IMG/VR virus record: IMGVR_UViG_3300046059_000013
Reading direction: 5' to 3' (one strand)
Source of the DNA: a virus
DNA length: 64,000 nucleotides
Shown here: in pieces, positions 1 through 64,000 of the stretch
Layout: the number at the start of each line of letters is the position of its first letter
Position numbering within the stretch: the stretch's first letter is position 1
Made by a program: the position numbers and the translations under genes
The notes under the pieces: generated by a model
Databases searched by the model: none
Seen by the model: only the letters and a program-made list of their open reading frames with translations
What the model was told of the DNA's origin: nothing

Positions 1-7
1 CAACACC

Positions 8-292
8 TTGGCAAACATCGCGCAAGCGTTCTGCGACATCACCCTTCACAAGGACCACGACCTTCGCCAACTCTGGCTAGACGACCAAGAAGCCTTATGG
101 CGCTACAACATTCGCGACGTGGAAGCTACAGCCGCTATTGACAAGCAACAACTCTACAGCGACCTTGCAAAACGAGCCATGTTCCTCACCTACTCCACCG
201 ACGCACTAAGCGTTACACGAAGCACAAGCCTGTACGATGGCTTATTCCTCAAGTACGCACAGGAGGGCAAGGTAGCATCTCCACCCGAGTAG
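8..292 (+). CDS. polB: Family B DNA polymerase, N-terminal fragment (frame open to window edge; Exo III region)
   Basis: YNIRDVEAT resembles the PolB ExoIII YNxxD motif. The frame ends in TAG just before the motif-A-containing ORF. Confidence 0.7.
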   Translation: MANIAQAFCDITLHKDHDLRQLWLDDQEALWRYNIRDVEATAAIDKQQLYSDLAKRAMFLTYSTDALSVTRSTSLYDGLFLKYAQEGKVASPPE

Positions 293-300
293 CGCTCCCC

Positions 301-2706
301 ATGAAGAAAAGCGGAAACGACTGGCGCTCAAGCGGCGCCTACGTCTTTGAACCCAAAGCAGGCCTGTACGACCGCGTTGCTGGCCTCGACCTGGCCTCCC
401 TCTACCCAACCTGCATTTGTAGTGGCAACATCAGCAAGGAAACGCTCATCCCCGAGCCCAAGATTCCCTCCTACAACAAGGACGAGCTGTTTTTCGTGCC
501 GGACCTTGACTCGGAGGAGGCCCGCCTTGACCCCCCCATCGCTTTCTGGACGGGCGAGGAAGGCATCCTCCCGCGCGTGACGAAAGACGTCTGGGAAATC
601 AAAAAGGAACAAGGACGACGAAAGAAAACAGCCGAGGGGGAAGATAAGCAAAGCGCCGAAATACAGTACGACATGTCAAAGATATTGCTCAACTGTTTTG
701 CTCCTGACACGCACGTTGTGACACCTGATGGCATCGTGAACATCAAGCAGCTCGACGAAGGGGACGAAGTCTTCTCGTTGAACCCAGAGACACTAAAGGT
801 TGAGCGCAAGGACGTTACTGAAACCTTCGAGTATGAGTATGATGAAGAGATGGTTCATATCGAGCAGACCTACCTCGACCATCTTGTCACGCCGAACCAT
901 AAGTTCCTGGCGTCCCGAGCTTGGAAGGGACGCGAGGACCTCCAGTTCTTTGAGGCTTCAGACTTGTGCAACCACAAGGTGCCGAATGCAGAAACAGTCT
1001 ACCAAGGAGAAAGACACCATCTCTACACCCTCGAGCGCCCCCAAGAACGTTCCAACGAAGAAGAAACAGAAGAAGAAGAGGAATACGGTTCCGAGGTTCC
1101 ACGAACCTATGACATGAACAACTGGCTCCAGCTTATGGCATGGTTCATTACTGGAGGGGGTGAAACTATCCAAGAGCCGGAATCTTTCGAGGATAACGAA
1201 CGAGGTCGTGCAAAAACCATCGTTATCTCCCAGCACAAGGAGAAGTATCGGGCAGAGATTAAAGCCCTCCTTGAAGAAATGGGGCTGTCCTATAGTGATA
1301 ACTGTGGTGACTTCAAAATTTCGAACGCTATCCTCTATGACCGTCTTGTAGAGGATTGCGGTCGCACGTCTCACGAGAAGACGTTTCCCCTTTGGGTGCT
1401 TGAACTAAGTGAACCTCAACGCCGCCTTTTCTTCAAAACACTCAGAAAAGGCGATGGAGACAAGAGCGCCCCTCGATATACAACAAGTAGCGAAGAGCTA
1501 CGGGACCGCGTTCTGGCTCTCGGTGTCAGCTTGGGGTTCAAGGCACGATATAACGCTGAAGAGACTTATTACCGAGTCTGGTTTAGTGACCACAAAGGCA
1601 CCATCACTAATGGGAATGACCACATCCAAACCAAGGACAACCCCTTCAACAAAGTCTACTGTGTAGAGGTCGAAGATAATCACACGCTCTATGCAGGAAG
1701 GAATGGAAAGTTTGGCTGGACAGGCAATAGCGCCTACGGAACAAGCAATAGCCCGAAATCCCGCCTAAGCGGCATCGAACTCGGCGAAGCCACCGTCTCC
1801 TTCGGACGCCACATCATCAAACAACTCGCCAAAAAAGCACAAGCCCTCAACTACCCGGTCGTCGCCGGTGACACAGACAGCCTCTACCTCGACCTCGACA
1901 ACGAAACCCCCGAACAAATCCAAACCCTTGCCCAAGAACTCACCAACTTCGCCCAGCACGTCGCCGACGACTGCGGAGCCATCGAAACCAACCGATTCCA
2001 ACTCGAACCCGAAGTCATCGCCGAACCAGCCCTCTTCGTCGTCAAAAAACGCTACGCCTTGATGAAAACCTGGGAAGAAGGAACATGGCTCGACAAGCCA
2101 AAACTCAAACCGAAAGGCTTCTACATGATTCGAACCGACTGCCCCGACTACACCAAGGAAATAATGCGCACCACGCTCCTCAAATTGATGCAACACCGAG
2201 AACCGCCCAGCAACGTGTTCGATGATTACGTGAACGAGCGCTATGTTGACGTTCGAGACGGCAACGTAGAACCCTTCCGCGTTGCCTCCCGAAAGAAAAT
2301 CAAAAGCGACCTGCAAACATACCGCGAAGAAGAAGGAAACGGATGGACATACTGGGTCGCTCACGCCGCTTACGAAAGCAACCGACACTTCGACACCTGC
2401 TGGGGAGCAGGAAGCCGACCGTACCTTCTACGACTTAATGACAAGCCAGAAGAGTATGAAGCGAACTACGTTGCCCTCGAAAAGGGGCAAAAGATTCCCG
2501 AAGCGGTAACGATTGACTGGGAACAGCAAGCTCAGAACACGGTCGTGGAAAAGGTTACCCGCATTTTCCAAGCTCTGGACTGTGATGACCGTCTTGAGGT
2601 TGCCGGTCAACGTTCCCTAAGCGAGTATCCTGCATCCCCCACGGACATGGACACGTCGTCCCTTTCCGAGGAGACAAAACAGAAGAGCGTTGCCGAATTT
2701 CTCTAG
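301..2706 (+). CDS. polB: Family B DNA polymerase, polymerase domain with intein
   Basis: Motif A DLASLYP, motif B KILLN|SAYG split by an intein, motif C GDTDS, KKRY motif. Confidence 0.95.
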   Translation: MKKSGNDWRSSGAYVFEPKAGLYDRVAGLDLASLYPTCICSGNISKETLIPEPKIPSYNKDELFFVPDLDSEEARLDPPIAFWTGEEGILPRVTKDVWEIKKEQGRRKKTAEGEDKQSAEIQYDMSKILLNCFAPDTHVVTPDGIVNIKQLDEGDEVFSLNPETLKVERKDVTETFEYEYDEEMVHIEQTYLDHLVTPNHKFLASRAWKGREDLQFFEASDLCNHKVPNAETVYQGERHHLYTLERPQERSNEEETEEEEEYGSEVPRTYDMNNWLQLMAWFITGGGETIQEPESFEDNERGRAKTIVISQHKEKYRAEIKALLEEMGLSYSDNCGDFKISNAILYDRLVEDCGRTSHEKTFPLWVLELSEPQRRLFFKTLRKGDGDKSAPRYTTSSEELRDRVLALGVSLGFKARYNAEETYYRVWFSDHKGTITNGNDHIQTKDNPFNKVYCVEVEDNHTLYAGRNGKFGWTGNSAYGTSNSPKSRLSGIELGEATVSFGRHIIKQLAKKAQALNYPVVAGDTDSLYLDLDNETPEQIQTLAQELTNFAQHVADDCGAIETNRFQLEPEVIAEPALFVVKKRYALMKTWEEGTWLDKPKLKPKGFYMIRTDCPDYTKEIMRTTLLKLMQHREPPSNVFDDYVNERYVDVRDGNVEPFRVASRKKIKSDLQTYREEEGNGWTYWVAHAAYESNRHFDTCWGAGSRPYLLRLNDKPEEYEANYVALEKGQKIPEAVTIDWEQQAQNTVVEKVTRIFQALDCDDRLEVAGQRSLSEYPASPTDMDTSSLSEETKQKSVAEFL
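694..1728 (+). mobile_element. Intein (345 aa) in PolB motif B with LAGLIDADG-type endonuclease domain
   Basis: Starts CFAPDT after KILLN, ends GKFGWTGN before SAYG. Contains block B (LVTPNH), block E (LRKGDG) and a degenerate block C (WFITGG). Confidence 0.92.
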
Positions 2707-2936
2707 CCCGCGAGATGGGCGTTGCGGGCAAGCTTGTGCACCAGGAACCCGCCCGCCGCGAACAGCGCCTTGACACCCGCGTCCAGGTAGGCGCCGCTTA
2801 CGTCGAGAAATCCGGCGAGGCCGCCGACGAGGACCACGAGCATCCCGCCCAGAATCACCAGAGGCCCGTACTTCTCGGCGATGGTGCTCCCGTTCTTGGG
2901 CTTGCAACCTTTGACCAGGTCGTTGCTTCCAGGCAT
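2703..2936 (-). CDS. Small two-TM membrane protein, holin-like
   Basis: Two hydrophobic stretches; last gene of the late region. Confidence 0.45.
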   Translation of the reverse strand: MPGSNDLVKGCKPKNGSTIAEKYGPLVILGGMLVVLVGGLAGFLDVSGAYLDAGVKALFAAGGFLVHKLARNAHLAG

Positions 2937-2988
2937 ACTAGAGCGCGTGTACGCTCTGCGCGGTCAAGAAGCCCGGGAACACGTCTGG

Positions 2989-3291
2989 TCACATGAAGAG
3001 CACGTAAAGGATTTGCGCGGCCTCAGCAAGCGCCACAAGCAAAATAGCCACCTTCTGGCCTGCCGTCCACGCTGACTGCCTTGCCGCCTCAATCGCCTCT
3101 TCCTCATCCCGCAAGCGCTCCAACTCATGCAAACGCTGTTCAAGGTTGTCGACGCTTTCCTCGATGCTCTCCCGGTACTCGCTGGCCCGCTCGCGGTCAC
3201 GCCGAATCTCCTTGACCAAATCCTTGAGAGCCTGCCGCGTGGCAACCGCTAGGTCGCGCGTGTCCCCGCCGGACGCGCCCTCCTCAACCAT
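2989..3291 (-). CDS. Coiled-coil protein with C-terminal TM anchor (lysis-module-like)
   Basis: Heptad-rich E/R segment then VAILLVALAEAAQILYVLF; start taken at ATG 3291. Confidence 0.6.
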   Translation of the reverse strand: MVEEGASGGDTRDLAVATRQALKDLVKEIRRDRERASEYRESIEESVDNLEQRLHELERLRDEEEAIEAARQSAWTAGQKVAILLVALAEAAQILYVLFM

Positions 3292-3442
3292 CCGCGCGTT
3301 CCTCGTCTCCCTCTTGTTGGAGGCATCGTTCGAGCCGGTCGCAGGCTTCGAGGACGCGGAGTGCGGAGTAGGTGGCGTTGCGCTTGGCTTCGTCAAGCTT
3401 GCCGTTCAAGTGCGGTGGAAGCGAGTCAGCTATGTTGCTCAC
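3284..3442 (-). CDS. Small hypothetical protein (52 aa, MSNIADSLPP...)
   Basis: GTG start overlapping an AGGTGA SD-like motif; fills the gap and overlaps the next gene start. Confidence 0.45.
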   Translation of the reverse strand: MSNIADSLPPHLNGKLDEAKRNATYSALRVLEACDRLERCLQQEGDEERADG

Positions 3443-3463
3443 CTACTGTGAGCATGGAAGCGG

Positions 3464-6262
3464 TCATGGAATGGTCAGTTTGACGATTGGCGGTGGTCCA
3501 GCCGGAATAATGTGATTATTGCTTATATTTTCGTCATTATAAATTGAATCTAATACATTTTGATCTGACCTCATCCTGATGTTTGACTGGGTGGCGCTAT
3601 GGTTGTTAGCTTCGATGGTCACCTTAGCTTTAACCTTGTTGCTGACGTTGTCGCTAACGCTGATTTTTTCTACTCTAGCATACCAGTCGAAGATGTCACC
3701 TGCTGACCAATTCGAGGAGGGCACGATTGTAGTAGTGTTTCCGTCGGAGCCGTCAGAATCGTCCACGTATTCTAAAACAATATTACCACTCGAATCAACA
3801 GTAACACTATTATTACTATTACTGCTTCCCTCTGCAAAATTAATTAGTAAACCGGCTTGGTTTTCCGTCGCTACAGAACCCCTGAAACGCATCTCAACAA
3901 CCGTGTTGTTCGGCACCTCCAGCCGACCACTACTAAGGTTATCATTCAAATTAAACTCCAACGAATTATAAAAGTCAAAAGCTTCAGAACTAGTTCTAAA
4001 GGGGTTCCATATAGAATCTTTGTCGTAGGCTCGATAAGAAACGGACTTACCGCTCGTTTTCTTTGCCTGCTCGTACGGATTCACCACACCATCACTCACT
4101 CCCGGACTCGGGTACGAACCGCTCAAGTCCCCACCCGCAGACTGACCCTCCCCAATAAACTCGCTGTTCAGATTCCGCGAACCAACCGTTTCAACGTGAC
4201 CCCGATTGTCCGTGCTGACCTGGTCAATAACATTCGCCCCGCCTACGTTCTCCGAATCACTACCCGTACTCGCATGAGCAAGACCCGCGCTGTTTTGTGA
4301 AAGGTCCGTGCCAGCCGTGACTTCCAGATTATCGCTGTTCACGCGAATACCATTCGCCGTGTTCACACTAACAGCAACGTTGTTGCCTAGGCTCGTCGAG
4401 CCTCCACCGGCAAGACCGCTTCCCGCCGTCACTCCAAACTGGGCAGCATCAACTGTAATCGTACCGTCTTCAGTCCCAGTACCCCCACTAATGCTGATTC
4501 CACCACTCCCCGAAAGCGTATCAGCATACGCAAGAACCCGATGATTCTGGTTCACGTTCGACACCATCAACCCCACGCTGTCATCCCAAACCAGAGCGCG
4601 GGTCCGATTGGTCGCTTCACGGTTATTGAAGCTGAGCGTGTGAATCGAATGAATGTCGTTCTCGTTCATGTTCAGGTCGCCGCCGATGCTCCTGCTGAAG
4701 TCGAGCGTGAGAGAAGTACCCAGATTGGTGCTTCCGCCGCCCGTTAGGTCTGTGCCAGCGTTAACCTGGAACTCTTTCGCCTTGAGTCCAGTTGAAACCT
4801 GTATTAGGCCTGTCCCGGCTAGAACTTCCAGCCGGTCGTTCCCATCCACTCGAATGCCGTTGTCGATGTTGACTTGGAAATTATTGCCCCCATCCTCGGA
4901 AAGAGCCCTCCCAGCAATACTTTGCGGGTTCACATCGAGTGTGCGACTCGACGTAAGGTCCCCCCCGCCCGTGAGTCCATTCCCACCCGTGATGCTCACG
5001 CTCGAATGGTCAACGTGCTCGCTACTGGAAACATTCGACAAGTCCCCATGGTCAACACTCGTAGAACCACCAAGACTCACCCCGTTCCCCGCCACGGTCA
5101 CACTCTCGTTCTGGAGCCTGCCCTGCGGAATGTAACCAGCGCTACTATTCCAAATAACGGTCCCGTTGTCCCCAATATCGCCGCGCACGTCGACCGGGTG
5201 ACTCGGCGGCAACGTCGTACCGCCCACGATGATGCTAGCGCCGAACGCTTGGTCGGAACTCCATTTTAGGCTATCGCTCTCATCTACACCAATCGTGCGG
5301 TCCGAGGTGAGGTTCCCGATGCTGTTGATGCCCGTGCCACCGGAAAGACTGCGACCCGCATGAACGGCATCACCCGTGCTTGTAGCCTGCTGGAGATTTG
5401 TGACCTTGTTCGAGTTCGCGTCCAAGTCTGTGACCAGTTGCCCGCTGAACGTCACATCCCCCGGAAGCGTAACCTCCCCACTCGACCCACGCCCCACAAC
5501 ACCATTGTTAGCGTCGCGGTCGCGGTCCCGCAACAGTTCAATAGGGTCCGTGCCATCCGGGTCAACCTTCAACGCCTTCCCGTCAACCCAAATCCCGCCC
5601 GCTCGACCGGACTCGTCCCCGGTGCTGATGCGGCGAGCAATCGGGTCCGACAGGTCTTCAACGTGCACCGTGCTCCCGCTTTCATTCGTGACCTGGAGCT
5701 CGGCGCTCGAATCGTTATCGTTGTCACGAAGCCAGAACCGGAACGTGTCGCCCGTGTTTTCGTCGTTGAGTTGAACGTAGGGCTCGCTCCGTGAGAGGAG
5801 CACCGTGTCACCTTCGAACTTGGCGTTCCCGGTGTCCGTAGCTGTGAACGAGCTGGCTTCAACGTTGACCTTGATTTGAACCGTTTCGTCCCGCAGGTCC
5901 GTCACGTTGTTGACGCTGTTGCTCCCCGCGTCCAGCTCGTACAGCTTGATGGAATCGCTGTTTGTGGGGGCGCCGCTGGTTTCGAGTTCGATGTCGCCGT
6001 CGGGCTCGAGCCACACGTGCGTGGTCGAGTTCGAGGAAACGGTTTGCGTGAACGTGGTGTCCGAGGGGTCGCCGACGAGTCTGCCGTCGACGATGGCTTT
6101 CCCGTCTCGGATGTTGATGTCCAGGCCGTTGTAGGTGAGTTTGTATCCTTCGATGTGCCTGTTCTTGATGCTGAGGAGGCCTTCGAGGTGCTCTGCGAGT
6201 TCTTGGGCGGTAATCTCGGTGCCCGCGGTTGGGTGGGACGAAAACGCACTATACACCGCCAT
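3464..6262 (-). CDS. Long tail fibre / receptor-binding protein
   Basis: Gly/Ser/Thr-rich with repeated (A/G)GxGL(T/A)GGG and NGIRV..LEV.AGT units; follows the baseplate genes. Start taken at MAVYSAF. Confidence 0.8.
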   Translation of the reverse strand: MAVYSAFSSHPTAGTEITAQELAEHLEGLLSIKNRHIEGYKLTYNGLDINIRDGKAIVDGRLVGDPSDTTFTQTVSSNSTTHVWLEPDGDIELETSGAPTNSDSIKLYELDAGSNSVNNVTDLRDETVQIKVNVEASSFTATDTGNAKFEGDTVLLSRSEPYVQLNDENTGDTFRFWLRDNDNDSSAELQVTNESGSTVHVEDLSDPIARRISTGDESGRAGGIWVDGKALKVDPDGTDPIELLRDRDRDANNGVVGRGSSGEVTLPGDVTFSGQLVTDLDANSNKVTNLQQATSTGDAVHAGRSLSGGTGINSIGNLTSDRTIGVDESDSLKWSSDQAFGASIIVGGTTLPPSHPVDVRGDIGDNGTVIWNSSAGYIPQGRLQNESVTVAGNGVSLGGSTSVDHGDLSNVSSSEHVDHSSVSITGGNGLTGGGDLTSSRTLDVNPQSIAGRALSEDGGNNFQVNIDNGIRVDGNDRLEVLAGTGLIQVSTGLKAKEFQVNAGTDLTGGGSTNLGTSLTLDFSRSIGGDLNMNENDIHSIHTLSFNNREATNRTRALVWDDSVGLMVSNVNQNHRVLAYADTLSGSGGISISGGTGTEDGTITVDAAQFGVTAGSGLAGGGSTSLGNNVAVSVNTANGIRVNSDNLEVTAGTDLSQNSAGLAHASTGSDSENVGGANVIDQVSTDNRGHVETVGSRNLNSEFIGEGQSAGGDLSGSYPSPGVSDGVVNPYEQAKKTSGKSVSYRAYDKDSIWNPFRTSSEAFDFYNSLEFNLNDNLSSGRLEVPNNTVVEMRFRGSVATENQAGLLINFAEGSSNSNNSVTVDSSGNIVLEYVDDSDGSDGNTTTIVPSSNWSAGDIFDWYARVEKISVSDNVSNKVKAKVTIEANNHSATQSNIRMRSDQNVLDSIYNDENISNNHIIPAGPPPIVKLTIP

Positions 6263-6386
6263 GTTTATCGCTCGAGGGACTCCCGCTCTTTGGGTGGGCG
6301 GGAATTGAGCGTAGTTCGGGTCGCAGTCTACATAAGGGTGTTGTTTGCATATTGCCTGTTCCACCGAGAGGGCATCGGGACTTTAG

Positions 6387-6597
6387 CCTAGGGGAGTAAA
6401 TTCGGGAAACGTTGATATGGTGGAGGGTGCTTTGTTCGCTGAGCGGGATGCCCCCGGGCCGGGGGTCTCTGTAAAGAAGTTCCCGGTTTCCAACACCCTC
6501 CCGCAGGGTGGAACCCGACACCAGGCCGCAAGGCCGGTCGGAGAAAGCCCCACCCCCGAACATGGGGAGAAGGTCACCACACAGGGCTTATGAAGGA
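6387..6597 (+). ncRNA. Candidate stand-alone TnpB omegaRNA / non-autonomous IS605 derivative
   Basis: 6545-6577 AAGCCCCACCC..TGGGGAGAAGGTCAC matches the right end at 53357-53390. Hairpin-rich non-coding gap with an upstream GAAACGTTGATA promoter-like motif. The left boundary is a guess. Confidence 0.55.
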
Positions 6598-6615
6598 CCG
6601 GAAGCGCTGTGGGTT

Positions 6616-8133
6616 TTAGCTGCCGAACACGTCGCCGCTATCGTACTCAGCAACATCCTCATCCCACTCAACCTTGCAATCGTCAAAGTAAAGCGTGAGC
6701 CCGTCCGAGCCCGGGACCCCGTTTTGCGTGGCCTCAAACTCGTACACATGGTCCTCCTCCAACTCCTCCGTAAAGCCGAGCGTTTCCCAACTGGTCGCGG
6801 AGCTCGTGCCTGAAGCCTCGTTAACGAGCGTCGAATCTGTCACGTCCCGCAACCCCAAGCGAGCTTGCTCACCGCCTGAGCCGCCTGTGCGAGCCCGCAA
6901 GCTCACGCTCCACTCCGTAGTGCTGGACGGGTTAAACAACTGCTTCAAACCCTGGTCCCCCGTAGTGGTGCCGCTCGTCACCACTTTGGCACTAATGTCC
7001 CCATGGTCCACGATGGACGTCTCACTCGAAAACGACGCCCCCGCCCCCGTGTTCGCATCCCACTCCGGCGGCTCACCATCGCTGGGATAATCTTCGTAAC
7101 TGGCATTATCAAGCAGGTTCCCAGACCCGTACTCCGCCGTCGAAATCAGCGTGACAATCCCCTTCACACCGCCCGCCGTAACCCGGTTCAACAGCTTCTC
7201 GATGCTGCTAAGCTCATCATCGAACGGTGACGCAAACCCGAGGCCCTCAAGCAACGGTTGCGGAATGCTGAACTCGATGCGCCGCTGACGATACGCACCA
7301 TCGTTCGGGTCCTTGTTCAACGTGACCGCAATATCCCCCTCGCTCCCGCCAAGCGCACTCTCGACGAAGCCTTGAAGCTCCGTGACCGTGACACCGCCAA
7401 TTTGCTTCGCAATCTCAAGTTTAAGGTCCACGAGCAAGCTCTCGTCACTTTGCCCCGGGTCCCGGAACACGTTCCAGAACTTGGCGGTCTTCGTGAGCGC
7501 GGGCCCGGTTTGATCCACGACAGCCTGGTATTCTCGGAGCTCGTCCCGCGAGCGCTCCCACTCGGCGAAGAACCCTTGCCGGAGCACGCGCATCAGTTTC
7601 TCCCAGTTGGAGCCGCCCACGTACAAGTCCTCCATGTCGAGGAGGTTCAAGTGCGCTATCCAGTCTTCCTTGCCGCGGGTGTTGTAGAAAATGGTGGTGT
7701 TGGCTTGGTCTGTCGTGTTCAGCGCGTTCCCGGTGAGGTCCCAGGCCTCGTCGCTGGCGATGAACCAGTCCGTGTCAATCTCGTGAAGGTGATACGGGTG
7801 GTCATCCACGTCCACATCGTTGTGGTCCTTGCTGAACTCGAGGTTGCTGTCCGCGTCCACGAAGCGCACGATGCCCGAGGCGAAGAGTTGCAGCTTGGAA
7901 TCGTTGCCAAGGTCAAACTCCAACAGGTCCGTGCGAGCGGTCGTGACCGTCCAGTCAGTAAAATCGTCAACAAGCAGGGTCTTCGTTTCAGCGGGCGGTC
8001 CGCGCGTGATGATGATTTCGCTGTTCCCTGGGTCTAGCGTGTAGTCGGTGCCGGCCCATGCTCCAACGTGGATTTGGAGTTTGTTGGTGCCGGTGTCGCC
8101 TTCGTTAAAGCGGCGGGCCTCGTATTGAGCCAT
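6616..8133 (-). CDS. Baseplate wedge-like protein with C-terminal carbohydrate-binding-like domain
   Basis: Directly after baseplate J. RVTAGGV resembles P2 gpI-type wedge proteins; NASYE...W beta-rich tail. Confidence 0.55.
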   Translation of the reverse strand: MAQYEARRFNEGDTGTNKLQIHVGAWAGTDYTLDPGNSEIIITRGPPAETKTLLVDDFTDWTVTTARTDLLEFDLGNDSKLQLFASGIVRFVDADSNLEFSKDHNDVDVDDHPYHLHEIDTDWFIASDEAWDLTGNALNTTDQANTTIFYNTRGKEDWIAHLNLLDMEDLYVGGSNWEKLMRVLRQGFFAEWERSRDELREYQAVVDQTGPALTKTAKFWNVFRDPGQSDESLLVDLKLEIAKQIGGVTVTELQGFVESALGGSEGDIAVTLNKDPNDGAYRQRRIEFSIPQPLLEGLGFASPFDDELSSIEKLLNRVTAGGVKGIVTLISTAEYGSGNLLDNASYEDYPSDGEPPEWDANTGAGASFSSETSIVDHGDISAKVVTSGTTTGDQGLKQLFNPSSTTEWSVSLRARTGGSGGEQARLGLRDVTDSTLVNEASGTSSATSWETLGFTEELEEDHVYEFEATQNGVPGSDGLTLYFDDCKVEWDEDVAEYDSGDVFGS

Positions 8134-8141
8134 GTTAAGGG

Positions 8142-8264
8142 TTAGCTCTTGTCTTCGTACGCGAACAGTTTGCGACCCGGCGGCAGGATGAGGGGCTCCC
8201 GCGTTTCCGTGACGTACGCGCTCGTGCCAAGCCGCTCCAAGAGGCTTTCCGTATCAAAGGCCAT
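8142..8264 (-). CDS. Small hypothetical protein (40 aa)
   Basis: ATG-started ORF filling the gap between two baseplate genes. Confidence 0.4.
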   Translation of the reverse strand: MAFDTESLLERLGTSAYVTETREPLILPPGRKLFAYEDKS

Positions 8265-8269
8265 GAAGG

Positions 8270-10036
8270 TCACACCTCGTTGATGGTTACGCTAACGTCC
8301 GTGTTCACGTCCTCAACCTGGAACCGTTCACCGGGAGCGGGTTCAAGGTTCACCGTGTTGCCCGAGTCAAGGTTCGCAGGGTCCGACGTGTTACTCTTCC
8401 GGTCGGCGCGCATGGTCGTAATGTCCTTGACACCCGCAAAATTATCCGGGTCCATGATGAGGCTCTCAATACGGTTCAAAATGAGCTCGTCATCAAACTC
8501 AAGCCCGGTACGATTCACACCGTTCGTGTCCGTGCCCCCGATGTAGTCCACGATAACGTCCTTGACCTGGTCTTCGTCCCCGCTGAACTGCTCCAGGGTT
8601 TCAAGTGTGACGCTCACCGTGACGAACACATCAACCGGCTCTTCCCAGTAGATGGTTTTCTCGCCCTCGCGGTCCTCAGCCGTTTCCTTGTTCCTCCCAT
8701 CCAGCGCGATGCCCCCAGCCGACGTGTCAAGCAATTGCTGGGCAAGCTCTTCACCATCGAACTCGCCGCTTGCGAAGATGCGAACCGCGCCTGGGGGAAC
8801 CCCGGCTAGCACCCTGTTGTTGATGCTGGTAACCGTATCCCCGGAGTTGTCCGTGGTTTTCGTCACCCAGGACCCGCTGTCCTCGAACTTAACGCTGCCA
8901 ACGCTGAACTTGGTCGTACTGCTTGAGGCCTCGAACTTGCCGCTGCCGCCCGTGGCCTCGAACACGCTCCAGTACGTCGTGTCCGCGCTCAGGTACTTGC
9001 CCTTGTCGTGCTTGCTGCTCGTGTCCTTTGTACCGTCCAGGTCAAAGCCCGTGGATTCGAGGCGGTCATGCACGAGCGCACCGCTTGGCTCGTCGTTCGC
9101 GGAGTCGTGCGTTTGAATGCTCACCGTGCCGACAAGGTCGCTGTCCACGGCAAGCTGGTACGTGAAGTCCTGGTGAAACCTGCGGTTGTCCGGGGTGAAC
9201 TTGTGCGCTACTTTCGTAACGTTCCCGCCGCTAGACACTTCCACCGTTTGCGACCCGTCTTCTTCACCGTCGAGGAGCGTGTTCTCGGTTTGCGCGTCGT
9301 ACGGGTCGTTGTTCTCGATGCCGTCCGTGCTCTCAACGCCGTTCACTTCGTCCGCGGCGCGGATGAGCCCGCTTAGGCTAGCGCCGGGCTGGGCGGCTCG
9401 CTGGCGACGGACGCGGCGCTTGACTTCCGGGTCTGTTTCACGGGCTTGTCCGCCTGTGAACCCCTCGTCGTTGTTGAAGCTGTCAATCTCTTGCGCGAAG
9501 CGTTGGCGAACGCTGGAGTCAATGTCCACGTCCACGATTTGCCCGTTCGTGATGTTTCCGTCCGTGCCGAGGAACGTGGCTTCCACGTCCACAACGCTCG
9601 TGTTCGTGGTGCTCGGTGCGTCGGGAAGCGTCACGCTTCCATCCTGGTCGTAGCGACGGTCGTTCGCGTCGATGAACGTGAGCGACCCGTCCGGGAAGAA
9701 CGGGTCGTAATCGTTCTTGTTCAGGCTGTTCGTGAGTGTGAGGTTCACCTTGCCAGAGGCTTTTGTGGCCTGCTCGCGCTGTTCCCCGATGAGGTCAAGG
9801 TGCTTGTCAAGTGCGTTCTGCGTGGCATCCGGCGGGAGCATTTGCCGGAAAATGTCTTCGTGCTCGTTCTCGGCTTCGGCGAGCGTGAGGGCAACGGCTT
9901 CAATAATGGCTTGCGCGGGGTCGGCTTCGGAGAGCGCGTGGTCCTCCCCGAGCTGGGTTTCCACAGCGTCCTGGAGGTCTTGAATAACTTCGCCGAGAAC
10001 CCGGGACCGGTACACGCCATCATCCGTAATAGGCAT
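8270..10036 (-). CDS. Baseplate J-like protein
   Basis: A..ALD.....G..R..AT.ASG.V; N..GFTGG...ETD....R; GAS..GL; GAVRIFASG. Confidence 0.9.
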   Translation of the reverse strand: MPITDDGVYRSRVLGEVIQDLQDAVETQLGEDHALSEADPAQAIIEAVALTLAEAENEHEDIFRQMLPPDATQNALDKHLDLIGEQREQATKASGKVNLTLTNSLNKNDYDPFFPDGSLTFIDANDRRYDQDGSVTLPDAPSTTNTSVVDVEATFLGTDGNITNGQIVDVDIDSSVRQRFAQEIDSFNNDEGFTGGQARETDPEVKRRVRRQRAAQPGASLSGLIRAADEVNGVESTDGIENNDPYDAQTENTLLDGEEDGSQTVEVSSGGNVTKVAHKFTPDNRRFHQDFTYQLAVDSDLVGTVSIQTHDSANDEPSGALVHDRLESTGFDLDGTKDTSSKHDKGKYLSADTTYWSVFEATGGSGKFEASSSTTKFSVGSVKFEDSGSWVTKTTDNSGDTVTSINNRVLAGVPPGAVRIFASGEFDGEELAQQLLDTSAGGIALDGRNKETAEDREGEKTIYWEEPVDVFVTVSVTLETLEQFSGDEDQVKDVIVDYIGGTDTNGVNRTGLEFDDELILNRIESLIMDPDNFAGVKDITTMRADRKSNTSDPANLDSGNTVNLEPAPGERFQVEDVNTDVSVTINEV

Positions 10037-10437
10037 TACCTGGGGCCTCCAGTTCGCACGTCGGTTGAAACTTGAATCGTGTCCCCGTTGGCGAGGGTGA
10101 CGCTAGCTGAAACGTTTGCAACCCGGTTGATGCGGTCGTTCCTGTTCATGCGCACGGTCACGTTGTCCACGCTGTCCACCGCCGCTTCGCGCTTAACCTC
10201 GCTTCGAACCGCGATGCGCAAGAGTTGCCGACTGAACGAGCCGGTGAGCACGAAACGGGGAAGCCCCATCTCGGGGTGAAGCGCGTTGTCGTTTCGCACG
10301 GTGCCAAGGCGCACGCGGAGACGCTGAGCAACGGCTTCTTTCCCGTTGAGCGTGCGGAAGGTGCGGGCGCCGCTGTCGTTACGCTTGAGCTCAAGGTCAC
10401 CATCGCCGTCAATAGCAAGAGTCTCACCGTACGCCAT
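10036..10437 (-). CDS. Baseplate wedge / sheath-initiator (gp25/DUF2634-like)
   Basis: GDL..G.EAVAQRL.VRL......HPEMGLP pattern, upstream of J. Confidence 0.8.
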   Translation of the reverse strand: MAYGETLAIDGDGDLELKRNDSGARTFRTLNGKEAVAQRLRVRLGTVRNDNALHPEMGLPRFVLTGSFSRQLLRIAVRSEVKREAAVDSVDNVTVRMNRNDRINRVANVSASVTLANGDTIQVSTDVRTGGPR

Positions 10438-10448
10438 TCACTTTTCTC

Positions 10449-10907
10449 CTAGGCTTCGACTTCTTCACCGACCTCTCGCGTAGCGCCGAGCCAGTCCTCG
10501 TACTGGTTGCGCTCGCCCTCAAGCTCGCGAATCTCTTCCCGAACCTCGTTAATCTGCTCGATAAGCTGCTCCGGTTCAACATTCAGGTCGCTGGCCACGT
10601 CGTTGCGAATCGTGCTGATTCGCTCCTGCAACATCTCGCGCTCCTGTTGGATGCGCTCGAGCTCCTCGCGGGCCTCCGCTTCCCCGATTTCGTCGTTCTC
10701 GCGCACTCGCTGGACAGCGTTCTCGGCACCGTCCAGCTCGTCAAGGTCGTCCTGGACACCCTCGTTGATGACGCGCTGCTCGGCTAGGGTTTGAAACTCG
10801 TTGAGTTGCTGGCCTAGTTCCTGGTTCTTGTCGCGCTTTTCCTGGATGTGCCCTGTCACGTCGCTGATGAGTTGCTGGAGAACGTCCTCGTCCATGACCT
10901 TGGTCAA
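10449..10907 (-). CDS. Acidic coiled-coil protein
   Basis: Continuous heptad pattern, E/Q-rich. Confidence 0.65.
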   Translation of the reverse strand: MTKVMDEDVLQQLISDVTGHIQEKRDKNQELGQQLNEFQTLAEQRVINEGVQDDLDELDGAENAVQRVRENDEIGEAEAREELERIQQEREMLQERISTIRNDVASDLNVEPEQLIEQINEVREEIRELEGERNQYEDWLGATREVGEEVEA

Positions 10908-10980
10908 GGCGTATCGCCTCGCGAGAGCGTAAGGGTTCTGAGGGTTTTAACAACCCGGAAAGGGCGGGGGCTTTCCACGG

Positions 10981-11715
10981 CTAGTCTCCCACGAACACGG
11001 TGTCGCTACCCTCGGTAATGTTCGTAGCTGTGCCGCCCACGTCGTCGCCTTCTCGCGCTGCGGCGGCGTAGTTGCTCGTGTTTTGACTGGTGGACCCGAT
11101 GAACACCTTGTCCGGGACCCGGGCAATGAACTCAAGCCCGTTCCCGGTTTCCTTGAACGCGTAGTACCCTTCGTCATTCGTGCCCGGGTTGGCAACCATG
11201 GCCACATCATCGCGCCCGATGTTGTCCCGATTCACATTATTGTCGTTGGGTTCAAGGTGGTTGGGCGTAGGGTCCGTGCCCGTTGGCGTAAACGGGTAAA
11301 ACCCGGCACCGTTGGCCTTGTGCTTCTCGTCCGTGACCGCTTTCTGGATGCCTTTGCTGGTGAGGGCGCCGCGCGAGTCCGAGCGAGGAAAAATGAGGAA
11401 CCCAACCGTGGGAGAACCCTGCTCCCCGTCCTGGGCTTCAGGGTTCCACTCAGTCATGGGACGATACAGTTGCACGTGCTGCCCGCCCCAACCCTGAATG
11501 GGCACGTCCACGACGAGAGGCTTCTGGTAGTTCCCGTCAGGGTCCTTGGCGTCGAGCTTGTGGCGCACGTCCACGGTTTGCTCTTCAAAATTGTAACTGT
11601 CAACAACCGCAAACTCGCAGGTCCACTGGTCATCCAGCATTTTGCGGATGCCTTTCTTGAGCGTGAGCTCTTCCTTGACACGATTGCGCTCGGAACCTTC
11701 CTCAGCTACACTCAT
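10981..11715 (-). CDS. Baseplate central spike with C-terminal PAAR-like motif
   Basis: OB-fold-like N-terminus (AVVDSYNFEEQTVDV..VDVPI); ends AAREGDDVGG...ITEGSDTVFVGD. Confidence 0.75.
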   Translation of the reverse strand: MSVAEEGSERNRVKEELTLKKGIRKMLDDQWTCEFAVVDSYNFEEQTVDVRHKLDAKDPDGNYQKPLVVDVPIQGWGGQHVQLYRPMTEWNPEAQDGEQGSPTVGFLIFPRSDSRGALTSKGIQKAVTDEKHKANGAGFYPFTPTGTDPTPNHLEPNDNNVNRDNIGRDDVAMVANPGTNDEGYYAFKETGNGLEFIARVPDKVFIGSTSQNTSNYAAAAREGDDVGGTATNITEGSDTVFVGD

Positions 11716-11717
11716 GA

Positions 11718-12821
11718 CTAGTTCACGTCGTCAAAGATTTCGTTGCGAAGATTCTGAATCGTAGCCGCAAACGCACCGGTCCACTGCGTGCGCCACCGCT
11801 CCCCCACCTCGTGCCGCACGCTCTCCACCACGGCAAGCCCAGACTGACCTTCCGGGTCCGTAATGGCGACGGTGGTCCCCGGCGAGATTCGCGGGTCCAA
11901 AGGACCGGCAAACCTGTACCCGATGCTAGTTTTCTCAGCCTGCTCGGACTGAATGGCAAGCTTGCGCTCGGGCTTCACGCTGCTGGGAACCGTAACCTCG
12001 ATGTCCGGGCTGCGCGCCTCGGGCTCCGCCGTGTAATTCGTCACCTGGTTCAGGGGAAGGTCCATGATGCGGCGCCCACCAAACACGGGCTCGCTCGTGT
12101 CCACCATGAAGAACCCCATCGGTTTCTCCGGGAGCGTGCCAAGACGGTGTGGACGCGCACCCTGAACCCGGTTGGACTTGCGGATGCGAGCGCTAACCTC
12201 GCGAGCGCTACCCTCTAACAGGGCTTTGGCTTGCCGCGTCTCAACGGTCGTGTTCCTCTCAAGACGAACCACGCCTGCTGGAACTTCCGGGTGCTCTCCC
12301 GTGGCGGCGGCGGTGGGTTCAAACGTGGCGCCCACACTCGCAGCCGCGTCACGAGCGAACTCGCCAACGGTAGGTGGCTCGGCTTCCTTTTGAAAGCTCA
12401 CCACGCTTCGGGAGATGTTTGCACGGAGTTGCTCGGTGCTGCTGCTGGCCCGAATACGCCAAGACGGGTTCCCATCCCTACGGAGGCGAAACGCGTGCTG
12501 GACTTGCCCTAGGTAGAGCGCGGTGGACGGGGGCACGTTGATGCCGGTGTCGTTGCCTTGGTACCCGGCTCGTACTCGGACCCATCCACCGCTTTGGATT
12601 TGGCGTCCAAGGTTGTCGGGCAGGTTCTCAATGGTGACGGTGAGCGTGTTGCCGACGCCTTCCTCGCTCGTGGCACCCTGCACCGTGGCCTCAACCTTGC
12701 GTCCTTTTGTTTGCTCGCCTATGTTGGCTTGGACGCGAATGACGGGTGCTCGTGTTGCTTGTTCCACAGCGTCCAAGATGTCCTGGTCTTCCACGTACTC
12801 TACAGGTCGTTCGATTTCCAC
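11718..12821 (-). CDS. Baseplate hub (gp27/gp44-like)
   Basis: TVTIENL, VRVRAGY, LYLGQV, PLDPRISPG, VESVRH motifs; canonical position. Confidence 0.8.
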   Translation of the reverse strand: MEIERPVEYVEDQDILDAVEQATRAPVIRVQANIGEQTKGRKVEATVQGATSEEGVGNTLTVTIENLPDNLGRQIQSGGWVRVRAGYQGNDTGINVPPSTALYLGQVQHAFRLRRDGNPSWRIRASSSTEQLRANISRSVVSFQKEAEPPTVGEFARDAAASVGATFEPTAAATGEHPEVPAGVVRLERNTTVETRQAKALLEGSAREVSARIRKSNRVQGARPHRLGTLPEKPMGFFMVDTSEPVFGGRRIMDLPLNQVTNYTAEPEARSPDIEVTVPSSVKPERKLAIQSEQAEKTSIGYRFAGPLDPRISPGTTVAITDPEGQSGLAVVESVRHEVGERWRTQWTGAFAATIQNLRNEIFDDVN

Positions 12822-12844
12822 GACGGCGCGGGGTTTGCGGAGGG

Positions 12845-13213
12845 TCAGCGCAGTTCACCCGTAGCGATGATGAGGTCGTGCGTCTTGCCGAAGTTGTCGG
12901 GTGTGAGGGCTCGTTGCTTGTTGCTGGTTGTGCCGATGAAGAGGTACGCGTCGGGGTTGCTGGAGAGGGGGTTGAATCCTTCTTTGATTTTCACTTCGTA
13001 GGGTTTGGGGAAAAACTGGAGAACAATCCTGTCTCCTCTGTCGATGGTGACCTTGTAGTATTTGTATTTCGTGTTCCAGCGGAAGTTGAAACTGAACGCG
13101 GTGCCGTCGATGGTGGTGTCGATGCCGAAGCTTGTTCTTGCTTGGGCGAGTTCGTTGCTTACTCCCAGCGCGATGACTTGACCGTCTCCGGTTATGAAGT
13201 TTTCTGGCATCAA
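12845..13213 (-). CDS. Small baseplate protein (plug-like)
   Basis: FSFNFRWN motif; lies between tube-initiator and hub. Confidence 0.6.
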   Translation of the reverse strand: MMPENFITGDGQVIALGVSNELAQARTSFGIDTTIDGTAFSFNFRWNTKYKYYKVTIDRGDRIVLQFFPKPYEVKIKEGFNPLSSNPDAYLFIGTTSNKQRALTPDNFGKTHDLIIATGELR

Positions 13214-14857
13214 TTAGCACTTGAAGTCGGTTTTTTCCAGGTCGTCAATGTGCTGGGCCACTTGCTCCAGGTTCGCATATACGTTTTCGAAGAAGGGTGG
13301 TTCTGTAACCCCGCCAGCTTCGTTAATAACCGTGTCGGGGTTATCGTTATACAATACTACGCTTTCGTCTTCACGAATCAGGTTGAACCCGTTACCATCA
13401 TCAAAGTGTAGGTCCAAAACGTCATCTTGCAGATACCCCGGCACTTCACTTAGGGGAACATACAGGCCTCCATTTACTTTACTACGCACCGTTGGCGTGC
13501 TCTTCTCGCCCACCTCATAGCCGAGTCTCTCATATTTTTGGAGTTTAGATTGCGGGTCATTAGCCGATTTGAAGTCATCCTTTTCTGGGGGTGACTTAAC
13601 AATTTCATTACCAACCTCGCCGAGAGCAGTATCAACCCCGAAAAAGGCACCGGCAGGATGGTTTATGAGCTTGCTCCAATCTTGCTTGATGTTCGGTGCG
13701 TCAAGGTTCGGGAGCGAGAGGCTGATTCCATCACCCGAACGCCGCTCGCAAATCGTGATGCCCCCATCTTGGACGCGAGAATCAGGTGGAACAGGCAGGC
13801 CAATACTTCCAGGCCCGAAAGGCGGCACCTTGTCTTCATGGAAATCCTCAAGCGGATTATCCTGCGCCGTATCTTCCCCAAACGCAGGAACACGAAACAC
13901 GCCCAATTCAACGCCACCATCTTCGGGTGTGAGCACTTCCTTGACGGTGACCTCTGCGGTGGCCACGTTGTCGCTTTCGGTCTCGTCGCGCACGTGCACG
14001 TTTTGCACGACGCCTCGACGCAGGTTCAGGTCAAGCTTGCTCGCGATAACCTCCACGGTGGACCCTTCTAGGCTTTCCGCTTCATTCACCTGTTTCTTGA
14101 GTGTTGTGTTCTGGTTCGTTGGTGCTCCTGCATCCGGGCTTGGAACAGGCGGGACTTCGATTTGCCCGGCTAGGCGAAGCGTAACACGGAACGAGTCCGG
14201 GGACTGGTTGATGCGGCTTTCGACACCAAGGTCTTGCGAGGGTTGGTTCGTGACCTCCACCGGGTTCTCCATGTCGATGTCGTCGTACACGTGGTACACG
14301 AACGCTTTGCGCTTGAACTCGGCGCTTGGCTCGTTTTCGCGGAGGAACATTACGTACGGGAAATCAGGGTCGGGCACCTGCGCGTCTTGGTCCGGTCCTC
14401 GAAGCGCGGGTTCGCCTTCCGTGTCCCTGTTCTCGGACACGTTGAGGGAGTTCTCGTGCACGGCTCGGTTTGGTCGCTCGTCTCCAAGGTCTTGCGACGA
14501 GTCAACGTGAGCCCGAAGGCCGTGGTCACCGCTGACGGCTGTCCACAGCTCGCCTTGGTCATCCTGTTTGCTCCATGAATACACTCTGAGCGTTTCACCT
14601 GCTGGGATGCTTTGGGCAAGGTCCGAGTTGCTGGACTGGACTCGCACCGTGCTATCAAAGTCTTCACCCAGCACCGAGAACGTGACATCGAAATCCGTGA
14701 CCGTGCTGTCTCCGATGTTCTCGATGTCGATGTAGAGGACAACCTCGTCACCGCTAGTCGGGAAGCCGCTGGGGAGGTTGCCGCCTTCCAGGATGTTGTC
14801 ATCGTCGCTGACAGCGGCAAAGCGAGGAATGTCAGCAACGCTCAGTTCACCAGTCAA
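13214..14857 (-). CDS. Tail tube initiator/Dit-like protein with N-terminal CARDB-like Ig domain
   Basis: VVLYIDIENIG..DFDVTF..G.H.LRAHVD....DE..N; central T..P.E.G-like segment; directly after the tape measure. Confidence 0.55.
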   Translation of the reverse strand: MTGELSVADIPRFAAVSDDDNILEGGNLPSGFPTSGDEVVLYIDIENIGDSTVTDFDVTFSVLGEDFDSTVRVQSSNSDLAQSIPAGETLRVYSWSKQDDQGELWTAVSGDHGLRAHVDSSQDLGDERPNRAVHENSLNVSENRDTEGEPALRGPDQDAQVPDPDFPYVMFLRENEPSAEFKRKAFVYHVYDDIDMENPVEVTNQPSQDLGVESRINQSPDSFRVTLRLAGQIEVPPVPSPDAGAPTNQNTTLKKQVNEAESLEGSTVEVIASKLDLNLRRGVVQNVHVRDETESDNVATAEVTVKEVLTPEDGGVELGVFRVPAFGEDTAQDNPLEDFHEDKVPPFGPGSIGLPVPPDSRVQDGGITICERRSGDGISLSLPNLDAPNIKQDWSKLINHPAGAFFGVDTALGEVGNEIVKSPPEKDDFKSANDPQSKLQKYERLGYEVGEKSTPTVRSKVNGGLYVPLSEVPGYLQDDVLDLHFDDGNGFNLIREDESVVLYNDNPDTVINEAGGVTEPPFFENVYANLEQVAQHIDDLEKTDFKC

Positions 14858-14860
14858 GGT

Positions 14861-17553
14861 TCATCCGGCTCCTGTTCCGAACACGGTTTGACTAACGGCG
14901 TCCCCGGTTTCGCGACCGATTTCAGAGCTACGGGAACCACGAGCGTCCACATTCACGTCCACGGTCGTGCCACCGCCATCACTACTCTCCTCGTTGTCGC
15001 TGGTGTCTTCACTAGCCTTGTCGGCTTCGCGTCCCACCTCGTCGAGACGGTCGCTAAGTTGAGCAAGACCCTCGTTGAACCCAGCCGTTTTTTCGTTCAC
15101 CATGTCGAACAGGCCGCCCACGACAGGCAGGTTCTCCGACAGGTCCTGAAGCGTGCGAAGAATGCCCTTGACAGCGTCAATGATGAGGCGGAACACGAGG
15201 TTCACGGCGCTACCCGCGGTTTCAAGACCGCGGAACAGGAAGATGAGGCCTTCGATAGCGAGCCCGGCGAGCCCGCTCTGGTCGCGCAGGTTGCCCAGGA
15301 GGTCGGCAATCTTGTCAAGCGCGGGTTCCAGGAACCCGACAAGGGCAAGAATGTTACTTGTTCCCACCCTAGCCAGGCTACCTCCAACCGCGGGCAAGCG
15401 GCGTACAAAGCCTTTCACGAACCGGTCCACGCCGCCGACAAGCTTGCCGATGACGGCTTGCAGGCGCATACTCGCAGGACCCGTAGGCCGGAACGCCCGC
15501 CCCACACCCGGAATCTTCTGCAACAACGTCGTGGACTGCGCCCCCCTACGAATAGCCGCCTCCTGGGACTTCATGCCCAACGCAGTAGCCCTGCCCGGAA
15601 CAGGACCCCGCATCGCTGACGGAGACGACGGAAGCACGCTACCAAGCCTACTCGCCGCGCCCGAAACAGCCTGACCGAACCGAGTCTGCGAAATTGCTCC
15701 CAAACCAAGAACACGACTGATTTCTCCGCGAATAGCGCCGAACATGCGCCCCATGCCGGTGCGAAACGTGCTCACCATGCGCGCACTAAGGCTCTCCGTG
15801 TTGGCGACAGCCGCCTGCTGGAACCTCCGCATCGCCCGCTGGTGCGCCTTCGCCGCCTTCTCGGTTTGCGCCATCTCGTCCGCGAGGTTCGACATTACAG
15901 GAGTAACATCCTCACCCTTCGCCGCCAACTGGCCGATGCTGGCTTCCAATTTCGCGGTCCTCGCCTGCGCTTTCTGTAGTGCGGCCTCCGACCGGATGAG
16001 TCCCTGCACAGTTTCCGGGCTTTGACGAATCGCTTGTTGCAGGGCTTGCGGAGCGCGGTTGCTCTGCATAAGCGCTTGAAACGTTTGCGCTTCGCTCATT
16101 TTCGCGGCCTGCCCACCGAACGCACCGCGAATCGTCTCAAGGCCCTGGGTCAAGATGGGGCGAGCCATCTTCTGGAAAATACCCACCGCACCCACGCCAG
16201 CCAAACCCAGCGCCGAAATCACGCCACCCCCCGCAAGGAGCGGCGCGATGAAGGGAATCTGGTTGATTTTCTCGGTCAGCACCGAGAGCGCGTCAATCAT
16301 GGGCTCGAACACGCCCGCAAGGAGAGCCCCGCCCTGTCGCGCGAACGTGGAAACCTCAAGGCCCAGTTTACGGAACGAGGCGGCGGTCGTTTCCAGCATG
16401 ACCTGGAGCTCCCCGTGCAGTTCCGTGGTCTCTCGGCCCTGCTTGACGCCGCGCTCGATTTCCTCGTTCGCCTCATCCCGGAACTTGGTGACCTTGTCCA
16501 GGCTCGCCGCCATCGTGGACAACGTTCGGAGCCCGCGCACGCGCTGGAGCCCGATTTCCTTCAGGATTTCCCCGCGCTCCGTCATCGTCATGTTGTTGTT
16601 CTCCACTTGGCGCGTCAACTCGCGGAACGCGCTCGCGGTGAGCGTGAACACGCGGAACGGGTCCTCTCGGAACAGTTGCGTGAGGCCCTCGTCCGTTTGA
16701 AGGAGCGCGCGCTCGGCCTCGGTTGCACCCGTCGCGAACGTCTCGAGGAAGCTTTGCACCTCTTCCTCGGCTTGCGGGATGCGCTTGAGGAACAGGCGAG
16801 TAATCGTAGACCGCGTAACGCGCCGCGCACGCTCGTCCAGGTCCGTCATGGCGCCCGCGATGGCGATGAGGTCAGAGCGCGCGAGGTCGGCTTGAACCCC
16901 GGTGGATTGGATGGCTTGAATGAACTCAATCATCCCGTCCACGCCGCCAGCGCTCTGGTCGCTCACGAGCTTCATGGCGCTCGCCAGCGAGAACGACTGG
17001 TCGAGGAGCTGGTCCATGGACTGGTCGGCGTCCCTGGTGGCTCGCGTAAGGCGGAACAGGGCCGTGATGGCGGTTCTGGCGTTCGTGTCCCCGAACTTGG
17101 CGAGCGTAAGACCGGCTTCAGCCAGCTTCTTGGTGGTGGATTCGCTCACGTCGCCGAACTGCTGAATCATGCGCACGGCACCGAGCGCCTCGTCGGGCAT
17201 CTCGTTGACGCTGCGGGCCACGTCGGTGGCGGTGTTGCGGAGCTGGTCCATGGTGCCCCGCATTCCTTCCATGCTGCTGGTGGCGGCAGCAGCGGCGACG
17301 GCGCTTTCTTTTTCGAAGTCGGCGAACGCTTTCGTCATCGCGGCGCCGGTGGCGATGGCGGTGAAGCCTAGGATGGCGATGCCAGCGCGGAGGTGTTCTG
17401 CGGATTGGGCGGCGCCGCCCATCGTGCTCTCCATGGCGTTGACGCGATTAGACGGGCATTTGCCCGAGCGAGTTTGGATGAGAATCCAGCGTCATCGAGA
17501 CGTAGCCCGATAGTCATCATTCTCAGGAACCCAACTCCTGGGACAAATGCCAC
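14861..17553 (-). CDS. Tape measure protein (apparent 1-nt frame break near 17449; track ORF 14861-17434)
   Basis: Long Ala/Gly helical protein with TP901-type core (FADFEKES...A). GAGGTG SD plus GTG at 17553 opens IGLRLDDAGFSSKLARANARL in another frame. Confidence 0.85.
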
Positions 17554-17841
17554 AATTACCACCTCTCGTGGTGTGGCTTTTGCCCGCCACTTCTTGGACT
17601 CGCAGGCGCGCTAACGGGGTGGGGCCTGCGTGGTTTTTCAGAGAACGGTTCCCGAACCATGGAACCTTTCACGCGATAAGAGGGCGTGGTGGTGACATGG
17701 TTGCACCTACTACTGGCACCCTCGAGCAAGCGAGGAGAGAGACAGCGAGCAGACACCATGCCAGGCTCTACGCTCGTGTTCGTTGCGGACTCCCCTAAAA
17801 GGCGAAGAACGAGGGGATGGGTTTCCAAGTCCCAGCAAAGA

Positions 17842-19025
17842 CTATTCTTCTTCCCACTCCATGTCCTCTTCGCTCGCGTCCTCAATAGGCTCGCCGGTCC
17901 ATGGGTCGATGCCGTCCTCCAGCATCGTTTGCGCGTTCTCGTACTCTTCATCGTCTTCATGCACGGGCCCGTGCTCCTCGCGGTCCGTCTGCCTCGTGGG
18001 CTCCTGGGACAAGCCCGTCATGTTCCCTTCCGACCGCTTCACGCGCGTATTCTTCTCCCTGTCCGACACAGGCTCGCGAACCTCGCCCACGCGGCGCGAA
18101 ACCGGGTCCAGGTCCTCTACTCGTCGCTGGATGCCGCCGGCTCCACCACGCTTCCCTCGTCCTCGTTGCTCTGGGTGCTCGAGAGGTTCTGCGTCTTCCC
18201 CTCCGAGCGCGAAGACGGCGACGTTCCCGAAACTCCAGTAGAGGTCTTCGAGCCGCTCGGTGCGCCGCCTTTGCTGGCCCCTTCGGACGGCCCGGTAGAA
18301 CCGGAGGAGCCTTTGCTTGTTCCACCAGCCGCCTTGTCGTTCAAGGCTTCGCTTGAGGTCTCGAGGAGAGATTGAATACGCTCGTCCGACAGCGTGGAGG
18401 ACGTCTGTTGGCGAGTGGTCTGGCCAGTCGCCATCCCTTGCAGCGCCGCGAAAAAATCCTGGTTGAACCCCAACCAGCCAAGCAGTCGATACTCGAGCGT
18501 GGTCCGGTACGAGGGCGGCATCGTCCAGAACGCATCCACGTGGTCAAGTGGGTACTGCTTGTTGTCCTCGTCCTCGTACTGGGCATGTTCGTCTTCGGAC
18601 AGGTGGTTACTAAACACGCGGAACGCTTGCGGCTTCACGATGGTGGCGCGGAGCGCCGTCTCGATGGCTTGGTTCCATGTTTCCTCGTCTGCGCCTTTCG
18701 CCTCGGCCAGGCTCACGAGAATGGCGTCGGACTCGTCCGGTTCCTCCACGATAGTTTCGATGAGGATGGGCGTGCCTTGGTCGTCCACGCCTGCGGGAAT
18801 CTCCCACGTTTCGCGAACCTTGCCGCTGTCCTCATCCCGCGTGGATGCCGCCTCGCGCCAGTCGTCAACGACGCGCCCGGTTTGCTGTTCTTGGGCTTGG
18901 CGGAGCTGTTCCTCGATTTCGTTGTCGCTCATTCCCGAGTCTCGGAGTTCGGCGACGAGCGTTTCGAGGGCGTCCTGGTTGAAGGCGTCGTTGAACGCTT
19001 CGGGCTCGTCCTCGGGCGGCATCAA
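17842..19025 (-). CDS. Tail assembly chaperone GT-like product via -1 frameshift at T TTT TTC (18456-18450)
   Basis: Canonical slippery heptamer. The -1 frame is open to 17842 and reads protein-like (DVLHAVGRAYSISPRDL...RLLRFYRAV). Confidence 0.75.
18117..19025 (-). CDS. Tail assembly chaperone (G-like)
   Basis: Between tube and tape measure; low-complexity Ser/Gly tail after NQDFF. Confidence 0.75.
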   Translation of the reverse strand: MMPPEDEPEAFNDAFNQDALETLVAELRDSGMSDNEIEEQLRQAQEQQTGRVVDDWREAASTRDEDSGKVRETWEIPAGVDDQGTPILIETIVEEPDESDAILVSLAEAKGADEETWNQAIETALRATIVKPQAFRVFSNHLSEDEHAQYEDEDNKQYPLDHVDAFWTMPPSYRTTLEYRLLGWLGFNQDFFAALQGMATGQTTRQQTSSTLSDERIQSLLETSSEALNDKAAGGTSKGSSGSTGPSEGASKGGAPSGSKTSTGVSGTSPSSRSEGKTQNLSSTQSNEDEGSVVEPAASSDE

Positions 19026-19076
19026 ATCTGCTCATGGAGTGAGAGACAATAAAACAAGCGAGCCACCCCCAGGCCT

Positions 19077-19538
19077 TCAAAACAAGAGAGACACGTGCGG
19101 TGCGATGCTGCTCCACGCCGCGTCGAGGGGGGTAGGCCAGCCAAGCGCGTGCTCGACAGCATCATCCACAGCAACAAGAACCCCAACCAAAGCGATGACA
19201 CGCCACTTGAGGGCGTACTCTTCCCACTTGGGGTCCAGCCACCCTGGCGGGTTGGGAAGACACGTGTACGGTGCTAGGACGCCATCGTAGAGAATGACGA
19301 GAAAAGCCAGAACCGTTGCAACCAAGGTGAGGGTTGCACCCATCACGGGGTAGTACGGCCACGCGAAAAGAAACGAAAACAAGGCCAACCCAAGGAGCGA
19401 AGCCGTAATAGCAGGCTCGCGCTCCCGATAGTCATCCCAGACGACGAGCAACGCTAGGAAAGCCACGAGCACGCCCCACGTGAAATGGTGCGGGGCGAAC
19501 GCTGCACCGTCCGGGACCACGTCAACCGGGAACGCCAT
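19077..19538 (-). CDS. Multi-TM membrane protein (PHHFTWG motif)
   Basis: About four hydrophobic helices. Confidence 0.75.
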   Translation of the reverse strand: MAFPVDVVPDGAAFAPHHFTWGVLVAFLALLVVWDDYREREPAITASLLGLALFSFLFAWPYYPVMGATLTLVATVLAFLVILYDGVLAPYTCLPNPPGWLDPKWEEYALKWRVIALVGVLVAVDDAVEHALGWPTPLDAAWSSIAPHVSLLF

Positions 19539-19561
19539 TTTTATTCCTCTAGACCGTCTGG

Positions 19562-19990
19562 TTAGTCCTCGCGGTCCTTGTAGTCGCGAATGTAACCAAT
19601 ACCAGTAACGTCGTACGTTACGGGCTCCTGCTCGTCCTGCCCAACGTTCGTGCCACCACCGTTGACGACACCTTCCCGCGTACCCAGAGCAACCTCCTGC
19701 CCAGGGTCATACGCATCAATATTACGGGCCAGGACAACCTTGACCTCGACCTCGCGCTCGCTGTTCACCAGGTCCTCAACGAACTCCTTGTCGCGGGACA
19801 CTTGGAGAATGCTGAACGAAAAGTCCACGCCGTTCGCGTTGCGGCGATGGTTCCAACCCACGCGGCGCTGACCGCTGGCCTCGATGGGCGTCGCGTCACC
19901 TTCCTGGCTGATGTCGCTGGCCGAGTCGAACCCTTCAATAACGCGACCCGCAACAACCAGGTCCCAGTCTCCACCGTCGTAGTTAGGCAT
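19562..19990 (-). CDS. Tail tube protein
   Basis: 142 aa beta-rich, immediately after the sheath; YD...W.L.V.GR.IEGF. Confidence 0.8.
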   Translation of the reverse strand: MPNYDGGDWDLVVAGRVIEGFDSASDISQEGDATPIEASGQRRVGWNHRRNANGVDFSFSILQVSRDKEFVEDLVNSEREVEVKVVLARNIDAYDPGQEVALGTREGVVNGGGTNVGQDEQEPVTYDVTGIGYIRDYKDRED

Positions 19991-20046
19991 TTAGCGTTCA
20001 CCTCGAGGGGGTAGAACCGTTCTAGGGGTTTCCTGCATCATTTTTA

Positions 20047-21426
20047 TCAGAGGTCGATGTCGAGGTCGATGTTGGTTACATGCACCTGCGGGAGGATGCG
20101 AACGGTGACCTGGAAGAAGTCCAGGACACGGTCCACACGGTCTGCGTCGCTCACGTCACTCAGGCGAGGCTCGTTGACCTGAACGTCACCGGGCGACGTT
20201 CCCACAACGTTCTGGCGTTGCAGGTTCCCGATTTCCTGCTCGATAACCCCCTTGAGCGCCTGGATACCAGCATCCGAAATGGGAATGGCCTCCGGGCTCT
20301 CACGCCGAGCCGCCTTGATGCCTTCCTGAATCTGGCGTTCGACCGCGACCTTTCCTCGAGTGTTCGAGAAGAACGTGTCAAACGTGCCGAGGCCGGTGAC
20401 AGCGCGGTCGTTCGAGATGCGGAAGTTGTTCTGCAAGTCGCGGAACACAGCGTTGAACCCCTGGTTGTGGAACGTGTCAGCGTCCGAGGACTGGTCTGCC
20501 CCGAAATCGCTGTACGAGTACCCCTGGTCAATAGTCACGCCCTCGGGGGCCAGGGCCTCCTTCGTGGTGCCCATGATGCCGATGCTGGCACGGTACGCGC
20601 ACCACGCGCTCGAAAGGTCCCCCGAGTAGTGCGCGGCGAGCACGCATAGGTTGGGCTCTGGGTTGAGCGCGTCGGAAATGTCCTTCGTGGTGTCCCCACT
20701 CGGACTGTCAGCCGAGGGGTCCGCGCCGCTTTCGAGAACCGCTGTCACGAGGCGCTTGTGCCGGTTAACTGTGACCTCGTTGAGAATCTCTTTGTAGCGA
20801 CCGAACGTGGCCGCGTTCAGGGGCTCGTCCGGGATGGTCACCAGCTCGAACGGGTGCTCAAGCAGGTTGCCTAGTGGGCCCAGCGTGTCGAGCTTCTTCC
20901 ACGAAATCTCGACACCGGTGTGCGTGGTGTCCGCGTTGAAATCGCCTGTGTCCGTGTTGATGAGCACGGTGTCCGAGTCCGGGGTCTGCGTGCTCGGGTC
21001 GTCCACCGTGTATTGGACCGTGAGCGTGGTTTCGGTGGTGGCGCCTTGGCTGTCCTTTCCAACGGCGGTCGTGCTCGACGGGCTCGTTGGCGTTTCCTCC
21101 CAAATGGGCAGGTCCGAATCGGGCAGACTATCCTGCGTGGAGCTGAAGAACGAGGTGAAGGGAGAATCGCTATCCTCGTCAGCCGCTACAGCCCAGACTT
21201 GGCTGTTGTTTTGGAGCGCGGCCTCGACACCGTCCGCGGCGGCGCTTCCTTCCCCGTGGTCGCTTCGCGCCGTGCTTGAGACGATGTACCGGTTCGTCTC
21301 ACCAGCGCCGATGGTGGCGTTGCTGTCAAGGGGACTGACGATGGCCGGGACGCGCCGACCGATGGGGGCGCGGGAGGTGGCGCCGGTGCGGGTCGTGATG
21401 TTGGTAAGCTCGGTGCTTGTGGCCAT
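20047..21426 (-). CDS. Tail sheath protein
   Basis: C-terminal GFNAVF..R.SND, IP.SDAGI..L, DR.DR.L...V.V sheath signature. Confidence 0.85.
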   Translation of the reverse strand: MATSTELTNITTRTGATSRAPIGRRVPAIVSPLDSNATIGAGETNRYIVSSTARSDHGEGSAAADGVEAALQNNSQVWAVAADEDSDSPFTSFFSSTQDSLPDSDLPIWEETPTSPSSTTAVGKDSQGATTETTLTVQYTVDDPSTQTPDSDTVLINTDTGDFNADTTHTGVEISWKKLDTLGPLGNLLEHPFELVTIPDEPLNAATFGRYKEILNEVTVNRHKRLVTAVLESGADPSADSPSGDTTKDISDALNPEPNLCVLAAHYSGDLSSAWCAYRASIGIMGTTKEALAPEGVTIDQGYSYSDFGADQSSDADTFHNQGFNAVFRDLQNNFRISNDRAVTGLGTFDTFFSNTRGKVAVERQIQEGIKAARRESPEAIPISDAGIQALKGVIEQEIGNLQRQNVVGTSPGDVQVNEPRLSDVSDADRVDRVLDFFQVTVRILPQVHVTNIDLDIDL

Positions 21427-21535
21427 CTCGCTCTCGGTGACTCATTCTATCAGAGCGGAATAAAAAGGGAGCGAACCAGTCTGGCCCGGGCCTAGCTGTT
21501 TCGCCGCTTCTTCCGTGGGTTCAACCCCTAGTGGG

Positions 21536-21570
21536 GGAACCATACGGCTTTAGCCGTGGGAGGATGTCAG
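21536..21570 (+). mobile_element. Orphan IS605-type right end (hairpin + GGGAGGATGTCAG)
   Basis: 30/35 identical to the reverse complement of 43602-43636, with a compensatory stem change. Confidence 0.7.
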
Positions 21571-22499
21571 TCGTCGGTGAGGAGGATGTTGCCCTCATCG
21601 CTGAGGAGGATGTTGCCCTCATCGGTGACGAAGGTGTCGGCCCCAAACTGGAAGTCCACAGTCCCCTCGTCAGCACCTTCCCCAGCCCGCATAATGAACC
21701 GACCAGCAAGGCGCTTGTCTTCAGGAGGCTGTGCGTTCCGATTCCGGCGAAGCACGACCTGCATCATGCCCGTGACCGTGGACTCGCCTTCCTGCACTCC
21801 GATGTCGGTTAAATCGCGAATGTCCTCGAGGTGATATGCGCCATCTTGCAGGCTGTGGCCGCGGTAGAAAGCGGCAAGGTCAGAAAGGAAGTCCGTGGTC
21901 TCCTCAAGCACGTCGCTCTTTGAGTAGTCGATGCTCGCGTTCGCGTTGCTGGACGGGACCTCACTTCCGTGAATGATGAGGTTCATCATCCGGGTCTCCC
22001 ACGAGATGCGCGTCTCGCTAACGAGACGATGGTTGTAGTCAATCGTGAACTCCGTGTCCTCGTCCGGCGTGTCGCCGCCGTCGAGCCACTTGATTGCATG
22101 AGGAAGCGAACGCAGAGCGTTCGTGAAAATCTCGAAGTCATAGTCCTCGGTGAAGGTGTGATTAGAACCGTTCAAAGTGCCGGAGACGCTGTTAATGGAG
22201 GAGATGTCCTTTTCGTGCACGTCGTAAACGTCCTGCGTGGACGTGTACGTGGTGGTCGTGGTGTCTTGCTTGTTCTTGGAGACGTTTTTGCCGCGTTTGC
22301 TTTTCATCGAGCGCTTGATGTTGCCTGGTTCGATTTCGATGAGGGGAACGCTTTCGCTGGACAGGTCGTCGTGGTCCACGTTCACTTCGGTGCCGTCGAC
22401 GAGGGTAAGGGGGAGTTTGTCCCCGTTTTGCATTTGCACGGGGTCGGCTTTGTCGTGGAGGAACTCGCCGAGCGCTTTGATGGCGTTCGCCGTGACCAT
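21567..22499 (-). CDS. Tail terminator/completion-like protein with inserted Ig-like domain
   Basis: Immediately upstream of the sheath; central beta-rich insert (GSNHTFTEDYDF...PDEDTEFTIDY). Confidence 0.5.
   Translation of the reverse strand: MVTANAIKALGEFLHDKADPVQMQNGDKLPLTLVDGTEVNVDHDDLSSESVPLIEIEPGNIKRSMKSKRGKNVSKNKQDTTTTTYTSTQDVYDVHEKDISSINSVSGTLNGSNHTFTEDYDFEIFTNALRSLPHAIKWLDGGDTPDEDTEFTIDYNHRLVSETRISWETRMMNLIIHGSEVPSSNANASIDYSKSDVLEETTDFLSDLAAFYRGHSLQDGAYHLEDIRDLTDIGVQEGESTVTGMMQVVLRRNRNAQPPEDKRLAGRFIMRAGEGADEGTVDFQFGADTFVTDEGNILLSDEGNILLTDD
21578..21625. repeat. 24-nt tandem duplication (DEGNILL(S/T) x2)
   Basis: TGAGGAGGATGTTGCCCTCATCG(C/G) twice. Confidence 0.95.
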
Positions 22500-22591
22500 C
22501 TGGTTCGTGGTTCTTGCTTCGAGCGTTAAAACCCAGCGATAAGCGCCCGGAAGCCAAACCCTTAACCATGGACGGTTTCCTGGCCTGGCAG

Positions 22592-23710
22592 ATGCGCGTA
22601 GCGCTCTTCGGCCAAGTCTGGGGCCGCGTCTCCTACGCCCTCCTCAACAGAGCCTACGCCCTCGGCCTACACAATCAAGGCCACGACGTTCGCGTCATTC
22701 CCGCCGGAAGCATCGACGCAACACAGTACCACGACGACGAAATGCGCCACGTTGAAGAACTCTGCGTAAACAGCAAACCCGAAGCAGACGAAACCGTTCG
22801 CGAGTGGAGCGACGCCCGACTCCTCGTCCTCGTCCCCACCGCCGTGCGCTACCTGGACTCGCACGACTGGCCCGCCAACGACTGGGCCATTCACACCGTG
22901 TGGGAAACAGACCGCGTGCAACAAGGATGGGTCCCCCTCTTGAACCGGTTCAAGGCCACCATCACCGCAACCACGTGGAACCAGCACGTGTTCGAGCGAC
23001 AGGGAGTCACGAACGTAACCAACCGCGTGGCTCCAGAAGGCATCGACCCAAGCACTTACTACCCTGAGCACGAGAGCGACGACCAGCTCACGTTCGTCAC
23101 CGTCGCCGACTTCAACGCGCGCAAAGGCCTCCGCCAACTCCTCACCACGTTCGCGCACGTGTTCGGCGGCGGGAAAGACGCCAAGCTCCTCGTGAAAACC
23201 TGGTCGATGCGGGGCGAGGATATTGACGAAACCGCTGAGCGTATCAACCAGTTCGCAAGCGACTTCGGCGCCGACATTCGACCCATTACCACGCCCTTGC
23301 AACCCGAGGAGATGCGGCGCTTCTACTGTCGCGGCGATGCGTTCGTGTTGCCCACGCGCGGGGAGGGATGGTGTCGCCCGGCGATGGAGGCGCTCGCGTG
23401 CGGTACCCTCCCAATTGTGACGGGGTGGAGCGCGCACGAAGAATGGCTCAACGAGGACTACGCGCGGTTCCTAGACTACGAACTAACGGAGCCCCGGCGG
23501 CGTGTGGCGGGGTACAAGGCACCGCAGAAGTGGGCGGTCACGAGCTCGAAGGACCTGGCCGAGGCGATGGCCGACGTAGCTAACAACCGGGAGGGTGTTG
23601 CTGAGACTGCGCGCGAGGGGTCGGGTTGGGTTCGTGAGAATTGGAACAACGGGCACGCCGCGGAGAGGTTGGAAGACGCGCTGGTGCAAGTTTTTGAAAG
23701 TGGAACTTGA
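22592..23710 (+). CDS. Glycosyltransferase, GT4 (GT-B fold)
   Basis: APEGIDP, RKG..LL..F, FVLPTRGEGWCRPAMEALACG (Ex7E). AAACCCTTAA lies about 27 nt upstream of ATG 22592 (leaderless start inferred). Confidence 0.9.
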   Translation: MRVALFGQVWGRVSYALLNRAYALGLHNQGHDVRVIPAGSIDATQYHDDEMRHVEELCVNSKPEADETVREWSDARLLVLVPTAVRYLDSHDWPANDWAIHTVWETDRVQQGWVPLLNRFKATITATTWNQHVFERQGVTNVTNRVAPEGIDPSTYYPEHESDDQLTFVTVADFNARKGLRQLLTTFAHVFGGGKDAKLLVKTWSMRGEDIDETAERINQFASDFGADIRPITTPLQPEEMRRFYCRGDAFVLPTRGEGWCRPAMEALACGTLPIVTGWSAHEEWLNEDYARFLDYELTEPRRRVAGYKAPQKWAVTSSKDLAEAMADVANNREGVAETAREGSGWVRENWNNGHAAERLEDALVQVFESGT

Positions 23711-23735
23711 GAAGCAAAAGAGAGATGCTTGAAGC

Positions 23736-24122
23736 ATGACCAAAACTATCACGGTTCCCGAAAGCGAGGAAAAGATAGAGGCCCGCATCGACGAAATCGA
23801 ACAGGAGCTCGAAGACGAGCGATGCATCGGGGCCCCCGAGCATGTGAACTGCACATGGTGCGAGCTGATAAGCGAGAAGAATATACTCGAGAAGGTGCTC
23901 GACAATCGCGGCGGGTTCGAGGCCGTCATCGGCAAAGGGCAACGCTCTTGCACCGCCCAATTCAAGTTGCAAGACGAAGCACCGATTAATCTTCGCAGCG
24001 GGGACACGGCCAGGCTCATCATCCCCACAACGGACGGTGACATTAGCATCGCCGTCGAGGCAAAGAAAACGCACGTCAACGTCGATGCCACCAGTCTTCC
24101 CAGGGAGAATCTGGAAACGTGA
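23736..24122 (+). CDS. Hypothetical protein (CTWC motif)
   Basis: Co-oriented ORF between the GT and the sulfotransferases. Confidence 0.65.
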   Translation: MTKTITVPESEEKIEARIDEIEQELEDERCIGAPEHVNCTWCELISEKNILEKVLDNRGGFEAVIGKGQRSCTAQFKLQDEAPINLRSGDTARLIIPTTDGDISIAVEAKKTHVNVDATSLPRENLET

Positions 24123-24790
24123 CACGCTTTTTCGCTGTCGGCACGGGCCGGTGCGGCACCAAGTACCTCGCCAACCTTCTCCAAACCAACAACGTGAACG
24201 ATGCGTATTGGGAAAAGGAACCCTTCCTGGAGGAGCGTCTCCTCGCCTACTGGAAAGGCGAGCTCAACCAAGGCCGCACACGAGACCTCATCAAGGACCT
24301 AAAGCGCACACGCAACGACGTGTTCTTCGAAGCCAACCACGCGCTCACCTTCGGGATGCCCCTCCTCCTCGACGTGTTCCTCGACGCGCGCTTCGTCCAC
24401 TTGCACCGGGCCCCGGACCCGTGCATCACCTCGCACCTGCGAAACTCACCAAGCGTCAACCTCGAAAGCCGATGGACCGCGGACGAAAAATTCACCGCCG
24501 CCTGCAAATGGTGGTCGATGAAGAACGGGTTCATCCTGGGATTGCGGGAGCGAATCGAGGACGAACTTGTCCTCGACCTCCCGTTCGAGGACCTTGTCTC
24601 GGGCGAGGTGGACGCGCTCCAGGACTTCCTCGGCATGGAGTTCGAGCACGACGAAACCGCGGCGATGAACAAGACCAGCCAATACCGCGCCGACAATTTT
24701 CCACCGCCAACCGAGTGGAGCGACGAGAAGTGGGACACGCTCGAAGAGACGTGCGGGGAAGTTGCGGAGGCCCTCGGGTACGATGTGTAA
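24119..24790 (+). CDS. PAPS-dependent sulfotransferase 1
   Basis: 5'-PSB GTGRCGT; 3'-PB FVHLHR.P..CITS; L.FEDL. Confidence 0.85.
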   Translation: MTRFFAVGTGRCGTKYLANLLQTNNVNDAYWEKEPFLEERLLAYWKGELNQGRTRDLIKDLKRTRNDVFFEANHALTFGMPLLLDVFLDARFVHLHRAPDPCITSHLRNSPSVNLESRWTADEKFTAACKWWSMKNGFILGLRERIEDELVLDLPFEDLVSGEVDALQDFLGMEFEHDETAAMNKTSQYRADNFPPPTEWSDEKWDTLEETCGEVAEALGYDV

Positions 24791-25376
24791 GCCAACGGTC
24801 AAGGTATGGGGCCTTCAACGAAGCGGCACGAACTGGTTTCGCCTCCTATTGGACAAGAACCTCGAGTGCCGCACGGTCGTCCACGACGACGTGTGGAAAC
24901 ACGCCCCACCCGCGAGCCTGGACCCAGGCAAGAAGCACGTTTACATCACGAAGCACCCGCTCTCGTGGCTCGTCTCGTACAAGAACTATCGAGCCCAAGA
25001 GAGCGGCGTGGAACCGGATGCGTTCACAAGCCTCCAACTGTACGCCAGTTGGCACCAAGCCTGGAACAATAAAAACGCGCTTCATGTTCGGTACGAGGAC
25101 GCACTCCACAACCCCAAAAAGGAGGGAGTTGGCGCGGTGAAGCACGCTTATGACTTTGACGAGTCCCCCCTCTACTTTCGGAACTTGGAAGGGCGCGTGA
25201 TGCCTGCGGACAACGACGCGCAAGTCCGCCTCGGCGGCTCCTTTGACGCCTCCTACTACTTGGACGAGGAATGGCTTGACGAGTACGAGAACGAGACAGC
25301 AAGCGCGCTGTGGTCCTGGATGAAAGAACGCAACCTGACCCGCGTGGCGGGGAGCCTCGGGTACGCTGACCGCTAG
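24783..25376 (+). CDS. PAPS-dependent sulfotransferase 2
   Basis: GLQRSGTNW; WKH; ITKHPLSWLVSY; VRYEDAL.NP. Confidence 0.85.
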   Translation: MCKPTVKVWGLQRSGTNWFRLLLDKNLECRTVVHDDVWKHAPPASLDPGKKHVYITKHPLSWLVSYKNYRAQESGVEPDAFTSLQLYASWHQAWNNKNALHVRYEDALHNPKKEGVGAVKHAYDFDESPLYFRNLEGRVMPADNDAQVRLGGSFDASYYLDEEWLDEYENETASALWSWMKERNLTRVAGSLGYADR

Positions 25377-25549
25377 ACAGGGTCGAAGTTGTCGCTGAAG
25401 TTCGCCTTTCGAGCGGCGCGCTCGTTCACGTCCTGAACCTCGCCCACCTCGTTAAACGTGTACGAGTCCGCGTCACTAGGCCCGGCTGGGTTGACCTCGA
25501 GCGTGACGGGTGTCGCGGACTCGGGCCCCGTATACTTGACTTCAGGCAC
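25373..25549 (-). CDS. Small acidic protein (58 aa, MPEVKYTGP...)
   Basis: GTG start after GAGG; last ORF of the appendage module. Confidence 0.55.
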   Translation of the reverse strand: MPEVKYTGPESATPVTLEVNPAGPSDADSYTFNEVGEVQDVNERAARKANFSDNFDPV

Positions 25550-25560
25550 CCTCTACACCT

Positions 25561-26502
25561 CTAGCTGTTCTTGTTCTGGGCGCGTAGAACCATCTCGAAC
25601 TGGTCCCCGTTAACCAGGTACAAGGGGTCTTCGAACACGTGACGGGCAAGCATCTTGCCGCTCGTCTCCGTGTCACCATCCGCCAGGTAATCGCTATCAC
25701 CATCGGGTGGCGGGCTCGTCGAGTTGAACACGCCCGTTTCGTTCACCGTGGCCGTATGGGTTGCCGTCCACGTGTGCCGGAACTCGCTCGTGTCGTTCGT
25801 TGCCGAGTTCGGGCTGGAATACTGGTTAATCGTGGCAGCAGCGCGGGAGAGTCCGTACCCGTCGCTGTTAGGGTCCGCGTCCGTGAACTCGTACCCGAGC
25901 GCGTCGTTGTTTGTTGCGATGGGCACGTTGTTCGTGCCGTTCCCGTACCCAAGCGCGATGGCGTTGAACCTCGATGGGTTCTTCGAGTAGTACAGGTCGT
26001 ACACGGTCAGGTAGTTCGTCTCGCGAACTCCCGGGTACACGACCGCCTCGTACGGTCGGTCGCCGCTAACGTCGGCTTCGCTGTCCACGTTCACTTGAAC
26101 GTCAACGGTGAGCGTGAAATGGTCGTCCGGGCTGAGAGAGAGAACCTTGTTGAACGCGGTGTGGAGCAGCATGGGCCCGCTGTTCGCGTTCGTGTCGTCG
26201 TCGGCGAACACGCCGAACTCGCTAACGTCCCGGTCCGCGGTTACAATCCACTTGTTCTCCCACCGCATCGTGTCCGCGGTGTAATCCGTGGTTTGGAGGT
26301 TCTGCACGTTGGCCTGCTCGCGGCTGAGGCCGCCGTCCGTGTGCTCGTTCTCGAGCTGGCTGTCCGTTTCCGTGATCGAGGGCGGGGCGCCTTCATCCGC
26401 GCTGCCGGTGCCCCAGCCTAGGGCGAGAACCCCGAACGGGCCGCCGCTGTCACCGTGCGTGAGGAGGGCGACGCGTTCGATTCCGTCTTCGGTAACCGTC
26501 AC
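25561..26502 (-). CDS. Virion fibre-attachment-like protein with a tandemly duplicated domain
   Basis: Two copies of ALG.G.G...GLSR..A...(S/N)E.G(V/F)F...G.ML....F....L...D.F. Confidence 0.65.
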   Translation of the reverse strand: MTVTEDGIERVALLTHGDSGGPFGVLALGWGTGSADEGAPPSITETDSQLENEHTDGGLSREQANVQNLQTTDYTADTMRWENKWIVTADRDVSEFGVFADDDTNANSGPMLLHTAFNKVLSLSPDDHFTLTVDVQVNVDSEADVSGDRPYEAVVYPGVRETNYLTVYDLYYSKNPSRFNAIALGYGNGTNNVPIATNNDALGYEFTDADPNSDGYGLSRAAATINQYSSPNSATNDTSEFRHTWTATHTATVNETGVFNSTSPPPDGDSDYLADGDTETSGKMLARHVFEDPLYLVNGDQFEMVLRAQNKNS

Positions 26503-26804
26503 GGTAGCACCCCCGGCGGGTTCTGGTCGAGGTAGTCATAGAGGTGGTCCGGGCCGGCGTCTTCTTCGATGATGACGTTGCCGTCTTCATCGAACTTGGG
26601 GCGAGCGTTATTGTCCTCGGTCACGATTTTGCCTTGCTTGAGCACGTTCCCGTCCTCATCGTAGAGGCGTTCGACCTCGGCATCGTTGCGGGGGTCGGTG
26701 ACGCTGACGACGTACGTGGCGCCGTGGTAGTGGTTGTTATTGGAGCCGCACGTGATGGTGCGCGTGTGGTACTCGTTGTAGGAGCGGGGTCCTTCAGGAG
26801 TCAT
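26499..26804 (-). CDS. Hypothetical protein
   Basis: Overlapping start/stop with neighbours; (Y/F)DEDGNV repeated. Confidence 0.6.
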   Translation of the reverse strand: MTPEGPRSYNEYHTRTITCGSNNNHYHGATYVVSVTDPRNDAEVERLYDEDGNVLKQGKIVTEDNNARPKFDEDGNVIIEEDAGPDHLYDYLDQNPPGVLP

Positions 26805-26954
26805 AGTTTACTCGTGTCTCGGTGACACCGTCTTCTTGGTCTCGCTTGCGGAAGACCTCGAGCTTCTTGTTTCCGTCTTCGTCTTCGACGGTGACTTCGG
26901 CCATTGGGTCTTCTTACGCAGAATGGGGTTTTAAAATGTTGGAAGTTGCTCGTG

Positions 26955-28784
26955 CTAGTCGTAGAGGTCCACTCCCCTGGTCTTGCCTTCGGCCCGGTGT
27001 ATAAGCTGGAGGATGAGAGGAGCGTAGTCGGTGTCCATCCACTGGTCAGAGAAGCACTCGAGCAGCTCTACGGTCCGGTCGTACCGTTGCCGGCCGATGA
27101 CGAGTTCGGTTGCATCGAAGAGTTCGTCATCAGACTTGAGGAGCTTGGCGGGGTCCTCGACGCGGCTGAGGCGTCGGTCCCAGTCCACCTCGTCTATGTT
27201 GGTGCTGGTGGTTTCTTGCCGTGTGAGGCTTCGGGTCTCGTCCGTGGCAAGGCTTTGGTGTGTGGTGTTGAAGCGCGTGGCGCTGCGCGTGTAGTCCTCG
27301 CTGACCAGCAGGGATGCGGTGTCGAACCTAGAGAGGACGCGGTCCGTGCTTTCCACGTCAACGACGCGAGAAGCTTTTTCAGAGCGTGTCAGGCTGCGGT
27401 CTTCGTCAGCGTCGTACGCGGACGTGGTGGTTTCTGGACGTTGGAGAAGGCGGTCCGCTTCGCTGGTGACTCCGCGCACTTGTTCCTCGAAACGTGACAG
27501 GTGCCGGTCCTCGTCCTGGTTGAACGAGCGGATGATGTCTTCCGGCTTGAAGAGTTGGCGATGGTAGTCTCCGAGGTAGGCTTTGGCTAGTTGAACTTTT
27601 CTTGTCAGGTTGCGAGCGTCTTGGTCGCTGATGGTTTTGGATGTGCGCTCGTGCCGGGTGAGGAGGCGGGTGAACGTGTCGGTGAGGGCTTGCGCTTGCC
27701 GTTCGGGGCGCGTGATGTTGCGCTTCCTGTCTCCTGTGTGTTGTCTGGTCGTGGGCGTGGGTCGGGTGAGTGCTCTTTCGAGGCTGGGGAAGTGGTTGCA
27801 CTTTGTTTCTTTGGGCCTGCTGAGGGAGCGGTGCCATTCGTTGGTGTGTGCCGTTGAGGCGCTCTCACGCCGTGTGAGGGCGCGGGATTCCCGGAGAGGG
27901 GTCACGTTGCGGGAAGTGGTGTCGCGGCGTGTGAGGGTCCTGTCTTGGCTTGTGGCCATCATCCTAGCCACAGCCTCGACTCGGGTTGCGGCGAGCGTGT
28001 CATCATCCACAAGCACGCTGCTACTCTTGTTGAACCGCGTTATGCTCCTCTCCTCGTCGTCCTGGAAGCCTAGAGACGTTGTTTCAAGACGAGTTAGGCG
28101 TCTACTATAATCACCCTCCAAGCCCCGGATCGAGTCGTCGTATCGGGTTAAGGTTCGGTGCGTGTCGACGCCTGCGTAGTCTCGTAGAAGAGCATCAAAG
28201 CGCGTTGCGTTGCGTGCGTCGTTGTCTGAATAGCCACGTTTCGCGTTCTCAAGCCGCGTCACGCTGCGGGCTTCCCCCGACTCGGTGAGAAGGCGTGTCG
28301 TGGTTTCAAAGCGGGAGAAAGCTCGAGCGTTATCGTCGCGAAAGTCGCGGGCTGCGTCTTGGAACCTGGTTAGGTTGCGCAGTTCGCCCACTTCAGCGAG
28401 GTCGCGCCTGGTGTTCTGGAAGCGTGTTAGGCTTCTAGCTTCACCGGGTTCAAGGTGGTCGCGTTGCGTGATTTCTAGCCGCGTAACGTTACGCTGCCGG
28501 CCCTGTTCTTGCTGGTTGCGCTTGGATTCGTTGAACCGGGTAATGAGGCTTGACCCGGTCACGGTGAAGTCTCGAAGGAAGCGATGAAACCGCATGAGGT
28601 GGCGAACATCTTCACCGGAGAACGTTCTCCTCGTCTTGGGGAACCGGGCAAGGGAGCGGTCTTCGTTCAGGCTTGCGTCCTCGATGCGGGCTGTCTTGAA
28701 GTTGCCTCGGCCTACTTGGCTCGTGCCGAACGTGATGTTGGTGATGCTGGGCTGGCCTTGGTTACTCAAGCCTGCATCACCCAC
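26955..28784 (-). CDS. ~18-aa repeat protein (R-x-L/I-T-R-x-E/D), putative fibre/solenoid
   Basis: Roughly 25-30 imperfect repeats across most of the ORF. Confidence 0.7.
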   Translation of the reverse strand: MGDAGLSNQGQPSITNITFGTSQVGRGNFKTARIEDASLNEDRSLARFPKTRRTFSGEDVRHLMRFHRFLRDFTVTGSSLITRFNESKRNQQEQGRQRNVTRLEITQRDHLEPGEARSLTRFQNTRRDLAEVGELRNLTRFQDAARDFRDDNARAFSRFETTTRLLTESGEARSVTRLENAKRGYSDNDARNATRFDALLRDYAGVDTHRTLTRYDDSIRGLEGDYSRRLTRLETTSLGFQDDEERSITRFNKSSSVLVDDDTLAATRVEAVARMMATSQDRTLTRRDTTSRNVTPLRESRALTRRESASTAHTNEWHRSLSRPKETKCNHFPSLERALTRPTPTTRQHTGDRKRNITRPERQAQALTDTFTRLLTRHERTSKTISDQDARNLTRKVQLAKAYLGDYHRQLFKPEDIIRSFNQDEDRHLSRFEEQVRGVTSEADRLLQRPETTTSAYDADEDRSLTRSEKASRVVDVESTDRVLSRFDTASLLVSEDYTRSATRFNTTHQSLATDETRSLTRQETTSTNIDEVDWDRRLSRVEDPAKLLKSDDELFDATELVIGRQRYDRTVELLECFSDQWMDTDYAPLILQLIHRAEGKTRGVDLYD

Positions 28785-30085
28785 TCCGTGCGGTTCAACA
28801 CGTAAAAATTCGTACCAGTAACCTCCCAGCTTTCACCGGGCTGAAGAACGGCCATCATAGTGCGTTGCGTGTCGAAATCTGAGCTTTCTGCATCGTGGTA
28901 AACAAAAGATACATCGGTACTTGAGCCCAAAGTAATTTGGGCTGCCGCCTCCTCTAAACTGGTGGGATTGAGTTCCACATGTGCGAGAACAATGGTAATG
29001 TTGTCCTGGCTGGGCGTACGCAAACTTGTACTGGAGCCTACCCTTACTCGATTGAATCCGTTGCTCGCGTTGAAGCCGTTTGATGCGTTCTGGTCCAGGT
29101 CGCGGAAGTTCTGTTCGATGGTGGATTCGCTGTCGCCGCTGTTGAACAGGATGGCATTGTGCGTATTGAAATCCCACTGGTAGGTGAACCCGACTTCCAC
29201 ATTATTGTTAACTTCCTCTATCCTGTAGCTCCCGTTCGGGTTTATGGGAATGGGAAACGAGTTCTGCACCTCGATCCCGTCGTCCACGCTCATGCGACCG
29301 ATTTCGGACAACGCTTCGCCCTCGTCAGCTTGCTGGATGCTAGCTTCCGAGATTGTGCTTGTGCCGGTGCTCACGTTCACTTGTGGGTTCACTAGGGCTA
29401 CCACGTCGCCGACGCTGTACTCGGTAGTCACGTTCCGAGCGGGGCTCGTGCGCTGGGGGCCATCGTCACGGCGAACCATTGCGTTCACACCGTCCGCGTA
29501 CGTGTTCAAGTCGTTGCCGCTGCTCTGGTCTGCGTAAATGGTTTCATGATTTGTCCAGTCCTGGGTGGTGTGCGCTGCGTCAAAGTCGAACTCGTACACG
29601 GTGGCGTTGTCTTGGCTGCTTAGGCTGACGTTACTGTTCCCGCTGCTGTCGTCTACCATTCGGTACTCTTCGTCGGGTGCAACAATGAAAATGAGGGGGT
29701 ACTTTCTGCGGCGCTGAGTATTGCTCGGGGTTTTTTGGCTTACGACTCCAGGCGTGTGTTCGACGCCGTTTGTTGCGAAATCTTGGGATGTTTCCGCGGT
29801 AACTTTTGCGATTGCTGAGTCGGTGTCTATTGAGCTGGCTTCAAGGTACGGGCACGCGATGACAAGCCTTGGCACGCCACTACTGTTTGTTTCCACGATT
29901 CCTATGCTGCGGCTGTTCGTGACGTTGCCCCACGAGGACTCCGGGTCCGCGCTGGCGTTGTTGTCTTTCCCTTGCCACATTTTACTGGCTTGGTTCTCCA
30001 CTTTGTCAAACGCTCGCTCCGTGCGAGCGTTGTAGTTCCCGCTGAAGGGCCCGTTTGGGCCGTACACTTCGTCGTACTGGCTCAC
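28766..30085 (-). CDS. Asn/Ser/Thr-rich virion protein
   Basis: GTG start at 30085 overlaps the upstream TGA; beta-rich; lower GC than flanks. Confidence 0.65.
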   Translation of the reverse strand: MSQYDEVYGPNGPFSGNYNARTERAFDKVENQASKMWQGKDNNASADPESSWGNVTNSRSIGIVETNSSGVPRLVIACPYLEASSIDTDSAIAKVTAETSQDFATNGVEHTPGVVSQKTPSNTQRRRKYPLIFIVAPDEEYRMVDDSSGNSNVSLSSQDNATVYEFDFDAAHTTQDWTNHETIYADQSSGNDLNTYADGVNAMVRRDDGPQRTSPARNVTTEYSVGDVVALVNPQVNVSTGTSTISEASIQQADEGEALSEIGRMSVDDGIEVQNSFPIPINPNGSYRIEEVNNNVEVGFTYQWDFNTHNAILFNSGDSESTIEQNFRDLDQNASNGFNASNGFNRVRVGSSTSLRTPSQDNITIVLAHVELNPTSLEEAAAQITLGSSTDVSFVYHDAESSDFDTQRTMMAVLQPGESWEVTGTNFYVLNRTEWVMQA

Positions 30086-30606
30086 GAGGAGGTCCTCGCA
30101 CAGGTAACGAGTGTCTCTTCGTCCCACGTGAACGTGTACGTGCGGGTTTGCGTGTCCTGAACGGCCTTTATTTCCGTGACTCGGTCTTTGGAATCCCGCT
30201 TGAGCGACGTATCTTGACCCTCCACGAGGAACGGGAACGAGTTCCCGTCGACCAGCGTTTTCGTGGTCTGACTGACCTTCGGCTCGTCGGGGAGCCAATC
30301 CACGTCATACTCGACGTCTCCTTCCTCGTATTCGACGTCGACTTCCTGGATGAGTTTGCGTACATCATCCCGCGTGAAGGTGTGGTCGACGTACGTCATG
30401 TCCAGCAGGGAGTGAAGGCGGGCCAATCGAATGTTCTGAATGCTAGTGAATAGGACTTTGGGCGGGTCGACCGTGATGTCAAGCTGTTGACCGTCAAGGT
30501 TGACGCTGACCTTTCGTTTGCGCGTGGTTGTGCCGAGTTTCACCTCTACCTGGTCGTCGGTTTCTTCCGCGGTAACGGTCGTGTATTCGACCTCGGCTTG
30601 CGCCAC
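30082..30606 (-). CDS. Hypothetical virion protein with YD-like C-terminal beta hairpins
   Basis: LKRDSKDRVTEI..RTYTFTWDEETL. Confidence 0.6.
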   Translation of the reverse strand: MAQAEVEYTTVTAEETDDQVEVKLGTTTRKRKVSVNLDGQQLDITVDPPKVLFTSIQNIRLARLHSLLDMTYVDHTFTRDDVRKLIQEVDVEYEEGDVEYDVDWLPDEPKVSQTTKTLVDGNSFPFLVEGQDTSLKRDSKDRVTEIKAVQDTQTRTYTFTWDEETLVTCARTSS

Positions 30607-30609
30607 GGG

Positions 30610-30960
30610 TTACGCTCCTATCGTGGTCACGTCGGGTCGGACGGCGAGCTTGCCGCCGAACAGCGTTTTGATGACGCCGCTGTCTTGTTCGACTTGAACG
30701 TCGTACACGTAGTTTTTGCCGGTTTCGAGGGCGTTGGTTTGGTTGCTTGTGAGCTCGATTTCGATTTCCCCGTCTGCGGGCTGGGTTTTCTTGATGGTGA
30801 ACTCTTCAACGATGGTGCTGGAGTCTAGGTCTTCTCGGATGTGTGCGTCAAAGGTCCAGTTGGACACGTCCTTGGGGCTATCGTTTTCTTTGATGGTGAT
30901 GGTGCGAATGAACGTGTCTTCGCTGTATACCTCAAGGTTGACGGTGCCGGGGAGGCTCAC
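30610..30960 (-). CDS. BppU-N-like Ig adaptor protein
   Basis: L.V...DTF...I.I...D.S.WTF.A.IR...G.I.I.LT..QT..L....YVYDVQV pattern. Confidence 0.7.
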   Translation of the reverse strand: MSLPGTVNLEVYSEDTFIRTITIKENDSPKDVSNWTFDAHIREDLDSSTIVEEFTIKKTQPADGEIEIELTSNQTNALETGKNYVYDVQVEQDSGVIKTLFGGKLAVRPDVTTIGA

Positions 30961-31036
30961 GGCAAGCGTTTAAGCGCCAAGGGTTTACAAGCTTTGGAAA
31001 GGGTGAGGCGCCTTTGCTCTCTGGTTCTTGCACGTG

Positions 31037-32863
31037 CTAGCTAAGGTCCACGCTCTTGAGCGTGCCCCCGTCGTTGTAGTAGAGGCTGACGGTGTTCGTG
31101 TCCGTGTCCTTCCAGAGCGCCCACTGGTCGTCGGGGATGTCCGTCGTGCTGGGGCTTCCGGACCCGCTCTTGAGGCCCTCCAGGCCTTGCGCGTTGACGT
31201 TGAGCGGAGCCTCTAGGCGCGCTCGGAAGGGGTCGTTTTCCAGGCGGAAGACTTGGCCCTCGCCGGGGATTTGCCACCGGAGCTGGTCCTGGTACACGTC
31301 CTGCACCCAGTTTTTGTAGGAGCCGGCGCCTTCCAGAAGGACTTCTCCGCCCTCGTTCGTGTCGTCCTCAGCTCGGAGGCGGAGGGGGTCGCTCACGACG
31401 CGGCTTGCTTCGCCCGTTCGGAACAGGTTGCTGACCTGGGTGTTCACTTCAAGGTCGACTTGCGTCCCGGATCGGGCGTCGATGGCCTTGCAGGCCTGGA
31501 GAGCGGTTTGGCCGACGGTGCCGGTGGTGACGAAGTTTTTCCAGTTCCCCACGCCAACGCAGGCCTGGTATGTTTGGTTGTCTCCATTCTCGTCGAGGAA
31601 GCCGACGCCTTGCGTGTCGCGGCTGTGGAAAAACTGGTCACGGTCGTTGTTCAGCGCTTCACAGGCGTGGAACTCGTTCTTCTTTGCCCGCCCGAGGGAC
31701 CCGCTCCGAAGGTAGAACCCGTGCGTGGCGTTGTTGAACGACTTGCACCCGGTAAACTTGCTGAACTCCTGACCCTCAATAACGAACCCGTCGCCCTGGA
31801 AGCTCCCGCTGACGGTGTCGTTAATCGTGCTGGCTACCCAGCAGTTCACCATCAGGTAGTGCCCTCCGTCCGCACCGGCTGTTGTCGCACCGGGAAGCTC
31901 CTTGATCCAGTAGCCGTAGTCGCTGCAGGCGTCGGCGATCACGCTCTCGGCGAACAAGCTGTCGATCCCTTCGAAGACGTAGCCGCGCATGTTGTCCTCG
32001 GCGGGCATCGTCGCGACATTCGGGTTGATGCCGCCGTTCCGACCGAGGCACGTGCAGTGCATGATTTTCCCACCGCTGACGGGACTGTCTTCGTCAGCGG
32101 TGATAATGAAGCCGGGGTTGCCGCCGTTGCTCGTGAATTGGTTGCGGACGAAGATGCTCTCCCAGATGCAGTCCCAACAGTTCGCGAACCGGACACCCGT
32201 GTCCCGGCACTCGTTCACGTTCAGGTTCTTGAACGTGGAGCGGACAAGCGAGTTCGTATTGGGCGTAAAGTCGATGCAGCGCGCCATCCCATCGAACACA
32301 ATATCCTCCACAAGCAGGTTCCGCCGTTCCCCACCGCTCGTGTCGATGCGGATCGCAACGTTCCCGTCTGGTTGGTGAATGTTGTTCGGGTCGCGGAACG
32401 TCACGTCGCGCAGAACGCCGTCGGTGCCGTTCATCACGAACAGGTCCTCGCTTGCTCCAACCTCGAGCACGGTGGACCCGTACGCGGTGCCCTGCACGGC
32501 AACACTCTCAGGAATCGTGACGGTGGAATTGATCGTGTAAACACCGCTGCGGAACAGCACGTCGCCGCCCTCGTTCCCAAACTGCCCGATGAGCGTGGTG
32601 AGCACGGTGCCGAGGTCGGTGTCGCGCTCCTGCTCTTGCCCATCCCCGTCAACGCCAACCGCCTGGCTCCCGTCTTCGTACACGACCGCGTCGGCCTCGT
32701 GCTCGGGACCGATACCCACAAGGTCCTCAACCGTCGTGGCGACCGTGGGTTGGGTTTCGCCCTGCACGAGGAGGGCCAGCGCGTCTTGCACGTCGTCGGG
32801 GTCGACGCGACTGACGCGCGTTTCGTCGCTGATCCATTCCCGGAGTTGTTCTTCGCTGCTCAT
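31037..32863 (-). CDS. Pectate-lyase-like parallel beta-helix (tailspike/depolymerase-like)
   Basis: GGDVLFRSGVY.I...V.IP..V..QG start; repeated NxxxxxC..G turns. Confidence 0.85.
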   Translation of the reverse strand: MSSEEQLREWISDETRVSRVDPDDVQDALALLVQGETQPTVATTVEDLVGIGPEHEADAVVYEDGSQAVGVDGDGQEQERDTDLGTVLTTLIGQFGNEGGDVLFRSGVYTINSTVTIPESVAVQGTAYGSTVLEVGASEDLFVMNGTDGVLRDVTFRDPNNIHQPDGNVAIRIDTSGGERRNLLVEDIVFDGMARCIDFTPNTNSLVRSTFKNLNVNECRDTGVRFANCWDCIWESIFVRNQFTSNGGNPGFIITADEDSPVSGGKIMHCTCLGRNGGINPNVATMPAEDNMRGYVFEGIDSLFAESVIADACSDYGYWIKELPGATTAGADGGHYLMVNCWVASTINDTVSGSFQGDGFVIEGQEFSKFTGCKSFNNATHGFYLRSGSLGRAKKNEFHACEALNNDRDQFFHSRDTQGVGFLDENGDNQTYQACVGVGNWKNFVTTGTVGQTALQACKAIDARSGTQVDLEVNTQVSNLFRTGEASRVVSDPLRLRAEDDTNEGGEVLLEGAGSYKNWVQDVYQDQLRWQIPGEGQVFRLENDPFRARLEAPLNVNAQGLEGLKSGSGSPSTTDIPDDQWALWKDTDTNTVSLYYNDGGTLKSVDLS

Positions 32864-32927
32864 TCGACTTGTTTCGTCTTTTCGTTGCCACGCTTTTACA
32901 AGTTCCGGAACGTGGGCGGCCTCATCG

Positions 32928-33746
32928 TTATCGGCGAGGGATCGTGTTGAACGCCATCACGTTTTGCAGGAGCTCGCTGGCGATGTCCGGCGCGATTTCA
33001 TCGTCAGCAAACTCCGCCGTCACATCGAACCAGCCGAATCCGGGAATGGGCACGTCGCCTTGCTGCCAGCCGTTCTCAAGGATTTGCGCGAGCTTGGCGA
33101 CGCTCATGTCCGCGTCTGGGTGTCGCTTGTTCTCGAACCCGATGAGGGCTTGAGCACCGTTCCCGGTTTGCGTAACGTCGGAGTCGAGCGCGTTGAGAAG
33201 CGTGCGCGTGTCCCGCAGCGCCGTGTTGTCCTGGTTGAGAGAGCGCTGACGGACCGTGTCCTGGGAAATGGGCCACGGGTGCCTGCCAGAGTAGTCGGTT
33301 CGTGCGACGAGGCTGCGGCGACCCTGCGGCACTTCCCCGCGCCCATTCACGTTGGCTTGCATACGCCACACCATTTCAGCCGCCTTCTTCATGCGCTCGG
33401 CAGCATCCCCCGCCGCCTCTTTCGTGATGGCGGGCATGGCGGCGAGCAAGCTGGGAATGTTGTTGCGGTCCCTGATAACCATCGTGCCGCGCTGTCGGGA
33501 CGCGGCGAAGCGGCCCACTTGAAGACCGCCGGTTGTTTGCACGTTGAACACGCCCGCCATCGTGCCCGGGCTCGAGCCCCCGCTAACGCTGCTCTCGAAA
33601 GAGGAGAACGTGGTGCGGAGGGGAACACCGTTGCGCTTCATGGCGGCGCTCATGCGCCCGACGCCAGAGCGGGAGAGTTCCTGAATGTTCCCGATGCCGC
33701 CTGCTTCTTTGGCGACGGCGTTCATCGCTTGCTCCGGGCTGACCAC
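32928..33746 (-). CDS. Neck/tail-completion protein
   Basis: LRDT.TLLNAL, LA.ILE.G, IP pattern; position after head closure. Confidence 0.55.
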   Translation of the reverse strand: MVSPEQAMNAVAKEAGGIGNIQELSRSGVGRMSAAMKRNGVPLRTTFSSFESSVSGGSSPGTMAGVFNVQTTGGLQVGRFAASRQRGTMVIRDRNNIPSLLAAMPAITKEAAGDAAERMKKAAEMVWRMQANVNGRGEVPQGRRSLVARTDYSGRHPWPISQDTVRQRSLNQDNTALRDTRTLLNALDSDVTQTGNGAQALIGFENKRHPDADMSVAKLAQILENGWQQGDVPIPGFGWFDVTAEFADDEIAPDIASELLQNVMAFNTIPRR

Positions 33747-33749
33747 GGT

Positions 33750-34172
33750 TTAGGTTCTCCGTTCGAGTTCCCATTCCAGCGTGCCGCCATGCGTCACGTC
33801 ACGGGACTCGCGAAACCAGTCGTAGGTTTCCTTGAGACCGGTGACCTCCCACTCGGTCGTGTCCGCGCTGGGTCCGGTGCTGATTCGCACGAGGTCGCTC
33901 GTCTCGATGCGAGCACTTTGCTCCATCGTGTCGGGGTCGTCCTTGGGATGGTACGCGAAGAGCACGGCCTCCCCCTCCGAGAGGTCTGGGCCCATGCGTC
34001 CGAACGCTTCGTTCACCCATGGCCCAAACATGACATCCGCCGAGGCGAGGATGTGCGTGGTCGTGCTGGCGGTTATGTAGTCTCCGCCGCTGGACCAGTC
34101 TCGTTGGCGACCGCTACTGGTTTTGACGAGCACCACGCTTTCAGGGTGCTCGAACGTGTCATCAAAGCCCAT
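33750..34172 (-). CDS. Head-closure-like protein
   Basis: 140 aa beta-rich, canonical position. Confidence 0.5.
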   Translation of the reverse strand: MGFDDTFEHPESVVLVKTSSGRQRDWSSGGDYITASTTTHILASADVMFGPWVNEAFGRMGPDLSEGEAVLFAYHPKDDPDTMEQSARIETSDLVRISTGPSADTTEWEVTGLKETYDWFRESRDVTHGGTLEWELERRT

Positions 34173-34175
34173 CGT

Positions 34176-34610
34176 CTAGGTTGGCGTGGTGTTCCAGTTG
34201 AGGTCCTGCCAGCGGTCGCGCATATGCACGTCCGCTTGCGGAGAGCCGTCCTCTTGCTGGCCTTCACAATGCACTTCGAGGGACTCGCTTGCTAGCTCGA
34301 ACCAGTCCCCAGAGGGGTCTTCTTGGCTAACCGCGTACCGGACGCGCTTGTTTCCTTGTCGGCGTTCAACGACGGGTTTGGCGTTGCTACTGTTGGGGTA
34401 CTTTTTGAGGATGAGGGCAACGGTGCGTTGGAGAGCGGCTTCGGCGACAAGGAAGGGAAGCGTGTCGTCTTGTGCGAGGTCGGTGTCTTGGCACGTTTTG
34501 TTGGCGGTGTGGCGTGCCCAAGGGATTTGGCGTGATAGGATGCCTTGAATCTCGGGGTCGTCGAGGCTGGTGTTGATGTAGGTTCGGACGTCCTCTACCG
34601 TGGGCGACAT
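34176..34610 (-). CDS. Head-tail adaptor
   Basis: TVEDVR.YI.T.L.D..I...L; ERRQG...V.Y; after the capsid genes. Confidence 0.65.
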   Translation of the reverse strand: MSPTVEDVRTYINTSLDDPEIQGILSRQIPWARHTANKTCQDTDLAQDDTLPFLVAEAALQRTVALILKKYPNSSNAKPVVERRQGNKRVRYAVSQEDPSGDWFELASESLEVHCEGQQEDGSPQADVHMRDRWQDLNWNTTPT

Positions 34611-34703
34611 CGCTTAATCGTGGTTTAGGGGTAATGGGCTTAAAGGGGGTGGGTTCGTGGACGGGGCTGGCAAGTTTCCACGACTTCATCTGTGGGTGGG
34701 TTC

Positions 34704-34933
34704 CTAGTTGTCGCGTTCGTCCCACCAGTATGGCATCCTGTCGCGGTACATTTCAGAGAAGTTGAAAGCCATGCAGAGTGCAAAGAACAACACGCCTAAA
34801 ACCAGGAGCGACGCAATCCAAAGCGGCGACAACACCCAAACCCACGACCACTCGATAAAGCCCGTCAGCTTCAACGCGACAAAAACAATTGTTAGGAGGG
34901 CGACGAAAAGGCCCCACGCCCGCTACTCCCCAT
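34704..34933 (-). CDS. Small phage membrane protein (LLTIVFVALKLTGFIEWSWVWVLSPLW), 5' frame break
   Basis: Recognisable widespread phage motif. The ATG (MGSSG) is one frame off the conserved body at G-runs. Confidence 0.6.
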
Positions 34934-34936
34934 CTT

Positions 34937-35389
34937 CTACTCCTCGGCGATGAGGTCTTCGGCCCGCTGGACGAGGGTGCGCGCGTTCGCGTTCGGCGGG
35001 GAATAATCCTCGATGGTTGCAGGGTCCTCGATGTTGGCTAATGCTTCCGCGTCCGCGAATCCCATCTCGCGCAGAGCCTCCGCCGTGCTTGGCCCAATCC
35101 CATTAATCTCAGTAAGAGCAGGAGCCTGCTCGCCGCTCTCGTCTACACTCGTAGCGTTGCCTTGCACGATGTGCTCGGCGTCGAGCTCCTGGGCGAGGTC
35201 CTCAACCTCGCTCGACGCATCCGCATCTGCCGCGTCTACTTCGTCCTCGGTGGGTTGTTCGAGCACCTTGACCGCGCCGATGCTGGCGAGGTTTTGGAGT
35301 TGCTTCACGGTGAAGTCGTGCTCGTTCGTGTCGATGACGTTGCCTTGGGGGTGGTCGCCTACGGTTGCGTTGAGTACCTTCGCGCGCAT
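34937..35389 (-). CDS. Capsid-associated protein with C-terminal helix-hairpin-helix
   Basis: LTEINGIGPSTAEALREMGF. Confidence 0.7.
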   Translation of the reverse strand: MRAKVLNATVGDHPQGNVIDTNEHDFTVKQLQNLASIGAVKVLEQPTEDEVDAADADASSEVEDLAQELDAEHIVQGNATSVDESGEQAPALTEINGIGPSTAEALREMGFADAEALANIEDPATIEDYSPPNANARTLVQRAEDLIAEE

Positions 35390-35444
35390 CGTGATTCAAC
35401 GTAACTGGACGCGCAAGTATAAACCCTGCGGGAGAGAGGAAAGA

Positions 35445-35497
35445 GAAGTGAAAAGGAGGGGAAAAGGAGAAAAAGGGGCCAGCCCGCATGGGCTGGC
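35445..35497 (-). terminator. Hairpin plus pyrimidine tract after the MCP gene
   Basis: GCCAGCCC-ATGC-GGGCTGGC followed by a long T/C run on the minus strand. Confidence 0.6.
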
Positions 35498-35520
35498 TCT
35501 ATCTTGCCGAGTCAGGCGCT

Positions 35521-36417
35521 CTACAGGCCGTCAATCTTGAGCGTGTGACTCTTATCGCTACGATAATCCACGAAGCTGGCAAGGTGGAACGTCTTCATGC
35601 GAACCGGCTCCCCCGGCTCGTCACGACCCTTCACCAGCTCAACCCCGTTCGGCGTAGCGTGAACGAACGCAGCGTTGTCGGCCCGCTGGAAGTGCAGAAC
35701 AGCCAGGTCGTCCAGGTTCGCGTTCTGCACAGGAACCATCTCGTCGATGACCTGGTTCAGCATCTCCATCGCGCTAGGCCCGCCACTGCTGGACTCGTCG
35801 TACGGGCGAATGAGCTCCATCGCCTCGGCGCTGTCGATGCCAAGGGTCCGACTGCCGCTCACCTCGTCGTCCTCAGCGGTCTTCGCGGCCTTGATGACGG
35901 CCTTGACGAACTCCTTGGGCCCGTCGCTGGCCGTCATGTTGCTGCCCATGGTGAACGTCTCGCTAGCGGTCGGGATATTGATGAGGCCGTCCCAGTTGTC
36001 GACACCGTCACCGTTCCACGCGCTGTCGTCGAGCTTGCGACGGATGGCGTCCACGATGCGGACGGCCTCCTGGTCGCTGACCTCCTGCACGGGGCTGGGC
36101 TGGTCGGGCTGACCGCCGCGGCCCTGCTCGCGAATCCAGCGCTCTGCCCACGGGATGTCAAGGCCCGCGGTGAAGAACCACATGTCCACGTTGTCCCGCT
36201 CGCGGGTGATGTTGCCGCGACGCCCAAGCTCCCCGTTCCGGGTGACCGTGACAGGAATCTCTTCCTGAATGGTGTTGTAGTCGAACCGGTACGTGGGGTC
36301 GATGGTCTCACGGTTGAGAACCCGCTCGAACGACGGCTCCTCCTGGAGCACGTCGATTTCCTGCTCGCGCAGGCGAATCTTGAACTCGGGGTCAACGGTT
36401 CCTCGACTCGTAGGCAC
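35521..36417 (-). CDS. Major capsid protein, HK97 fold (encapsulin/DUF2184-like)
   Basis: 298 aa after protease/decoration; DAIRRKLD.SAWNGDG..NWDGLIN.P. Confidence 0.8.
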   Translation of the reverse strand: MPTSRGTVDPEFKIRLREQEIDVLQEEPSFERVLNRETIDPTYRFDYNTIQEEIPVTVTRNGELGRRGNITRERDNVDMWFFTAGLDIPWAERWIREQGRGGQPDQPSPVQEVSDQEAVRIVDAIRRKLDDSAWNGDGVDNWDGLINIPTASETFTMGSNMTASDGPKEFVKAVIKAAKTAEDDEVSGSRTLGIDSAEAMELIRPYDESSSGGPSAMEMLNQVIDEMVPVQNANLDDLAVLHFQRADNAAFVHATPNGVELVKGRDEPGEPVRMKTFHLASFVDYRSDKSHTLKIDGL

Positions 36418-36902
36418 TAGGCATCACCCTTCCTGTAGGTTAGGAGCATGACACGAAGATACGTCTGCCCGGCTTGGTCGAACTCGCTGTCAACCGCTCG
36501 CGCGGTGACCGTGTCATCGCTCACGGTGGAGTCGTACTTGCGGGCCTTGCCGTGGTCGTCGGCGGCGATGTAGTCGCCCTCGACCACGCTGCTGAGGGTG
36601 GGCGTGGCCTCAACGGTCACGGGTTGCGTGTTGTCGTACGCGACGCGGACAGTATCGTCCGATGTGAACCCGTCGTACTCGCGCTTGGGGGCGTCGGTCA
36701 CCGCGCCGGGGTCGGTGCGGAGCATGGAAACCCCAAGCGGGTCATTCTTGCTGTCCGCGTGCTCGACGCGGCCCTCGGTCCCGGTGGACTTGACGAACCG
36801 GGCAACGCTCACGTCCGAGGCGCTGGAGCCCACGTGCAGCTCGCGCCAGACCGTGTCGTCCGCGTCACCGTACTCGAGGACGCGGGGAGGTGCTTCAGCC
36901 AC
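36417..36902 (-). CDS. Head decoration/cement protein
   Basis: Between scaffold and MCP; GDYIAADD.GKA. Confidence 0.6.
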   Translation of the reverse strand: MAEAPPRVLEYGDADDTVWRELHVGSSASDVSVARFVKSTGTEGRVEHADSKNDPLGVSMLRTDPGAVTDAPKREYDGFTSDDTVRVAYDNTQPVTVEATPTLSSVVEGDYIAADDHGKARKYDSTVSDDTVTARAVDSEFDQAGQTYLRVMLLTYRKGDA

Positions 36903-36903
36903 G

Positions 36904-39270
36904 TTACGTCACCCCGGGGTTGGTGTTCGCTGCTGGACTTCCGGTCCAGTCGCCGTCGCTGGTCTTGAGTAGCTCGCCGCGGGCGAGTCGTTCCTTGTGG
37001 AACTCGTCGGCCGCCTCGAAGGAGTTGGGAACCTCGACGCCGGCTTCGCTCGACTCGCGCTCCTGAACGGGCACGGTCGGAGCGCCGGCGCGCTCGAGCT
37101 GGGCCTTGAAGAACTCAAGGTCCTCGACGGAATCGAAGCGCTCGAGTAGGTCTTCGGCCTCCACGTCGTAGAGGACGGACATCTCTTCGGCGAGTTCCTC
37201 TCGCTCGCGCTGCTGACTCTGCCGGCGCTCTTCCACGACGTCGTTCACCGTGTCGAGCTTGGACTCGATGCCGCCGAGTTGGTCCTCGAGCTTCTGCTCG
37301 AGCTTCTGCTCGACGATAGCTTCGACGTCGAGCTCCGGCTCGTCAGCGTCGCTTTCGGGGTTGGGGGTGGGCTCGGGCTCGGGCTCGGGGCCTGTGGCGT
37401 CGAGCTCCTCAACTTCAGCGACGTCGAGGTCGCGGGCGTCCTGGAGGTAGTCCTCTAGGACCCCGTCCTCGGCGAGCTCTTCGAGCGCTTCAACGGCCTC
37501 ATCGGTGTCGAGGCCGAGCGCCGCCTTGAGCTCTTTAGTGCCTTGCATACTGGGCTCACCCTCGTGTTTACCATGGTGGGTATTTAACGGGAGGGAACTC
37601 GTCTGGGTTTCCTCGTCAAGGATGCTGGTGTGTTCCTCGAGGAATTCAACCAGGTCGCACTCTTCGGCAACGCTTTGCGCTGTCACGAGGCCGGTCATGT
37701 CGAGGTGGTGGCGACCGGACAGGATGAGCGCCTTGGCGAGCGCCTCCTCGTCCTCGTCTTGGTGCCAGGCTTGCCAAGCCATGCCCTCGTCTTGGTTTTC
37801 TGGAGGGACGTGGGATTCGAGGTGGCTCAAGATGTCGGTCCTGGTGGAGTGGAGGTCCTCGGTCTGGTTGAGTCGAGCCTTGGCGTTGATAACGCCTCGA
37901 CGACTTGGATGCGGGGCGTTGTCGTGGTTGTCGGGGAAGTGGTGGGGGAGGTTCAGGTCGTCGTCAAAGTTGTCCGTGAACTCGTCCTCGTCGGGCGCGT
38001 CAGCATAGTGGCGAGCGATGCGGTTCTTCTCGTCGTTGCTGGTTTCACTCCACGTTTCAGCGTCGTTGTCCGTGTAGTCCGACAAGGACGGTCGCTCCCA
38101 CTCGCCGTCGCGAGGGTCGCTGCTTTGTTCCGGGTTTTGCGGGACCCTAGCTTGGGGGTTTGTGGGCGTGTCGGGCGTGATGCTGGTGCCGTCCGTGGTG
38201 ATTACGTTCGTAACGCTCACGTTCCCGTTTTCGTTCTCGTTGAACAGGAAGGAGTTGGCGTTCTCCGGGTTGGTGCTGGTTACTCCGTCCGCGGGAGCGT
38301 TGATGTTGACGTTCAGGTTGTCGGTCACCGTGCTGGGGTTGTCGCTCGCGGTGCCGGTGCTGGTGCCTCGTGTTTCCTCAGCGCCACCACCGCCGTCCCG
38401 GACAGGCGTGGTTTGGCTGGTGTGGGCGCGAAGCTGGTTTACAGCACTCTCGAACGTGGTAACCTCATCCACAAGACCCTGCTCTCGCGCGTTGTCCCCA
38501 ATGCGCACCCGACCATCCGCAAGCTTCTCAACGTCGGAAACGTTCAGCCCGCGACCGCGCGCGACGCTTTCCACGAAAAGCTCGTGGTGCTCCTGCAAGC
38601 GCTGCTCGTGCATCTCAAGCTGCTCGCTCGTGACCTCCGTGCCGGGCGAAAAGTCGCCCTTGTGCTCGGCGGTCTTGATGACGTGCGCTTCGAGCCCTTC
38701 ACGCTCAAAGGCTTCACTTTGGTCGACGACGCGCGTGAACACGCCGATGCTTCCAACTTCTGCGTGCCGGTTGGTGAACACGCGGTCGGCTTGCGAGGAA
38801 ATCCAGTACGCGGCGCTCGCGCCAAGGTCGTCAATAAACGCGAACACGGGCGTTTGCGTGTCTGCGATGGTGTCGGCGAGGGTGCCGGTGCCGGGCACGG
38901 TGCCGCCGGGCGAGTCGATGCGGAGCATGATGCCGCGCACGTCGTCGTTCGCGTCGGCTTCCCGGATGGCTTGGCGAGCGGCGCTCATGCTCGTTCCGCC
39001 GAGGTGCTTGTTCAGTTTGTGCGCGTGCTTGGTGAGGGGGCCGTCGAGGCTGAGGGCGAAGATGCCGTCCGGGCTGGTGCTGGTTTCCAGGCGGTCGGGG
39101 TCTTGTTCGCCGAGTTGCGCGATGTCTTGGCTTTGCAGGAGTTCGGTGGCGGCTTCCCAGCATTGTGCGAAGTGCTGGGGTTCCATCGCGTAGGCTCCGA
39201 TGAATTGGCTGTAGTTGTTGCAGACCTCGCTGTTGTCGAGGCCTGTGAGGACTTCCACCTTGTCACTCAT
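36904..39270 (-). CDS. S49 (SppA-like) prohead protease fused to scaffold
   Basis: LRIDSPGG, GASAAYWISS, VGSIGV, GLVDEV; acidic coiled-coil C-terminus. Confidence 0.92.
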   Translation of the reverse strand: MSDKVEVLTGLDNSEVCNNYSQFIGAYAMEPQHFAQCWEAATELLQSQDIAQLGEQDPDRLETSTSPDGIFALSLDGPLTKHAHKLNKHLGGTSMSAARQAIREADANDDVRGIMLRIDSPGGTVPGTGTLADTIADTQTPVFAFIDDLGASAAYWISSQADRVFTNRHAEVGSIGVFTRVVDQSEAFEREGLEAHVIKTAEHKGDFSPGTEVTSEQLEMHEQRLQEHHELFVESVARGRGLNVSDVEKLADGRVRIGDNAREQGLVDEVTTFESAVNQLRAHTSQTTPVRDGGGGAEETRGTSTGTASDNPSTVTDNLNVNINAPADGVTSTNPENANSFLFNENENGNVSVTNVITTDGTSITPDTPTNPQARVPQNPEQSSDPRDGEWERPSLSDYTDNDAETWSETSNDEKNRIARHYADAPDEDEFTDNFDDDLNLPHHFPDNHDNAPHPSRRGVINAKARLNQTEDLHSTRTDILSHLESHVPPENQDEGMAWQAWHQDEDEEALAKALILSGRHHLDMTGLVTAQSVAEECDLVEFLEEHTSILDEETQTSSLPLNTHHGKHEGEPSMQGTKELKAALGLDTDEAVEALEELAEDGVLEDYLQDARDLDVAEVEELDATGPEPEPEPTPNPESDADEPELDVEAIVEQKLEQKLEDQLGGIESKLDTVNDVVEERRQSQQREREELAEEMSVLYDVEAEDLLERFDSVEDLEFFKAQLERAGAPTVPVQERESSEAGVEVPNSFEAADEFHKERLARGELLKTSDGDWTGSPAANTNPGVT

Positions 39271-39779
39271 TCTCGGCTTCCTCGTCGTTGGAAGCGAAGC
39301 GTCCAGGAACCTCGGCCACGTTTGCCTCGGGCGAGTGTTCCGTGTTGAGGTCGAGGTCGAGTTCGCGGACTCTTCCGATGCCTGGAATCATCAAGGTTTG
39401 ATTCTCGTGTTCGGCTTCAAAAAAGGCGCGAACCGGCCTGGGGCAGTGGGGGCTGGGTTCGTGGACGGGCCCGTTTCGGTGCCCCTCGTGCCCCCTCCTC
39501 GTCCCTACTGCCTGCGCCGTTTGGCCTTCACAGCGCTGTGGCTTGCCATCATCGAGACTTGAAGGAGCGTGAGGGGCCCTCTTCGGGCACCACTAGCGAT
39601 TGCCGCACCCGCCCGTGCAGAGCGAGTCGGCTTGCGACGCCCGCGCCGTCTTGTGGGCGCCGCGAGGTGCTCCCCGCCGCCGCGCAAGGGAGCACTCGTG
39701 GGTTGTCGCCAGCCGGGCACGCACTCTCGTCCATGCCGCGTCCGCGCGTCTCCGCGCTCGAACCCATCAATCCCACGTA

Positions 39780-40118
39780 CTACGTGTCGACGGAAGAATC
39801 CTTGGGCTGACCATCGAAGCCAGTCAACATCTTGTCCGGGTCCGTGTCCGGGGGCCAATCCTCGAAACGGAGGAACCTGCGAAGACCACAATCCGTGTTC
39901 ATGCACCCGAAACGGTCCGTGAGCAGGCCCGTAGCGTCAACCGAAAGGTCACCCTTTGGGCCCACGTCGAACGTATACTTCGTCCTGCAATTGCATCGAA
40001 AGATGAGCAAGTGCGTGTCGCCTTCCGCGACGAGGGCGCCCCAGCGTAGGGGCTCCCGCAGTTCCTCCTGGCTCTCCGCGTGGGGGACGTTGAGAGGTTG
40101 GCGTCCAGTCGGGGCCAT
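39780..40118 (-). CDS. Small Cys-containing protein (CNC...C.N..C)
   Basis: ATG 40118 just after the portal stop. Confidence 0.55.
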   Translation of the reverse strand: MAPTGRQPLNVPHAESQEELREPLRWGALVAEGDTHLLIFRCNCRTKYTFDVGPKGDLSVDATGLLTDRFGCMNTDCGLRRFLRFEDWPPDTDPDKMLTGFDGQPKDSSVDT

Positions 40119-40122
40119 GGTG

Positions 40123-41655
40123 TTAGAGGTCGATGTCGGCGGCCACGGAGGACTCGTCCAGTTTGCGGGAAACCTCTTCGAGGTTCTGGTTGAGCTCCTC
40201 CATGAGCATCTCGAGGTTGCGGTCGTGCATGGACGCGGCGCGGTCTTCCCTGCTTGCCGCGGCCTCGTTGGCGCTGACTTCGTTCGCGCCTGCCTCGACG
40301 CGCGGGATGGGGTCGCGGTCCGGGTCGTCGGGGAAGAAATCCTCGATTTCCGGGGGCACCTGTCGACCCCAGCGGAGCGCGGCCTCGAGCGCCATGCTCG
40401 AGGAGCGGAACACGTATGCGAGTTCGCGCAAGTTGTAATGCCTGCTTTCCGGCCACCGAAAGTTGACGGGGAGCTCGGCGGCGCTGGGAACTTCGCCGGT
40501 GACTTTGCCAACGGTTACGGCGTGTTGGATGTGTTGGGAGGCGAAGTTGGAGCGAACGGTAGAGATGGCGGAGTCCCACTCGTCCCGGTCGATTTCCTCC
40601 AGGTTGGCGCCGGTGCTCACGCTTGCGATTTGGCTTTTCGTGAACTCGGTCGCGTTCGAGATGCGGGCGACCAGCGCGTTAATAATTTCGCGGGGGTCGG
40701 GCAGGTCGGCGGCGCCGATGCGTTCAATCGTAATGCCTTCGACGGGGTCAATAATTTGGTTGTGGCCGCTGATGAGGCCGCCGAGGTTGCTGCGGAGTTT
40801 GGATTTCTCGTTTTCGCCGAGCGTGATGTTGCGTTCGAGGGCTTTGTCGTCAACCGTGACTTGCAGCGCGTTGCCCTCGAATTGTTGGTGTGTTTGCGAG
40901 TAGAGGATGTCGCGGAGGTTCCAAATGTCGTCGTAAATGGGCATCAGTTTGGGGCGCCCGAGCCAGTCTTGCACCGTTTTGTCTTCTTTGAACAGTTCGA
41001 GGCGGCTTCCGTGAATCGTGGTGGTTTCGTCGTCTTGGAGTTGCACTTGCCCGATGCGGTCTCGGGCGATGAGCTTGTTGGTGCTTGTGCTCATTTTGAC
41101 GTTTTCAACCTGGTCTTGGTTGATAACGTCGAACCCGACCACGTCGTCGCCGCGGGAGGCGGGTTCGTCCAGGTTGCCCGTCATGCGCCAGAAGAGGAAG
41201 GAGGAGCCGTCGCGGCGGGCGATGCTTTGCGCTGCTTGCGAGTGGTCAAGGTAGCCAAGACGGACGAGGCGGGTGAGCCAGGTGTCGATGTCGTTTTGCC
41301 CGGTGCTGGGGATCCCGGCCCATACGGCTTTGGGCACCTCGTGAATAATCATTTGCGCGGTGGGGTCGCGGTTTTCGAGGTACCGGAAGTCGTGGCGGAA
41401 GAGTTGGGGGTTGTAGTTGTAGACGCGGGTTTCTTTTTGCCGGTTGGAGAAGGGGTGTCGGTAGCCGTCGCCTTCACTTAGCCAGGCGTCCCAGAGTGCG
41501 CCGGGTACTGTGGTGCCGGCGCCTTGCGTGGTGGGGACGGTTTCTTCGTGACGGTGCGTCATCCATTCGTCGAGCATTCCCTGGTCTTGGTCTCGTTGGA
41601 CGGCGCTGAGGAAGTTGACGACGCCGTCCGCGGAGTCGAAGATGAATGAGGGCAC
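40123..41655 (-). CDS. Portal protein (DUF1073-like)
   Basis: A..AR.DGSSFL, IHGSRL, GRP, ISNATE.T.S.I; head-module position. Confidence 0.8.
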   Translation of the reverse strand: MPSFIFDSADGVVNFLSAVQRDQDQGMLDEWMTHRHEETVPTTQGAGTTVPGALWDAWLSEGDGYRHPFSNRQKETRVYNYNPQLFRHDFRYLENRDPTAQMIIHEVPKAVWAGIPSTGQNDIDTWLTRLVRLGYLDHSQAAQSIARRDGSSFLFWRMTGNLDEPASRGDDVVGFDVINQDQVENVKMSTSTNKLIARDRIGQVQLQDDETTTIHGSRLELFKEDKTVQDWLGRPKLMPIYDDIWNLRDILYSQTHQQFEGNALQVTVDDKALERNITLGENEKSKLRSNLGGLISGHNQIIDPVEGITIERIGAADLPDPREIINALVARISNATEFTKSQIASVSTGANLEEIDRDEWDSAISTVRSNFASQHIQHAVTVGKVTGEVPSAAELPVNFRWPESRHYNLRELAYVFRSSSMALEAALRWGRQVPPEIEDFFPDDPDRDPIPRVEAGANEVSANEAAASREDRAASMHDRNLEMLMEELNQNLEEVSRKLDESSVAADIDL

Positions 41656-41722
41656 GGTCTGGTTGGCATACGGCCTTCACGCCTTATGAAGGGTTGGAGG
41701 TTGTGCGGGGCCCTCAGGGGGT

Positions 41723-41917
41723 CTAGCTCTTGGTTCGGGTTCCTGCTTGTCCTTTTTTGCCTTGCCAGGAGGTTGCGTCCATGTCTAGGTCGTACTTGTC
41801 TTCCATTTCGAAGTCGTCGTCTTTGGCGTCGGCGGGGTTGAAGGTGGCGCCGAAGTCGATGTCGGCGGTTTCCTCTTCGTCGTTGTTTTGCTGGGTTTTC
41901 TTTTTGAGCGAGGGCAT
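41723..41917 (-). CDS. Small acidic protein
   Basis: D/E-rich ORF upstream of the portal. Confidence 0.5.
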   Translation of the reverse strand: MPSLKKKTQQNNDEEETADIDFGATFNPADAKDDDFEMEDKYDLDMDATSWQGKKGQAGTRTKS

Positions 41918-41968
41918 ACCTTGCTATTGCATGGCAAGGCTTGTTGAAGTTTGCCGTCCCGCCTCGGC

Positions 41969-42160
41969 TCACAATAGCCAGTTTTCGAGCTTCTCAGCGC
42001 ACCGCTTGGCATCATCACGAAGAGCCAGGGGAGCCCCCGACGCCTCCGCCCTAGCCACAAGTCCCTGAAGACGAGTGTGAAGCTCGCGCACCTCCTCCTT
42101 CAGGTCGTCGTACTCGTTGAGTCGGTCCCTATCTCGCACGAGGTGGGGAAGAGGAACCAA
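41969..42160 (-). CDS. Small helical protein
   Basis: Coiled-coil-like; start uncertain. Confidence 0.45.
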   Translation of the reverse strand: MVPLPHLVRDRDRLNEYDDLKEEVRELHTRLQGLVARAEASGAPLALRDDAKRCAEKLENWLL

Positions 42161-42190
42161 GCAAGATAAGGGCTACGCACCTGTGTGGAA

Positions 42191-43582
42191 GTGGCTTCCT
42201 CCCCGGCCTTCACGCCGGGGCTTCCTTGTTCATTCACGAGCACCAACCCCCTGAGTGGGTTTGCAACCTCTCGTGTCCAAAGGCGTTGATTCCCCACAGC
42301 CCGTGGGTACTGGTTCGTCGTTGACTTCAAGTTTCTTGATGCCCCGTTGCCGAATCTCACGCGCCGCGTTCTGGTCGCGACCCATCGTGAGCCCGCACTC
42401 AGGGCAATCATGCTCGCGCTGCGACAACGGTTTCGGGCTCCGATGCCCGCACCGGTGACAATCGCTCGTCGTGTGCTTGGCGTTCACGCGGACAAGATGT
42501 CCGCCGTGCTCTTCAAGCTTGTACTCCAAGAACCGGAACAGGGTCCCCCACGCGGCATCATGCACGCTTTGGGCGCGGGAGCCTTGGGTGAGTCCCGTGA
42601 GGTTGTCCTCGACGGCGACCACCTGGTACTCCTCGGCCAGGTACCGTGCGACCTTGTGAAGGTAGTCCCTGCGCTGGTTCTTGATTGTGCGATGCAGTTT
42701 GGCAACCTGTTCGCGTTGCTTGTGCCAATTGTTGCTGCCTTGTTCCTTGCGGGACAAGTGTCGTTGTTCTCTCTGAAGCTTCTGCAAGGACTGTTCGAGG
42801 TGACGAGGGTTGGGAATCGTGTCCCCGTTGCTGAGGGTTAACAACTCCGTGAGGCCCGCGTCCACGCCCATCACGCCGCCTTCGGCCTGGGGCTTGGCGA
42901 GGTTCTCCTCGGGCACGTCGAAGGTGATCAATGCCCACCAGTCGCCGTGTCGGTCTTCTTTTACCGTGCATGTTTTTGCCTTGCAGTTTTCATCCAGCCA
43001 CGGCGGCTTGTCCTCGTGGAACGCTCGAACCCATCCAAGCTTGGACAAGTACACCTCGCCATCCCGGTACTTAAACGAGCCGTGTCCACTATTCCGGGAT
43101 TGGGGATACGTCATCGAGCGGTACGCTGCGCGTCCCTTGTAGCGCGGGTACTCGTGGTTGGTGTCGGGGTTGAAGAAGTTCTGGAAGGCTCGGTCCAGGC
43201 GCTTCACCACGTTTTGCAAGACCTGCGCGGGCGGGTCCTGAAACCGTGGATGGTCCTGCTTGAATTGAACCAATTGGGCCTGTTGCTCGGTTTTGGAGAT
43301 GCTTTCTCCGTACTCTTTCCACAGGAGTTCTCGATGTTCAAGGCACAAGTTGTACAGTGTCCGACATAGGCACAGCGTCCAGCCCAACTCCTCCTGCTGG
43401 TCTTGCGAAGGGTACAATCGGAGTTTTAGGGTGCGTTTGGGCATTGGGCGTCGTGCGGATATACGCAAGGGGGTTGTGGGGTTTGGGTCTTTTGGTCAGA
43501 GTGTGCGTGGTGCCATGCTCCTTGTTCCGACCCCTTCGATTCATCCCCAACCTAAAGAACAGGAACCCTTTTGACGGAAGAG
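42191..43582 (-). mobile_element. IS605-family element, tnpB only (IS-1)
   Basis: Right end CCCCGGC..GCCGGGGAGGAAGCCAC. Left end TTAA|CTCTTCC...TTTAGGTTGGGGATGAATCG resembles the left end of IS-3. Confidence 0.75.
42230..43444 (-). CDS. tnpB: TnpB RNA-guided nuclease
   Basis: RuvC D (GVDAG), E (AVED), D (RDQNAA); CxxC zinc ribbon. Confidence 0.95.
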   Translation of the reverse strand: MPKRTLKLRLYPSQDQQEELGWTLCLCRTLYNLCLEHRELLWKEYGESISKTEQQAQLVQFKQDHPRFQDPPAQVLQNVVKRLDRAFQNFFNPDTNHEYPRYKGRAAYRSMTYPQSRNSGHGSFKYRDGEVYLSKLGWVRAFHEDKPPWLDENCKAKTCTVKEDRHGDWWALITFDVPEENLAKPQAEGGVMGVDAGLTELLTLSNGDTIPNPRHLEQSLQKLQREQRHLSRKEQGSNNWHKQREQVAKLHRTIKNQRRDYLHKVARYLAEEYQVVAVEDNLTGLTQGSRAQSVHDAAWGTLFRFLEYKLEEHGGHLVRVNAKHTTSDCHRCGHRSPKPLSQREHDCPECGLTMGRDQNAAREIRQRGIKKLEVNDEPVPTGCGESTPLDTRGCKPTQGVGARE

Positions 43583-43800
43583 TTAAACCCATCGCCCCGA
43601 ACTGACATCCTCCCACGACTTAAGTCGTGGGGTTCCACGGTCACAGACCGTGCCCCCGACTCCGGCAGGTTCCCGTCGTCGGCGGTTTCCTTGGCGGCTT
43701 CAAGTTCTTGCTCGGCGGCTTGAACGTGTTCGAGAGCTTCCTCGTTCACGCTCCCGGGCCTTTGGTGAAGACGTGTTGCTCGTCGCAACGAGGACACCAC
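43552..43800 (-). CDS. Small protein whose C-terminus runs through the orphan right end
   Basis: Helical N-terminus, then EPHDLSRGRMS (typical tnpB-end translation). Confidence 0.45.
   Translation of the reverse strand: MVSSLRRATRLHQRPGSVNEEALEHVQAAEQELEAAKETADDGNLPESGARSVTVEPHDLSRGRMSVRGDGFNSSVKRVPVL
43602..43636 (-). mobile_element. Orphan IS605-type right end
   Basis: GGAACCCCACGAC-TTAA-GTCGTGGGAGGATGTCAG with no tnpB upstream. Confidence 0.75.
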
Positions 43801-43869
43801 TTTATGACATAGTTCCTAGGCGCGGGAGAGGTCAAAGCCATCGCCCTGAAGATAGTGCCGGGGGCAACC

Positions 43870-44781
43870 TTAGTGTTCGGTTTGCGGGTAGACGACTTCG
43901 CCGCTGAGCACCTCGCCCGACCGCACGCTGAATTTCGTGTACGCCGACGGCTGCGCCGACACACCCATGTCCAGACTATAATCATCAACAGCGTGCGCAG
44001 GCAACTCGTCAGGAACCATCGTCGTATCCCGGAACGTGCCACTCTTCGCATACCACCGCTCACACGGGTCCACAAACCGATGCCTACCATCATGCTGCTC
44101 GCTCGTGGACGCCCCGTGCTCCACCCACGTCATCTCCTCCTCCACCTCATCATCCAGGAGCTTGTGCTTCGAGCGGTCCGGCGGCCCAAACACGGCGCTT
44201 TCGTGCGTGTGACCCGTGGCAACAATACTGGCGCTTGCCGCCTGGTCCTGCGGTTCGCTAAACCGCCGCATAATCGTGTAGTACCGACCCCCGTGCTTTT
44301 TCGCGTCGCTGTTGCTGCTCTTCGGGATGCGCCGCCCCTTGTGCTGAACGTGCGCGCCAACGCCCCCGTTTGGTGTTTTCATCATCACGAAGTGTTGCCC
44401 GCTCAGGTAGGGCGATTCCAGGTCGTGGCACATGCGGTCACGAATGGGGCTCACCGTGTCGAGCACCATCTTGTCGTGGTTGCCGCGCAGGATGCCCAAA
44501 ATGTTGTCTTGAATGGGTTCGAGGAGGCTTGTAGCGTGCTCGAGCTGGTCGAGGGGTTTCTGAATGTCGAGGAGCTCGAACTCGTGATGGTCGTGGCTTG
44601 TGGGGTGGCCTTCGATGTAGTCGCCCATGAGGATACAGTATGTTGGGACTTGCGCGTTTTGAATGTCGTCAACCATGCTTTTGACGCCGTCCTCGTTGAA
44701 GAAGACGCTTCCTGTGTGGAGGTCCCCGGCGAGGACGAGGTCGAAATCGCTTTCGACGTTAACTGTGAGACTCCGGCTCAC
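43870..44781 (-). CDS. Calcineurin-like metallophosphoesterase
   Basis: GDLH, GDY, GNHD, GHTH motifs. Confidence 0.9.
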   Translation of the reverse strand: MSRSLTVNVESDFDLVLAGDLHTGSVFFNEDGVKSMVDDIQNAQVPTYCILMGDYIEGHPTSHDHHEFELLDIQKPLDQLEHATSLLEPIQDNILGILRGNHDKMVLDTVSPIRDRMCHDLESPYLSGQHFVMMKTPNGGVGAHVQHKGRRIPKSSNSDAKKHGGRYYTIMRRFSEPQDQAASASIVATGHTHESAVFGPPDRSKHKLLDDEVEEEMTWVEHGASTSEQHDGRHRFVDPCERWYAKSGTFRDTTMVPDELPAHAVDDYSLDMGVSAQPSAYTKFSVRSGEVLSGEVVYPQTEH

Positions 44782-44960
44782 GTTTCCACTCCTAGCGTGA
44801 CTTCTTTGGCGTCCACAACGAACAGGCCTCCAAGGCATCCATCCCCGCCAGCGTCCGTGTGGCGCGGCAACGAGAGCATGTTAAAGCCTCCAAGCGGGGA
44901 AGGTGTAAGGGGGAGGTCTTCGCCGCATTGTTGGCACGTCGCCTCAAGCTGCATGGTCAC
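44778..44960 (-). CDS. CxxC micro-protein
   Basis: CQQCG. Confidence 0.6.
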   Translation of the reverse strand: MTMQLEATCQQCGEDLPLTPSPLGGFNMLSLPRHTDAGGDGCLGGLFVVDAKEVTLGVET

Positions 44961-45514
44961 GTTGGTACCTCGTAGAGCTTGTCCATCGTGGCGGGCGGTC
45001 CGTGATTGGAATCCTCGCGGTACATGTTATGGTCACCATGATGCCTGTAGAACCGCATCGCCCGTCGACACCCATCGCAATAGGTCCCCTCTTCCTCGCA
45101 TGGTTCAAGCTCCTCACCGCATTGCCAGCACCGCCCCTCCTCCTTGTTGGAGTGGTGCCACTCGCGCCGAATACGGTTTTTCTCTTGGTTGCAGGGGCGG
45201 CACCGCACCGAGCCCTCCCGAGCCTTGCGGTCACCGCAATGGACACAGGTTCCCTGCTCTTTGCGCTCCTCGTACTGCCTCTTCATGCGTTGGCGCTGTC
45301 TGTGCAGTTTGCAGCGTCGGCGCGGGCAGTACCGTTGCCAGGGGTTGTATTTCGAGGAGGGGGCAAAGAAGAAGCCGCAATGCGAGCACGGCTTGGGCGA
45401 GGAGGCCTCGAGGTCCATCGCTCGCATTCGGTGAAGGGGCTGGGAAAGCAAAAACCCTTGTTTTCGCTGTTGGCCAGGAGGGGGAAACGCCTTTCCGAAA
45501 GCCTCGCACGCCAT
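44957..45514 (-). CDS. Multi-zinc-finger basic protein
   Basis: CSHC, C...C, CVHC, CRPC, CWQC, CDGC. Confidence 0.7.
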   Translation of the reverse strand: MACEAFGKAFPPPGQQRKQGFLLSQPLHRMRAMDLEASSPKPCSHCGFFFAPSSKYNPWQRYCPRRRCKLHRQRQRMKRQYEERKEQGTCVHCGDRKAREGSVRCRPCNQEKNRIRREWHHSNKEEGRCWQCGEELEPCEEEGTYCDGCRRAMRFYRHHGDHNMYREDSNHGPPATMDKLYEVPT

Positions 45515-46132
45515 TTACGTGTCCGTGTCGTCGGCGGGGCTTTCACTCGACTCGTCCGCGTCCCCGTTGCTTGGCTCGTTGGCGGGGCCCTCGTCCGGTT
45601 CGTTGTCTCTCTCAAAGTCGCGCGTCTCTTTCGTAACTGGGAACCCACGCCCACACAAGGGACAATTATCGGCGCCCTGGTTGGAGAGGTGCCCGTGCTT
45701 GCGCTTCATCGGGCACAACTTGTACCGGACCTCGTCCTCGAACTGTTCAAGAATGTCCCCGGTAATGTCGTCGTCGTCCATTTCCTCGACGTCCGTTTTG
45801 GTGAGGTCGCCGAGGGGCTTGTCCGGGGTGGTGTCCTCGTCGGATTGGTCGATGGTGACAGCCTGACGGTACGGGACTTCCTTGGCGCGGGACGCCAGGC
45901 GCGTGCCAATAGGAACGTTGCGTTGCCCGGCCTCGCCAATAGGGACCAGGTCGCCGCGCTTGAGGCGACCCACGAGGTAGCACTCGGGGCAGCACCAGCA
46001 CGGGCTGATGGTAGCTTTCCCGTCGCCGCCATGCACTTGGTGCCCGGTGTCTTCGGGGCCGCAGCAGAGTCGCTCTCCGCAGCTTGGGCAGTCGAACTTG
46101 GCGCGGCCTTTCTTGAGCGGGATGCGCGTCAT
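45515..46132 (-). CDS. Zinc-finger protein with acidic tail
   Basis: CPSC, CPEC, CPLC. Confidence 0.7.
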   Translation of the reverse strand: MTRIPLKKGRAKFDCPSCGERLCCGPEDTGHQVHGGDGKATISPCWCCPECYLVGRLKRGDLVPIGEAGQRNVPIGTRLASRAKEVPYRQAVTIDQSDEDTTPDKPLGDLTKTDVEEMDDDDITGDILEQFEDEVRYKLCPMKRKHGHLSNQGADNCPLCGRGFPVTKETRDFERDNEPDEGPANEPSNGDADESSESPADDTDT

Positions 46133-46401
46133 GAGTCTTCGTCACCAGGGTCGGCGTCGTTTTCGGTTCGCTTCTGGAAGTATGCTCCAATCAGCAACCA
46201 GAAAAGCATGTACCCCGTGATGATGAGAGCGGGCACAATAAGCCACGCATAGAACTTTCCGTAGGGTAAGTGGGAAGCGTACACGAGGTGGGAGAGGATT
46301 CCAACAGCGGCGAGCGTGAAGGCGTTCGCGAATTGCTCGCCCGAGTCGCTGAAGAGGCCCATCGCGAGCGCGAGCAGGCCCACAACGAGTTCCAGAATCA
46401 C
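46129..46401 (-). CDS. Small membrane protein
   Basis: Three hydrophobic segments. Confidence 0.6.
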   Translation of the reverse strand: MILELVVGLLALAMGLFSDSGEQFANAFTLAAVGILSHLVYASHLPYGKFYAWLIVPALIITGYMLFWLLIGAYFQKRTENDADPGDEDS

Positions 46402-46964
46402 GTTCCTTCCTCCTCGTCGTCGTTTATGACGACGCCGTCTTCCTTGCGGTCTTGCTGGTAGGCTAGTTCTTTCTTCTTCTCGCCCATGGTGAGAATCTCC
46501 TCGGTGCCAACGTTGCGGTCCTCGGGAGCGCCGCTCTCGCGTGCTTCCTTGGTTTCTTCTTCGCTTCGTTCGTGAATGTTCACGTACCACCGCTCGGGCG
46601 GCGGGTTCACGATGTCGTTGGAGTCCAGCGCGTCTCGAAAGTAGTCTTCGTTGTCGAGGATGAGTTTGAGGAGGTGCAGGAACTGGTGTCGGTGCGCGGG
46701 GTCGTCAAGGAACACCCACAAGGCGAACGAGGGGAAGCGGTTCCATTGTCGGCGTTGACCGTTACGGTCGATGCGGGCCACGATTTCCTGTTGGTTGAGT
46801 TCATGAAGTTTCGAGACGATGGGGTCGTTCGTGTTGTCGAGTTCGGCGTGAAGGCGCTCTAACGGGATGACGCCGTTCATGATTTCGTTGGCGAGGTCGC
46901 GGAACTTGTCTTTGACCTTGTCGCCGATGTTGTGGTTCATGAGCCAGTCGCCGAACTTGCTCAT
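46398..46964 (-). CDS. Hypothetical protein
   Basis: Acidic, protein-like ORF with overlapping junctions. Confidence 0.7.
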   Translation of the reverse strand: MSKFGDWLMNHNIGDKVKDKFRDLANEIMNGVIPLERLHAELDNTNDPIVSKLHELNQQEIVARIDRNGQRRQWNRFPSFALWVFLDDPAHRHQFLHLLKLILDNEDYFRDALDSNDIVNPPPERWYVNIHERSEEETKEARESGAPEDRNVGTEEILTMGEKKKELAYQQDRKEDGVVINDDEEEGT

Positions 46965-47362
46965 GCTTTGGCCTCCTGGTTGGTTTCGTATTGTTGGATG
47001 CGGCGGATGAGGTTGAATGTTTTCTCGCGGTTCTGGTGGTATTGTTCCTCGTGCGCGGTGAGTTGTTCGAGGATGCGGTTTCGGTAGCCTTCGAGGAAGG
47101 AGCGGAGGTCGTCAACCGCGTCTGGGTTGCTGGCGTCGATTTCGAGGTCGGCGACTTTTGTTTTCGCGTTGATGGTGCCGTCGAGGGTGGTGAGGGTTTT
47201 GATGAGGTTTTGGATGCGTTCTTTTTCGCGGCGTAGGGGGATGATGTGGGATTCGCGTTGCATCGCCATTTCGTTGCGTCGGATGTCGACGACGCGGCGT
47301 GCGTCTTCGATGGTTTCGATTTCGGTGGTTTCGGCGATGGTGGAACCCTCTTGTTTCACCAA
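46961..47362 (-). CDS. Coiled-coil protein
   Basis: Heptads; operon context. Confidence 0.65.
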   Translation of the reverse strand: MVKQEGSTIAETTEIETIEDARRVVDIRRNEMAMQRESHIIPLRREKERIQNLIKTLTTLDGTINAKTKVADLEIDASNPDAVDDLRSFLEGYRNRILEQLTAHEEQYHQNREKTFNLIRRIQQYETNQEAKA

Positions 47363-47450
47363 GAAGGTTTCACGTTAATAAAAGAAGTGATGGAAGGGGG
47401 GTTCTGCAAAAAGAGGAAACCGAACGCCCTTCGCCTTGAGCCCAAGACGT

Positions 47451-47669
47451 TTACTCTTCTTCGTCCTCGAAAACAATAGGCCCGTGGTTCCAATCTTCAA
47501 GGACAACGTGCTCGTGGAACGAGCACAGTCGACAATCCACACTTGGGTCCACCTCGCCGTCTTCAGCCACGTCGTGAACGAGGTATGCGGGAATGTCGCA
47601 AGCGGGACACCGCATCCTCACCCCGACATTCGTCAATTCCCAATCCTGGATTTCGACGTGTTCGGACAT
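47451..47669 (-). CDS. Zinc-finger micro-protein
   Basis: CPAC...C..C.FH. Confidence 0.65.
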   Translation of the reverse strand: MSEHVEIQDWELTNVGVRMRCPACDIPAYLVHDVAEDGEVDPSVDCRLCSFHEHVVLEDWNHGPIVFEDEEE

Positions 47670-47703
47670 GAAAGCGAAAATGCCTCGTGTTCGGGGTTGC
47701 GCC

Positions 47704-47880
47704 CTATGCTCCTTCTTGGGGGAGTTCCCAACTGAAATCGTCCGCGTGGTCTCGCTTTAGCTTTTCCTTGATGCATCGTCGGATGAAGCTGGACCGGTTC
47801 TCGTATCCTCGTGCTTCTTCAACGGCTGTGAGGGTTTCTTCGCGGATGCTGATGCCAACGGTCGTAGTTGGGGTGGGCAT
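47704..47880 (-). CDS. Ribbon-helix-helix (CopG-like) transcription regulator, 58 aa (not in ORF track)
   Basis: TTVGISIREETLTAVEEARGYENRSSFIRRCIKEKL. Confidence 0.8.
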   Translation of the reverse strand: MPTPTTTVGISIREETLTAVEEARGYENRSSFIRRCIKEKLKRDHADDFSWELPQEGA

Positions 47881-48067
47881 TGTGCTCTCGTTCCTGAAAG
47901 GTTCCTTTTTGTTGAAAAGGTTTCGGCGTCAAAGGAGTAGGGATGAGGGTGGCGGTCCGGGCAACACGCCCGACCGCCGAGGTGGAATCCCCCATCCCAT
48001 CCGTTGGGAACCGGTGGCTCTCCACGAGCCAGCATCGACAACCGTAGTGGTGTAAAGAAGTCTTCGG

Positions 48068-48391
48068 ATGCGAAATGTTGATAGTGGCCCAGGCAACTGC
48101 GAGCGTGATGAGCCGCCCAACCATTTACTTCGTGCGGCGCGCGGTCGAGCACACGATGCGAGAAAAGGAAGATTTGGAGACTGGTGTGCAGGCGGCCAGC
48201 CGTTTTCTCGACCAATACCTGGAGGGAACATTTTGGGATTCGTCTTAGTCGTTTCTGCAGGCACGCTCATGGTAGGGTTGTGGTTTCTCATAAGAAAGGG
48301 GCTATACCAGGCGGAGTTCTGGCTCGGGTACGTCACAGCCAGCTTCCTTATCATTCTGCTGGGTGTTCTAGAGGTGCTGTTCCTTGGCTGA
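48068..48391 (+). CDS. Small membrane protein (true start probably downstream)
   Basis: Two TM segments in the C-terminal half. Confidence 0.45.
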   Translation: MRNVDSGPGNCERDEPPNHLLRAARGRAHDARKGRFGDWCAGGQPFSRPIPGGNILGFVLVVSAGTLMVGLWFLIRKGLYQAEFWLGYVTASFLIILLGVLEVLFLG

Positions 48392-48531
48392 TTTCATCAC
48401 CGATAACGTACATCTGGGAGACGCGCAAGACGCACAGAAATGGCACGGGATGCGACTTGCCGTTCACGAAAGCGCCTGGAGCGTCCCGCAAACAAACCGC
48501 TATTGGATTCCGATAGCTTACCGCGCGAACG
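48384..48531 (+). pseudogene. Dual-specificity-phosphatase-like N-terminal fragment truncated by IS-2
   Basis: ITDNVHLGDAQDAQ resembles DSP starts; the IS right end abuts 48531. Confidence 0.4.
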
Positions 48532-49850
48532 GTAAACTACCCGTCCCGAGCTTGAGCGGGCTCGGAACGGGCTTTGCCTGTGTTCTCCCCCTCTAACGAC
48601 GCATCATGAGTGGCGTCGCACGAGAAACACTCGTTCGGGGTCATCGTTCCAGACGTTAAGGCCAGTTTACCGTGGCCCGTGCCCACGGACGACTTTTGGT
48701 CCATGGACACAAGGTACTTGTACCCGATTGACTTAGCAGCGTTGTAGTCCCGGTCGTTCTCGTACCCGCACGCCTGGCACGAAAACCAACGGTCCTCAAG
48801 GTTCTCTTTGCTGGTGTGCCCGCACCGGCTGCACGTGCGCGAAGTGTTCACGGGGTTCACCTGTTCAACCTGGATACCCAAGGCTTGGGCTTTGTACTCT
48901 ACGTACTCCACGAGTTGCCGGAACGCCCACTCGTGGTAGCGTTTCCCGCCTTGCAATTGGTCGCGGATGTTCGTGAGGTCCTCGAACGCGATTACGTCCA
49001 CGCCTTGCTCGGCGGCGTGGTCTACAAGGCGTCGGCTCACCACGTGCAGGTGGTGTTGGTTCCAGCGGGCCTCGCGACTGCTTAAGCGTTCAAGGGTGCA
49101 GTGGGCGCTTTGCGTGCCTGTTTGTTGGAGGCTGGCGCGCGTTTTCTCGTATTCTTCCCTGCGGTGGTTCAGCGGGCCGCCGGTGTGGAAGTGGGCGGTG
49201 CTGGTGGTGGCGAGGTTTTCGATGCCGAGGTCCACGCCCAAGACCGTGGGGTGTTGGGGCGTCTCTGCATCGGTTGTCTCGCGCTTCATGACGACGTGCA
49301 GCCACCAGTCGCCGTCCCGGTGGTGCAGCGTGGCGCCACCAGGCTCGTAGTCCTCGCTTAACAGGTAGTCGCCGTGCGGGGTTCCTTCGGGTTTGTTGGA
49401 GAGGTGGAGTTGGGCTTGGATTCTTCCGTTTGTGGTGGCTAGGCTTACTGTTTTGTTTTGGAGTTGAATTGTGTAGCAGCGTTGGTCGTAGTTCACGGTT
49501 GCACTCGTGAACCTGGGCTTGCCGGGGTTGTGGCCTTGGCGGCGGCGTTCCACGCAAGCTTTGAGGGCTTCTGCCGCTGCGCTGCGAGCCTGTGTCACGT
49601 GGTTGGCGTGGAGGTCTGAGCTGGTTTTGATGGGGTGGTAGGTGGCGTCGTGGAGTTCCGACTCGCGTGCCTCCAGGTTGCTGTTGTCGTTCCAGCCTTC
49701 GTCCACGACGCGGTTTGCTGCCGCTCGGTACTGGTCCAGCGTGTCCCAGAGGTCGTCTTTGGCGTCGCTGGGGACGGTGAGTCGGATTCGGACGGTGCGA
49801 CGTGTCTCTGCCACCAGAACACTCATGGTGGTGGGCCTACATGGTTCCTT
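48532..49850 (-). mobile_element. IS1341-type element (IS-2); left end not resolved
   Basis: Right end AAAGCCCGTTCCGAGC...GCTCGGGACGGGTAGTTTAC. Confidence 0.7.
48537..49826 (-). CDS. tnpB: TnpB, haloarchaeal IS1341 type
   Basis: RRTVRIRL start; GVDLG, FEDL, DRDYNAA; CSRC..CQAC. Confidence 0.95.
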   Translation of the reverse strand: MSVLVAETRRTVRIRLTVPSDAKDDLWDTLDQYRAAANRVVDEGWNDNSNLEARESELHDATYHPIKTSSDLHANHVTQARSAAAEALKACVERRRQGHNPGKPRFTSATVNYDQRCYTIQLQNKTVSLATTNGRIQAQLHLSNKPEGTPHGDYLLSEDYEPGGATLHHRDGDWWLHVVMKRETTDAETPQHPTVLGVDLGIENLATTSTAHFHTGGPLNHRREEYEKTRASLQQTGTQSAHCTLERLSSREARWNQHHLHVVSRRLVDHAAEQGVDVIAFEDLTNIRDQLQGGKRYHEWAFRQLVEYVEYKAQALGIQVEQVNPVNTSRTCSRCGHTSKENLEDRWFSCQACGYENDRDYNAAKSIGYKYLVSMDQKSSVGTGHGKLALTSGTMTPNECFSCDATHDASLEGENTGKARSEPAQARDG

Positions 49851-49911
49851 TGGCCGATTCCTCTCCGACCCAACCCTAGCGGGTTGGGAAAGAGTTTCCT
49901 CGGCCGATAAG

Positions 49912-50457
49912 ATGAGCAACATGGAGAGACTTGTAGCACTCGACCTTGAAACCGGCGGCCTTGACCCCTCCGAGCACTCCATCATCGAAATAGCTGCGTA
50001 CCATCCCGAGAGCGGGGAAACGATACAGCGCCTTGTCCGCAACGAAACGTACCATGTCACGGACCAGGCGATGGACGTGCATGGATACAAGATTCGCGAC
50101 CTCGCCAGCGCAAACTACGTCGGCATCGTGGACGAGGAAGTAAAGAATTGGCTCGACGAAACCGTTGACGGGAACGCCATCGCGGTAGGAATGAACGTTT
50201 ACTTTGATTTGGCTTGTTTGGGGGAGCACATGCCGCAAACGGCGAGCAGGTTCAGCCATCGCACGCTGGATGTTACTTCCCTTCAGTTCTTCCGAGATTG
50301 TTGTAGAGGCCAGCGTCTTGGAGCATCCGCAAGCTACTTCAAGAATCACGTCTTCGAGGACGAATACACGCACTCGGCGCTTGACGACGCGAAGGTCGCG
50401 TGGAAGGTTGTCGAAGCACTCATCAGCGACGTTGACAAAGAGGTGTTTCCATCGTGA
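49912..50457 (+). CDS. DEDDh 3'-5' exonuclease
   Basis: ALDLETGG, NVYFD, HSALDD. Confidence 0.9.
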   Translation: MSNMERLVALDLETGGLDPSEHSIIEIAAYHPESGETIQRLVRNETYHVTDQAMDVHGYKIRDLASANYVGIVDEEVKNWLDETVDGNAIAVGMNVYFDLACLGEHMPQTASRFSHRTLDVTSLQFFRDCCRGQRLGASASYFKNHVFEDEYTHSALDDAKVAWKVVEALISDVDKEVFPS

Positions 50458-50951
50458 AGCACGCTGTTGTTGCGGGTCCGCCGGGTGTTGGCAAGTCGAC
50501 CACGCTGGCCCACCTCGACACCCGCCCGATGGACGTAGGCCGCGTGTTCGAGGACGTGAACGGGCTTGTAAGAGAGGCGGAGCGCGACAACCGCTACGCC
50601 CGCTTCGCCAGCGAGGTTGCTAAGGAACAGTCCACGTTCCTTGAGGTGGGTTGCATCCAGCCACGCACGACGTGGCGCTTGGTTTTCGATGCGCTTGAGG
50701 GGGACGTGGTCGTGGTGGGGCTCGACGCGACGGAGGCGGCGTGCGTGGAGCGGGTGCGTGGGCGGGGTGACGCGGGCATGGTGCCGGTTGTCAAGGCGGC
50801 GTGCTCGACGGACCTCAGCAAGAGTCTTGCCTGGGCTCGGGGCCGTGACGACGTTGTTGGAGCGAAGTATGTTTTCAGGGGTGTGCTTGGGGAGGAGGAG
50901 GTTGCTTCTACGGTTGCAGGATTTCTAAGACATCATGGGCTTTCAGTTTAA
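50454..50951 (+). CDS. P-loop kinase-like NTPase
   Basis: GPPGVGKST; ACVERVRGRG lid. Confidence 0.8.
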   Translation: MKHAVVAGPPGVGKSTTLAHLDTRPMDVGRVFEDVNGLVREAERDNRYARFASEVAKEQSTFLEVGCIQPRTTWRLVFDALEGDVVVVGLDATEAACVERVRGRGDAGMVPVVKAACSTDLSKSLAWARGRDDVVGAKYVFRGVLGEEEVASTVAGFLRHHGLSV

Positions 50952-51003
50952 GCAAAGGGGGTCGTGGGGTTCAAGTGCTGTCCGCGCGAACGTGAAAGCC
51001 TCC

Positions 51004-51108
51004 ATGACCACAGTTTGTCCCAACTGCGGAGCAGAGCTCGACAGCGACCGTCCCTGCGCCGCGTCCATGTGCGACGGATGCGGCCACCGCCCTTCGTGCC
51101 ACGACTAG
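51004..51108 (+). CDS. CPxCG zinc micro-protein (34 aa)
   Basis: MTTVCPNCG...CDGCG. Confidence 0.55.
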   Translation: MTTVCPNCGAELDSDRPCAASMCDGCGHRPSCHD

Positions 51109-51146
51109 CGAAACTTTCAACAACGACCAGTCGCGTTGCGTGAGCG

Positions 51147-51524
51147 ATGGAAATCGAAGTCGTCCTCAAATTTCCCGGGAACGAAGTGTCTTTCGACACG
51201 CGAACCGTAGCCATCTGCGACAACCTCAAGGAAATGGAGTTGTTTCTCGACAAACTCCAAAACGGGAAAATACGGCACAGCTCAACGGACTGGCAACTCA
51301 CCGGCGAGTCCTATTGGCGGACAATCGCTGACAAGGAACGTGCAAGAGTGCAACTTTCAGTCGCTAAGGGCGACAAGGTCGCCATCAACGTGCCTCGGGA
51401 CAGTCTGGTCGGCGCCGAGAACGCTCTCCGAACTATCCTAAACCAGGAGCAACTGCCTGCCCTTTCCAACGAGAAGCACCTTGAAACCGTCCTCGACGCT
51501 TTGCAAGAGGAGGACCCCCGGTGA
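51147..51524 (+). CDS. Hypothetical protein
   Basis: ORF downstream of a promoter-like motif. Confidence 0.65.
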   Translation: MEIEVVLKFPGNEVSFDTRTVAICDNLKEMELFLDKLQNGKIRHSSTDWQLTGESYWRTIADKERARVQLSVAKGDKVAINVPRDSLVGAENALRTILNQEQLPALSNEKHLETVLDALQEEDPR

Positions 51525-51734
51525 GCGAGAACGAGGGATTCGTGCCTACGTTGACGCTTGCGTGCCAGTCGTTTGGTTGCGAGGAGGAGACGCGCGTGAC
51601 GGATGCGCTCGAGGAGGCCACGTGGCGCTGTCCCGAACACATTAGCTTCTCCTGCGCGAAGCCCCCGCCCTTCAGGGTGGGGATGAAGCGCCCAAACACC
51701 TATACGTACAAGGGTCTTTCCATGCGGCAGAGCC

Positions 51735-52139
51735 GTGGACTACGATACGAAGTCGGGAAGCCACTCCATCTACGCTCTCCAGTACCACCTCGTGTGGTGC
51801 ACCAAGTATAGGGAACTCCTGATGCTTCCCGAGGCCCGGGATGCCCTGAAGGAGAAGATCCACGATCTGTTTGAACAGTCTGGCATAGACATCCTCAACA
51901 TTGAGGCGGATGCCGACCACGTGCACGTTCTCTTCCGAGGAACGCCGACGGTGACGCTGTCCCGGGTCGTCAACAAGATGAAGGGGGCCACGAGCAAACA
52001 CCTTCGGTCGCAGTTCCCAGAGCTGGGTGCAAGGGATCACCTCTGGAGTCCTGCCTACTTCCTAGCTACGACGGGGCAGGTCACGCTGGACCGGTTGATG
52101 GAGTATGTGGACGAGCACGCCGAGGAGCGTGAAGCCTAG
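51735..52139 (+). CDS. tnpA: TnpA Y1 HUH transposase
   Basis: YHLVWCTKYR, DHVHVL, LWSPAYF. Confidence 0.95.
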   Translation: MDYDTKSGSHSIYALQYHLVWCTKYRELLMLPEARDALKEKIHDLFEQSGIDILNIEADADHVHVLFRGTPTVTLSRVVNKMKGATSKHLRSQFPELGARDHLWSPAYFLATTGQVTLDRLMEYVDEHAEEREA

Positions 52140-53350
52140 TGCCCATGCGCACCCTAGAACTCCGGTTGTATCCGTCCCAGGACCAGCACGAGGCGATGGG
52201 GCAAACGCTGGGCTTGTGTCGGATGCTCTACAATCTCTGCAAGGAGCACCGCGAACTCGCCTACCGGGAGTACGGGGAGAGCGTGTCCTGGTATGAGCAG
52301 AAGCGACAGTTGGTTCAACTCAAGAAGGACCACCCTATGTTCCAGGACGTGCATAGCCAAGTGCTCCAGAATGTGACCGAGCGCGTGGACACCGCGTTCC
52401 AGGCGTTCTTCGACGGTCGCAACGACTACCCAAACTGGAAGAGCCGCAGCGACTACCGCTCCTTCACGTACCCGCAGGAGGGCGGGTTCCGGTACCAGGA
52501 TGGCGAAGTGTACCTGTCGAAGATTGGGTGGGTGCGAGCCTTCCACGAAGACAAACCACCCTGGTACGACCCCGACACCTGCACACCCAAGACCTGCACG
52601 GTGCGCGAGGAACGGTTCGGGGACTGGTGGGCAAGCATCACGTTCGACGTGCCCGAGGAGAATGTGGTGCGTGAGCCCGCGGACCCGGGCCTCGTGGGCC
52701 TCGACGCGGGCCTCACCACGCTGGCCACGTTGAGCGATGGCACCAAGATCACGAATCCACGCCACCTCAAGGAGTCCCAGGAACGCCTCGCCAAGGCGCG
52801 ACGGGACCTGTCACGCAAAGAACGAGGAAGCAACAACTGGCATAAGCAGAGGCAGCGCGTAGCGAAGCTCGAACGCAGGGCCGCCCGCAAACGTCAAGAC
52901 CACTTGCACAAGGTGTCTCGACACCTGGCCGAGTCCTACACGTGCGTCGCCGTCGAGGGAAACCTAGCGGGACTCACCCAATCAGAGGACCACGCCCAAG
53001 CCGTTCACGACGCCGCCTGGGGCACCCTGTTCGAGTTCCTGGAGTACAAGCTCGATGAACACGGAGGCCGGCTCGTTCGCCTAGAGGGCGAGAATCAGGC
53101 CTACAGCACCAAGGACTGTAGTGAGTGCGGGTACCGCAACCACGATTTGTCCTTGGAGGACCGATCATGGACCTGCCCCGACTGCGGGGCAATGCACGAT
53201 CGGGACATCAACGCGGCCAGGAACCTAGAGCAACGCGCACGCACCAAGCTCCAAGACGAAGGAACCGACGTACCCATGGACCGTGGGGAATCAACGCCTT
53301 TGGACACGAGAGGTTGCAAACCCACTCAGGGGGTTGGTGCTCGTGAATGA
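52139..53350 (+). CDS. tnpB: TnpB RNA-guided nuclease
   Basis: GLDAG, AVEG, RDINAA; CSEC..CPDC. Confidence 0.95.
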   Translation: MPMRTLELRLYPSQDQHEAMGQTLGLCRMLYNLCKEHRELAYREYGESVSWYEQKRQLVQLKKDHPMFQDVHSQVLQNVTERVDTAFQAFFDGRNDYPNWKSRSDYRSFTYPQEGGFRYQDGEVYLSKIGWVRAFHEDKPPWYDPDTCTPKTCTVREERFGDWWASITFDVPEENVVREPADPGLVGLDAGLTTLATLSDGTKITNPRHLKESQERLAKARRDLSRKERGSNNWHKQRQRVAKLERRAARKRQDHLHKVSRHLAESYTCVAVEGNLAGLTQSEDHAQAVHDAAWGTLFEFLEYKLDEHGGRLVRLEGENQAYSTKDCSECGYRNHDLSLEDRSWTCPDCGAMHDRDINAARNLEQRARTKLQDEGTDVPMDRGESTPLDTRGCKPTQGVGARE

Positions 53351-53601
53351 ACAAGGAAGCCCCACCCTTCTAGGGTGGGGAGGAGGTCACCGAGTTTGTT
53401 CCTGCTCCGGGCACGAGCAAGGCCGAAAGGCTGGGTTGCAAGTGTGAGCGCGTGGAAGGCGTGGCGAATGGGCCTCTCTTTGTTGCTTTGGGTTGCAAGA
53501 TGCATTCGAGTCAAGCTGAAGATTGACTTCTTCTCCGGTCTCTTCTTACGGGTCGGAGAGACCCGCAAAGTTGATGCATTAACAACCGCCTGGCAACAAG
53601 G

Positions 53602-53916
53602 ATGCCAGACGACGAAGAGCCCATCGAATGGGACCCGGAAGACTGGGACGACGTGGACAGCGTCGACGCCGACGCCAGCACCATGGACCACACCACCGAA
53701 CCCCGCCCCGTTTGCCCCTTGTGCCGTGAAGAGGTCAACATGGACGAGGAGGCCCCCCTGTACGGTGCCCAGCAAGTCTGGCATGACGAATGCGCTTCCT
53801 GCCCCGACGATTGCGGGGCTGAGTTCACGATTCACCATTGGGTGGGGGAAGAGGACAAGCCCGCTCGCGTGCGGTGCCTGGCCTGCATGGCCTACAAAGA
53901 GGGCAAGACGCCGTGA
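53602..53916 (+). CDS. Acidic zinc-finger protein
   Basis: CPLC, CASC..C, CLAC. Confidence 0.65.
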   Translation: MPDDEEPIEWDPEDWDDVDSVDADASTMDHTTEPRPVCPLCREEVNMDEEAPLYGAQQVWHDECASCPDDCGAEFTIHHWVGEEDKPARVRCLACMAYKEGKTP

Positions 53917-54188
53917 GCGTTAGGGGGTTCCTGTGGCGGTACTTGTTGCCACCTAGCCACACGCAGAAGTTCACGGAAACGGTGTGGTGGACGGCGAACA
54001 CCGGCGGCGACGAGTTGCACGAGAAACCGCCGACGCCGCCGATGCAGACGGAGGACGAGCGCAAGCAAGAAGAGGTTATAAAGTGCCCAGAGTGCGGGAT
54101 GCACAACTCTCTGTACCTTCCGTTTACGTCGTGTCCGCGATGTGACTGGAGCGCGTGGTGGTAGGCAACCCTAAGGTTGGCCGTGGGG

Positions 54189-54629
54189 ATGCCAAAACCC
54201 TCTTCACTTCCCAGACAGTACGAGGGTTCGATGCCCGACGTTCACCCCTACGTTCTCGAGCACGGACCCTGGAAAGACGCCTTCCAACACGAAATGGAGG
54301 AAGCCGTCGAACTCCTCATGGAAACCCGCCTACGGAGCAACCTCATCAACGCACCCTTCGACCCCAACCACAACGAGGAGGTTGCCGAGAGCGTGTCCGA
54401 GCGCCTTGGCGACGTTATCCTTCGCCTTGACGCGCTCCGTCGAGCCATGTTCGCGGACACGTGCCCGTACTGCTTGCAGGAGGGCGTCATCGCTCGCCGT
54501 AGCGATAATTTCGTGACGGTTGAGTGTCACAACGAGGATTGCCAGGCGCCGAATGTGAGCGAAGACGGAACACGGCAATTCCACCGTTTCACGAGTGGGG
54601 CGGACGCGAGCGTGGATGCGGAGCCTTGA
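54189..54629 (+). CDS. Hypothetical protein with zinc ribbon
   Basis: CPYC...CHNEDC. Confidence 0.65.
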   Translation: MPKPSSLPRQYEGSMPDVHPYVLEHGPWKDAFQHEMEEAVELLMETRLRSNLINAPFDPNHNEEVAESVSERLGDVILRLDALRRAMFADTCPYCLQEGVIARRSDNFVTVECHNEDCQAPNVSEDGTRQFHRFTSGADASVDAEP

Positions 54630-55320
54630 GCGGGAAGGGGTGAACTTTCCTGTTCGCACGCAGGAGAAAACTTTTCAACGTTGACGATGCTGGTTGGGCA
54701 TCGTGAGTGCCCAAGCAGAACGAGTCGAGAAATGGGCCAGCGCGCTCGACGGCGCCAATAGCGCCGAATGCACGCATTGCGGGAAGAAAACGTTGACGCT
54801 TGCCTCGAACCGTGAGCGCGGGCGCACCTCTTGCTCAGATTGTGTCTAGGAGAAGTGAAAACATAATTAGAAAAGAAAGGTTGACACCCGAACAGTTTGT
54901 CGAGCGGTTGAAGAACGTGATGTTTCCCCAAGATGCCGACCAGGAGAACGTGGAGGCTCGTCGTCTCGAGTTCACTCTGGTCGAGCACGAGGCCGGAATC
55001 GCCCTCCTCGAAAAGGACAACAAAGAGCACGAGCCCATTCCGCTGGTGCCTGGCGACGTTCTGCGCATCGGGGACCACTCTATCGAGATTGAGCCGGACG
55101 GCGCGGTCGAGGAGCAGGAGGAAGAGTAACCATGTCCTGGTCCAAATGCGGATACTGCACCGCGATAGTCTATTCATTCAGGACGAGACGCGGAGACGAA
55201 TGTCCCGAATGTGGAATAGAAGGAAGCCTTATCACCTCTTTCACGCCCTGCCAGGCGGTGGACCCCAAAAGAGCAAGACATCAAGCACGACGCCCGGATT
55301 CGACGAAGGTGGAATGACTC

Positions 55321-55872
55321 GTGAGCGTGGAATACCTCGTTGTTTCCTCGGACGGTGACATGCCTAAGGGCTACGTGCGCATAGGAAAGAAAGGTGAGTG
55401 GAGCGGGGAGAACGGGGCGCTTCTCTGGGCCGCGCTGCACTTTTGGGATGAGCCCCGCTTGATGCGGTTGGAAAACGCCAGCAAGGGACTCCTAGACGCA
55501 TATACGGATTTCACGAACGGTCTCTTGGAGGCTCCCAGTATAACGAGCTGGATAGACGTGGTGCAAGAGTCGAGGCGCGCGAGCAAGCTCCAACACGCCG
55601 CCGCCTCCTATGCCCGGCACGTGCATAGATTGGTAGAGCGCGTGGAGAAGCCTGACGACCAAACGGCAAGCAACGAACTGCGAGAAGAAAACGACAAGCT
55701 CCGTGAAAAGCGAGACGGCCTGCGTGAAGTGTGCCAAGAGCTTCACGACACGCTCAAGACCATCGCCAGCGACACCGGCCACCCACCAAACCGACGCCGC
55801 GCCGAGGCCGCCCTGGAAAAGGCACGCCAGCACAGAACCACGCTCGAAGACGACAAGGAGGAAAACGCATGA
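55321..55872 (+). CDS. Hypothetical protein with C-terminal coiled coil
   Basis: Overlapping junctions; heptads. Confidence 0.6.
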   Translation: MSVEYLVVSSDGDMPKGYVRIGKKGEWSGENGALLWAALHFWDEPRLMRLENASKGLLDAYTDFTNGLLEAPSITSWIDVVQESRRASKLQHAAASYARHVHRLVERVEKPDDQTASNELREENDKLREKRDGLREVCQELHDTLKTIASDTGHPPNRRRAEAALEKARQHRTTLEDDKEENA

Positions 55873-56405
55873 CTGATGTAAGTTTGGTTCCCGAGCACCG
55901 CGCCCAAAAAGCAGTCCAAAAAGCTCTGGAAGCCGCTGGAAGCATCGTCCCCACCAGCGCTTCACGGGAGTACCCTGGCCTAAGAACGGAAGACTTGCTT
56001 ACGATTCACGTCGCCAACGCAATTCGCAAGCACGAGAAAGCCGTGCTCGAACACGCCGCCGACCGGTTACGACAAGAGGCAAGGGCCTGCGATTCCCCCA
56101 CCAAAGGCGAAGGACTCTGCCAAGCCATGTTCATCCTCAAAGAGAGGGCTCCTGAGACGCATACCGACGAGTCGCAGAACCGCATCAAGCCAGGTAGCGG
56201 AACCATCGAGAAAAGCCACGATAAGCCCGGTGACGAGGAAACCGGGTACCCGAAACCTGGAGAGAAGCGTGGTGTCATCGCCCTGCGAAATGCTATCGCC
56301 ACTTGCAACCCTGCTATGAAGCCTCTCGTGAACGAGGTAGCTGAAGAGCTACTCTCTGGACGACGCCACGTGGACGTATGGCTAGAAGAAGGACACGATG
56401 TCTGA
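55869..56405 (+). CDS. Hypothetical protein (HEKAVLEHAA motif)
   Basis: Motif shared with 56836-57135. Confidence 0.6.
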   Translation: MTDVSLVPEHRAQKAVQKALEAAGSIVPTSASREYPGLRTEDLLTIHVANAIRKHEKAVLEHAADRLRQEARACDSPTKGEGLCQAMFILKERAPETHTDESQNRIKPGSGTIEKSHDKPGDEETGYPKPGEKRGVIALRNAIATCNPAMKPLVNEVAEELLSGRRHVDVWLEEGHDV

Positions 56406-56835
56406 AACTGTAAACGCTCTAGACGCTGAAGTCCAGCAGAGGAATGGCCGAGACGACGTGCTTGTTCTCCCTTGCCCAAAGTGCCAGACCAAATTCTACC
56501 GGACAGTTGAACCAACAGGTTGGAGCTATGCTATTGCAAGCAAGCTCGAATCTGAAGTAAAACTCCATCTAGAAAATGACTGCGAGGCACACAGAAATGA
56601 CTGACCAGGAAACCCTGAGATTCCTCTACAGCCTCCAAGCCCAACTCCGCATGGTCCGCACACGCATTAAACCCACCAAACCACACCCAGACGCACCAGA
56701 AAACCAGGGCACCATCGCCGACCCGGACCTCTGCATCGAAAAGCTAGAAGCCATACACAACCGCGCTATGGAACTGCATGACAAACTTGAAACCAGGTAC
56801 GAAGCCGACAACGAAGCCGCTTACGGTGATAATTT

Positions 56836-57135
56836 ATGACAGAAGAGCACGAGCAACCCGACGTAGAGACGAAAGCCCGAGCCGCTATCGCCTGCGCCCG
56901 TACAGAACCTATCCGGGATTACGAGGCGGTAGCCGACGCGCTCCGCGAGCACGAAAAAGCCGTGCTTGAACACGCTGCCAAGGAAATTACTGACCTCAAA
57001 GTGGAGAATTCCTTCCCCGGCTACCAAGAGGATTCCACGTACAACGGTTGCATCACGGACGTGGTGAACAAATTTCGCGAGATGGCGGCGGAGGCTCGGC
57101 AAGGCAACGAGGAGGACCACGACGATGGGAGTTGA
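56836..57135 (+). CDS. Hypothetical protein (HEKAVLEHAA motif)
   Basis: Paralogous segment with 55869-56405. Confidence 0.6.
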   Translation: MTEEHEQPDVETKARAAIACARTEPIRDYEAVADALREHEKAVLEHAAKEITDLKVENSFPGYQEDSTYNGCITDVVNKFREMAAEARQGNEEDHDDGS

Positions 57136-58181
57136 ATGCCTCGAGTGCGGCCAGTTCAACGCTGACGTGTGCTTCGAATGTGGAGCCGAGCTACCACCGT
57201 CACAGGGGGTCAGCGAGGAGGAGTACGAGCGGCAGCAGGGCGAAAGCTACGAGCTTGGGAAGTTGTCGCGGCTGACCGACCTTTCGGGCGAGTTGCGGGA
57301 ACGAGCCGGAGAGAGGTTTGCCGAAGACAACATGGACGAAGCGATGTGGCTCAAGGACATCGCCGAAGAGCTTGAAGAACGACACACCAAGGAACGTGAA
57401 CGCTGGGAAGACAAATACCTGGAGGACCACACAGATGCCTGATGAGAATGAGCCTCTTGCTACGTTGAAAGCCATCGCCGAGAACGGTTCCGAAAAGGCT
57501 GCACCACACACGATTGAGGCCGCGTGCGCTTGGGCGGTCAAAGAGATTAAAGAGCTCCGCTCGCAGACTTTGGAACCACCGTGCGCGAACCTCAACTGCG
57601 AAGACGGGAACGGTAAAACCCATATTGCTGGAATGGCGCTCGGGAAGCCGGTAGAGGTTCGCGTGTGCGAGGAGTGCGCCACTAATGCCTGAAACTGCGC
57701 CCGAGAACCAAGTCCGCGTCGCCTTCGAACCCCAAGGAGGCAACATCGACATCCTGTGCAAGCACAAACAGCGATACGAAGCCGACCACGTTCCCGAACC
57801 AGGCTACGTAGCCCTGCACGCAACGTGCAAGCAAGGCTGCACGGACCTGACCCTCGTAGGAACGAGTGCTAACGTCGGCATCGGACCCAAGGTGACGACT
57901 CATGACTGACAAGCACAAGCCCCTGAGCAGCGACGAACTGGACAATCTTGAAGCGAGGTTCAACAACCACTATTTTGGAGGCTTTAAGGACAACCGCGAC
58001 CGGCAGATGGTCCTCCGCCTCGTGCGCGAAGTGCGCCAATTGCGCAAGCGCAAGAGAAAGAACGCGACCATCCACTACGATGCTTGCGACGAGCACCTGT
58101 TCGATGCACCGTTCACGGGTGCCGGGTACGAGTGCCTCTGGTGCTTCGTGGAGGACAAAATCCAGGAAGAGGGGGAACAAA

Positions 58182-59189
58182 ATGACTGACGAGCACGGGG
58201 CGTTGACCGACGAGGACCTCGACCAACTGCAAGACTACGCCGAGGACCACGTTGAGGACTTCGGGAAAGGCTTCCCTGCGAGCCAGGTGCTCGCGCTCAT
58301 GCGCGAGGTGAGAAGGCAACGCGAAGCGCCCGAAGAGGAGACACCTTGGATGCGCTGCGAGGCCTGCAACCATGCGATTCTTAACCATGAAGTACACGCC
58401 TGGCCAGGACGGGTTACAGAAACGGGAATCCTTTGCGAAGCCTGCGAAGCTGCACAAAACCACACCAAGGAAGAGCAAAAGTGCAAGGTTTGCAGCCGTG
58501 ACTTCAGCGACTACAACGCATGGCCCCGCGACGGGTCCCCGCAACGATACTGCTCATGGCGCCACATGGTAAGAGACCAACTCAAGCTCAACGACGCGAA
58601 GCCGTCCGCGGGCGAGCAAGCAACAGCGCACCAAGACCACCTCGACGGATACCGGGACGGGTACCGTGAGGCGGTTGAGGACGCTGTTCAAGCCGCTCGC
58701 ATCGCCGCCGTCTCCGAGGCCGACAAGGACAACGTCGAGGCGAGCATCCGGCAACTCGCCCCCGACACCGCCGAGCCCGAAGACGGGCCCAACCATTCCA
58801 TGCCCAACGCGGACAAACTGAAAGAAAAGTTAGAAACTGTATGGGTTGTCCACACTCGCCCCGCTGACAGAGCAGAAGAGTTCCATCAACTAGCGGAAAC
58901 CGCCATCAACGCGCTAGAGAACAAGGACGAATTGTTAAGAGCAGAAAGACGCGGCAAAACCGACACCCTAGCGATGCTCAAACGTGTAGAGGAGGAACGC
59001 GACAACCTGCGCGACCTGTGCCAACAATTCGTGAACGCGCTCTTTGAAGAGGTCGCGTACCATGCGGGCTCGCTAAGCATTACGTCCTGCGACTACTGCG
59101 GGGTTGTGGATGCGGATGAACACAAGGACGACTGCCTGTTCACGGTGGCGCGAGTCGAGCACGGCATCGAACCAGGAGGCGACGCCTGA
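58182..59189 (+). CDS. Modular protein with several CxxC fingers and coiled coil
   Basis: CEAC x2, CKVC, CDYC. Confidence 0.65.
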   Translation: MTDEHGALTDEDLDQLQDYAEDHVEDFGKGFPASQVLALMREVRRQREAPEEETPWMRCEACNHAILNHEVHAWPGRVTETGILCEACEAAQNHTKEEQKCKVCSRDFSDYNAWPRDGSPQRYCSWRHMVRDQLKLNDAKPSAGEQATAHQDHLDGYRDGYREAVEDAVQAARIAAVSEADKDNVEASIRQLAPDTAEPEDGPNHSMPNADKLKEKLETVWVVHTRPADRAEEFHQLAETAINALENKDELLRAERRGKTDTLAMLKRVEEERDNLRDLCQQFVNALFEEVAYHAGSLSITSCDYCGVVDADEHKDDCLFTVARVEHGIEPGGDA

Positions 59190-60426
59190 TGCACGAGACC
59201 ACCCGGCTCACGGAGCACGAGGAAGACATCGGATGGCCACCAAAGGCATACCCCCACAACTTCATCGTCATAGACCCCCTTTCCGATCTTCGGAAAACTG
59301 TTCGGCGTATCAAGGGCCACGAGCACGATGACCCGGTAAGCGACTGCTGGAAGTGCAAGCGACTCCAGCGCGAACTAGAAAAAGTTGTGCAAGACACGAC
59401 TGGAGCCTCGTTCCACAACCAAGGAAAGGGGGAAGATTGATGCCGTCGAACAAGCTCGAACGACAACTCAACGAGGCGGACCTCTGCACTTTCATCGACC
59501 ATCGCGTAGGATTCGAGGGCAACATGAATGGGAACGCGAGTTTTGCAAGCGTAATCCTTACCTGGGGCGACGTGACTGCTTCCTATATTCGAGCTTTGAA
59601 CCAGATGGGACTCGTGATGGAAACGCACGATGTTGCACCCGAAACCAACGATGAATAACTACAAACAACAGCTTAGGCGGAAACAACGCGAACTTCGTGA
59701 CCTGCGCCTTGAAATTTGCACGCACGATCCGCACGAGGCAGAGAGCACGTGCCCTGGCGCGGCCCTCGACCAAGCCCTAAAATGCCTAAACACGGCCATC
59801 CTTGACCTTGACCAGGAAGAAAACGATGCCGAGTAATACACCAAGATTCTGCCAAGCCAAAAGTTGCGACGCCACCCCACTCCCCGGGCACGACCGGTGT
59901 GGACGATGCTGGCAACTAATGATTCCCTTGGAGGAATCCTGATGGCCTGGGACGATAGAGAAAACATGGACCAGATTTCCTACTTCCCTCTTCAGTCATG
60001 ACGAAAGATGGTGAACAAGAATGACTAAAATCATGCACGAGTTTCGGGAATACAGCACTAAGTACGTTCACGAGTACCGGGAAAGCGGCACCAAACTGGT
60101 TCTCTGTAACAAGGAACCGTTAAGAGAATGGAAGCCCAAAACTTTTATCATCGCCACGGTCGATGCCCGTGATGAGCCCCTCTCCTACGCGGATGCCATC
60201 GAGATGAAGGAACAGGGTGTCTTCGACGAGATTCGCGAACACCAAAACCAGGACCAGGAGGACCCCGCGTGAGCATGATTGACCCCAACGATGTTGAAGA
60301 GGTCGAGGCTCTCCGCCACGACCTGCGGGCCTGCGCGTCCATGAACGTGCAACCCTCGACCACAGCAGCGGACCAGGCCGCAGACGTGCTCGACGCCTAC
60401 CTAGACCAGCTCGCGGAGGGAGAGCC

Positions 60427-61113
60427 GTGACGGACCCCCACGAGCATCCCATCTTGATGCACGACCGGAGCGTGCAAGGCATCCTTGACGCTCGGAAGAC
60501 GCAAACACGACGCCCCGTGAAGCCTCAACCCAAGCCCGTTCCTGAAGAACAGGTTGAGAAGGGAGCCCGAGACGGGTACTGGTGGCTATACAGCGATGGC
60601 CAAACCATGGTCCACGTCGACAAAATGGAAAGCGGGCACTCTCCCTATGGCCCAAAGGGGGACATCCTTTGGGTTCGGGAAGCCTGGCAGGTGCTCGGCA
60701 TCCGAGAACTTGACCCAGCCACCGGTGAGCACCGTGTCAGCGTCCGCTACCGCGCGGATAATGGGCACGAGTCCTTCCTCCTCAACAAGGACACGGAGGC
60801 TCTCGAGCAGGCCCGCCGCTTCGCGAAGAAGACAGGATGGAGCCCGAACATTTTCTGTCCCCGTTGGGCTTGCCGCCTCTTCTTGCTCGTCAAGGACGTG
60901 CGCGTGGAGCGCGTGCAAGACATCACTATCGAAGACGCGAAGGCCGAGGGTGTCGAGGTAGACCTCCGGGACAGGGTAGCGAACCACTACCGCGGCGCGT
61001 TCCAGAAAAACTGGAACGACACCTACGACGAGGACGGGCTCCGGTGGCGGGACAATCCCTGGGTTTGGGTTGTCGAGTTCGAGCGCTTCCACCACCAGGA
61101 GGAATCCGCGTGA
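60427..61113 (+). CDS. ASCH-like phage protein
   Basis: PILM....V.GIL..RKTQTRRPVKPQP; PYG..GDILWVREAW; W..NPWVWVVEF. Confidence 0.85.
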   Translation: MTDPHEHPILMHDRSVQGILDARKTQTRRPVKPQPKPVPEEQVEKGARDGYWWLYSDGQTMVHVDKMESGHSPYGPKGDILWVREAWQVLGIRELDPATGEHRVSVRYRADNGHESFLLNKDTEALEQARRFAKKTGWSPNIFCPRWACRLFLLVKDVRVERVQDITIEDAKAEGVEVDLRDRVANHYRGAFQKNWNDTYDEDGLRWRDNPWVWVVEFERFHHQEESA

Positions 61114-64000
61114 CATGGACGGTCTGCGCAGAGTGCAGGGCGCTGTGGATTGAGGACTACTGGGTCGAAGTCGCCAACCACACGCCCTTGGTTTGTCTCC
61201 GTTGCGGCGCCAAAAGCAGTTGTTTCTTCGAGCCTGACCTTCTCAACCCCTGCGAAGCCTGCACCGGCGAAGGTTACAAGGAGGAATCCACGTGACTCTG
61301 CCAGAGTGCGCAAGCTGCGGACACCCCATGCATCATTCGAGCGACACGGACAGCCTCGACGGTTACCCCTGCTGCGGGGACCCCGACGTGCGCCGATGCA
61401 CAAACAATCGTTGCGAAAGCTGGGAGAACGCGAACAGGCATCGGGCGTGCGGGAATTGTGGCACCTGGTGGGGCCCGGTAACGTGGTAGTCCCTACTACC
61501 CTGGAGGGACGCTCGTGACATTTGGCAAGGACCAATGTCCGTACTGTTACGAGGGCCGCCCGGTTGAGGCGTTCACGTTCTACGGTGGTACCGTGCATGT
61601 CTGTCAAGTGTGCGGGAAACCCGTGCGCTGGGGAGACCCACCCGGTTCACACGCTAGCATGGACTATCTGGCGGGTTGCGAGCCTGCTCGACCCAGCAAG
61701 GCGACACCATGACTCGGTTGCCCAAGTGCAGACACCCTCTCAACCCCTGGTGAATGCCTGATGCCCGGCTCGCCCGCTTGGGACGAGGTGGTCACCAACT
61801 GCTCCCAATGCTCGGACCCCGACAACCCCAACCAAGGCCTCGAGTGCAACCACCCCTACCGCGTAGCGCTGTACCTGTACGAGTGCCCCGAGTGCGGCGT
61901 GGCCAACATAAGCGTGCGCGCCAACGGGCGCATCGTCCCCCACGAACCCGGGCTCGGATACGTGCCCGACCTGCCTTGGGAGGTGCGCCGATGCGAGGCC
62001 AGTAACACGTTCGCCACGCGCGCCTACGACCTCACCCAGCAAGACGACGCCCAAGACAAGGTGACAAGATGAGCGATGACGAGACCAGCACAGATTTCCT
62101 CACCGCCCTCCACGGTGCGGAATGGACCCCAAAGAACAAGAACAACCGACTCCATCCCGTAATAAGGACGTGGAGCTTAAAAGTGCCGACTATCAAAGAA
62201 ATAATAAGGTCAAGCGAAGAGAAAAAGAGAGAAAGAGATGGCTAGGAAGTACTGGCGCAATCATGTTATCTGTGGCAAAAGCATCACCGACGGGGACGAC
62301 GTGGCCTTCTTTCTCGGCGGGCGCAACATCGTTCTCGGAAACATCAGCCACATTTACGCGGGCGACCATGGTACCGCTCCCCAGTTTGCCGCGTACGCCT
62401 TTGCCTTCAAGGGAGGCGGAATGGTGGAGGTCGATGATATAGAGGATGTGATTGTGAATCCCGACTTGCCCGACGACCGTCCCCGCTTTCTGGACGGTGG
62501 ACCAAACCGGTGGAAGCGACTCAAGGAATACCAGGAGGAAAAGAGCGATGGGAAGTAGCGAGAACGAAACCGTAGCATTTCTCTGCACTATCCACGACTG
62601 GGGTTCAATCGTTTATACTGGCACCAAGGAAGAGGCAGTTGAGAGAGCCAAGAGCAAAGCCGAAATGGAAAACTCCAGCCACACGGTTCGACCTCTTGAC
62701 GAGGAAACCGCGCGACTGTGCCGCATGGGCAAGGCACTTCCCAGGATCATGGGAATGCTTAGTCGTCTTGTTGACGGGCGCGGCGATCCCGAGGATATTG
62801 AGGAAAAGGCGCTTGAGCTTTATGATGATGCTCTTTCGCGTGATTCTCGATGAGCCGGAAAGGCAAACCAGAACCAGGCACGCTTTTGTGTCCTTCGTGC
62901 AACTCGTGGAGCCTGATTCATCCTGAATGGCCCGAAGGCCGTGTCAAGACAGTCAACGGTAATGAGATTGAGTGTGACCGGTGTGGTAAGATGCTTGTCG
63001 TGAAGGTCGAAGTGCGAGGGGGTAATGATGACTGACCATGGTAAAGGCGAGGCAACGCTAACGAGAATCTACTGCCCCTCGTGTCGCCGATGGAGTCTGA
63101 TTGGACCCAGTTTGTATGAGAGTAGTGTTAGGGTGTCTCCCGGTAGAACGTTTGAATGCGCTGAGTGTGGTAAGACGCTTCAGTTGAAGATTGAAGTGCA
63201 GGAAGATAACGATGGTTGACTTCGAAAACGTTGTCGAAGGCGCCCTTGTTTTGGGAATGATTCTAGGCGTGATGAACCTCGCGTATGGGTTGGCGGTGGG
63301 TGTCTTCTCCTTGTGGCTCGCCCTCCTCGCGGGGTTCAGCGGTGTTGCTGTTGCGGTTCTTTACGTTATCCACTCGCTGACGTTCACGTCCAGGATTCTG
63401 TTTCGAGAAGCCGATGGTAGAACGATTGAATTTTACGGGAAAACACTCGGGAAGAATTGGTCGCCGGGGAGTTGGGCTTTCGGCGTGTGGACTTGGAGGA
63501 AAGACGATGAGTAACCATCGCCACCATTACTACATTCGCTGCCCTCCGGGAGACCCCAACAAGTATATCATTTATGCCGTACCCGAGGGCCACAAGCCAG
63601 CGAAACCTGACATGGAGAAGGTCAGGTTGGAGGGCTATAGTGTTGAAGATGTGCTTGAACTCGTGGATGCTGAACGGGTAACGAGAGAGGAGGCCCTATC
63701 CAAGTCCCGCAAAACCAGGATGGTTAACCCTGACGTTAGAGTTAATCTTAGTGTGTGCCCGGCGTGCTCGCTTGATGCTTTCCAGACGGAGAAGGCCCGC
63801 CAAGTAGAGTTAGGAGAGCATGATCTTCCTTTGAGCATTTTTCAGAACCGAGTTCACAAGGCCCAAGGTAGAAAGGAGAAAGGGGGGCCGGGTAAGCGCC
63901 CTTGGAGCATTAAGGAGGGTAACGATGGGTGACCTGGGTGATACGGGTCTCAAGAAGTTGAGCCCTTCGCTTAGTTCCGTTCTTCTTGATATTGTTCGGG

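Follow-up and report, generated by a model that had tools for sequence, protein, structure and literature searches.

The three right ends (REs) of IS200/IS605 type that stand apart from any tnpB gene in this viral genome, here called o1, o2 and o3, are most probably non-functional, 5′-truncated relics of IS200/IS605 elements or of tnpB-less PATE derivatives, and the dispersed guide-RNA system that the first-pass annotation had proposed is not supported. The window, that is, the whole 64-kb stretch of DNA analyzed, belongs to a haloarchaeal-type contractile-tailed virus and harbors three tnpB genes (42230–43468 on the minus strand, 48537–50090 on the minus strand, and 52139–53350 on the plus strand) and a single Y1 tnpA (51735–52139, plus strand). 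Where many more RE/guide junctions than nucleases had been claimed, the real tally amounts to five or six RE ends for these three nucleases.

The nucleases themselves appear intact. All three gene products combine an OrfB_IS605/RuvC domain bearing the D-E-D triad with a zinc-ribbon TNB domain, as expected of TnpB RNA-guided nucleases (Pfam, PHROG, and structure alignment). The RuvC Asp (GxDxG), Glu (VAVEG, VAVED, or IAFED), and Asp (RD.NAA), at columns D189, E273, and D356, are invariant in 3/3 TnpBs and align to ISDra2-type TnpB structures. Likewise, the tnpA product matches Y1_Tnp (PF01797, E 1.4e-33) and shows HVHVL as its HUH motif and SPAYF as the motif of its catalytic Tyr, so that the earlier count of three TnpBs with an intact triad and one TnpA is borne out.

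The plus-strand tnpB belongs to IS52, a complete IS200/IS605 element of 1,745 bp (51646–53390, plus strand; Pfam Y1_Tnp, OrfB_IS605, and Cas12f1-like_TNB; 135.5 bits with model R1). Its left end (LE) follows TTAG, with the LE hairpin (51663–51682) 17 nt past this motif, and its omegaRNA scaffold (53269–53390) leads to an RE hairpin and a 10-nt tail ending at 53390. In keeping with the IS200/IS605 family, IS52 encodes a Y1 HUH TnpA with the catalytic Tyr, its subterminal LE and RE hairpins lie on the same strand without inverted repeats, and it is inserted 3′ of a short target motif without target duplication; upon in silico excision, the flanks join as a single, continuous open frame of 98 codons. 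IS52 is a complete and recent insertion. Its tnpA–tnpB organization is the same as in the haloarchaeal elements of the ISH1-8/ISH12 type, originally observed on halophage phiH1 (PMC3119063); unlike in these elements, its TnpB and that of IS42 come from a rare lineage, with only four relatives at 54–65% identity and all others at 41% or less.

IS42 is a tnpB-only element of 1,391 bp (42191–43581, minus strand; Pfam; R1 136.2 bits), comprising the tnpB at 42230–43468, with a probable start at 43444, and an omegaRNA scaffold at 42191–42311. Its left end follows TTTAA and can be aligned to two other loci (L054 and L052), its LE hairpin being decayed. TnpB42 and TnpB52 are 62% identical, and the two elements share an RE module made of GGAAG, a 9-bp hairpin, and GAGGAxGxCAC, an 81-nt run of complete identity, and a scaffold of ~120 nt upstream of the RE for which 12 covarying pairs are found across six family members. 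TnpB52 aligns over 360 residues, catalytic motifs included, with the TnpB of the ISDra2 TnpB–omegaRNA complex (Nakagawa et al. 2023, PMC10097598; PDB 8H1J / 8EXA) and, as in ISDra2, the RNA derived from the RE shares sequence with the 3′ end of tnpB and flanking DNA serves as guide, whereas the scaffold sequences of the window elements are unrelated to that of ISDra2.

The third tnpB is distant (~28–30% identity to the other two; tblastn, PHROG transposase, and the D-E-D columns), and the N-terminal ~88 codons of its open reading frame are probably not translated. That each tnpB ends in an RE hairpin is confirmed for IS42 and IS52 but not for this gene, whose RE boundary could not be defined: the RE covariance model described below gives 0 hits there, no plasmid match was obtained, and the 3′ region (48355–48600) is strongly structured and of another type (fold z −2.74). 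We expect the three intact TnpB elements to behave conventionally, each acting as a selfish nuclease for homing to, or retention at, the site of its own insertion.

The window was scanned with a covariance model built from eight tnpB-linked REs only (R2) and with a scaffold-only model (R3). R2 recovers exactly three REs without a tnpB: o3 at 43602–43641 on the minus strand (38.9 bits, E 5e-8), o2 at 21531–21570 on the plus strand (23.7 bits, E 5e-4, with 2 non-canonical pairs), and o1 at 6538–6577 on the plus strand (20.1 bits, E 4e-3), which agrees with the clear orphans initially reported at 43602–43636(−), 21536–21570(+), and 6545–6577(+). The two weaker candidates reported alongside are noise according to R2. 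The one at 34667–34704(−) scores 7.9 bits (E 7), with an nhmmer match of 0.9 bits on the opposite strand, and is at most an unrecognizably decayed palindrome; the one at 17661–17696(+) is hit by none of R1, R2, and R3 and lies inside an open reading frame (17556–17960, minus strand). As for the location of the orphans, a placement in intergenic gaps of the morphogenesis region is right for o1 and o2, both in the tail module, and wrong for o3, which is found in a nuclease/small-ORF region beside IS42.

R3 finds IS42 and IS52 only (106 and 103 bits), and nothing significant of their scaffold type lies upstream of o1, o2, or o3 in the window. Similarly, a scan of the window for LE motifs identifies IS42, IS52, and one unrelated site, with no left end beside any orphan. 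In cellular genomes, by comparison, the RE motif is multi-copy (15 places vs. 0 control hits) and often sits within tnpB-less elements of ~215–275 nt that have an LE.

What remains of o3 (43602–43675, perhaps to 43695, minus strand) is the 3′-terminal ~74 nt of a haloarchaeal 275-nt PATE/IS1341-type family, namely its last two hairpins and the GGGAGGATGTCAG tail. Against a profile of the Natrialba and Salinirubellus PATEs, nhmmer matches positions 205–277 of 277 only (E 8e-18), and homology to full elements is confined to their last ~74–90 nt. The tnpB-less elements of the Natrialba magadii plasmid pNMAG02 and of a Salinirubellus plasmid (L149 and L150) comprise LE, scaffold, and RE over 275 nt; o3 is 95% identical to pNMAG02 over the last 40 nt, is alignable over 74 nt, and has the same penultimate and terminal hairpins and tail, whereas it lacks their first ~200 nt, where an LE hairpin is followed by ATGAATCC and a scaffold start of the GTACC-stem-1 type. 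The o3 40-mer matched 82 plasmid records, mostly haloarchaeal.

In the same manner, o2 (21504–21570, plus strand) is what is left of a type of haloarchaeal element with tnpA and tnpB, namely its 3′-terminal ~66 nt, and is 88–95% identical over 60–68 nt to REs and 3′ tnpB ends carried by plasmids of Halorubrum, Halobacterium, and Haloterrigena. A complete element of this kind on a Halorubrum ezzemoulense megaplasmid (L151) is matched by o2 over the final ~48 nt of its tnpB and over its RE, with ~90% identity across the element's last ~66 nt; against the 275-nt haloarchaeal PATE profile, o2 covers positions 242–277 only (nhmmer). The source elements of o2 and o3 carry a full guide-RNA scaffold of ~116 nt or longer. 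Upstream of their last two hairpins, o2 and o3 have nothing in common, and the stem differences between them (GGC/GCC vs. GAC/GTC), earlier taken for compensatory changes, were inherited from different source lineages (L151/L152 vs. L149/L150). At the syntenic site upstream of the sheath gene, o2 is absent in 3/3 relatives; since these are distant (42–53% sheath identity), its absence at this one site points to a lineage-specific gain rather than to neutrality.

Orphan o1 (6447–6577, plus strand) is a diverged remnant of ~130 nt related to the IS42/IS52 family, without tnpB, LE, or plasmid match. It scores 21.6 bits with R1, yet its nhmmer homology is limited to 36 nt (6542–6577). Upstream of these, a stem-1-like hairpin (6451–6465) and a closing stem surround an interior unrelated to the family, and the terminal hairpin, whose 3′ arm is shortened, retains 5 bp around a 10-nt loop before the GGGGAGAAGGTCAC tail. 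The hairpin at 6451–6465 is a local R3 hit of only 9.5 bits, at the expected distance from the RE end; by our own estimate, a window should yield ~2.4 hits of this kind, which translates into ~6e-4 at this position. With this hairpin and the closing stem, o1 may have kept a scaffold that is diverged but complete.

It is on o1 that the case for trans-acting guide cassettes would mainly have to be built, that is, for at least one orphan being transcribed as an omegaRNA and loaded by a resident TnpB, thereby adding targets in competitors, IS-free relatives, or the host. There is precedent in PATEs, which “often encode omegaRNAs” that would need TnpB in trans (PMC10055086), and full-length tnpB-less elements with LE, scaffold, and RE do exist on haloarchaeal plasmids. 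Moreover, o1 combines a family-type tail and a stem-1-like hairpin at the right distance in ~130 nt of structured RNA, and because IS42 and IS52 have an identical 81-nt scaffold core, either nuclease could use either RNA. However, an omegaRNA of the ISDra2 kind needs a 116-nt scaffold, in which a pseudoknot pairs nucleotides −5 to −3 with −103 to −105 (PMC10097598), a requirement known only for ISDra2-like systems and carried to the present lineages by analogy. By this standard, o2 (~66 nt) and o3 (~74–90 nt) fall far below a complete scaffold and have no upstream sequence in common with the resident ones. Their lineage is also without a TnpB in the window; the contig extends over 91 kb, of which 27 kb fall beyond the window, and a cognate TnpB of the o2/o3 type may hence sit there. 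Furthermore, o1 and o2 have damaged terminal hairpins, two substitutions breaking or weakening terminal-stem pairs in o2; both orphans run antisense to the late genes around them and would require promoters of their own; o2 is missing from the relatives at the same site; and neither in the window nor in IMG/VR does any orphan guide have a target flanked by a TAM. On those of its refuting conditions, set out in advance, that could be checked, the idea of retained, trans-loaded guides fails, and we consider it very unlikely. The specific proposal that o1 (guide 6578–6597) is a stand-alone diverged omegaRNA gene, transcribed antisense within the baseplate/fiber gap and supplying TnpB42 or TnpB52 in trans, is if anything less probable still. 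If it were true, the targets programmed into the virus would outnumber its nuclease-linked guides by one, which would be a natural move in the direction of guide/nuclease separation in an archaeal virus and, were o1 expressed and loaded, a rare natural trans use of omegaRNA in a virus.

The other possibility initially raised, that of REP- or PATE-like hairpins spread by TnpA, points to the right family of explanation, the orphans being PATE-like IS200/IS605 derivatives, but since no left end is present they are not intact PATEs: instead of LE- and RE-type palindromes at the two ends, they carry RE-type modules only. REP/RAYT palindromes were set aside as well, with only three copies from two lineages that are not near-identical. 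That the orphans are nonetheless intact minimal elements still spread by a trans-acting TnpA might be suggested by a 52-bp terminal-only PATE derived from ISHwa23 that appears mobile in Haloquadratum (PMC3119063), by the intact TnpA of IS52, and by an o2-type orphan on a Haloterrigena plasmid that, in the same arrangement, abuts the stop codon of a convergent gene. Yet, upstream of the orphans there is neither a leader nor a hairpin of the LE type (followed by ATGAAT), each hairpin is flanked on its 5′ side by RE-type sequence (GGAAC), the IS52 TnpA would recognize hairpins unlike those of o2 and o3, and the orphans are unique, with boundaries fading into the flanking sequence. This makes ongoing mobility highly improbable.

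Alternatively, the relic stem-loops could have been exapted to act on viral mRNAs, as 3′-end stabilizers, terminator-like elements, or late-gene insulators. In favor of this, o2 both supplies (its TCA) and directly follows the stop codon of the convergent gene 21567–22499 (minus strand) and precedes the sheath promoter, and folding is unusually stable in the region of o3 (z −3.18). However, o2 and o3 differ in orientation relative to transcription, no T-run comes after the hairpins, relatives do without an element at the o2 site, and conservation lends no support, so that we deem this the least likely explanation of all.

We thus favor ordinary decay over a guide arsenal, because o2 and o3 are without most of the scaffold and that of o1 is diverged and decayed. 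On the relic reading, the source elements would have entered the viral genome from haloarchaeal hosts, deletions then removing their left end and core. They would represent two lineages: the common haloarchaeal type that ends in GGAACC, a hairpin, and GGGAGGATGTCAG for o2 and o3, and one related to the resident IS42/IS52 family for o1. The relics would persist in intergenic gaps because a packaging-limited virus presumably tolerates insertions only there, and trims those that it tolerates. Without an LE for TnpA they would not transpose, and, by analogy with ISDra2, o2 and o3 would not guide TnpB, as they lack the segment ~100 nt upstream of the guide with which the pseudoknot is formed. More generally, the terminal hairpin and tail are the most conserved and most recognizable piece of an IS200/IS605 element; because they outlive the rest, an orphan RE argues for a guide RNA only where the upstream scaffold of ~100 nt accompanies it.

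From this perspective, the window may be regarded as a useful natural archive of IS200/IS605 elements moving repeatedly between haloarchaea and a tailed virus, with three live TnpB genes that belong to two lineages, the remains of at least two more invasions, and one clean filled site whose TAM and guide are readable. The closest parallel is found in the PATEs and terminal-only IS605-type derivatives of Haloquadratum walsbyi (Dyall-Smith et al. 2011, PMC3119063), likewise haloarchaeal in setting and derived by core deletion from IS200/IS605 ends with near-terminal palindromes; repeat-mediated core deletions and PATEs that are C-terminal remnants have been described there (PMC3119063). The H. 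walsbyi PATEs retain both ends, can occur in multiple copies, and can be mobile, whereas the orphans are viral, single-copy, and reduced to the RE side. Like o1, o2, and o3, HqIRS71 of H. walsbyi keeps part of the TnpB C-terminal coding region, and just as mobile elements of that species tend to adjoin other mobile elements, o3 lies 19–20 nt upstream of the IS42 left end.

A covariance model (R2) for which exclusively the 3'-terminal 40 nt of eight tnpB-linked elements were used, and with which both strands were scanned without filters, returned the orphan right end (RE, without tnpB) o3 at 43602-43641(-) (38.9 bits, E = 5e-8), the orphan o2 at 21531-21570(+) (23.7 bits, E = 5e-4), the left-end hairpin of the resident IS200/IS605 element IS52 at 51663-51688(+) (21.3 bits, E = 2e-3), and the orphan o1 at 6538-6577(+) (20.1 bits, E = 4e-3). 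Next came these hairpins read on the opposite strand, and matches with E-values of about 0.3 or more are noise. The scan had been proposed in the first-pass annotation and, run on the window, it recovered the three clear orphans listed there (6545-6577, 21536-21570, and 43602-43636). From the R2 scores we therefore consider these three to be real and the two weaker ones not to be, the site at 34667-34704 reaching 7.9 bits (E = 7) and that at 17661-17696 matching R2 on neither strand. A motif scan of the window found no left-end (LE) motif beside any orphan. Elsewhere, an LE-like motif at 62914-62960(-), with no tnpB near, consists of TTAC, about 17 nt, a GGCC-TTCG-GGCC hairpin and then GGATGAATCA, and may be another relic or a product of chance.

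The source of these sequences is a contractile-tailed haloarchaeal virus on a 91,022-bp contig. The window has a GC content of about 0.6 and encodes, among others, a family-B DNA polymerase, baseplate wedge and hub, tape measure, sheath, and neck proteins, as well as a prohead protease that is either fused to the capsid module or located next to it. Neither megablast nor tblastn matched it to the phage collection, where it has no close relative, and no sheath relatives were found in IMG/VR; the only three relatives found are metagenomic and distant. Haloarchaeal plasmids match the transposon ends of the window. No homolog of the 505-aa protein beside o1, sought for synteny, is on record, and Rfam and tRNA scans found nothing.

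With regard to the nucleases, the earlier description of three TnpBs with intact RuvC D-E-D and one TnpA was borne out. Using tblastn and Pfam, tnpB genes were located at 42230-43468(-), 52139-53350(+), and 48537-50090(-), with the RuvC Asp, Glu, and Asp columns invariant across all three, and the sole tnpA (51735-52139) carries both the HUH and the catalytic Tyr motif. TnpB42 and TnpB52 are 62% identical, the third TnpB being 28-30% identical to both; TnpB52 could be aligned to ISDra2-type TnpB structures over 360 residues, and a search of genome contigs with TnpB42 gave distant bacterial matches only. IS52 spans 51646-53390 and starts immediately 3' of TTAG; because its flanks, when joined in silico, form a single continuous open frame, it is a recent, clean insertion. 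The other resident element, IS42, runs from 43581 to 42191 after TTTAA, and its left end, the hairpin of which has decayed, is alignable to those of its relatives. The ORF of the third, distant tnpB (IS48) has an N-terminal extension of about 88 codons that matches nothing, so the start codon was probably misassigned; its stop codon is spanned by a 13-bp hairpin, with a 10-bp hairpin directly after it, and a search for its right end via plasmid homologs gave no match.

To describe the guide RNA of IS42 and IS52, we retrieved four metagenomic relatives that share 54-65% identity with TnpB52 and aligned their 3' ends with those of both elements, which yielded a structure of about 121 positions in which 12 of 34 pairs show compensatory changes. 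Within this omegaRNA scaffold, IS42 (42217-42297(-)) and IS52 (53283-53363(+)) share an identical run of 81 nt; their scaffolds are 97% identical over 94 nt, and the remainder of tnpB 46-80% identical per 60-nt block. This pattern points to a 3' end that has undergone gene conversion or recombination, and also to guide RNAs that could be interchangeable between the two elements. A scaffold-only covariance model (R3) scored IS42 at 106 bits and IS52 at 103 bits, and found no significant scaffold upstream of any orphan. Thermodynamic z-scores were non-discriminating (-0.74 for the genuine IS52 omegaRNA, -0.43 for o1).

As for o1, it matches the IS52 terminal module at 11/11 and 14/15 nt on either side of the loop, with a 3' arm shortened to 5 bp, and sequence-level homology ends at 36 nt. 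It has a closing stem and, spaced as expected from the RE end, a stem-1-like hairpin (6451-6465); the interior is unrelated. o1 appears to be a diverged remnant, and that it works as a stand-alone guide is very improbable.

The o2/o3 type of right end (GGAACC, hairpin, GGGAGGATGTCAG) is found about 90 nt 3' of a tnpB in the viral contig L016 and 3' of a tnpB remnant in L021, and is a bona fide right-end type. The motif is multi-copy in several archaeal genomes (15 places vs. 0 control matches), and the o3 40-mer matched 82 plasmid records, mostly haloarchaeal. In cells, it terminates either full tnpA+tnpB elements, as on a Halorubrum megaplasmid, or tnpB-less elements of 215-275 nt, whose left-end hairpin, GTACC-stem-1 scaffold, and right end mark them as PATEs that contain an omegaRNA-like body. 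When a profile of the 275-nt plasmid element was used, o3 aligned to positions 205-277 only (74 nt, E = 8e-18), and for o2 the alignment was confined to the final 36 positions; in direct comparison with plasmids, o2 shows 88-95% identity across 60-68 nt, which cover the RE together with the final ~48 nt of tnpB. Both are short fragments of longer elements. In addition, o2 is decaying, since the 5' arm of its terminal stem carries two substitutions relative to its relatives, leaving one mismatch and one wobble pair. Two other readings were discarded: o3 is not the left end of IS42, since the true one follows TTTAA at 43581 and is alignable to the left ends of loci L054 and L052, and the tail of o3 is RE-type; nor is the stretch upstream of o2 the LE leader of a mini-PATE, as haloarchaeal tnpB elements normally have this sequence at their 3' end. 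The 275-nt element itself, 82% identical between genera (L149 1766-2040, Natrialba magadii pNMAG02; L150 1766-2040, a Salinirubellus plasmid), comprises an LE hairpin, ATGAATCC, the GTACC-stem-1 scaffold, and the RE, and may act in cells as a mobile, stand-alone carrier of an omegaRNA.

It had been proposed that the orphans are retained as guide cassettes loaded in trans onto TnpB, a concept that is not new in itself, since Meers et al. 2023 (PMC10055086) had already pointed out that PATEs frequently contain an omegaRNA, which would depend on a TnpB supplied in trans. Within the window, no further copy of the 16-20 nt following each orphan is flanked by a TAM, and their matches in IMG/VR are chance-like, none with a TAM. 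The o2 flank lies in a 24-nt tandem repeat in the coding sequence of the convergent gene. Between the homologous genes of all three related viruses, which are distant, o2 is absent and only a promoter-like TTTAAA region is present. The o3 flank (43582-43601(-)), between o3 and the IS42 left end, matches 43835-43854(-) at 17/20 nt; the latter site lies 250 nt upstream and precedes a small zinc-ribbon ORF, and the pair looks like a repeated viral promoter-type 20-mer. As IS42 inserted right after the TTTAA of this flank, the transposon target motif would coincide with a TATA-like box. Moreover, because the functional ISDra2 scaffold is 116 nt long, with a pseudoknot formed between nucleotides -5..-3 and -103..-105 (PMC10097598), fragments of 66-90 nt would, by analogy, be unable to fold correctly. 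With no significant scaffold upstream, no TAM-flanked target in the window or IMG/VR, and o2 absent from relatives at the same site, the guide-arsenal reading is unsupported, and the orphans are likely relics. The alternative of REP/PATE-like hairpins does name the nearest known kind, even if the orphans, having no left end, are not intact PATEs. PATEs were described in Haloquadratum (Dyall-Smith et al. 2011, PMC3119063), where repeat-mediated core deletions leave only 52 bp of a 1500-bp tnpB element, some remnants keep C-terminal coding pieces only, and mobile elements tend to land beside one another (PMC3119063). Along this spectrum, the orphans fit the decay end, being neither intact PATEs nor complete omegaRNA genes.

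Around o2, the gene at 21567-22499(-) terminates in tandem repeats of 24 nt that encode roughly GNILL[ST]D[DE] (window 21571-21640(+)), the core of which, ACATCCTCC, resembles the reverse complement of the o2 tail, and its TGA stop comes from the relic end. On the opposite strand, a GT4-family glycosyltransferase (22514-23710(+)) lies within the tail/virion module. A cellular o2-type orphan sits in a 275-nt gap of a Haloterrigena sp. KLK7 plasmid (NZ_CP149788.1; L152 1601-1661), and its end overlaps a convergent polysaccharide deacetylase gene at the stop codon, an arrangement like that of the viral o2.

Follow-up and report, generated by a model that had tools for sequence, protein, structure and literature searches.

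The 353-nt gap (6263-6615) between two co-oriented minus-strand late tail genes of the virus IMGVR_UViG_3300046059_000013 is accounted for by an IS605-derived unit, and annotating it as a gene is unwarranted. The unit was found in the window, by which the whole analysed stretch of 64,000 nucleotides (64 kb of a 91-kb contig) is meant, and it is probably a tnpB-less derivative of an IS200/IS605 element, laid out like a PATE (palindrome-associated transposable element) and left as a decayed remnant between the two tail genes. The assignment is drawn from two IS-end palindromes on the same strand together with the lack of a tnpB or any other credible ORF. PATEs are protein-less elements of haloarchaea whose palindromes, placed near the ends, resemble those of IS605-type transposons (Dyall-Smith et al., 2011, PMC3119063). 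Both PATEs and stand-alone omegaRNAs have already been described in haloarchaea and bacteria, and the gap unit is a further example.

The window has a G+C content of about 60%, and its large ORFs encode acidic proteins with a pI of about 4.2-4.7. Its other genes include a baseplate-J/wedge protein, a prohead protease fusion, and a family B DNA polymerase with an intein. The virus is probably a tailed virus infecting a halophilic archaeon, a host suggested by the acidic proteome, by a nearest TnpB relative that comes from a Thermoplasmata MAG (L067; 64.5% identity), and by the mainly archaeal end motif described below. Relatives of the virus were found neither in a phage collection, searched as DNA and as protein, nor in viral contigs or a collection of 5.8 billion proteins. 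The upstream neighbour of the gap (6616-8133, minus strand) is a late gene whose stop codon adjoins the gap; it encodes an acidic protein of 505 aa that belongs to no family and has no homologue but itself in the 5.8-billion-protein collection. The downstream neighbour (3464-6262, minus strand) is a late gene of 932 aa from an in-frame ATG at 6262, without a family and fibre-like by position, and the gap is taken as 6263-6615 because this ATG is its most plausible start. As the first-pass annotation had stated, the unit lies on the plus strand, antisense to both flanking tail genes, and the gap, there given as about 350 nt, has no credible ORF. Its four small ORFs (104, 65, 58, and 56 aa) had no Pfam match, the 104- and 58-aa ORFs had no PHROGs match, and neither a TnpB C-terminus nor a remnant of one was found in the three plus-strand frames.

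Three tnpB genes, all encoding OrfB_IS605 and TNB domains, are present elsewhere in the window: those of IS-1 (42230-43468, minus strand), IS-2 (48537-50090, minus strand), and IS-3 (52139-53350, plus strand). IS-3 is an IS605-type element with ends at 51646 and 53390 and an intact Y1 tnpA (51735-52139). Removal of 51646-53390 in silico brings ...CACATTAG next to CGAGTTTG..., and an ORF of 86 aa is thereby restored, which is no longer the case when the right boundary is moved by one base either way. From this restoration, it follows that the TAM of IS-3 is TTAG, that the element ends in ...GGTCAC, and that its guide runs from the next base. At the left end of IS-3, TTAG stands 12 nt before a GAAG-CCCC palindrome (51658), while the right end reads AAGCCCCACCC TTCTAGGG TGGGGAGGAGGTCAC. 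The right end of IS-1 has the same flanks as that of IS-3, and the stem between them is different but compensated. An orphan right end is located at 43602-43636, with IS-1 directly downstream, and a second orphan end at 21536-21571, in a gap between minus-strand genes. The nearest tnpB to the gap unit is 36 kb away, and the 3' module of the unit is not overlapped by a tnpB.

The relation of the gap unit to these elements is seen in a degenerate right-end or omegaRNA terminal module of the form AAGCCCC-hairpin-GGGGAGAAGGTCAC, which occupies 6545-6577 on the plus strand and reads AAGCCCCACCC CCGAACA TGGGGAGAAGGTCAC. Its first part, AAGCCCCACCC (6545-6555), matches IS-3 (53357-53367) at 11/11 positions, and TGGGGAGAAGGTCAC (6563-6577) agrees with 53376-53390 at 14/15 positions (15/16 if the following C is counted), so that the match of 11/11 and 15/16 reported earlier is confirmed; the 10-nt tail agrees with that of IS-3 at 9/10. 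By sequence, the gap terminus is closest to the IS-3 terminus. Only three places in the window, the gap and the right ends of IS-3 and IS-1, carry the composite motif AAGCCCC-N7-15-GGGGAGRARGYCAC. About 7e-6 matches per window are expected from base composition, and none was found in 30 dinucleotide shuffles, even with one substitution tolerated per half. The gap motif is not a chance match.

In a collection of species-representative genomes, the same motif was found at at least 120 loci, mostly in Archaea. Its carriers among the matches listed are Methanothrix, Halogranum, Haloglomus, Natrinema, Thermoplasmata, Methanomethylicia, Woesearchaeota, and others, with few bacteria, and viral contigs gave one match. 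At loci with a tnpB, the motif overlaps or directly follows the 3' end of that gene, which identifies it as the right-end terminus and last omegaRNA scaffold module of a large TnpB group; the scaffolds upstream of the motif are considerably divergent within this group. In intact class members, the ...GGGGAGAAGGTCAC terminus serves both as the end proximal to TnpA cleavage and as the final portion of the scaffold ahead of the guide. The gap unit carries the features of the AAGCCCC-hairpin-GGGGAGGAGGTCAC class at 6545-6577, namely the conserved hairpin flanks and the 10-nt tail ending in ...GTCAC, and this pattern is a useful marker of right ends in a large, mainly archaeal TnpB group. By analogy with IS-3, which ends in ...GGTCAC, the gap unit would end at 6577, a right boundary that is well supported, and the guide position would start from 6578.

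The distribution of the motif also bears on the proposal that the gap holds no relic of a mobile element and that its hairpins are a native processing or termination signal of the late operon on the minus strand, with a likeness to IS ends that arose by convergence. The flanking genes are indeed on the minus strand, the orphan end at 21536-21571 is likewise placed between minus-strand genes, and the minus strand of the gap folds about as well as the plus strand. This explanation is nevertheless scarcely credible, as it would have to produce a 33-nt composite match of such low expectation that also ends two tnpB genes here and recurs at the loci in other genomes, and no terminator-like site is present on either strand.

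The second IS-end palindrome of the unit belongs to a left-end-type module, GCTGAGCGGGATG-CCCCCG-GGC-CGGGGG, at 6438-6466 on the plus strand, in which the palindrome itself (GATG-CCCCCG-GGC-CGGGGG) spans 6447-6465. The end signature, [AG]A[AT]GCCCC and then a stem of at least 6 bp, is found at four sites in the window, which are 6447, the left end of IS-3 (51658), and the right ends of IS-3 and IS-1, with 0.21 sites expected in shuffles. For the 6447-6465 hairpin, an IS-end palindrome is a better reading than the first hairpin of an omegaRNA. Its 5' flank matches the left end of IS-3 at 12/14 positions, a value that is not significant alone since 60 of 500 shuffles were as good, and it matches the pre-hairpin sequence of the right end at locus L048 at 16/17. 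The gap thus contains two end-type palindromes (6447-6465 and 6548-6567) in direct orientation, about 100 nt apart and with no gene between them.

Two palindromes in this arrangement might also be the scars of two independent right ends, of which 6447-6465 would be an older, tail-less one and 6545-6577 the end of a later, adjacent insertion. Nesting and tandem arrangement are common among IS605-type insertions, and IS-1 sits just downstream of the orphan right end 43602-43636. It is the string GCTGAGCGGGATGCCCC before the first palindrome that gives the 16/17 match with L048, and it resembles the ...GAAGCGGGAAGCCCC right-end consensus. Mobile elements have been documented to insert frequently into PATEs and IS605-type transposons (PMC3119063). 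Such a history is considered distinctly improbable: directly after the first palindrome comes TCTCTGTAAAG, in which nothing of the AGGAGGTCAC tail is left, and a single element should have left and right palindromes that are alike, as IS-3 does, so that the right-end resemblance of the first palindrome does not discriminate between the two explanations. A single tnpB-less derivative with one left and one right palindrome remains the preferred reading.

The internal segment between the two modules (6467-6544, plus strand) contains hairpins at 6494-6510 and 6524-6535, the latter with a GCAA loop, and 6466-6469 may pair with 6541-6544 (UCUC/GAGA) as a closing stem. All of the hairpins named in the first-pass annotation are present, at 6451-6457/6459-6465 (CCCCCGG/CCGGGGG), 6494-6499/6505-6510 (CACCC(T)/(A)GGGTG), and 6524-6535 (GGCC-GCAA-GGCC), and the strings that it listed, including TTAG at 6383-6386, were all found within one base of the positions given. 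Upstream of about 6525, that is, in all but the last ~55 nt, the plain sequence shows no likeness to the right ends compared, and when the middle of the gap was aligned locally with the IS-3 scaffold, 423 of 500 shuffles scored equally.

Two candidate positions are available for the left end, which may lie at 6387 or at 6435. The maximal tnpB-less, PATE-like derivative would comprise 191 nt (6387-6577, plus strand), with TTAG (6383-6386, plus strand) on its left and the ...GGTCAC terminus on its right. This TTAG had been suggested as the insertion TAM, a suggestion that agrees with the TAM of IS-3 as established by the restored ORF and is less secure for the site itself. It is the sole TTAG in the 280 nt upstream of the right-end module, where one would be expected by chance about as often as a coin falls heads by an estimate from base composition, and it is separated from the palindrome by 60 nt as against 12 nt in IS-3. 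The register of IS-3 is instead occupied by TTTG (6431-6434, plus strand), which sits 12 nt before the GATG-CCCC palindrome, matches TTAG at 3/4 positions, and is the alternative TAM-like site of a minimal element of 143 nt with its left end at 6435. In PATEs, the distance from the start of the element to the palindrome is greater at the 5' end (PMC3119063). The empty site predicted from the earlier proposal, a string of TTAG and guide, did not occur in viral contigs, and no related virus that could show an empty site for either putative boundary was found in the collections.

For the RNA scaffold, a covariance model (R1) was built from 19 aligned right ends of the IS-1/IS-3 class. It consists of a first hairpin, the GGGAAUUAACGCC linker, a closing stem, a variable hairpin, the terminal hairpin, and the tail. 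RNAalifold applied to the 19 right ends returned the first and the terminal hairpin and, as a long-range pairing, the closing stem; 7 of the 17 predicted pairs showed compensatory changes. The right ends of IS-3 and IS-1 scored 85 and 82 bits with R1, and true class members from other genomes scored 84-108 bits. The gap (6448-6577, plus strand), aligned end to end with the whole model, was the third-best match in the window after IS-3 and IS-1, with 31.5 bits and an E-value of about 2e-7; its terminal part alone accounted for 15.3 bits, and the 6451-6465 hairpin alone for 8.6 bits, a score nearly equalled on the other strand. Chance matches in coding DNA gave 14-24 bits and right ends of unrelated classes 30-37 bits, and the score of the gap falls within the latter range. 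In the internal segment, R1 aligned the closing stem and treated the remainder as an insertion. The conserved GGGAAUUAACGCC linker (9 nt) of the IS-1/IS-3 scaffold was deleted in the alignment of the gap, and several columns invariant in 19/19 class members were unmatched, the G of the tail included. The terminal module is therefore certain, while a full IS-3-type scaffold is unsupported, with parts of it clearly missing. Of the earlier description as a stand-alone omegaRNA-like unit, the origin in a tnpB-less IS200/IS605 right end is retained, and a working scaffold for the TnpB of IS-3 is not supported, given 31.5 bits against 82-108, the absent linker, and the shortened stem.

The folding energy of the gap corresponds to a z-score of -0.3, and that of the genuine omegaRNA regions of IS-3 and IS-1 to about -0.7, with no excess stability on either strand; as the genuine regions have none either, this test does not discriminate here. 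Searches against Rfam gave no match at the gathering score in the whole window, including HgcC, a family that holds a tetraloop like that of right ends (PMC4615843), and 6200-6700 at E<=10 gave matches of chance level only. Resemblances of TAGGAGTAA and CCCAAC to a halophile class of right ends were also considered and discarded, since a covariance model of that class (R2) scored only 11 bits, all of them from the terminal hairpin.

The terminal module itself bears marks of decay. In its 5' arm, CCCCACCC, the terminal stem is the same as that of IS-3, and the inner GGG is gone from the 3' arm, so that the inner three pairs of the IS-3 stem are lost and the hairpin consists of a 5-bp stem with a 10-nt loop. 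The covarying subterminal stem of ~7-9 bp that would be expected is not present in the gap, and R1 marks the inner pairs as non-canonical. Among the distinct relatives, 62/72 have stems of at least 7 bp with one mismatch allowed, and the gap copy is placed at the bottom of this distribution; three of the 72 have stems of 5 bp or fewer, and two of these three, L038 and L050, were judged by eye to be chance matches within coding DNA. The tail carries an A at the position where 19/19 class members have a G (the G in GGGGAGGA). The short stem, the substitution in the tail, and the missing linker point to decay rather than to an RNA under maintenance, and this decay makes a passive remnant more likely than a working guide.

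An alternative is that the gap encodes a working stand-alone omegaRNA, with a promoter at 6404-6417, a start near 6440, and a scaffold of ~130 nt that binds the TnpB of IS-3 or IS-1 in trans, the guide (6578-6596) directing cleavage of element-free genomes or silencing at the leader of the fibre gene. The AT-rich string GAAACGTTGATAT lies ~25-30 nt before the start of the R1 match at 6448, the tail is like that of IS-3, and the same genome provides three tnpB genes of the OrfB_IS605/TNB type. A 167-kb phage contig (L001) has a tnpB-less omegaRNA-like unit behind a clear TTGACT-17-TATAAA promoter. Trans action of such RNAs is known, stand-alone omegaRNAs being described as functional with compatible effectors (Altae-Tran et al., via PMC10691335), and an RNA derived from a PATE is expressed in Halobacterium (PMC4615843). 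A working omegaRNA gene is unlikely all the same. The terminal stem has only 5 bp, the GGGAAUUAACGCC linker and several invariant columns are missing, and the R1 score is far from the 82-85 bits of IS-1 and IS-3. Furthermore, TTGATA makes a poor TATA box, no target of the guide besides its own flank is present in the window or in viral contigs, and the sotRNAs of Halobacterium have no classical BRE-TATA upstream (PMC4615843).

The promoter-like string GGGAAACGTTGATA, which the first-pass annotation had taken for the unit's own promoter with a start at 6403, is found at 6404-6417. It is at best a loose BRE/TATA look-alike, the yardstick being the general haloarchaeal promoter consensus, and it would fall outside the unit if the left end is at 6435 (143-nt element). 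A scan for sigma-70 promoters, a bacterial type, and for terminators gave no site, and AAACCCTTAA-like promoter sites shared across the virus were not enriched over shuffles. Even with up to 3 mismatches allowed, the flank at the guide position, CACACAGGGCTTATGAAGG (6578-6596, plus strand, by analogy with IS-3), matched nowhere else in the window. Any element of this kind has its own 3' flank as guide, and the antisense orientation of the guide is a matter of insertion geometry. A guide specifically aimed at a TATA box of the fibre gene, as had been supposed, does not follow from it: CCTTCATAAG is ~320 nt upstream of the fibre ATG and thus no obvious promoter of the fibre gene.

The parent of the gap unit may have been an IS-3-like element. 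By one route, a mini-element would have been mobilised by a Y1 TnpA such as that at 51735-52139; by another, a full copy would have been shortened in place by deletion between its two similar palindromes. The formation of some PATEs by deletion between left and right palindromes has been reported (PMC3119063). The insertion would have been tolerated because it lies in an intergenic spacer. If the plus strand is transcribed, it would give an omegaRNA-like RNA with the 3' flank as guide, and, given a compatible TnpB in trans, a co-infecting relative with the element-free allele (TAM + CACACAGG...) might be cut at that allele, the predicted cleavage target with the gap RNA being TTAG+CACACAGGGCTTATGA or TTTG followed by the same target.

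It was further hypothesized that the tnpB-less units at 6.5, 21.5, and 43.6 kb form a dispersed guide set that arms the three viral TnpBs in trans against co-infecting relatives, or that antisense RNA tunes the late tail genes, although such roles are quite doubtful. If the hypothesis held, each flank would act as a guide that cuts relatives lacking the insertion, resulting in super-infection competition or homing. Orphan units that arm viral TnpBs against competitors would give the finding greater significance, and the gap copy looks degenerate. As a remnant, the unit indicates that protein-less IS605 derivatives colonise viral genomes and decay there as they do in haloarchaeal chromosomes, and it adds an example inside the structural-gene block of an archaeal-type tailed virus with three tnpB genes and one tnpA.

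Further copies of the element were sought in several collections. By blastn, none was found in the window and 146 loci, nor in four genomes and then 401 genomes of the Halogranum class, where only short matches of chance level were obtained. The terminal pattern, in exact and loosened form, revealed no copy in metagenome and viral contigs, and its ten metagenome matches belong to unrelated right-end families. As no second copy was found, mobility of the gap unit as a unit is putative.

Among the known systems, the closest layout is that of PATEs, which often encode omegaRNAs (Meers et al., 2023, PMC10055086). Like PATEs, the gap unit is short (143-191 nt) and protein-less, has palindromes near both ends, lacks inverted terminal repeats, and is heterogeneous in sequence outside the palindromes. 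It differs from them in being single-copy, in residing in a virus genome and not in a chromosome, in the decay of its right palindrome, and in boundaries that are predicted. VNG_R0052 of Halobacterium salinarum is an expressed RNA of 99 nt derived from a PATE, in which a left end is fused to a right end, and its overexpression alters growth; such PATE RNAs were predicted to be common in haloarchaea (Gomes-Filho et al., 2015, PMC4615843). The gap unit resembles VNG_R0052 in being intergenic and tnpB-less and in fusing a partial left end to a right-end-like hairpin. The right-end hairpin of VNG_R0052 is the structure that ends the sense-overlapping RNAs of tnpB (omegaRNAs). VNG_R0052 is transcribed and its hairpin has a UUCA-type tetraloop, whereas the gap unit has a 10-nt loop and is known from sequence alone.

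Stand-alone omegaRNA loci are similar to the gap unit in having neither effector nor transposase, in the presence of effector copies in the same genome, and in a guide set by the flank beyond the right end, with action expected in trans with a compatible TnpB. Those loci (Altae-Tran et al., via PMC10691335; Meers et al., 2023, PMC10055086) keep an intact scaffold and were tested in trans, whereas conserved scaffold positions are missing from the gap unit. With IS-3, the gap unit shares the terminal module, the left palindrome and its flank at the match counts given above, and TTAG, the TAM of IS-3; unlike IS-3, it has no genes and no similarity in the ~80-nt omegaRNA core common to IS-1 and IS-3.

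Right ends without a neighbouring tnpB are not confined to this virus. Upstream sequence of at least 1.3 kb was available for 70 genome loci with the motif, and 44 of these had no TnpB-like ORF within 1.7 kb upstream, as judged with an HMM built from the TnpBs collected; a handful of the 44 are chance matches in genes. The tnpB-less loci include homogeneous multi-copy families, with Halogranum amylolyticum and an uncultured archaeon among their carriers.

IS-3, an IS200/IS605 element spanning positions 51642-53390 with its TTAG included, is a clean IS605-type insertion, and its Y1 transposase TnpA is intact according to Pfam. An 86-amino-acid ORF with CxxC and CKC motifs is regained when the stretch after TTAG (51646-53390) is deleted in silico, which identifies TTAG as the TAM and ...GGTCAC as the right end. 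The omegaRNA-coding DNA at this end (53270-53363, plus strand) shares 97% identity over 94 nt with that of another tnpB-bearing element, IS-1 (42217-42310, minus strand), whereas the remainder of the two tnpB genes is only 75-78% identical and aligns in pieces. The differences between their terminal hairpins are compensated changes; together with the disparity in identity, this suggests from sequence comparison that the RNA module may have been exchanged between IS-1 and IS-3 or homogenized by gene conversion.

Two right-end-like hairpins without tnpB are also found in the window, one directly upstream of IS-1 (43602-43689, minus strand) and the other in a gap flanked by two minus-strand genes (21536-21571, plus strand). 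They have the tail GGGAGGATGTCAG in common and are 86% identical, forming repeat pair I5 of the window, and the former scores 29.4 bits with R1, the covariance model built from 19 right ends of the IS-1/IS-3 class. The weaker candidates that the first-pass annotation had placed at ~34.7 kb and ~17.7 kb gave no R1 match at E-values up to 10. As a separate observation, a AAACCCTTAA-like string recurs near several gene starts (8135-8144, 22556-22565, 30977-30986, 10929-10938, and 6332-6341); the ATG codons at 8133 (minus strand) and 22568 (plus strand), for example, are immediately preceded by it. Across the entire window, the string is not enriched relative to shuffles.

Right-end or omegaRNA-like units without tnpB are also present in other genomes. 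A 167-kb AT-rich phage contig, L001, carries an omegaRNA-like unit without tnpB (155-300, minus strand) that is preceded by a promoter-like TTGACT-17-TATAAA site and followed, 29 nt after its end, by the start of an ORF resembling the beginning of tnpB. A TNB domain lies at the opposite end of the contig. The same 5' module recurs in L100, as part of a similar unit. In archaea, near-identical multi-copy right-end units occur in Halogranum amylolyticum (loci L004, L017, L021, and L058) and in the uncultured archaeon ASS_A1 (L018, L028, L031, L072, and L093). These are homogeneous PATE-like families, the copies of which share ~200 nt of upstream sequence and have no TnpB-like ORF within 1.7 kb.

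Locus L056, from an uncultured archaeon, carries a CRISPR array (3326-4248) with at least 14 repeats of GTTTAAAGCAGACATGAGATGGATTGAAAG. One of its spacers, at 3906-3942, is the conserved right-end or omegaRNA terminal module, GTGGAAGCCCC-hairpin-GGGGAGGAGGTCAC, and was acquired from a TnpB element's terminus.

Follow-up and report, generated by a model that had tools for sequence, protein, structure and literature searches.

Glycosylation by virus-encoded enzymes is already established in giant viruses and, more recently, in mycobacteriophages. Chloroviruses and other giant viruses decorate their virions independently of the host by means of their own cytoplasmic glycosyltransferases, as exemplified by the capsid glycans of the PBCV-1 type, and proteins with a sulfotransferase fold are also present in giant-virus proteomes. 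In mycobacteriophages, the capsids of the tailed phages Che8 and Rita are reported to be glycosylated by phage-encoded glycosyltransferases (PMC11256854); these enzymes are soluble and cytoplasmic, the system includes no sulfotransferase, and the hosts are bacterial. In the archaeon Halobacterium salinarum, N-glycans are sulfated by VNG1056C and VNG1057C, two sulfatase-like sulfotransferases of which one is membrane-linked; each acts on its own sugar, and the glycan also bears a methyl group (PMC11980604). The AglB-dependent pathway of haloarchaeal N-glycosylation is summarised in PMC10384203. Our literature search on archaeal tailed viruses and phage virions did not find any experimental demonstration of sulfation by a prokaryotic virus.

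Here, we analysed a 64-kb window (the whole stretch of viral DNA under study, 64,000 nucleotides) that forms part of the 91-kb genome of a myovirus-like virus of halophile type. Four co-directional ORFs on the + strand fill positions 22592-25376, tightly packed and with coding-type GC3 values of 0.71 to 0.82. They encode a GT4 glycosyltransferase (22592-23710, 372 aa), an ORFan with a CxxC motif (23736-24122, 128 aa), a PAPS-type sulfotransferase of the Sulfotransfer_3 family named ST-A (24119-24790, 223 aa), and a minimal PAPS-type sulfotransferase named ST-B (24783-25376, 197 aa). ST-A starts with a GTG codon and overlaps the stop of the preceding ORFan by 4 nt, while ST-B and ST-A overlap by 8 nt. 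The cassette lies between neck/appendage genes and tail-sheath genes, all on the - strand. Baseplate (8270-12821), tape measure (14861-17434) and tail sheath (20047-21426) genes are found on one side, and capsid (35521-36417) and protease (36904-39270) genes on the other, likewise on the - strand. A preliminary sequence-only reading had described a four-gene + strand cassette antisense to virion genes; our analysis confirmed this arrangement, its operon-like packing and the identity of its genes, the three enzyme calls being backed by family, motif and fold. Because the cassette is on the strand opposite to the late genes, it constitutes a separate transcription unit.

Upstream of the cassette, a divergent intergenic region (22500-22591) separates GT4 from a - strand tail-side gene that starts at the ATG at 22499 (21567-22499, 310 aa). 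This gene, located next to the sheath gene, contains a Thr run and matches phrog_877, a family of unknown function, at 4e-5. Two AT-rich, TATA-like boxes are found in the intergenic region: TTAAAA (22527-22532), 28-33 nt upstream of the - strand ATG, and TTAA (22562-22565), 27-30 nt upstream of the ATG of GT4 at 22592. Both are putative archaeal promoters for leaderless transcripts. An alternative start for GT4 exists at 22568 (ATG), and the N-termini of orthologues align with residue 1 of the protein initiated at 22592. At its 3' boundary, the cassette meets a small convergent ORF of 58 aa on the - strand (25373-25549) without any spacer or terminator, the stops of ST-B and of this ORF sharing the CTAG at 25373-25376. 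Although this ORF lacks a family match, its composition (GC1-3 of 0.64/0.42/0.80) suggests that it is a putative gene.

The first protein of the cassette matched the Pfam families PF00534 (Glycos_transf_1; 39.2 bits for a cutoff of 26.4, 6.9e-10) and PF13692 (35.3 bits for a cutoff of 27), as well as phrog_2170 at 1e-26, the same PHROG to which many actinophage glycosyltransferases belong. Its AF2 model (pLDDT 90.8, pTM 0.91) returned at least 500 PDB matches at E<=1e-3, the best 50 of which are GT-B glycosyltransferases, almost all of the GT4 type. The best match was 3oy2_A (TMq 0.77), a glycosyltransferase of chlorovirus NY-2A that is annotated as putative, comes from a eukaryotic virus and shares only 13% sequence identity with GT4. 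The EX7E motif corresponds to E258 and E266 in the C-terminal domain, and both Glu residues are invariant in 45 aligned relatives. With a maximal Kyte-Doolittle value of 0.91 over a 19-residue window, the protein is soluble. By its model, GT4 is thus a GT-B-fold, predicted retaining-type glycosyltransferase. The mycobacteriophage glycosyltransferases share only 25-29% identity with GT4. In Arthrobacter phage DanielleIgnace, the gene for a relative of GT4 has capsid genes on one side and tail genes on the other.

ST-A matched the Sulfotransfer_3 family (PF13469) with 45.3 bits for a cutoff of 27 (1.6e-11), and its Atlas model (pTM 0.82) aligned with sulfotransferase clusters with TM scores of 0.81-0.86 over 216-222 of its 223 residues. 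Residues G10, R11, C12, G13, K15, R97 and S105 are invariant in three orthologues. By SULT numbering, we take G10-R-C-G-T-K15 to be the 5'-phosphosulfate loop and R97...S105 to be the 3'-phosphate motif. E32 is also invariant, whereas H74 varies among orthologues; E32 could act as the catalytic base, like the Glu of carbohydrate sulfotransferases. The nearest solved relatives by sequence are the sulfotransferase domains of OLS and CurM (4gox and 4gbm), which also match ST-B. In wider searches, the ST-A alignment against IMG/VR gave a weak partial match only, a search of JGI metagenomes yielded a single 24-residue fragment, and a word-based search returned only the proteins of the window itself.

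ST-B scored under the Pfam cutoffs (22.0 versus 27 for PF13469, and 17.2 versus 22 for PF00685). However, a family profile built from 45 members matched solved PDB sulfotransferases with an E-value of 2.4e-6, which places ST-B in the sulfotransferase superfamily, outside current Pfam models. In agreement with this, the best 50 Foldseek PDB matches of its AF2 model (pLDDT 93.7) were all sulfotransferases, Stf0 being among the fold matches. The model superimposed on SULT1C3 with bound PAP (2h8k_A) with a Z score of 14.3 and an rmsd of 3.2 over 175 of 197 residues, and tyrosylprotein sulfotransferases were among the near-tied matches (Z 12.5-12.7). Its motifs comprise a loop (R13-S-G-T-N17), K39-H40, K57...S65 and R103-Y-E105-D. 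In the 45 sequences, H40 is invariant, and R13, N17, K39, K57, S65 and E105 are at least 90% conserved; furthermore, HMMER paired both the loop and the K57...S65 segment with their SULT1A3 counterparts. The predicted cofactor loops and catalytic His of ST-B are therefore in place. Altogether, 207 relatives of about 200 aa were retrieved at E<=1e-3, the best with 33% identity, on contigs of widely varying GC (0.45-0.68), and the nearest Atlas clusters are 95-100% viral. Both sulfotransferases share their fold and PAPS-binding motifs with CurM/OLS (4gbm/4gox), Stf0 (1tex) and NodH, but their similarity to solved bacterial enzymes reaches E-values of 1e-3 to 1e-6 only, and ST-B is 80-100 residues or so shorter than CurM/OLS, Stf0 and NodH, lacking the inserts that cover their substrates.

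The remaining gene of the cassette, the ORFan (GC3 of 0.71), encodes an acidic N-terminal helix followed by C30/H36/C39-x2-C42 and a beta-rich part; the Cys/His residues could form a small site for metal binding. This protein matched neither a Pfam nor a PHROG family, no homologue was found among 5.8 billion clusters (a word-based search matched the ORFan itself only), and its Atlas model was poor (pLDDT 0.55). In the related loci described below, a methyltransferase gene occupies the place in front of ST-A; the ORFan is unrelated to that enzyme, and its descent from it as a diverged copy was rejected. The ORFan would rather be an accessory specific to this lineage.

A search for orthologues revealed that GT4, ST-A and ST-B are all encoded by two other virus contigs with acidic proteomes, L011 and L012. 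Identity to these orthologues is 36-41% over the full length for GT4, 36-38% for ST-A (38% and E 5e-50 for the better one) and 27-29% for ST-B. No other gene of the window has a significant tblastn match in these contigs, apart from two weak segments of polB, a distant family-B DNA polymerase, in L011. L011 carries a siphovirus-type tail module that shares none of its proteins with the window, and no shared structural protein was found in the 38 kb of this contig that were read, its capsid region lying outside those 38 kb; hence, no co-inherited virion substrate was found. Conservation of the trio as a set across otherwise unrelated halophilic viruses is new, and indicates that the three enzymes work together, in support of the functional link that the sequence-only reading had proposed. 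In L011 and L012, the trio is dispersed and non-contiguous among polB, RNase T, RtcB and Hjc genes, near a dUTPase and a dNMP kinase-like gene, with GT4 at 2-2.5 kb from the sulfotransferases and other genes in between. A methyltransferase gene lies directly upstream of ST-A in both contigs, and another is found near a GT4/ST-B-like pair in L002; such a neighbour is usual company for glycan tailoring. Looser pairings of GT4 with an ST-B-like gene occur in L001 and L002. GT4 is located less than 5 kb from an ST-B relative in four of the five contigs long enough to judge. In L010, an ST-B relative occurs without any nearby glycosyltransferase. Neither ST-A nor ST-B was found in the next-nearest GT4 loci (0 of 55 bacterial and 0 of 2 in IMG/VR).

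The origin of the cassette was searched more broadly. The nearest cellular relatives of GT4 are bacterial (25-34% identity), and no close relative was found in any haloarchaeal genome of the species collection, so that capture of GT4 from a haloarchaeal host was rejected. Megablast of positions 20000-28000 against 50,697 phage records gave no match, nor did tblastn against the phage collection with either sulfotransferase, a typical relative of ST-B, the sheath or the capsid protein as query, or scans of IMG/VR with ST-A, ST-B and the sheath. The IS200/IS605 transposase genes of the window gave no indication of the host, the relatives found being all distant and bacterial. The logic of the N-glycan of Hbt. 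salinarum, in which two sulfotransferases each modify their own sugar and a methyl group is added, is that of GT4, ST-A and ST-B, plus the methyltransferase in the related viruses. In contrast to the host enzymes, which are sulfatase-like (PMC11980604), ST-A and ST-B have the P-loop PAPS-sulfotransferase fold. Given the lack of homology to VNG1056C and VNG1057C, the cassette is not a captured host pathway. The mimicry suggested earlier was thus not borne out as far as host enzymes are concerned, since those enzymes are sulfatase-like (PMC11980604) and the haloarchaeal genomes of the species collection contain no close relative of GT4.

These observations are best explained by a sugar-then-sulfate module that is complete in itself and has spread horizontally among tailed viruses of halophilic archaea. 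Its chemistry is probably that of a sulfated glycoconjugate. Action in the cytoplasm of the infected cell is favored by the lack of a hydrophobic segment in all four proteins. There, GT4 would use an NDP-sugar as donor to glycosylate an acceptor, and ST-A and ST-B would each add a sulfate from host-made PAPS at different positions of the resulting glycoconjugate, with the methyltransferase supplying a third decoration in L011 and L012. Reliance on host PAPS follows from the absence of any PAPS-synthesis gene in the 64-kb window, where the only candidate for an own supply, a generic P-loop kinase-like gene (50454-50951), was rejected as it fell below all thresholds. The acceptor may be particle proteins of the virus, to which the sugar would be attached before assembly or in its course, in the manner of mycobacteriophages and chloroviruses, and the negatively charged, sulfated coat would aid solubility and shielding in saturated brine. 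We give this whole reading, a sulfated glycoconjugate made in the cytoplasm and carried by the virion, a probability of roughly 0.35.

Within this reading, the assignment of virion proteins as the acceptor is tentative. It is favored by the location of the cassette inside the virion gene block of the window, by the parallels with the DanielleIgnace locus, the chlorovirus match of GT4 and the capsids of Che8 and Rita, and by the fact that tailed virions assemble in the cytoplasm, beyond the external AglB step of the host. Conversely, the trio of L011 and L012 lies among replication and repair genes, as would be expected of early or middle genes. The argument made earlier from the position beside appendage genes is thus weakened, and linkage with structural modules, whose absence elsewhere had been named as a refutation, was not seen in either orthologous instance. 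This absence weighs little, as the proven virion glycosyltransferases of mycobacteriophages are also distant from structural genes (PMC11256854). Since the place of the cassette inside the virion module is not conserved, it cannot identify the target, be it the virion or the host envelope. Predicted folds of the glycosyltransferase and sulfotransferases do not reveal acceptor specificity either, as the enzymes among their best matches act on acceptors ranging from small molecules and lipids to glycans and proteins. If the virion is the target, candidate acceptors are the nearby appendage proteins, such as the Arg/Thr protein with 18-19-residue repeats, which contains about 25 invariant Thr/Ser sites. 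The more specific proposal that a doubly sulfated, O-linked glycan made by the virus wholly in the cytoplasm coats the particle of a tailed archaeal virus is doubtful.

Alternatively, the cassette could target glycans or glycolipids of the host envelope. The enzymes would then act from the cytoplasmic side of the membrane, with N-glycan precursors linked to dolichol phosphate or archaeal glycolipids as their substrates, and the extra-sulfated S-layer glycan or lipid would lead to superinfection exclusion or reduce the loss of progeny on cell debris. [quoted passage not shown] The company of replication-type genes in L011 and L012, the sharing of the trio by viruses with different tails, and the independent transcription of the cassette in the window are also consistent with such a role. 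However, all four cassette proteins lack a hydrophobic segment, whether as a membrane anchor or an amphipathic one, and the fold of the sulfotransferases is unrelated to that of the host N-glycan enzymes. Furthermore, HRTV-DL1, the sole case tested, was unaffected by the loss of host N-glycosylation (PMC10384203), and the 64-kb window shows neither an integrase nor a lysogeny module, such that long-term conversion is not evident. On balance, we consider remodelling of the host surface unlikely, though only slightly more so than decoration of the virion. It is also conceivable that the product of GT4 is not what the sulfotransferases modify. Their substrate would then be protein tyrosines, a small metabolite or a molecule of host signalling or defence, and their linkage with GT4 would reflect a shared island of auxiliary genes and not one pathway. 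The size of the ST-B family, the viral nature of its nearest clusters and the GC range of its contigs would fit this view, as would the near tie with tyrosylprotein sulfotransferases, the relatives devoid of a neighboring glycosyltransferase, and the distance between GT4 and the sulfotransferases in L011 and L012. Yet the trio is all that the window shares with these contigs apart from the distant polB, a pattern difficult to account for if the genes had no function in common; the trio is compacted into a single overlapping unit in the window, and GT4 is close by in most of the informative contexts of ST-B relatives. We therefore regard this possibility as improbable.

The sequence-only reading had considered DNA modification less likely, and our results agree. 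Under such a scheme, GT4 would glycosylate a modified viral base and the sulfotransferases would decorate the sugar, shielding the genome from host nucleases. A GT-B fold is likewise present in the enzymes that glucosylate DNA in T-even phages, and in L011 and L012 the trio adjoins polB, dUTPase, dNMP kinase-like, RNase T and Hjc genes. However, neither a hydroxymethylase-type (thymidylate-synthase-like) gene nor any other gene for base modification was found in the 64 kb of the 91-kb genome or in the L011 and L012 loci, and we know of no sulfated DNA modification. In addition, a methyltransferase together with two distinct sulfotransferases is typical of glycan tailoring. Hypermodification of DNA is consequently very unlikely.

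Irrespective of its acceptor, the trio represents a minimal, well-defined set of three enzymes, including a 197-aa sulfotransferase of an apparently mostly viral family. If virion proteins are the target, it would provide a route by which particles assembled in the cytoplasm gain the acidic, sulfated surface that is typical of life in brine. A sulfated virion glycan would be the first on any prokaryotic virus and would correspond, on the viral side, to the sulfated glycans of the haloarchaeal S-layer. If the host envelope is the target, the cassette would be the first receptor-remodelling system of any archaeal virus.

Finally, the genes next to the cassette had been described as rich in Ser, Thr and Asn. 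They are enriched in these residues (23-26% S+T+N) but moderately so, most other genes of the window reaching 15-20%, and a similar level is found in the fibre genes of an unrelated virus.

The window, of ~0.60 G+C and with an acidic proteome, belongs to a contig of 91,022 bases. Its virion block occupies the - strand and includes genes for an S49-type prohead protease (36904-39270), the major capsid protein (35521-36417), a neck protein (32928-33746), the tail sheath (20047-21426), the tape measure (14861-17434), baseplate wedge and hub (8270-12821) and large fibre-like proteins (3464-8133). A family-B DNA polymerase fragment with a HINT/intein domain lies on the + strand (301-2706), and three IS200/IS605 TnpB genes are also found in the window. 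The gene content of the virion block together with the acidic proteome identifies a myovirus-like virus infecting a halophile. tblastn searches with the sheath and major capsid proteins returned no match among 50,697 phage and archaeal-virus records, and the sheath was also without match in IMG/VR. As judged by these sequence comparisons, the lineage seems to stand alone within the collections searched.

The neck/appendage genes are separated from the sheath gene by a cassette of four genes (22592-25376), which encode a GT4 glycosyltransferase, an ORFan and the sulfotransferases ST-A and ST-B and lie on the + strand, opposite to the virion block. As the - strand block is broken up by this cassette, a separate promoter may serve the tail-side genes. 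The packing is operon-like: genes 1 and 2 are separated by 25 nt, genes 2 and 3 overlap by 4 nt, and genes 3 and 4 by 8 nt. Downstream, ST-B ends in a CTAG that also contains the stop codon of a convergent 58-codon ORF on the - strand (25373-25549, coding-like GC3 of 0.80), so that the two overlap with neither spacer nor terminator between them. The 5' end faces a divergent spacer of 92 nt containing AT-rich boxes, putative promoter elements that lie where promoters of leaderless archaeal transcripts would be expected, in either direction. TTAAAA at 22527-22532 precedes the ATG of the - strand gene 21567-22499 by 28-33 nt.

The sequence-only reading had described the cassette as a glycosyltransferase, a CxxC protein and two divergent PAPS-dependent sulfotransferases, and family, motif and fold evidence bore this out. 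The GT4 protein exceeds the Pfam threshold and matches phrog_2170 (1e-26), and both glutamates of its EX7E motif (E258 and E266) are invariant among 45 relatives. The top 50 PDB matches of its AF2 predicted model (pLDDT 90.8) are GT-B glycosyltransferases, almost all of GT4 type, the best being 3oy2 from chlorovirus NY-2A. An upstream ATG at 22568 was dropped in favour of the start at 22592, because orthologues begin at the corresponding residue. ST-A is a Sulfotransfer_3 protein scoring above the Pfam threshold; its Atlas predicted model superposes on sulfotransferase clusters with TM of 0.81-0.86, and its cofactor loop (G10...K15) and R97...S105 motif are invariant among orthologues.

ST-B scores under Pfam thresholds but nevertheless belongs to the same superfamily as ST-A. 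The profile of its family, which comprises 207 detectable members of ~200 aa, finds solved sulfotransferases with an E value of 2.4e-6; only sulfotransferases are present among the top 50 PDB matches of the AF2 model (pLDDT 93.7), which aligns with PAP-bound SULT1C3 at Z 14.3. Among 45 aligned family members H40 never varies, and R13, N17, K39, K57, S65 and E105 almost never do. Viral sequences make up 95-100% of the nearest Atlas clusters. Alignment of 45 relatives favours a reading from the ATG at 24783; the public gene call (protein P0005) begins at residue 23 and therefore lacks the cofactor-binding loop. Hydrophobic segments were found in none of the four cassette proteins.

Gene 2 encodes an ORFan of 128 aa for which cluster, Pfam and PHROG searches found neither homologue nor family. 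Its CxxC is formed by C39 and C42, with C30 and H36 close by. In two related contigs, L011 (11342-11748, 14333-14521) and L012 (9329-9634, 13430-13558), short Cys-rich ORFs showing the pattern CGC...C-x-[ED]-H are interspersed with the trio genes (GT4, ST-A, ST-B), and one of these ORFs lies between ST-A and ST-B. The stretch C...EH..CxxC of the ORFan loosely resembles this pattern, with no significant similarity between the proteins.

The nearest ST-B relatives led to contigs in which a GT4 gene is close by, among them L001 and L002. Another contig reached in this way, L007/L012, carries orthologues of all three enzymes (GT4, 36% full-length identity, E 3e-73; ST-A, 38%, E 5e-50; ST-B, 27%), and the GT4 search reached one further, virus-sized contig of 87 kb, L011, that also has the full trio (41%, 36% and 29%, respectively). 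L011 and L012 are mutually syntenic and of halophile type, as their proteomes are acidic (D+E 18-20%, K+R 9-10%). Except for two weak polB segments in L011, no other window protein matched L011/L012. The GT4 genes that come next in similarity are bacterial (25-34% identity), with ST-A or ST-B at 0 of 55 loci, and further database scans added no trio member. Since the trio is the sole cargo common to otherwise unrelated viruses, its enzymes very probably work in one pathway. Furthermore, a short SAM-methyltransferase-like gene directly precedes ST-A in both L011 and L012, and L002 has one too. Sugar, methyl and sulfate together are the usual signature of glycan tailoring.

In L011/L012 the trio is not contiguous and is surrounded by genes for polB, RNase T, a metallophosphoesterase, RtcB, Hjc and a nucleotidyltransferase. 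L011 also carries tail genes, which start ~8.5 kb from ST-B: one encodes a tape measure protein of 1,901 residues or more, and fibre genes with lectin domains come next, in the other orientation. Its tail is therefore siphovirus-like and, over the region walked, shares no protein with the window. Placement within the virion block is therefore peculiar to the window virus, whose cassette resembles an insertion that was inverted and compacted and has a promoter region of its own. The sequence-only reading had named a cassette unlinked to structural modules elsewhere as evidence against it, and the trio of L011/L012 is formally such a case. We do not think that the lack of linkage decides the target, because in the experimentally supported case of mycobacteriophages the glycosyltransferases also sit far from structural genes (PMC11256854), and because, conversely, a relative of the window GT4 lies between capsid and tail genes in an Arthrobacter phage. 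The Ser/Thr/Asn richness noted by the same reading in neighbouring genes is modest (23-26%) and equally seen in the L011 fibre proteins, so this feature carries little weight.

We consider it likely, with a probability of about 0.75, that the cassette makes a sulfated glycoconjugate. The acceptor is not readable from the folds, because the structural matches of GT4 act on small molecules, lipids and glycans, and the near-tied matches of ST-B include small-molecule and tyrosylprotein sulfotransferases. Given such a product, virion proteins are our tentative first choice: precedents, the assembly of tailed virions in the cytoplasm, soluble enzymes and the local context would count for them, and extra negative charge in brine is a plausible benefit to the virion. 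Glycans or lipids of the host envelope are rated only slightly less likely as the target. Assembly and sulfation of dolichol-linked glycans take place on the cytoplasmic side (PMC11980604, PMC10384203), S-layer glycoproteins are reported receptors of head-tailed haloviruses (PMC10384203), and the trio does not depend on virion architecture and sits in a replication-type context in relatives; however, the one head-tailed halovirus tested was unaffected by loss of host N-glycosylation (PMC10384203). The gene neighbourhood in those relatives is all that speaks for DNA, a most improbable target, and no hydroxymethylase was seen in the 64 kb; the rest of the probability falls to other acceptors.

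That Halobacterium glycoproteins carry sulfated glycans, as had been stated at the outset, agrees with PMC11980604, in which the N-glycan sulfotransferases VNG1056C and VNG1057C are sulfatase-like proteins. The host pathway resembles the viral one in having two enzymes for two positions plus methylation, but VNG1056C and VNG1057C are not related to ST-A and ST-B, whose fold is that of P-loop sulfotransferases. Since these parts are non-homologous and no close GT4 relative was found in haloarchaeal genomes of the species collection, the suggested mimicry is unsupported as far as captured host genes are concerned. The 64-kb window yielded no gene for PAPS synthesis, so the donor must be supplied by the host or through the remaining 27 kb. 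A 165-aa P-loop kinase-like protein is encoded at 50454-50951 (+), with AAA_33 and AAA_18 below thresholds and no APS-kinase match in the Pfam scan.

The enzyme families of the trio and virus-encoded glycosylation had been described before, and some phages and giant viruses have annotated sulfotransferase genes; a literature search for sulfotransferases in archaeal tailed viruses found no paper. What is new is a set of three enzymes conserved among viruses of halophilic archaea, a minimal sulfotransferase, ST-B, whose family is missed by current Pfam models and appears mostly viral, and the demonstration that the trio passes from one virus lineage to another without regard to structural genes.

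The 4-kb contig L001 (1-4144, GC 0.68, acidic proteins) carries four genes in a row, in the order ST-B-like, Sulfotransfer_1/3 (288 aa), GT4 and again ST-B-like, which places three sulfotransferases around one glycosyltransferase. In the window, the - strand gene at 26955-28784 encodes a 609-aa protein without Pfam or PHROG family, which consists of ~25 repeat units, 18-19 residues in length, whose core is R-x-[LAVI]-[TS]-R-[FLPR]-[EDQN]. Compared to the rest of the proteome, this protein is unusually basic (K+R 17%); it contains 10 N-x-S/T sequons and could be a fibre, a sulfated-glycan binder or, with one invariant Thr/Ser per repeat, an acceptor.

Follow-up and report, generated by a model that had tools for sequence, protein, structure and literature searches.

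The window analysed here is a stretch of 64,000 nucleotides from a viral contig of 91 kb. Genes on the contig encode a head maturation protease, proteins resembling a tail sheath and a tape measure, and a family B DNA polymerase that is distantly similar to the polymerases of haloarchaeal tailed viruses. Judged by these genes, the contig appears to belong to a tailed halovirus, that is, an archaeal virus of salt lakes. The polymerase ORF (301-2706, plus strand) has matches to Hint and intein-splicing domains and thus probably contains an intein. When the neighbouring virus genes were compared with IMG/VR, neither a related virus nor an empty site for element A was found.

Two transposon-like elements of the IS200/IS605 family, termed A and B, lie in the window in opposite orientations. 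Their features are as follows.

43445-43582, minus strand: left end of A, after TTAA (43583-43586), homologous in a left-end alignment to those of three relatives
42230-43444, minus strand: tnpB-A, 404 aa, intact and ISDra2-like, with an ATG at 43444 (Pfam and PDB matches, invariant residues)
42191-42310, minus strand: predicted omegaRNA scaffold of A, matched at full length by covariance model R1 (137.0 bits), with a tail ending ...GCCAC
42217-42297, minus strand: identical core, copy A, defined by exact identity to 53283-53363 and by its position relative to the ORF end
42201-42220, minus strand: terminal (right-end) hairpin of A, element-specific (single-stranded DNA fold -9.1 kcal/mol; covarying helix 6)
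42171-42190, minus strand: predicted guide of A, the first 20 nt past the right end (20-nt length assumed)
51646-51734, plus strand: left end of B, after TTAG (51642-51645), with a subterminal hairpin at 51663-51682
51735-52139, plus strand: tnpA of B, a Y1 / IS200-like transposase of 134 aa (Pfam Y1_Tnp, E 1.4e-33, 116 bits)
52139-53350, plus strand: tnpB-B, 403 aa, intact, with a GTG start overlapping the tnpA stop by 1 base (Pfam, ISDra2 alignment)
53270-53390, plus strand: predicted omegaRNA scaffold of B (R1, 137.5 bits), with a tail ending ...GTCAC
53283-53363, plus strand: identical core, copy B (exact identity, repeat finder)
53360-53380, plus strand: terminal (right-end) hairpin of B, element-specific (single-stranded DNA fold -10.6 kcal/mol; matches the left-end hairpin of B)
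53391-53410, plus strand: predicted guide of B, the first 20 nt past the right end (20-nt length assumed)

Both TnpB proteins match the Pfam families HTH_OrfB_IS605, OrfB_IS605 (RuvC), and the Cas12f1-like_TNB zinc ribbon, all above curated cut-offs, and the structures 8bf8, 8exa, and 8h1j match TnpB-A at E about 1e-45. In an alignment of the six members of the protein family described below, D203, E287, D365, C337, C340, C355, and C358 are invariant (numbering of the 412-aa ORF of A), and a residue-level alignment places the catalytic Asp, Glu, and Asp of TnpB-B on those of ISDra2 TnpB.

Element B is a complete IS605 element, with tnpA, tnpB, and subterminal hairpins at both ends. Excising 51646-53390, so that 51645 is joined to 53391, restores a single ORF of 86 aa, which fixes the boundaries of B at 51646 and 53390|53391; the predicted guide of B lies within this interrupted ORF. 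As single-stranded DNA, the subterminal hairpin at the left end of B folds at -7.4 kcal/mol and resembles the one at its right end. Element A, in which no tnpA separates tnpB-A from the left end, is of the IS1341 (tnpB-only) type. It folds a subterminal hairpin at its right end; at its left end the value is only -0.3 kcal/mol, no better than shuffles, and the stem there (43540-43572, minus strand) includes G-T pairs and one mismatch. The left-end hairpin of A is therefore predicted to be decayed. Because this hairpin no longer folds, A looks stranded for transposition with its nuclease gene intact, and it may be immobile and yet retained in the virus. No match to element A was found by blastn among GenBank phages.

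The motifs beside the left ends had been read as TTAA for A and TTAG for B. This reading agrees with the aligned left ends and with the restoration of an ORF on excision of B. The aligned flanks of relatives read TTAC, TTAT, and TTAA, so the flanking motif of the family may be TTAN.

Between A and B lies a third, longer TnpB-like ORF (48537-50090, minus strand; 517 aa; OrfB_IS605 and TNB domains). No match to the scaffold model at E < 1 was found in its 3' region.

Close relatives of these TnpB proteins are rare. Among 5.8 billion proteins, only six belong to the family (54-70% identity), namely TnpB-A, TnpB-B, and four others, which we label L005, L006, L007, and L009 and which are found on short metagenome or MAG contigs. 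A search started from TnpB-B returned the same six members, and the next relatives beyond them are at 40% identity. A contig search of the genome collection with TnpB-A gave relatives at no more than 30% identity. One of the relatives lies in a MAG, and searches of 21 genomes of its class and 401 sampled genomes of its phylum added no close member. Gene bodies in the family have dN/dS near 0.2, and for the bodies of A and B dN/dS is 0.33/1.58. The gene bodies yield the tree ((A,L005),L006),(B,(L007,L009)), in which all forks are supported and A and B fall in different clades. At the 3' ends of L005, L006, L007, and L009, the terminal hairpins, the tails, and the variant of the innermost stem (AA/UU versus GG/CC plus 5 nt within the family) conflict with this tree. 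These sequence patterns hint either at recurrent exchange of modules in the family or at convergence among a few stable GC stems.

The feature that sets A and B apart lies at the 3' ends of their tnpB genes. The first-pass annotation had claimed a perfect match of 81 nt, and a script comparison confirms that 53283-53363 equals the reverse complement of 42217-42297 at 81/81 bases. A repeat finder lengthens the match to 94 nt at 97% (42217-42310 and 53270-53363). The two cores are inverted relative to each other and lie 10,959 nt apart. A 38-nt piece of the core occurs at these two sites only in the window, with none expected in 100 shuffles. The same exact 38-mer was not found in IMG/VR, nor was the exact core found in the two other collections scanned. 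Searching with a degenerate core pattern yielded only a distant element (L010/L011), a chance match (L012), and an orphan unit on an IMG/VR contig (L013), to which we return below.

Each core comprises about the last 66 coding nt of tnpB and about 13-15 nt beyond. The TGA stop lies within the core of both copies (42230-42232 for tnpB-A). The proteins as a whole are far less similar: the annotation had estimated roughly 60% identity by eye, and BLASTP gives 62% (255/410). Similar identity along the whole genes, which the annotation had named as a refutation of its claim, is not seen. In 60-nt windows, the DNA of A and B is 50-80% identical over the remaining gene and about 20-45% identical outside the elements. 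Identical runs reach at most 37 nt in 5000 column shuffles of the A-B alignment and at most 29 nt in the remaining pairs of family members. Identity also ends abruptly at the terminal hairpins, whose stems had been described as different (GGC/GCC versus ACCC/GGGT). The difference is seen in both right ends, where the stems are CCCCGGC/GCCGGGG in A and CCCCACCC/GGGTGGGG in B.

Several observations indicate what the identical stretch encodes. In all six family members, the last ~120 nt up to ...GTCAC are conserved and similarity is lost immediately afterwards, and 64 of the 120 scaffold positions are invariant. The architecture common to A and B consists of a first hairpin, a central domain of three stems, the terminal right-end hairpin, and a 3' tail. 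RNAalifold together with an explicit pair count gives 33 pairs, with 96.5% of cells paired, versus at most 53% in controls with slid partners. Changes on both sides of a pair that preserve pairing occur in 11/33 pairs among the six sequences, and in 22/33 pairs among twelve sequences whose alignment was recovered by and fitted to the covariance model, which favours structure. Folds of single sequences are not distinguishable from shuffles (z about -0.8), and only the comparative structure is informative. At gathering thresholds, no Rfam family was found anywhere in the window. The 81-nt stretch, which begins in the 3' arm of the first scaffold hairpin and reaches 4 nt into the terminal hairpin, is thus predicted to be the central domain of the omegaRNA scaffold of the two elements. 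The annotation had called it an omegaRNA core, a designation that agrees with a covariation-supported structure ending at the transposon right end.

If the scaffold is arranged as predicted, it would overlap the last ~25 codons of tnpB and run to the right end of the element, and the flank beyond would serve as the guide. Both predicted guides are unique in the window, where no second target of either was found.

The overlap with tnpB means that the core is also read as protein. However, dN is about equal to dS in the C-terminal tail in other pairs of family members, which indicates that the stretch is constrained as RNA and not as protein. The alignment of both proteins with ISDra2 TnpB stops near residue 370, with the C-terminal tail outside the conserved fold. 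The identical 21-residue protein tails of A and B are a by-product of the RNA constraint.

Three other units resemble parts of the scaffold. A right-end-like unit at 43602-43707 (minus strand) has the hairpin CCCACGAC-TTAA-GTCGTGGG and the tail GAGGATGTCAG and reaches 31 bits under the scaffold model; it shares its strand with A, ends 19 nt before the TTAA and left end of A, and has a near copy of its hairpin at 21536-21571 (inverted repeat I4). A stand-alone unit at 6448-6577 (plus strand; 22 bits), in a gap without a credible ORF, matches the first hairpin, the terminal hairpin, and the tail ...GGTCAC of the model. The orphan unit L013 (positions 312-405 of a 37.9-kb IMG/VR contig; 56 bits) directly follows the stop of an acidic ORF and has no tnpB upstream; it is related to the tnpB-linked unit of L010/L011 (64 bits), with the innermost stem deleted.

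It remains to explain why the core is the same at every base in A and B. The annotation had offered gene conversion or strong selection. Under purifying selection alone, the double constraint of encoding a protein tail and a structured RNA would freeze every base; many scaffold positions are invariant, and the structure is clearly selected. However, the four relatives outside A and B vary at 39 of the 81 core columns, and core identity in other family pairs is 62-81%. Pairs drawn from different clades differ at 17-26 of the 81 core columns, whereas A and B differ at 0. A rough product of per-column match frequencies puts the chance of full identity at 10^-17, and A and B have in common five core states that are found in no relative. 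Together with the absence of a protein-level freeze noted above, these data make selection as the sufficient cause highly improbable.

Tree comparisons point instead to conversion. The gene bodies reject a clade of A with B (p-AU 4e-69). Conversely, when fixed topologies were compared with IQ-TREE, the core rejected the body topology, at a modest p-AU of 0.018 from its 81 columns, and three trees that keep A and B together could not be distinguished. At informative sites in the triplet of A, B, and L005, the matches of A over the gene body number 215 with its sister L005 and 126 with B; over the core they number 0 and 18 (body versus core, Fisher p = 4e-8). The entire RNA region of ~130 nt, including the hairpin, does not reject the grouping of A with L005 (p 0.23). 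These comparisons draw on a small baseline, as six family members are known. Of the two causes offered by the annotation, conversion is thus supported by the tree conflict and the five private states, and selection by itself is contradicted by the differences among relatives.

An artefact of assembly is a natural concern with a sequence that appears to come from a metagenome and has no close relative on record. Similar cores could have been merged into a consensus by bubble popping, or two genomes could have been joined through a shared k-mer. However, both cores have unique, in-frame flanks on either side, compensatory hairpin differences begin right beside the identical tract, and usual reads are longer than 81 nt. 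The single ORF restored by excising B also argues against a false join. An assembler may have smoothed a few true differences between the cores, which would leave the conclusion unchanged, because identity would still be far above the 62-81% of the family. Nothing in the analysis suggests collapse of the repeat during assembly, the other outcome that the annotation had named as a refutation. We regard an artefact as very unlikely.

We consider it likely that the identity reflects constraint on the RNA together with a short gene-conversion tract that is recent and non-reciprocal. According to this proposal, a short non-reciprocal recombination event would have copied the central domain between the elements, over the ordinary constraint on the RNA. 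The tract would extend from the first scaffold hairpin to 4 bases into the terminal hairpin; because it stops there, each element would have kept its own right-end hairpin, tail, and guide. The exchange might have been a conversion between the inverted copies 11 kb apart, or it might have taken place in an earlier host replicon that both elements shared. In either setting, copying would have been recent enough that zero differences have accumulated. Template switching would, speculatively, fit the fact that both tract ends fall inside hairpins.

Because the copies are inverted, a reciprocal crossover within the cores could in principle have flipped the 11-kb segment and thereby swapped the right ends and guides of A and B. 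The terminal hairpin of B is like that of L005, the sister of A, which speaks for such a swap. However, the flanks of B join into one ORF and the left and right hairpins of B match each other, which shows that B retains its own right end. The event was therefore presumably non-reciprocal, and we give a crossover almost no credence.

A further alternative is that A or B is a chimera that took its core from a third, unsampled element before entering the virus, so that the match arose second-hand. The resemblance of the B hairpin to that of L005 could be cited here as well, as could that of the A hairpin to those of L006 and L009, and such mosaic-looking hairpins and tails hint at recurring exchange in the family. 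This origin seems unlikely, although it deserves some weight. The cores show zero differences, their five private states are common only to the co-resident copy, and the core was not found elsewhere in the scanned collections; the simplest account is copying directly from one element to the other.

If direct conversion is accepted, there is a slight preference for B as the donor. L007, from the clade of B, has the most similar core; L005, the sister of A, has a different stem variant, GG/CC and 5 nt longer; and A is apparently the decayed copy.

The proposed exchange has consequences for how the two nucleases might work together. Outside the core, the first hairpins of the two scaffolds differ by one loop change and by two changes that preserve pairing; their terminal hairpins have different inner pairs and loops, and two bases of the tail also differ. 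Most differences among family variants are compensatory, a pattern suggesting that the RNA is recognized by shape. Because those between A and B are pair-preserving or loop changes plus two tail bases, it is plausible, purely by inference, that nucleases A and B could load each other's guide RNA. If the flanking motif is TTAN, cross-loaded complexes would still find targets.

Extending this idea, A and B could act in the virus as a single two-guide system, with both omegaRNAs open to each nuclease and the scaffold kept uniform by repeated conversion, much as CRISPR repeats are uniform. The orphan right-end-like units at 43602-43707 and 6448-6577 would then add guides, and the arrangement would be a naturally occurring step between transposon nucleases with one guide and arrays with many. 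We think it quite improbable that the elements function in this way.

The more general implication, for which A and B are a natural example with statistical support, is that the central omegaRNA scaffold may be a separable module that can be transferred between TnpB proteins of 62% identity with both genes remaining intact. It is relevant to the closeness of co-evolution between TnpB and its RNA, to cross-talk versus orthogonality of paralogues in one genome, and to chimeric scaffold design for compact genome editors. The analysis also documents a six-sequence TnpB family with a defined RNA structure, including a full IS605 element and a stranded partner in an archaeal virus.

Among natural proteins with solved structures, the best relative of TnpB-A and TnpB-B is ISDra2 TnpB of Deinococcus radiodurans (8exa, 8bf8, 8h1j). 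It matches both at E about 1e-45 over nearly the full length and is of the same size, and the catalytic residues and zinc finger align. It is only about 30-40% identical to them; the comparison covers protein and layout. In ISDra2, too, the 3' end of the gene is shared with the guide-RNA scaffold, which stops at the right end and is followed by the flank as guide. The ISDra2 flanking motif is TTGAT, whereas that of A and B reads TTAN; element A, in addition, is without TnpA.

A second comparison is with the IS1341-type tnpB genes of Halobacterium salinarum. These produce sotRNAs with an "RE-like tetraloop" (Gomes-Filho et al. 2015, PMC4615843), sotRNAs being sense transcripts over the 3' end of tnpB-only elements in haloarchaea (PMC4615843). 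Like the predicted scaffolds of A and B, sotRNAs have a stable hairpin near the 3' end that corresponds to the right-end hairpin, and the terminal hairpin and tail of the family resemble the "RE-like tetraloop". A further likeness is the UUCA loop at this place in L005 and L006; the loops of A (GUGAAG) and B (UUCUA) are different. Exchange between paralogues is not described in that paper (PMC4615843). The 3' consensus of the Rfam family HgcC (RF00062) aligns almost letter for letter with the terminal hairpin and GGGGAGGAGGUCA tail of B. Membership in HgcC was rejected, as the score is 15.4 bits versus a gathering score of 50 and the identical central domain lies outside the model.

The process proposed here also has a precedent. 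Gene conversion among co-resident IS copies is non-reciprocal and includes immobile copies, according to the work of Cordaux (2009) as cited in PMC7290912. The likeness lies in non-reciprocal copying between co-resident copies, one of which, A, has an apparently decayed left-end hairpin. The difference is that the tract here is only ~81 nt long, matches an RNA scaffold module, and joins elements whose proteins are only 62% identical. In the literature, we found no earlier account of a conversion tract that is limited to the omegaRNA scaffold and links diverged paralogues. TnpB-omegaRNA systems and tnpB-only elements are already known, as are conversion among IS copies and the presence of IS elements in haloviruses; the present case is one of module exchange within a known system and not a new kind of system.

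Follow-up and report, generated by a model that had tools for sequence, protein, structure and literature searches.

Haloarchaeal PATEs (palindrome-associated transposable elements) and IS605 elements undergo frequent deletions and attract other insertions (PMC3119063), and the HgcC RNA has been tied both to the right ends of IS605 elements and to the transcripts of PATEs (HgcC/sotRNA; PMC4615843). In ISDra2, the 3' end of the RNA pairs with positions -103 to -105; the pseudoknot so formed is recognised by TnpB, and the working scaffold measures 116 nt (PMC10097598). The proto-arrays that have been proposed arose by serial duplication of omega-RNA segments belonging to the nuclease itself, and they are situated downstream of the gene (PMC10691335). 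[quoted passage not shown] Our analysis points with good confidence to a different arrangement, namely a PATE relic beside an unrelated IS1341-type element, in which the upstream stump is dead and at most one guide junction works.

The window (the whole stretch of DNA that was analysed, 64 kb in length) is part of a 91-kb contig and has a G+C content of 59%. Judged by its sequence, the source resembles a tailed virus infecting halophilic archaea: the window encodes a major head protein (PHROG 264), an S49 prohead protease and acidic proteins, and the closest matches to its transposon ends come nearly all from Halobacteria. Searches with the portal-like gene, the phosphoesterase and IS-1 TnpB among viral contigs and GenBank phages returned no close viral relative; the best distant match to the phosphoesterase reached 32%, on a contig (L088) without useful synteny. 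A gene of the calcineurin-like/DNA repair exonuclease type (PHROG 7339) occupies 44781-43870 (minus strand) and has no relative above 36% identity. Rfam at its gathering thresholds gave no match anywhere in the window. The window holds three tnpB genes, those of IS-1, IS-2 and IS-3; the genes of the last two elements are:

48537-50090, minus strand: IS-2 tnpB ORF, of a different family from IS-1
51723-52139, plus strand: IS-3 tnpA
52139-53350, plus strand: IS-3 tnpB

IS-3 is a complete IS605 element (51643-53390, plus strand) with both ends intact and the target motif TTAG. Further right-end-like hairpins lie at 6545-6577 (plus strand), with the terminus GGTCAC as in the family of IS-1 and IS-3, and, weakly developed, at 34667-34704.

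The junction in question comprises the following features:

43602-43636, minus strand: orphan right end, with guide tetranucleotide GAAC (43635-43632), hairpin (43631-43612) and cleavage motif TCAG (43605-43602)
43583-43601, minus strand: spacer, or would-be guide, of exactly 19 nt, terminating in the IS-1 target motif TTTAA (43587-43583)
43536-43582, minus strand: IS-1 left end, apparently decayed, assigned from the homology boundary and a left-end profile
43552-43749, minus strand: small acidic viral ORF, continuing through the relic, the spacer and the IS-1 left end

In IS608-type elements the guide tetranucleotide pairs with the cleavage motif, and GAAC and TCAG of the orphan right end fit this rule; its hairpin is perfect over 8 bp and folds as DNA with a z-score of -3.6. 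Since no tnpB is found upstream of it, the label "orphan" is correct. The claim that IS-1 follows 19 nt behind this end is right in its coordinates, the end running from 43636 to 43602, the spacer from 43601 to 43583 and IS-1 starting at 43582. The small acidic ORF shows strong viral codon usage in its first 25 codons (43749-43675, in frame). From 44500 to 41700 the minus strand contains no stretch of four or more consecutive T, so that co-transcription or read-through across both junctions appears possible; a search for a TATA pattern at 44100-43440 found no match, and a sigma-70 promoter scan is uninformative for archaea.

A genome pattern search for right ends of the orphan type yielded 71 loci in two main families, all 71 of which diverge directly after TCAG, the point where the search pattern itself stopped. 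The first family is an IS605 element with tnpA and tnpB. The second comprises 23 loci with no tnpA or tnpB match inside, 20 of them with TTAC and a left-end hairpin and with a length of 269-277 bp; this gene-less family is what Dyall-Smith et al. (PMC3119063) call a PATE, and it is multi-copy, with 9 to 11 matches in each of two genomes (G001 and G002). What is left of it at the orphan locus is:

43602-43686, minus strand: PATE 3' relic, with clear homology over 43674-43602 and a profile alignment extending to 43686

By blastn, the relic is 93-95% identical over 72-73 bp to three loci (L013, L056 and L057), and by nhmmer positions 189-274 of the 274-position model align to 43686-43602 (E 2.9e-19). 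The 3' part of the full PATE matches Rfam HgcC with 40.8 bits (E about 1e-6), which is below the gathering score, while the orphan reaches 19.4 bits (E 0.12), about half the score of the full element. The PATE family as a whole (about 270 bp; L011, L013, L022, L056 and 19 further loci) is haloarchaeal and TTAC-targeting, and its right end is preceded by a long conserved internal RNA structure of about 200 nt; the intact parent family is probably a standalone omega-RNA carrier. Elsewhere in the window, a second relic consisting of a 3' part only (21510-21570, plus strand) derives from the IS605 family with tnpA and tnpB (L010, L017 and others). The TCA at its end provides the stop codon (TGA) for the convergent gene 22499-21567, and this relic likewise is without a pseudoknot hairpin.

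Upstream of the relic, identity falls sharply from 95% to the level of a forced alignment; within 350 bp in this direction neither TTAC nor a left-end motif was found, and the left-end profile had no match upstream. From these observations, together with the viral codon usage at 43749-43675, it follows that about 70% of the PATE, left end included, is missing at the orphan locus and that 73-85 bp remain. Two features further upstream bear on how this state arose:

43831-43850, minus strand: near-copy of the spacer, 249 bp upstream, with 16 of 19 positions identical, or 17 of 20 with the next base (compared with 43601-43582)
43746-43841, minus strand: possible CxxC micro-ORF of 31 aa, with no codon signal and no PHROG match

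One may take 43875-43602 as a single old PATE that decayed in place or was partly overwritten by viral sequence, 43850-43831 then being the remnant of its left-end hairpin and not the start of a gene. The 240 nt that separate the ATG at 43841 from the right end come near the 232-238 nt between ATGAA and the end in the family, and in global alignment the 200 bp upstream of the relic weakly resemble the missing 5' part (p 0.01 when compared with shuffles and 0.04 with real windows), a likeness that we count against our own explanation. However, nhmmer searches with profiles for the 5' part and for left ends gave no match at 43870-43690 on the minus strand, no long match turned up in 121 haloarchaeal genomes or in plasmids, and both the abruptness of the fall in identity and the strong in-frame viral codon usage at 43749-43675 speak against decay in place, which we therefore consider very unlikely. 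The pseudoknot hairpin discussed below would be absent even if it had happened.

The downstream copy of the 17/20 direct repeat, which is the spacer, starts exactly at the first base past the right end. Its counterpart upstream overlaps the ATG of the candidate micro-ORF and is preceded by CTATC, which is none of TTAC, TTAA and TTAG. A match of 16/19 occurs within 300 bp for 0.24% of the 19-mers in the window and within 1 kb for 0.46%; as the near-copy was found post hoc among four guides, the effective probability is nearer 1-2%. The repeat may have come from a local duplication, from chance or from a decayed left-end remnant, and we give about an even chance to the spacer being a duplicated copy of 43850-43831 that arose in a small local duplication. 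We also tried the right flank of IS-1 as a continuation of the micro-ORF copy and rejected it, the alignment being at shuffle level (36% of shuffles were as good). Because the right flank does not continue the micro-ORF, a duplication history requires an additional rearrangement, and there may never have been an empty site in which spacer and right flank were joined.

Besides its left end, IS-1 consists of the following parts, with its flank:

42230-43444, minus strand: IS-1 tnpB (IS1341-type), with ATG at 43444, 404 aa and the RuvC D-E-D motifs present; tnpA is absent
42191-42310, minus strand: IS-1 omega-RNA core and right end, with the terminus GCCAC against GTCAC in all relatives
42171-42190, minus strand: IS-1 right flank, the guide of IS-1 TnpB

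IS-1 TnpB carries all three TnpB Pfam domains and matches the TnpB of ISDra2 with an E of 6.5e-45. The loci of its closest TnpB relatives (57-70% identity) were compared. When IS-1 is aligned with L005, L003 and IS-3, conservation starts at the TT.. motif and there is none upstream of it; TTAA stands directly 5' of the IS-1 left end, at this homology boundary, and the left-end profile, whose training set included IS-1 itself, matches 43581-43536 with an E of 4e-5. The left-end assignment, which had been named as a point where the original prediction might fail, was thus borne out by the alignment with three relatives and by the profile match. The right end stops at 42191 and is followed by TTCCACACAGG, just as had been claimed.

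The ends of IS-1 nevertheless differ from those of its relatives. In L005, L003 and IS-3 the guide tetranucleotide, which stands before the left-end hairpin and 17 nt from the cut, predicts the target by the IS608 pairing rule (AAGT/TTAA, AATA/TTAT and AAGC/TTAG, respectively); IS-1 has GGGT against AAGT in L005, and the match to TTAA is lost. In addition, the left end of IS-1 carries one extra base, and its hairpin (43564-43545) is made up mostly of G-T pairs and is unfolded as DNA (z +1.24 against -2.54 in L005). The changes at the TnpA recognition motifs lie at 43582-43540 and 42195-42191 (minus strand), while tnpB is intact. With its ends altered where TnpA reads them, IS-1 is probably immobile, and its sequence suggests an older insertion with an intact nuclease gene. 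The 94-nt omega-RNA core of IS-1 (42217-42310) is 97% identical to that of IS-3 (53270-53363); the two TnpB proteins are only 62% identical, and the target motifs inferred for the two elements differ (TTAA against TTAG). Both omega-RNAs have GTGAA at the candidate pseudoknot partner, where the relatives have GTGGC or GTGGT.

The orphan right end and that of IS-1 are identical at 23 of 35 positions, mostly in the generic end motif. The longest local match between the relic and the scaffold of IS-1 or IS-3 is 11-12 nt, the terminal motifs are TCAG for the orphan and CCAC/TCAC for the family of IS-1, and the target motifs TTAC and TTAA, respectively. The proposal of a right-end duplication does not survive this comparison, since the two ends belong to separate element families by scaffold, terminal motif and target motif alike. 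The question of a working scaffold can be addressed through the pseudoknot, a requirement that we carried over from ISDra2 and from covariation. Among 54 loci with the orphan-type right end, 48 carry at -105 to -124 a hairpin whose loop contains CTGGC and can pair with the terminal GTCAG; moreover loop and terminus covary, with GTGGC accompanying the end GTCAC and TTGGC the end GTCAA (L084 and L086), and the pseudoknot is supported by this covariation. At the orphan no complementary 5-mer occurs within 200 nt, and the partner hairpin is absent. In the IS-1 family the candidate partner lies at -47, so that the IS-1 scaffold appears to be built differently. We infer from this comparison that IS-1 TnpB cannot be loaded with the relic RNA, and that the same probably applies to any other TnpB, because the hairpin that should hold the pseudoknot partner is missing. 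None of the three tnpB genes in the 64-kb window shares the scaffold or the end of the relic.

These results bear directly on the idea that IS-1 TnpB draws two guides from one transcript as an embryonic array, which in its strongest form has the upstream guide regulating 43850-43831 without cutting. All parts do share a strand and are not separated by any T-run, the spacer has the length of a guide (a fact that we hold against our own explanation as well), the right-end hairpin is perfect, the catalytic motifs of TnpB are intact, and the match 249 bp upstream is of a kind that few 19-mers of the window have at such a distance. Yet the upstream RNA would be a stump of 73-85 nt with a foreign scaffold and no predicted pseudoknot partner hairpin, and the near-match, itself a post hoc find, has three mismatches, one of them at seed position 4, and lacks TTAA, TTAG or TTAC in front. 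The layout is not conserved either: the upstream right end is absent in the IS-1 relatives L002, L003 and L005, of which L002 and L005 offer flanks of only about 27 and 58 nt. Proto-arrays, finally, are downstream duplications of a cognate omega-RNA (PMC10691335), whereas the extra end here is single, foreign, truncated and upstream, so that the likeness to a type V origin fails along with the two-guide reading, to which we attach a very low probability. Still less credence is due to the specific version in which a viral TnpB takes up the upstream RNA in spite of its truncation and is led by the 19-nt guide to bind the start region of the micro-ORF without cutting, as a self-regulatory mini-guide derived from a foreign transposon end. 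If it were true, a second guide would have been gained from a foreign transposon end with no duplication of the nuclease's own RNA, and this would bear on the origin of type V arrays and of TnpB-derived regulators.

The close spacing of two unrelated elements calls for comment. Under uniform placement, rough arithmetic (four same-strand pairs of orphan right end and left end, 25 nt, 64 kb) puts the chance of such an adjacency at about 0.002, which argues against pure uniform chance. The minus strand of the window, however, has only 15 occurrences of TTTAA, and most of the virus presumably is essential, insertions being confined to tolerated sites. The pattern of a right end, 0-30 nt and a left end had 5 matches in 301 Halobacteria genomes. 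Four of these are chance matches without a right-end or left-end hairpin and were rejected; one is genuine (L084, in G175 at about position 1500, reverse strand), where an IS605-type right end is followed after about 14 nt by the decayed left end of a related PATE. A control bin of 60-90 nt had no genuine case. With one genuine independent case and none in the control bin, such adjacencies seem to arise sporadically between unrelated elements. At another locus (L034) the right end is followed after a few dozen bases by the start of a tnpA reading frame, with no left-end motif between; two IS605 elements may have fused head to tail there.

The short distance might alternatively be mechanistic, though of no functional consequence, if TnpA sitting on the right-end hairpin already present, or single-stranded DNA exposed there, had steered IS-1 to the first matching target motif downstream. 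The low figure for uniform chance, the short spacer of the sole similar case (with nothing genuine at 60-90 nt), and the observation that mobile elements of Haloquadratum target other mobile elements (PMC3119063) are in keeping with such tethered or preferential insertion. On the other hand, one case against zero makes no statistic, and in none of 70 loci with the orphan-type right end do the next 120 nt downstream contain a left-end motif; we regard steering of this kind as unlikely.

The empty site that the original prediction proposed to look for in relatives did not turn up: the exact junction had no match in viral contigs, the right flank none in metagenome contigs, and the pattern of spacer and near-copy again none in viral contigs. 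As the collections searched yielded neither an empty nor a PATE-only allele, nor any close relative of the virus, the order of the insertions is one that we infer. In our preferred explanation, a PATE relic beside an unrelated element, the PATE would have lost its left end and most of its RNA by a deletion or an illegitimate crossover that joined the stump to the small viral ORF. The spacer may, with about even odds, have been duplicated in the same crossover that truncated the PATE and would then represent redundant DNA, which would explain why IS-1 was tolerated so near the relic. IS-1 would then have been placed after TTAA by a TnpA acting in trans, for which IS-3, which encodes one, is the likely source, and it would have landed at one of the rare TTTAA sites, where the sequence was already disrupted and dispensable. 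A working guide would come from the downstream junction only, because IS-1 TnpB loads its own omega-RNA, while the stump belongs to another scaffold family and is without the pseudoknot hairpin.

With the PATEs (PMC3119063; PMC4615843) the family from which the relic derives shares the absence of genes, the IS605-type terminal hairpins, the 4-nt target motif outside the left end, the absence of target duplication, the HgcC-like 3' RNA, the presence of multiple copies in the hosts, and the proneness to deletions and neighbouring insertions. The locus differs in that only the 3' 73-85 bp are kept here, as against core deletions that keep both ends (PMC3119063), in that the host of the relic is a virus, and in that the neighbouring element is adjacent and not nested. 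IS-1 resembles the IS1341 group and ISDra2 TnpB (PDB 8bf8, 8h1j; PMC10097598) in its solo tnpB, its left end preceded by TT.., its hairpin right end, its guide in the right flank and its intact RuvC motifs. In contrast to ISDra2, the inferred target of IS-1 is TTAA/TTTAA and not TTGAT, and its left-end hairpin and both TnpA motifs look mutated.

Two scaffold/guide junctions near one tnpB, at guide-length separation, are also found in the omega-RNA arrays of Altae-Tran et al. 2023 (PMC10691335); here, however, neither end is a copy of the other, the additional one stands upstream, is truncated and comes from a different family, a single spacer is present, and relatives do not share the layout. 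The succession of a right end, a spacer of guide length and a tnpB should not be taken for a proto-array unless the ends are cognate and the scaffold is whole. As to standalone omega-RNAs acting in trans (PMC10691335; Meers et al., 10.1101/2023.03.14.532601), the parent PATE family probably is such a carrier, whereas the relic is without the 5' part of the scaffold and without a matching TnpB in the 64-kb window. Taken together, the locus looks like a further instance of IS200/IS605-family elements and their relics accumulating in the dispensable corners of a haloarchaeal virus.
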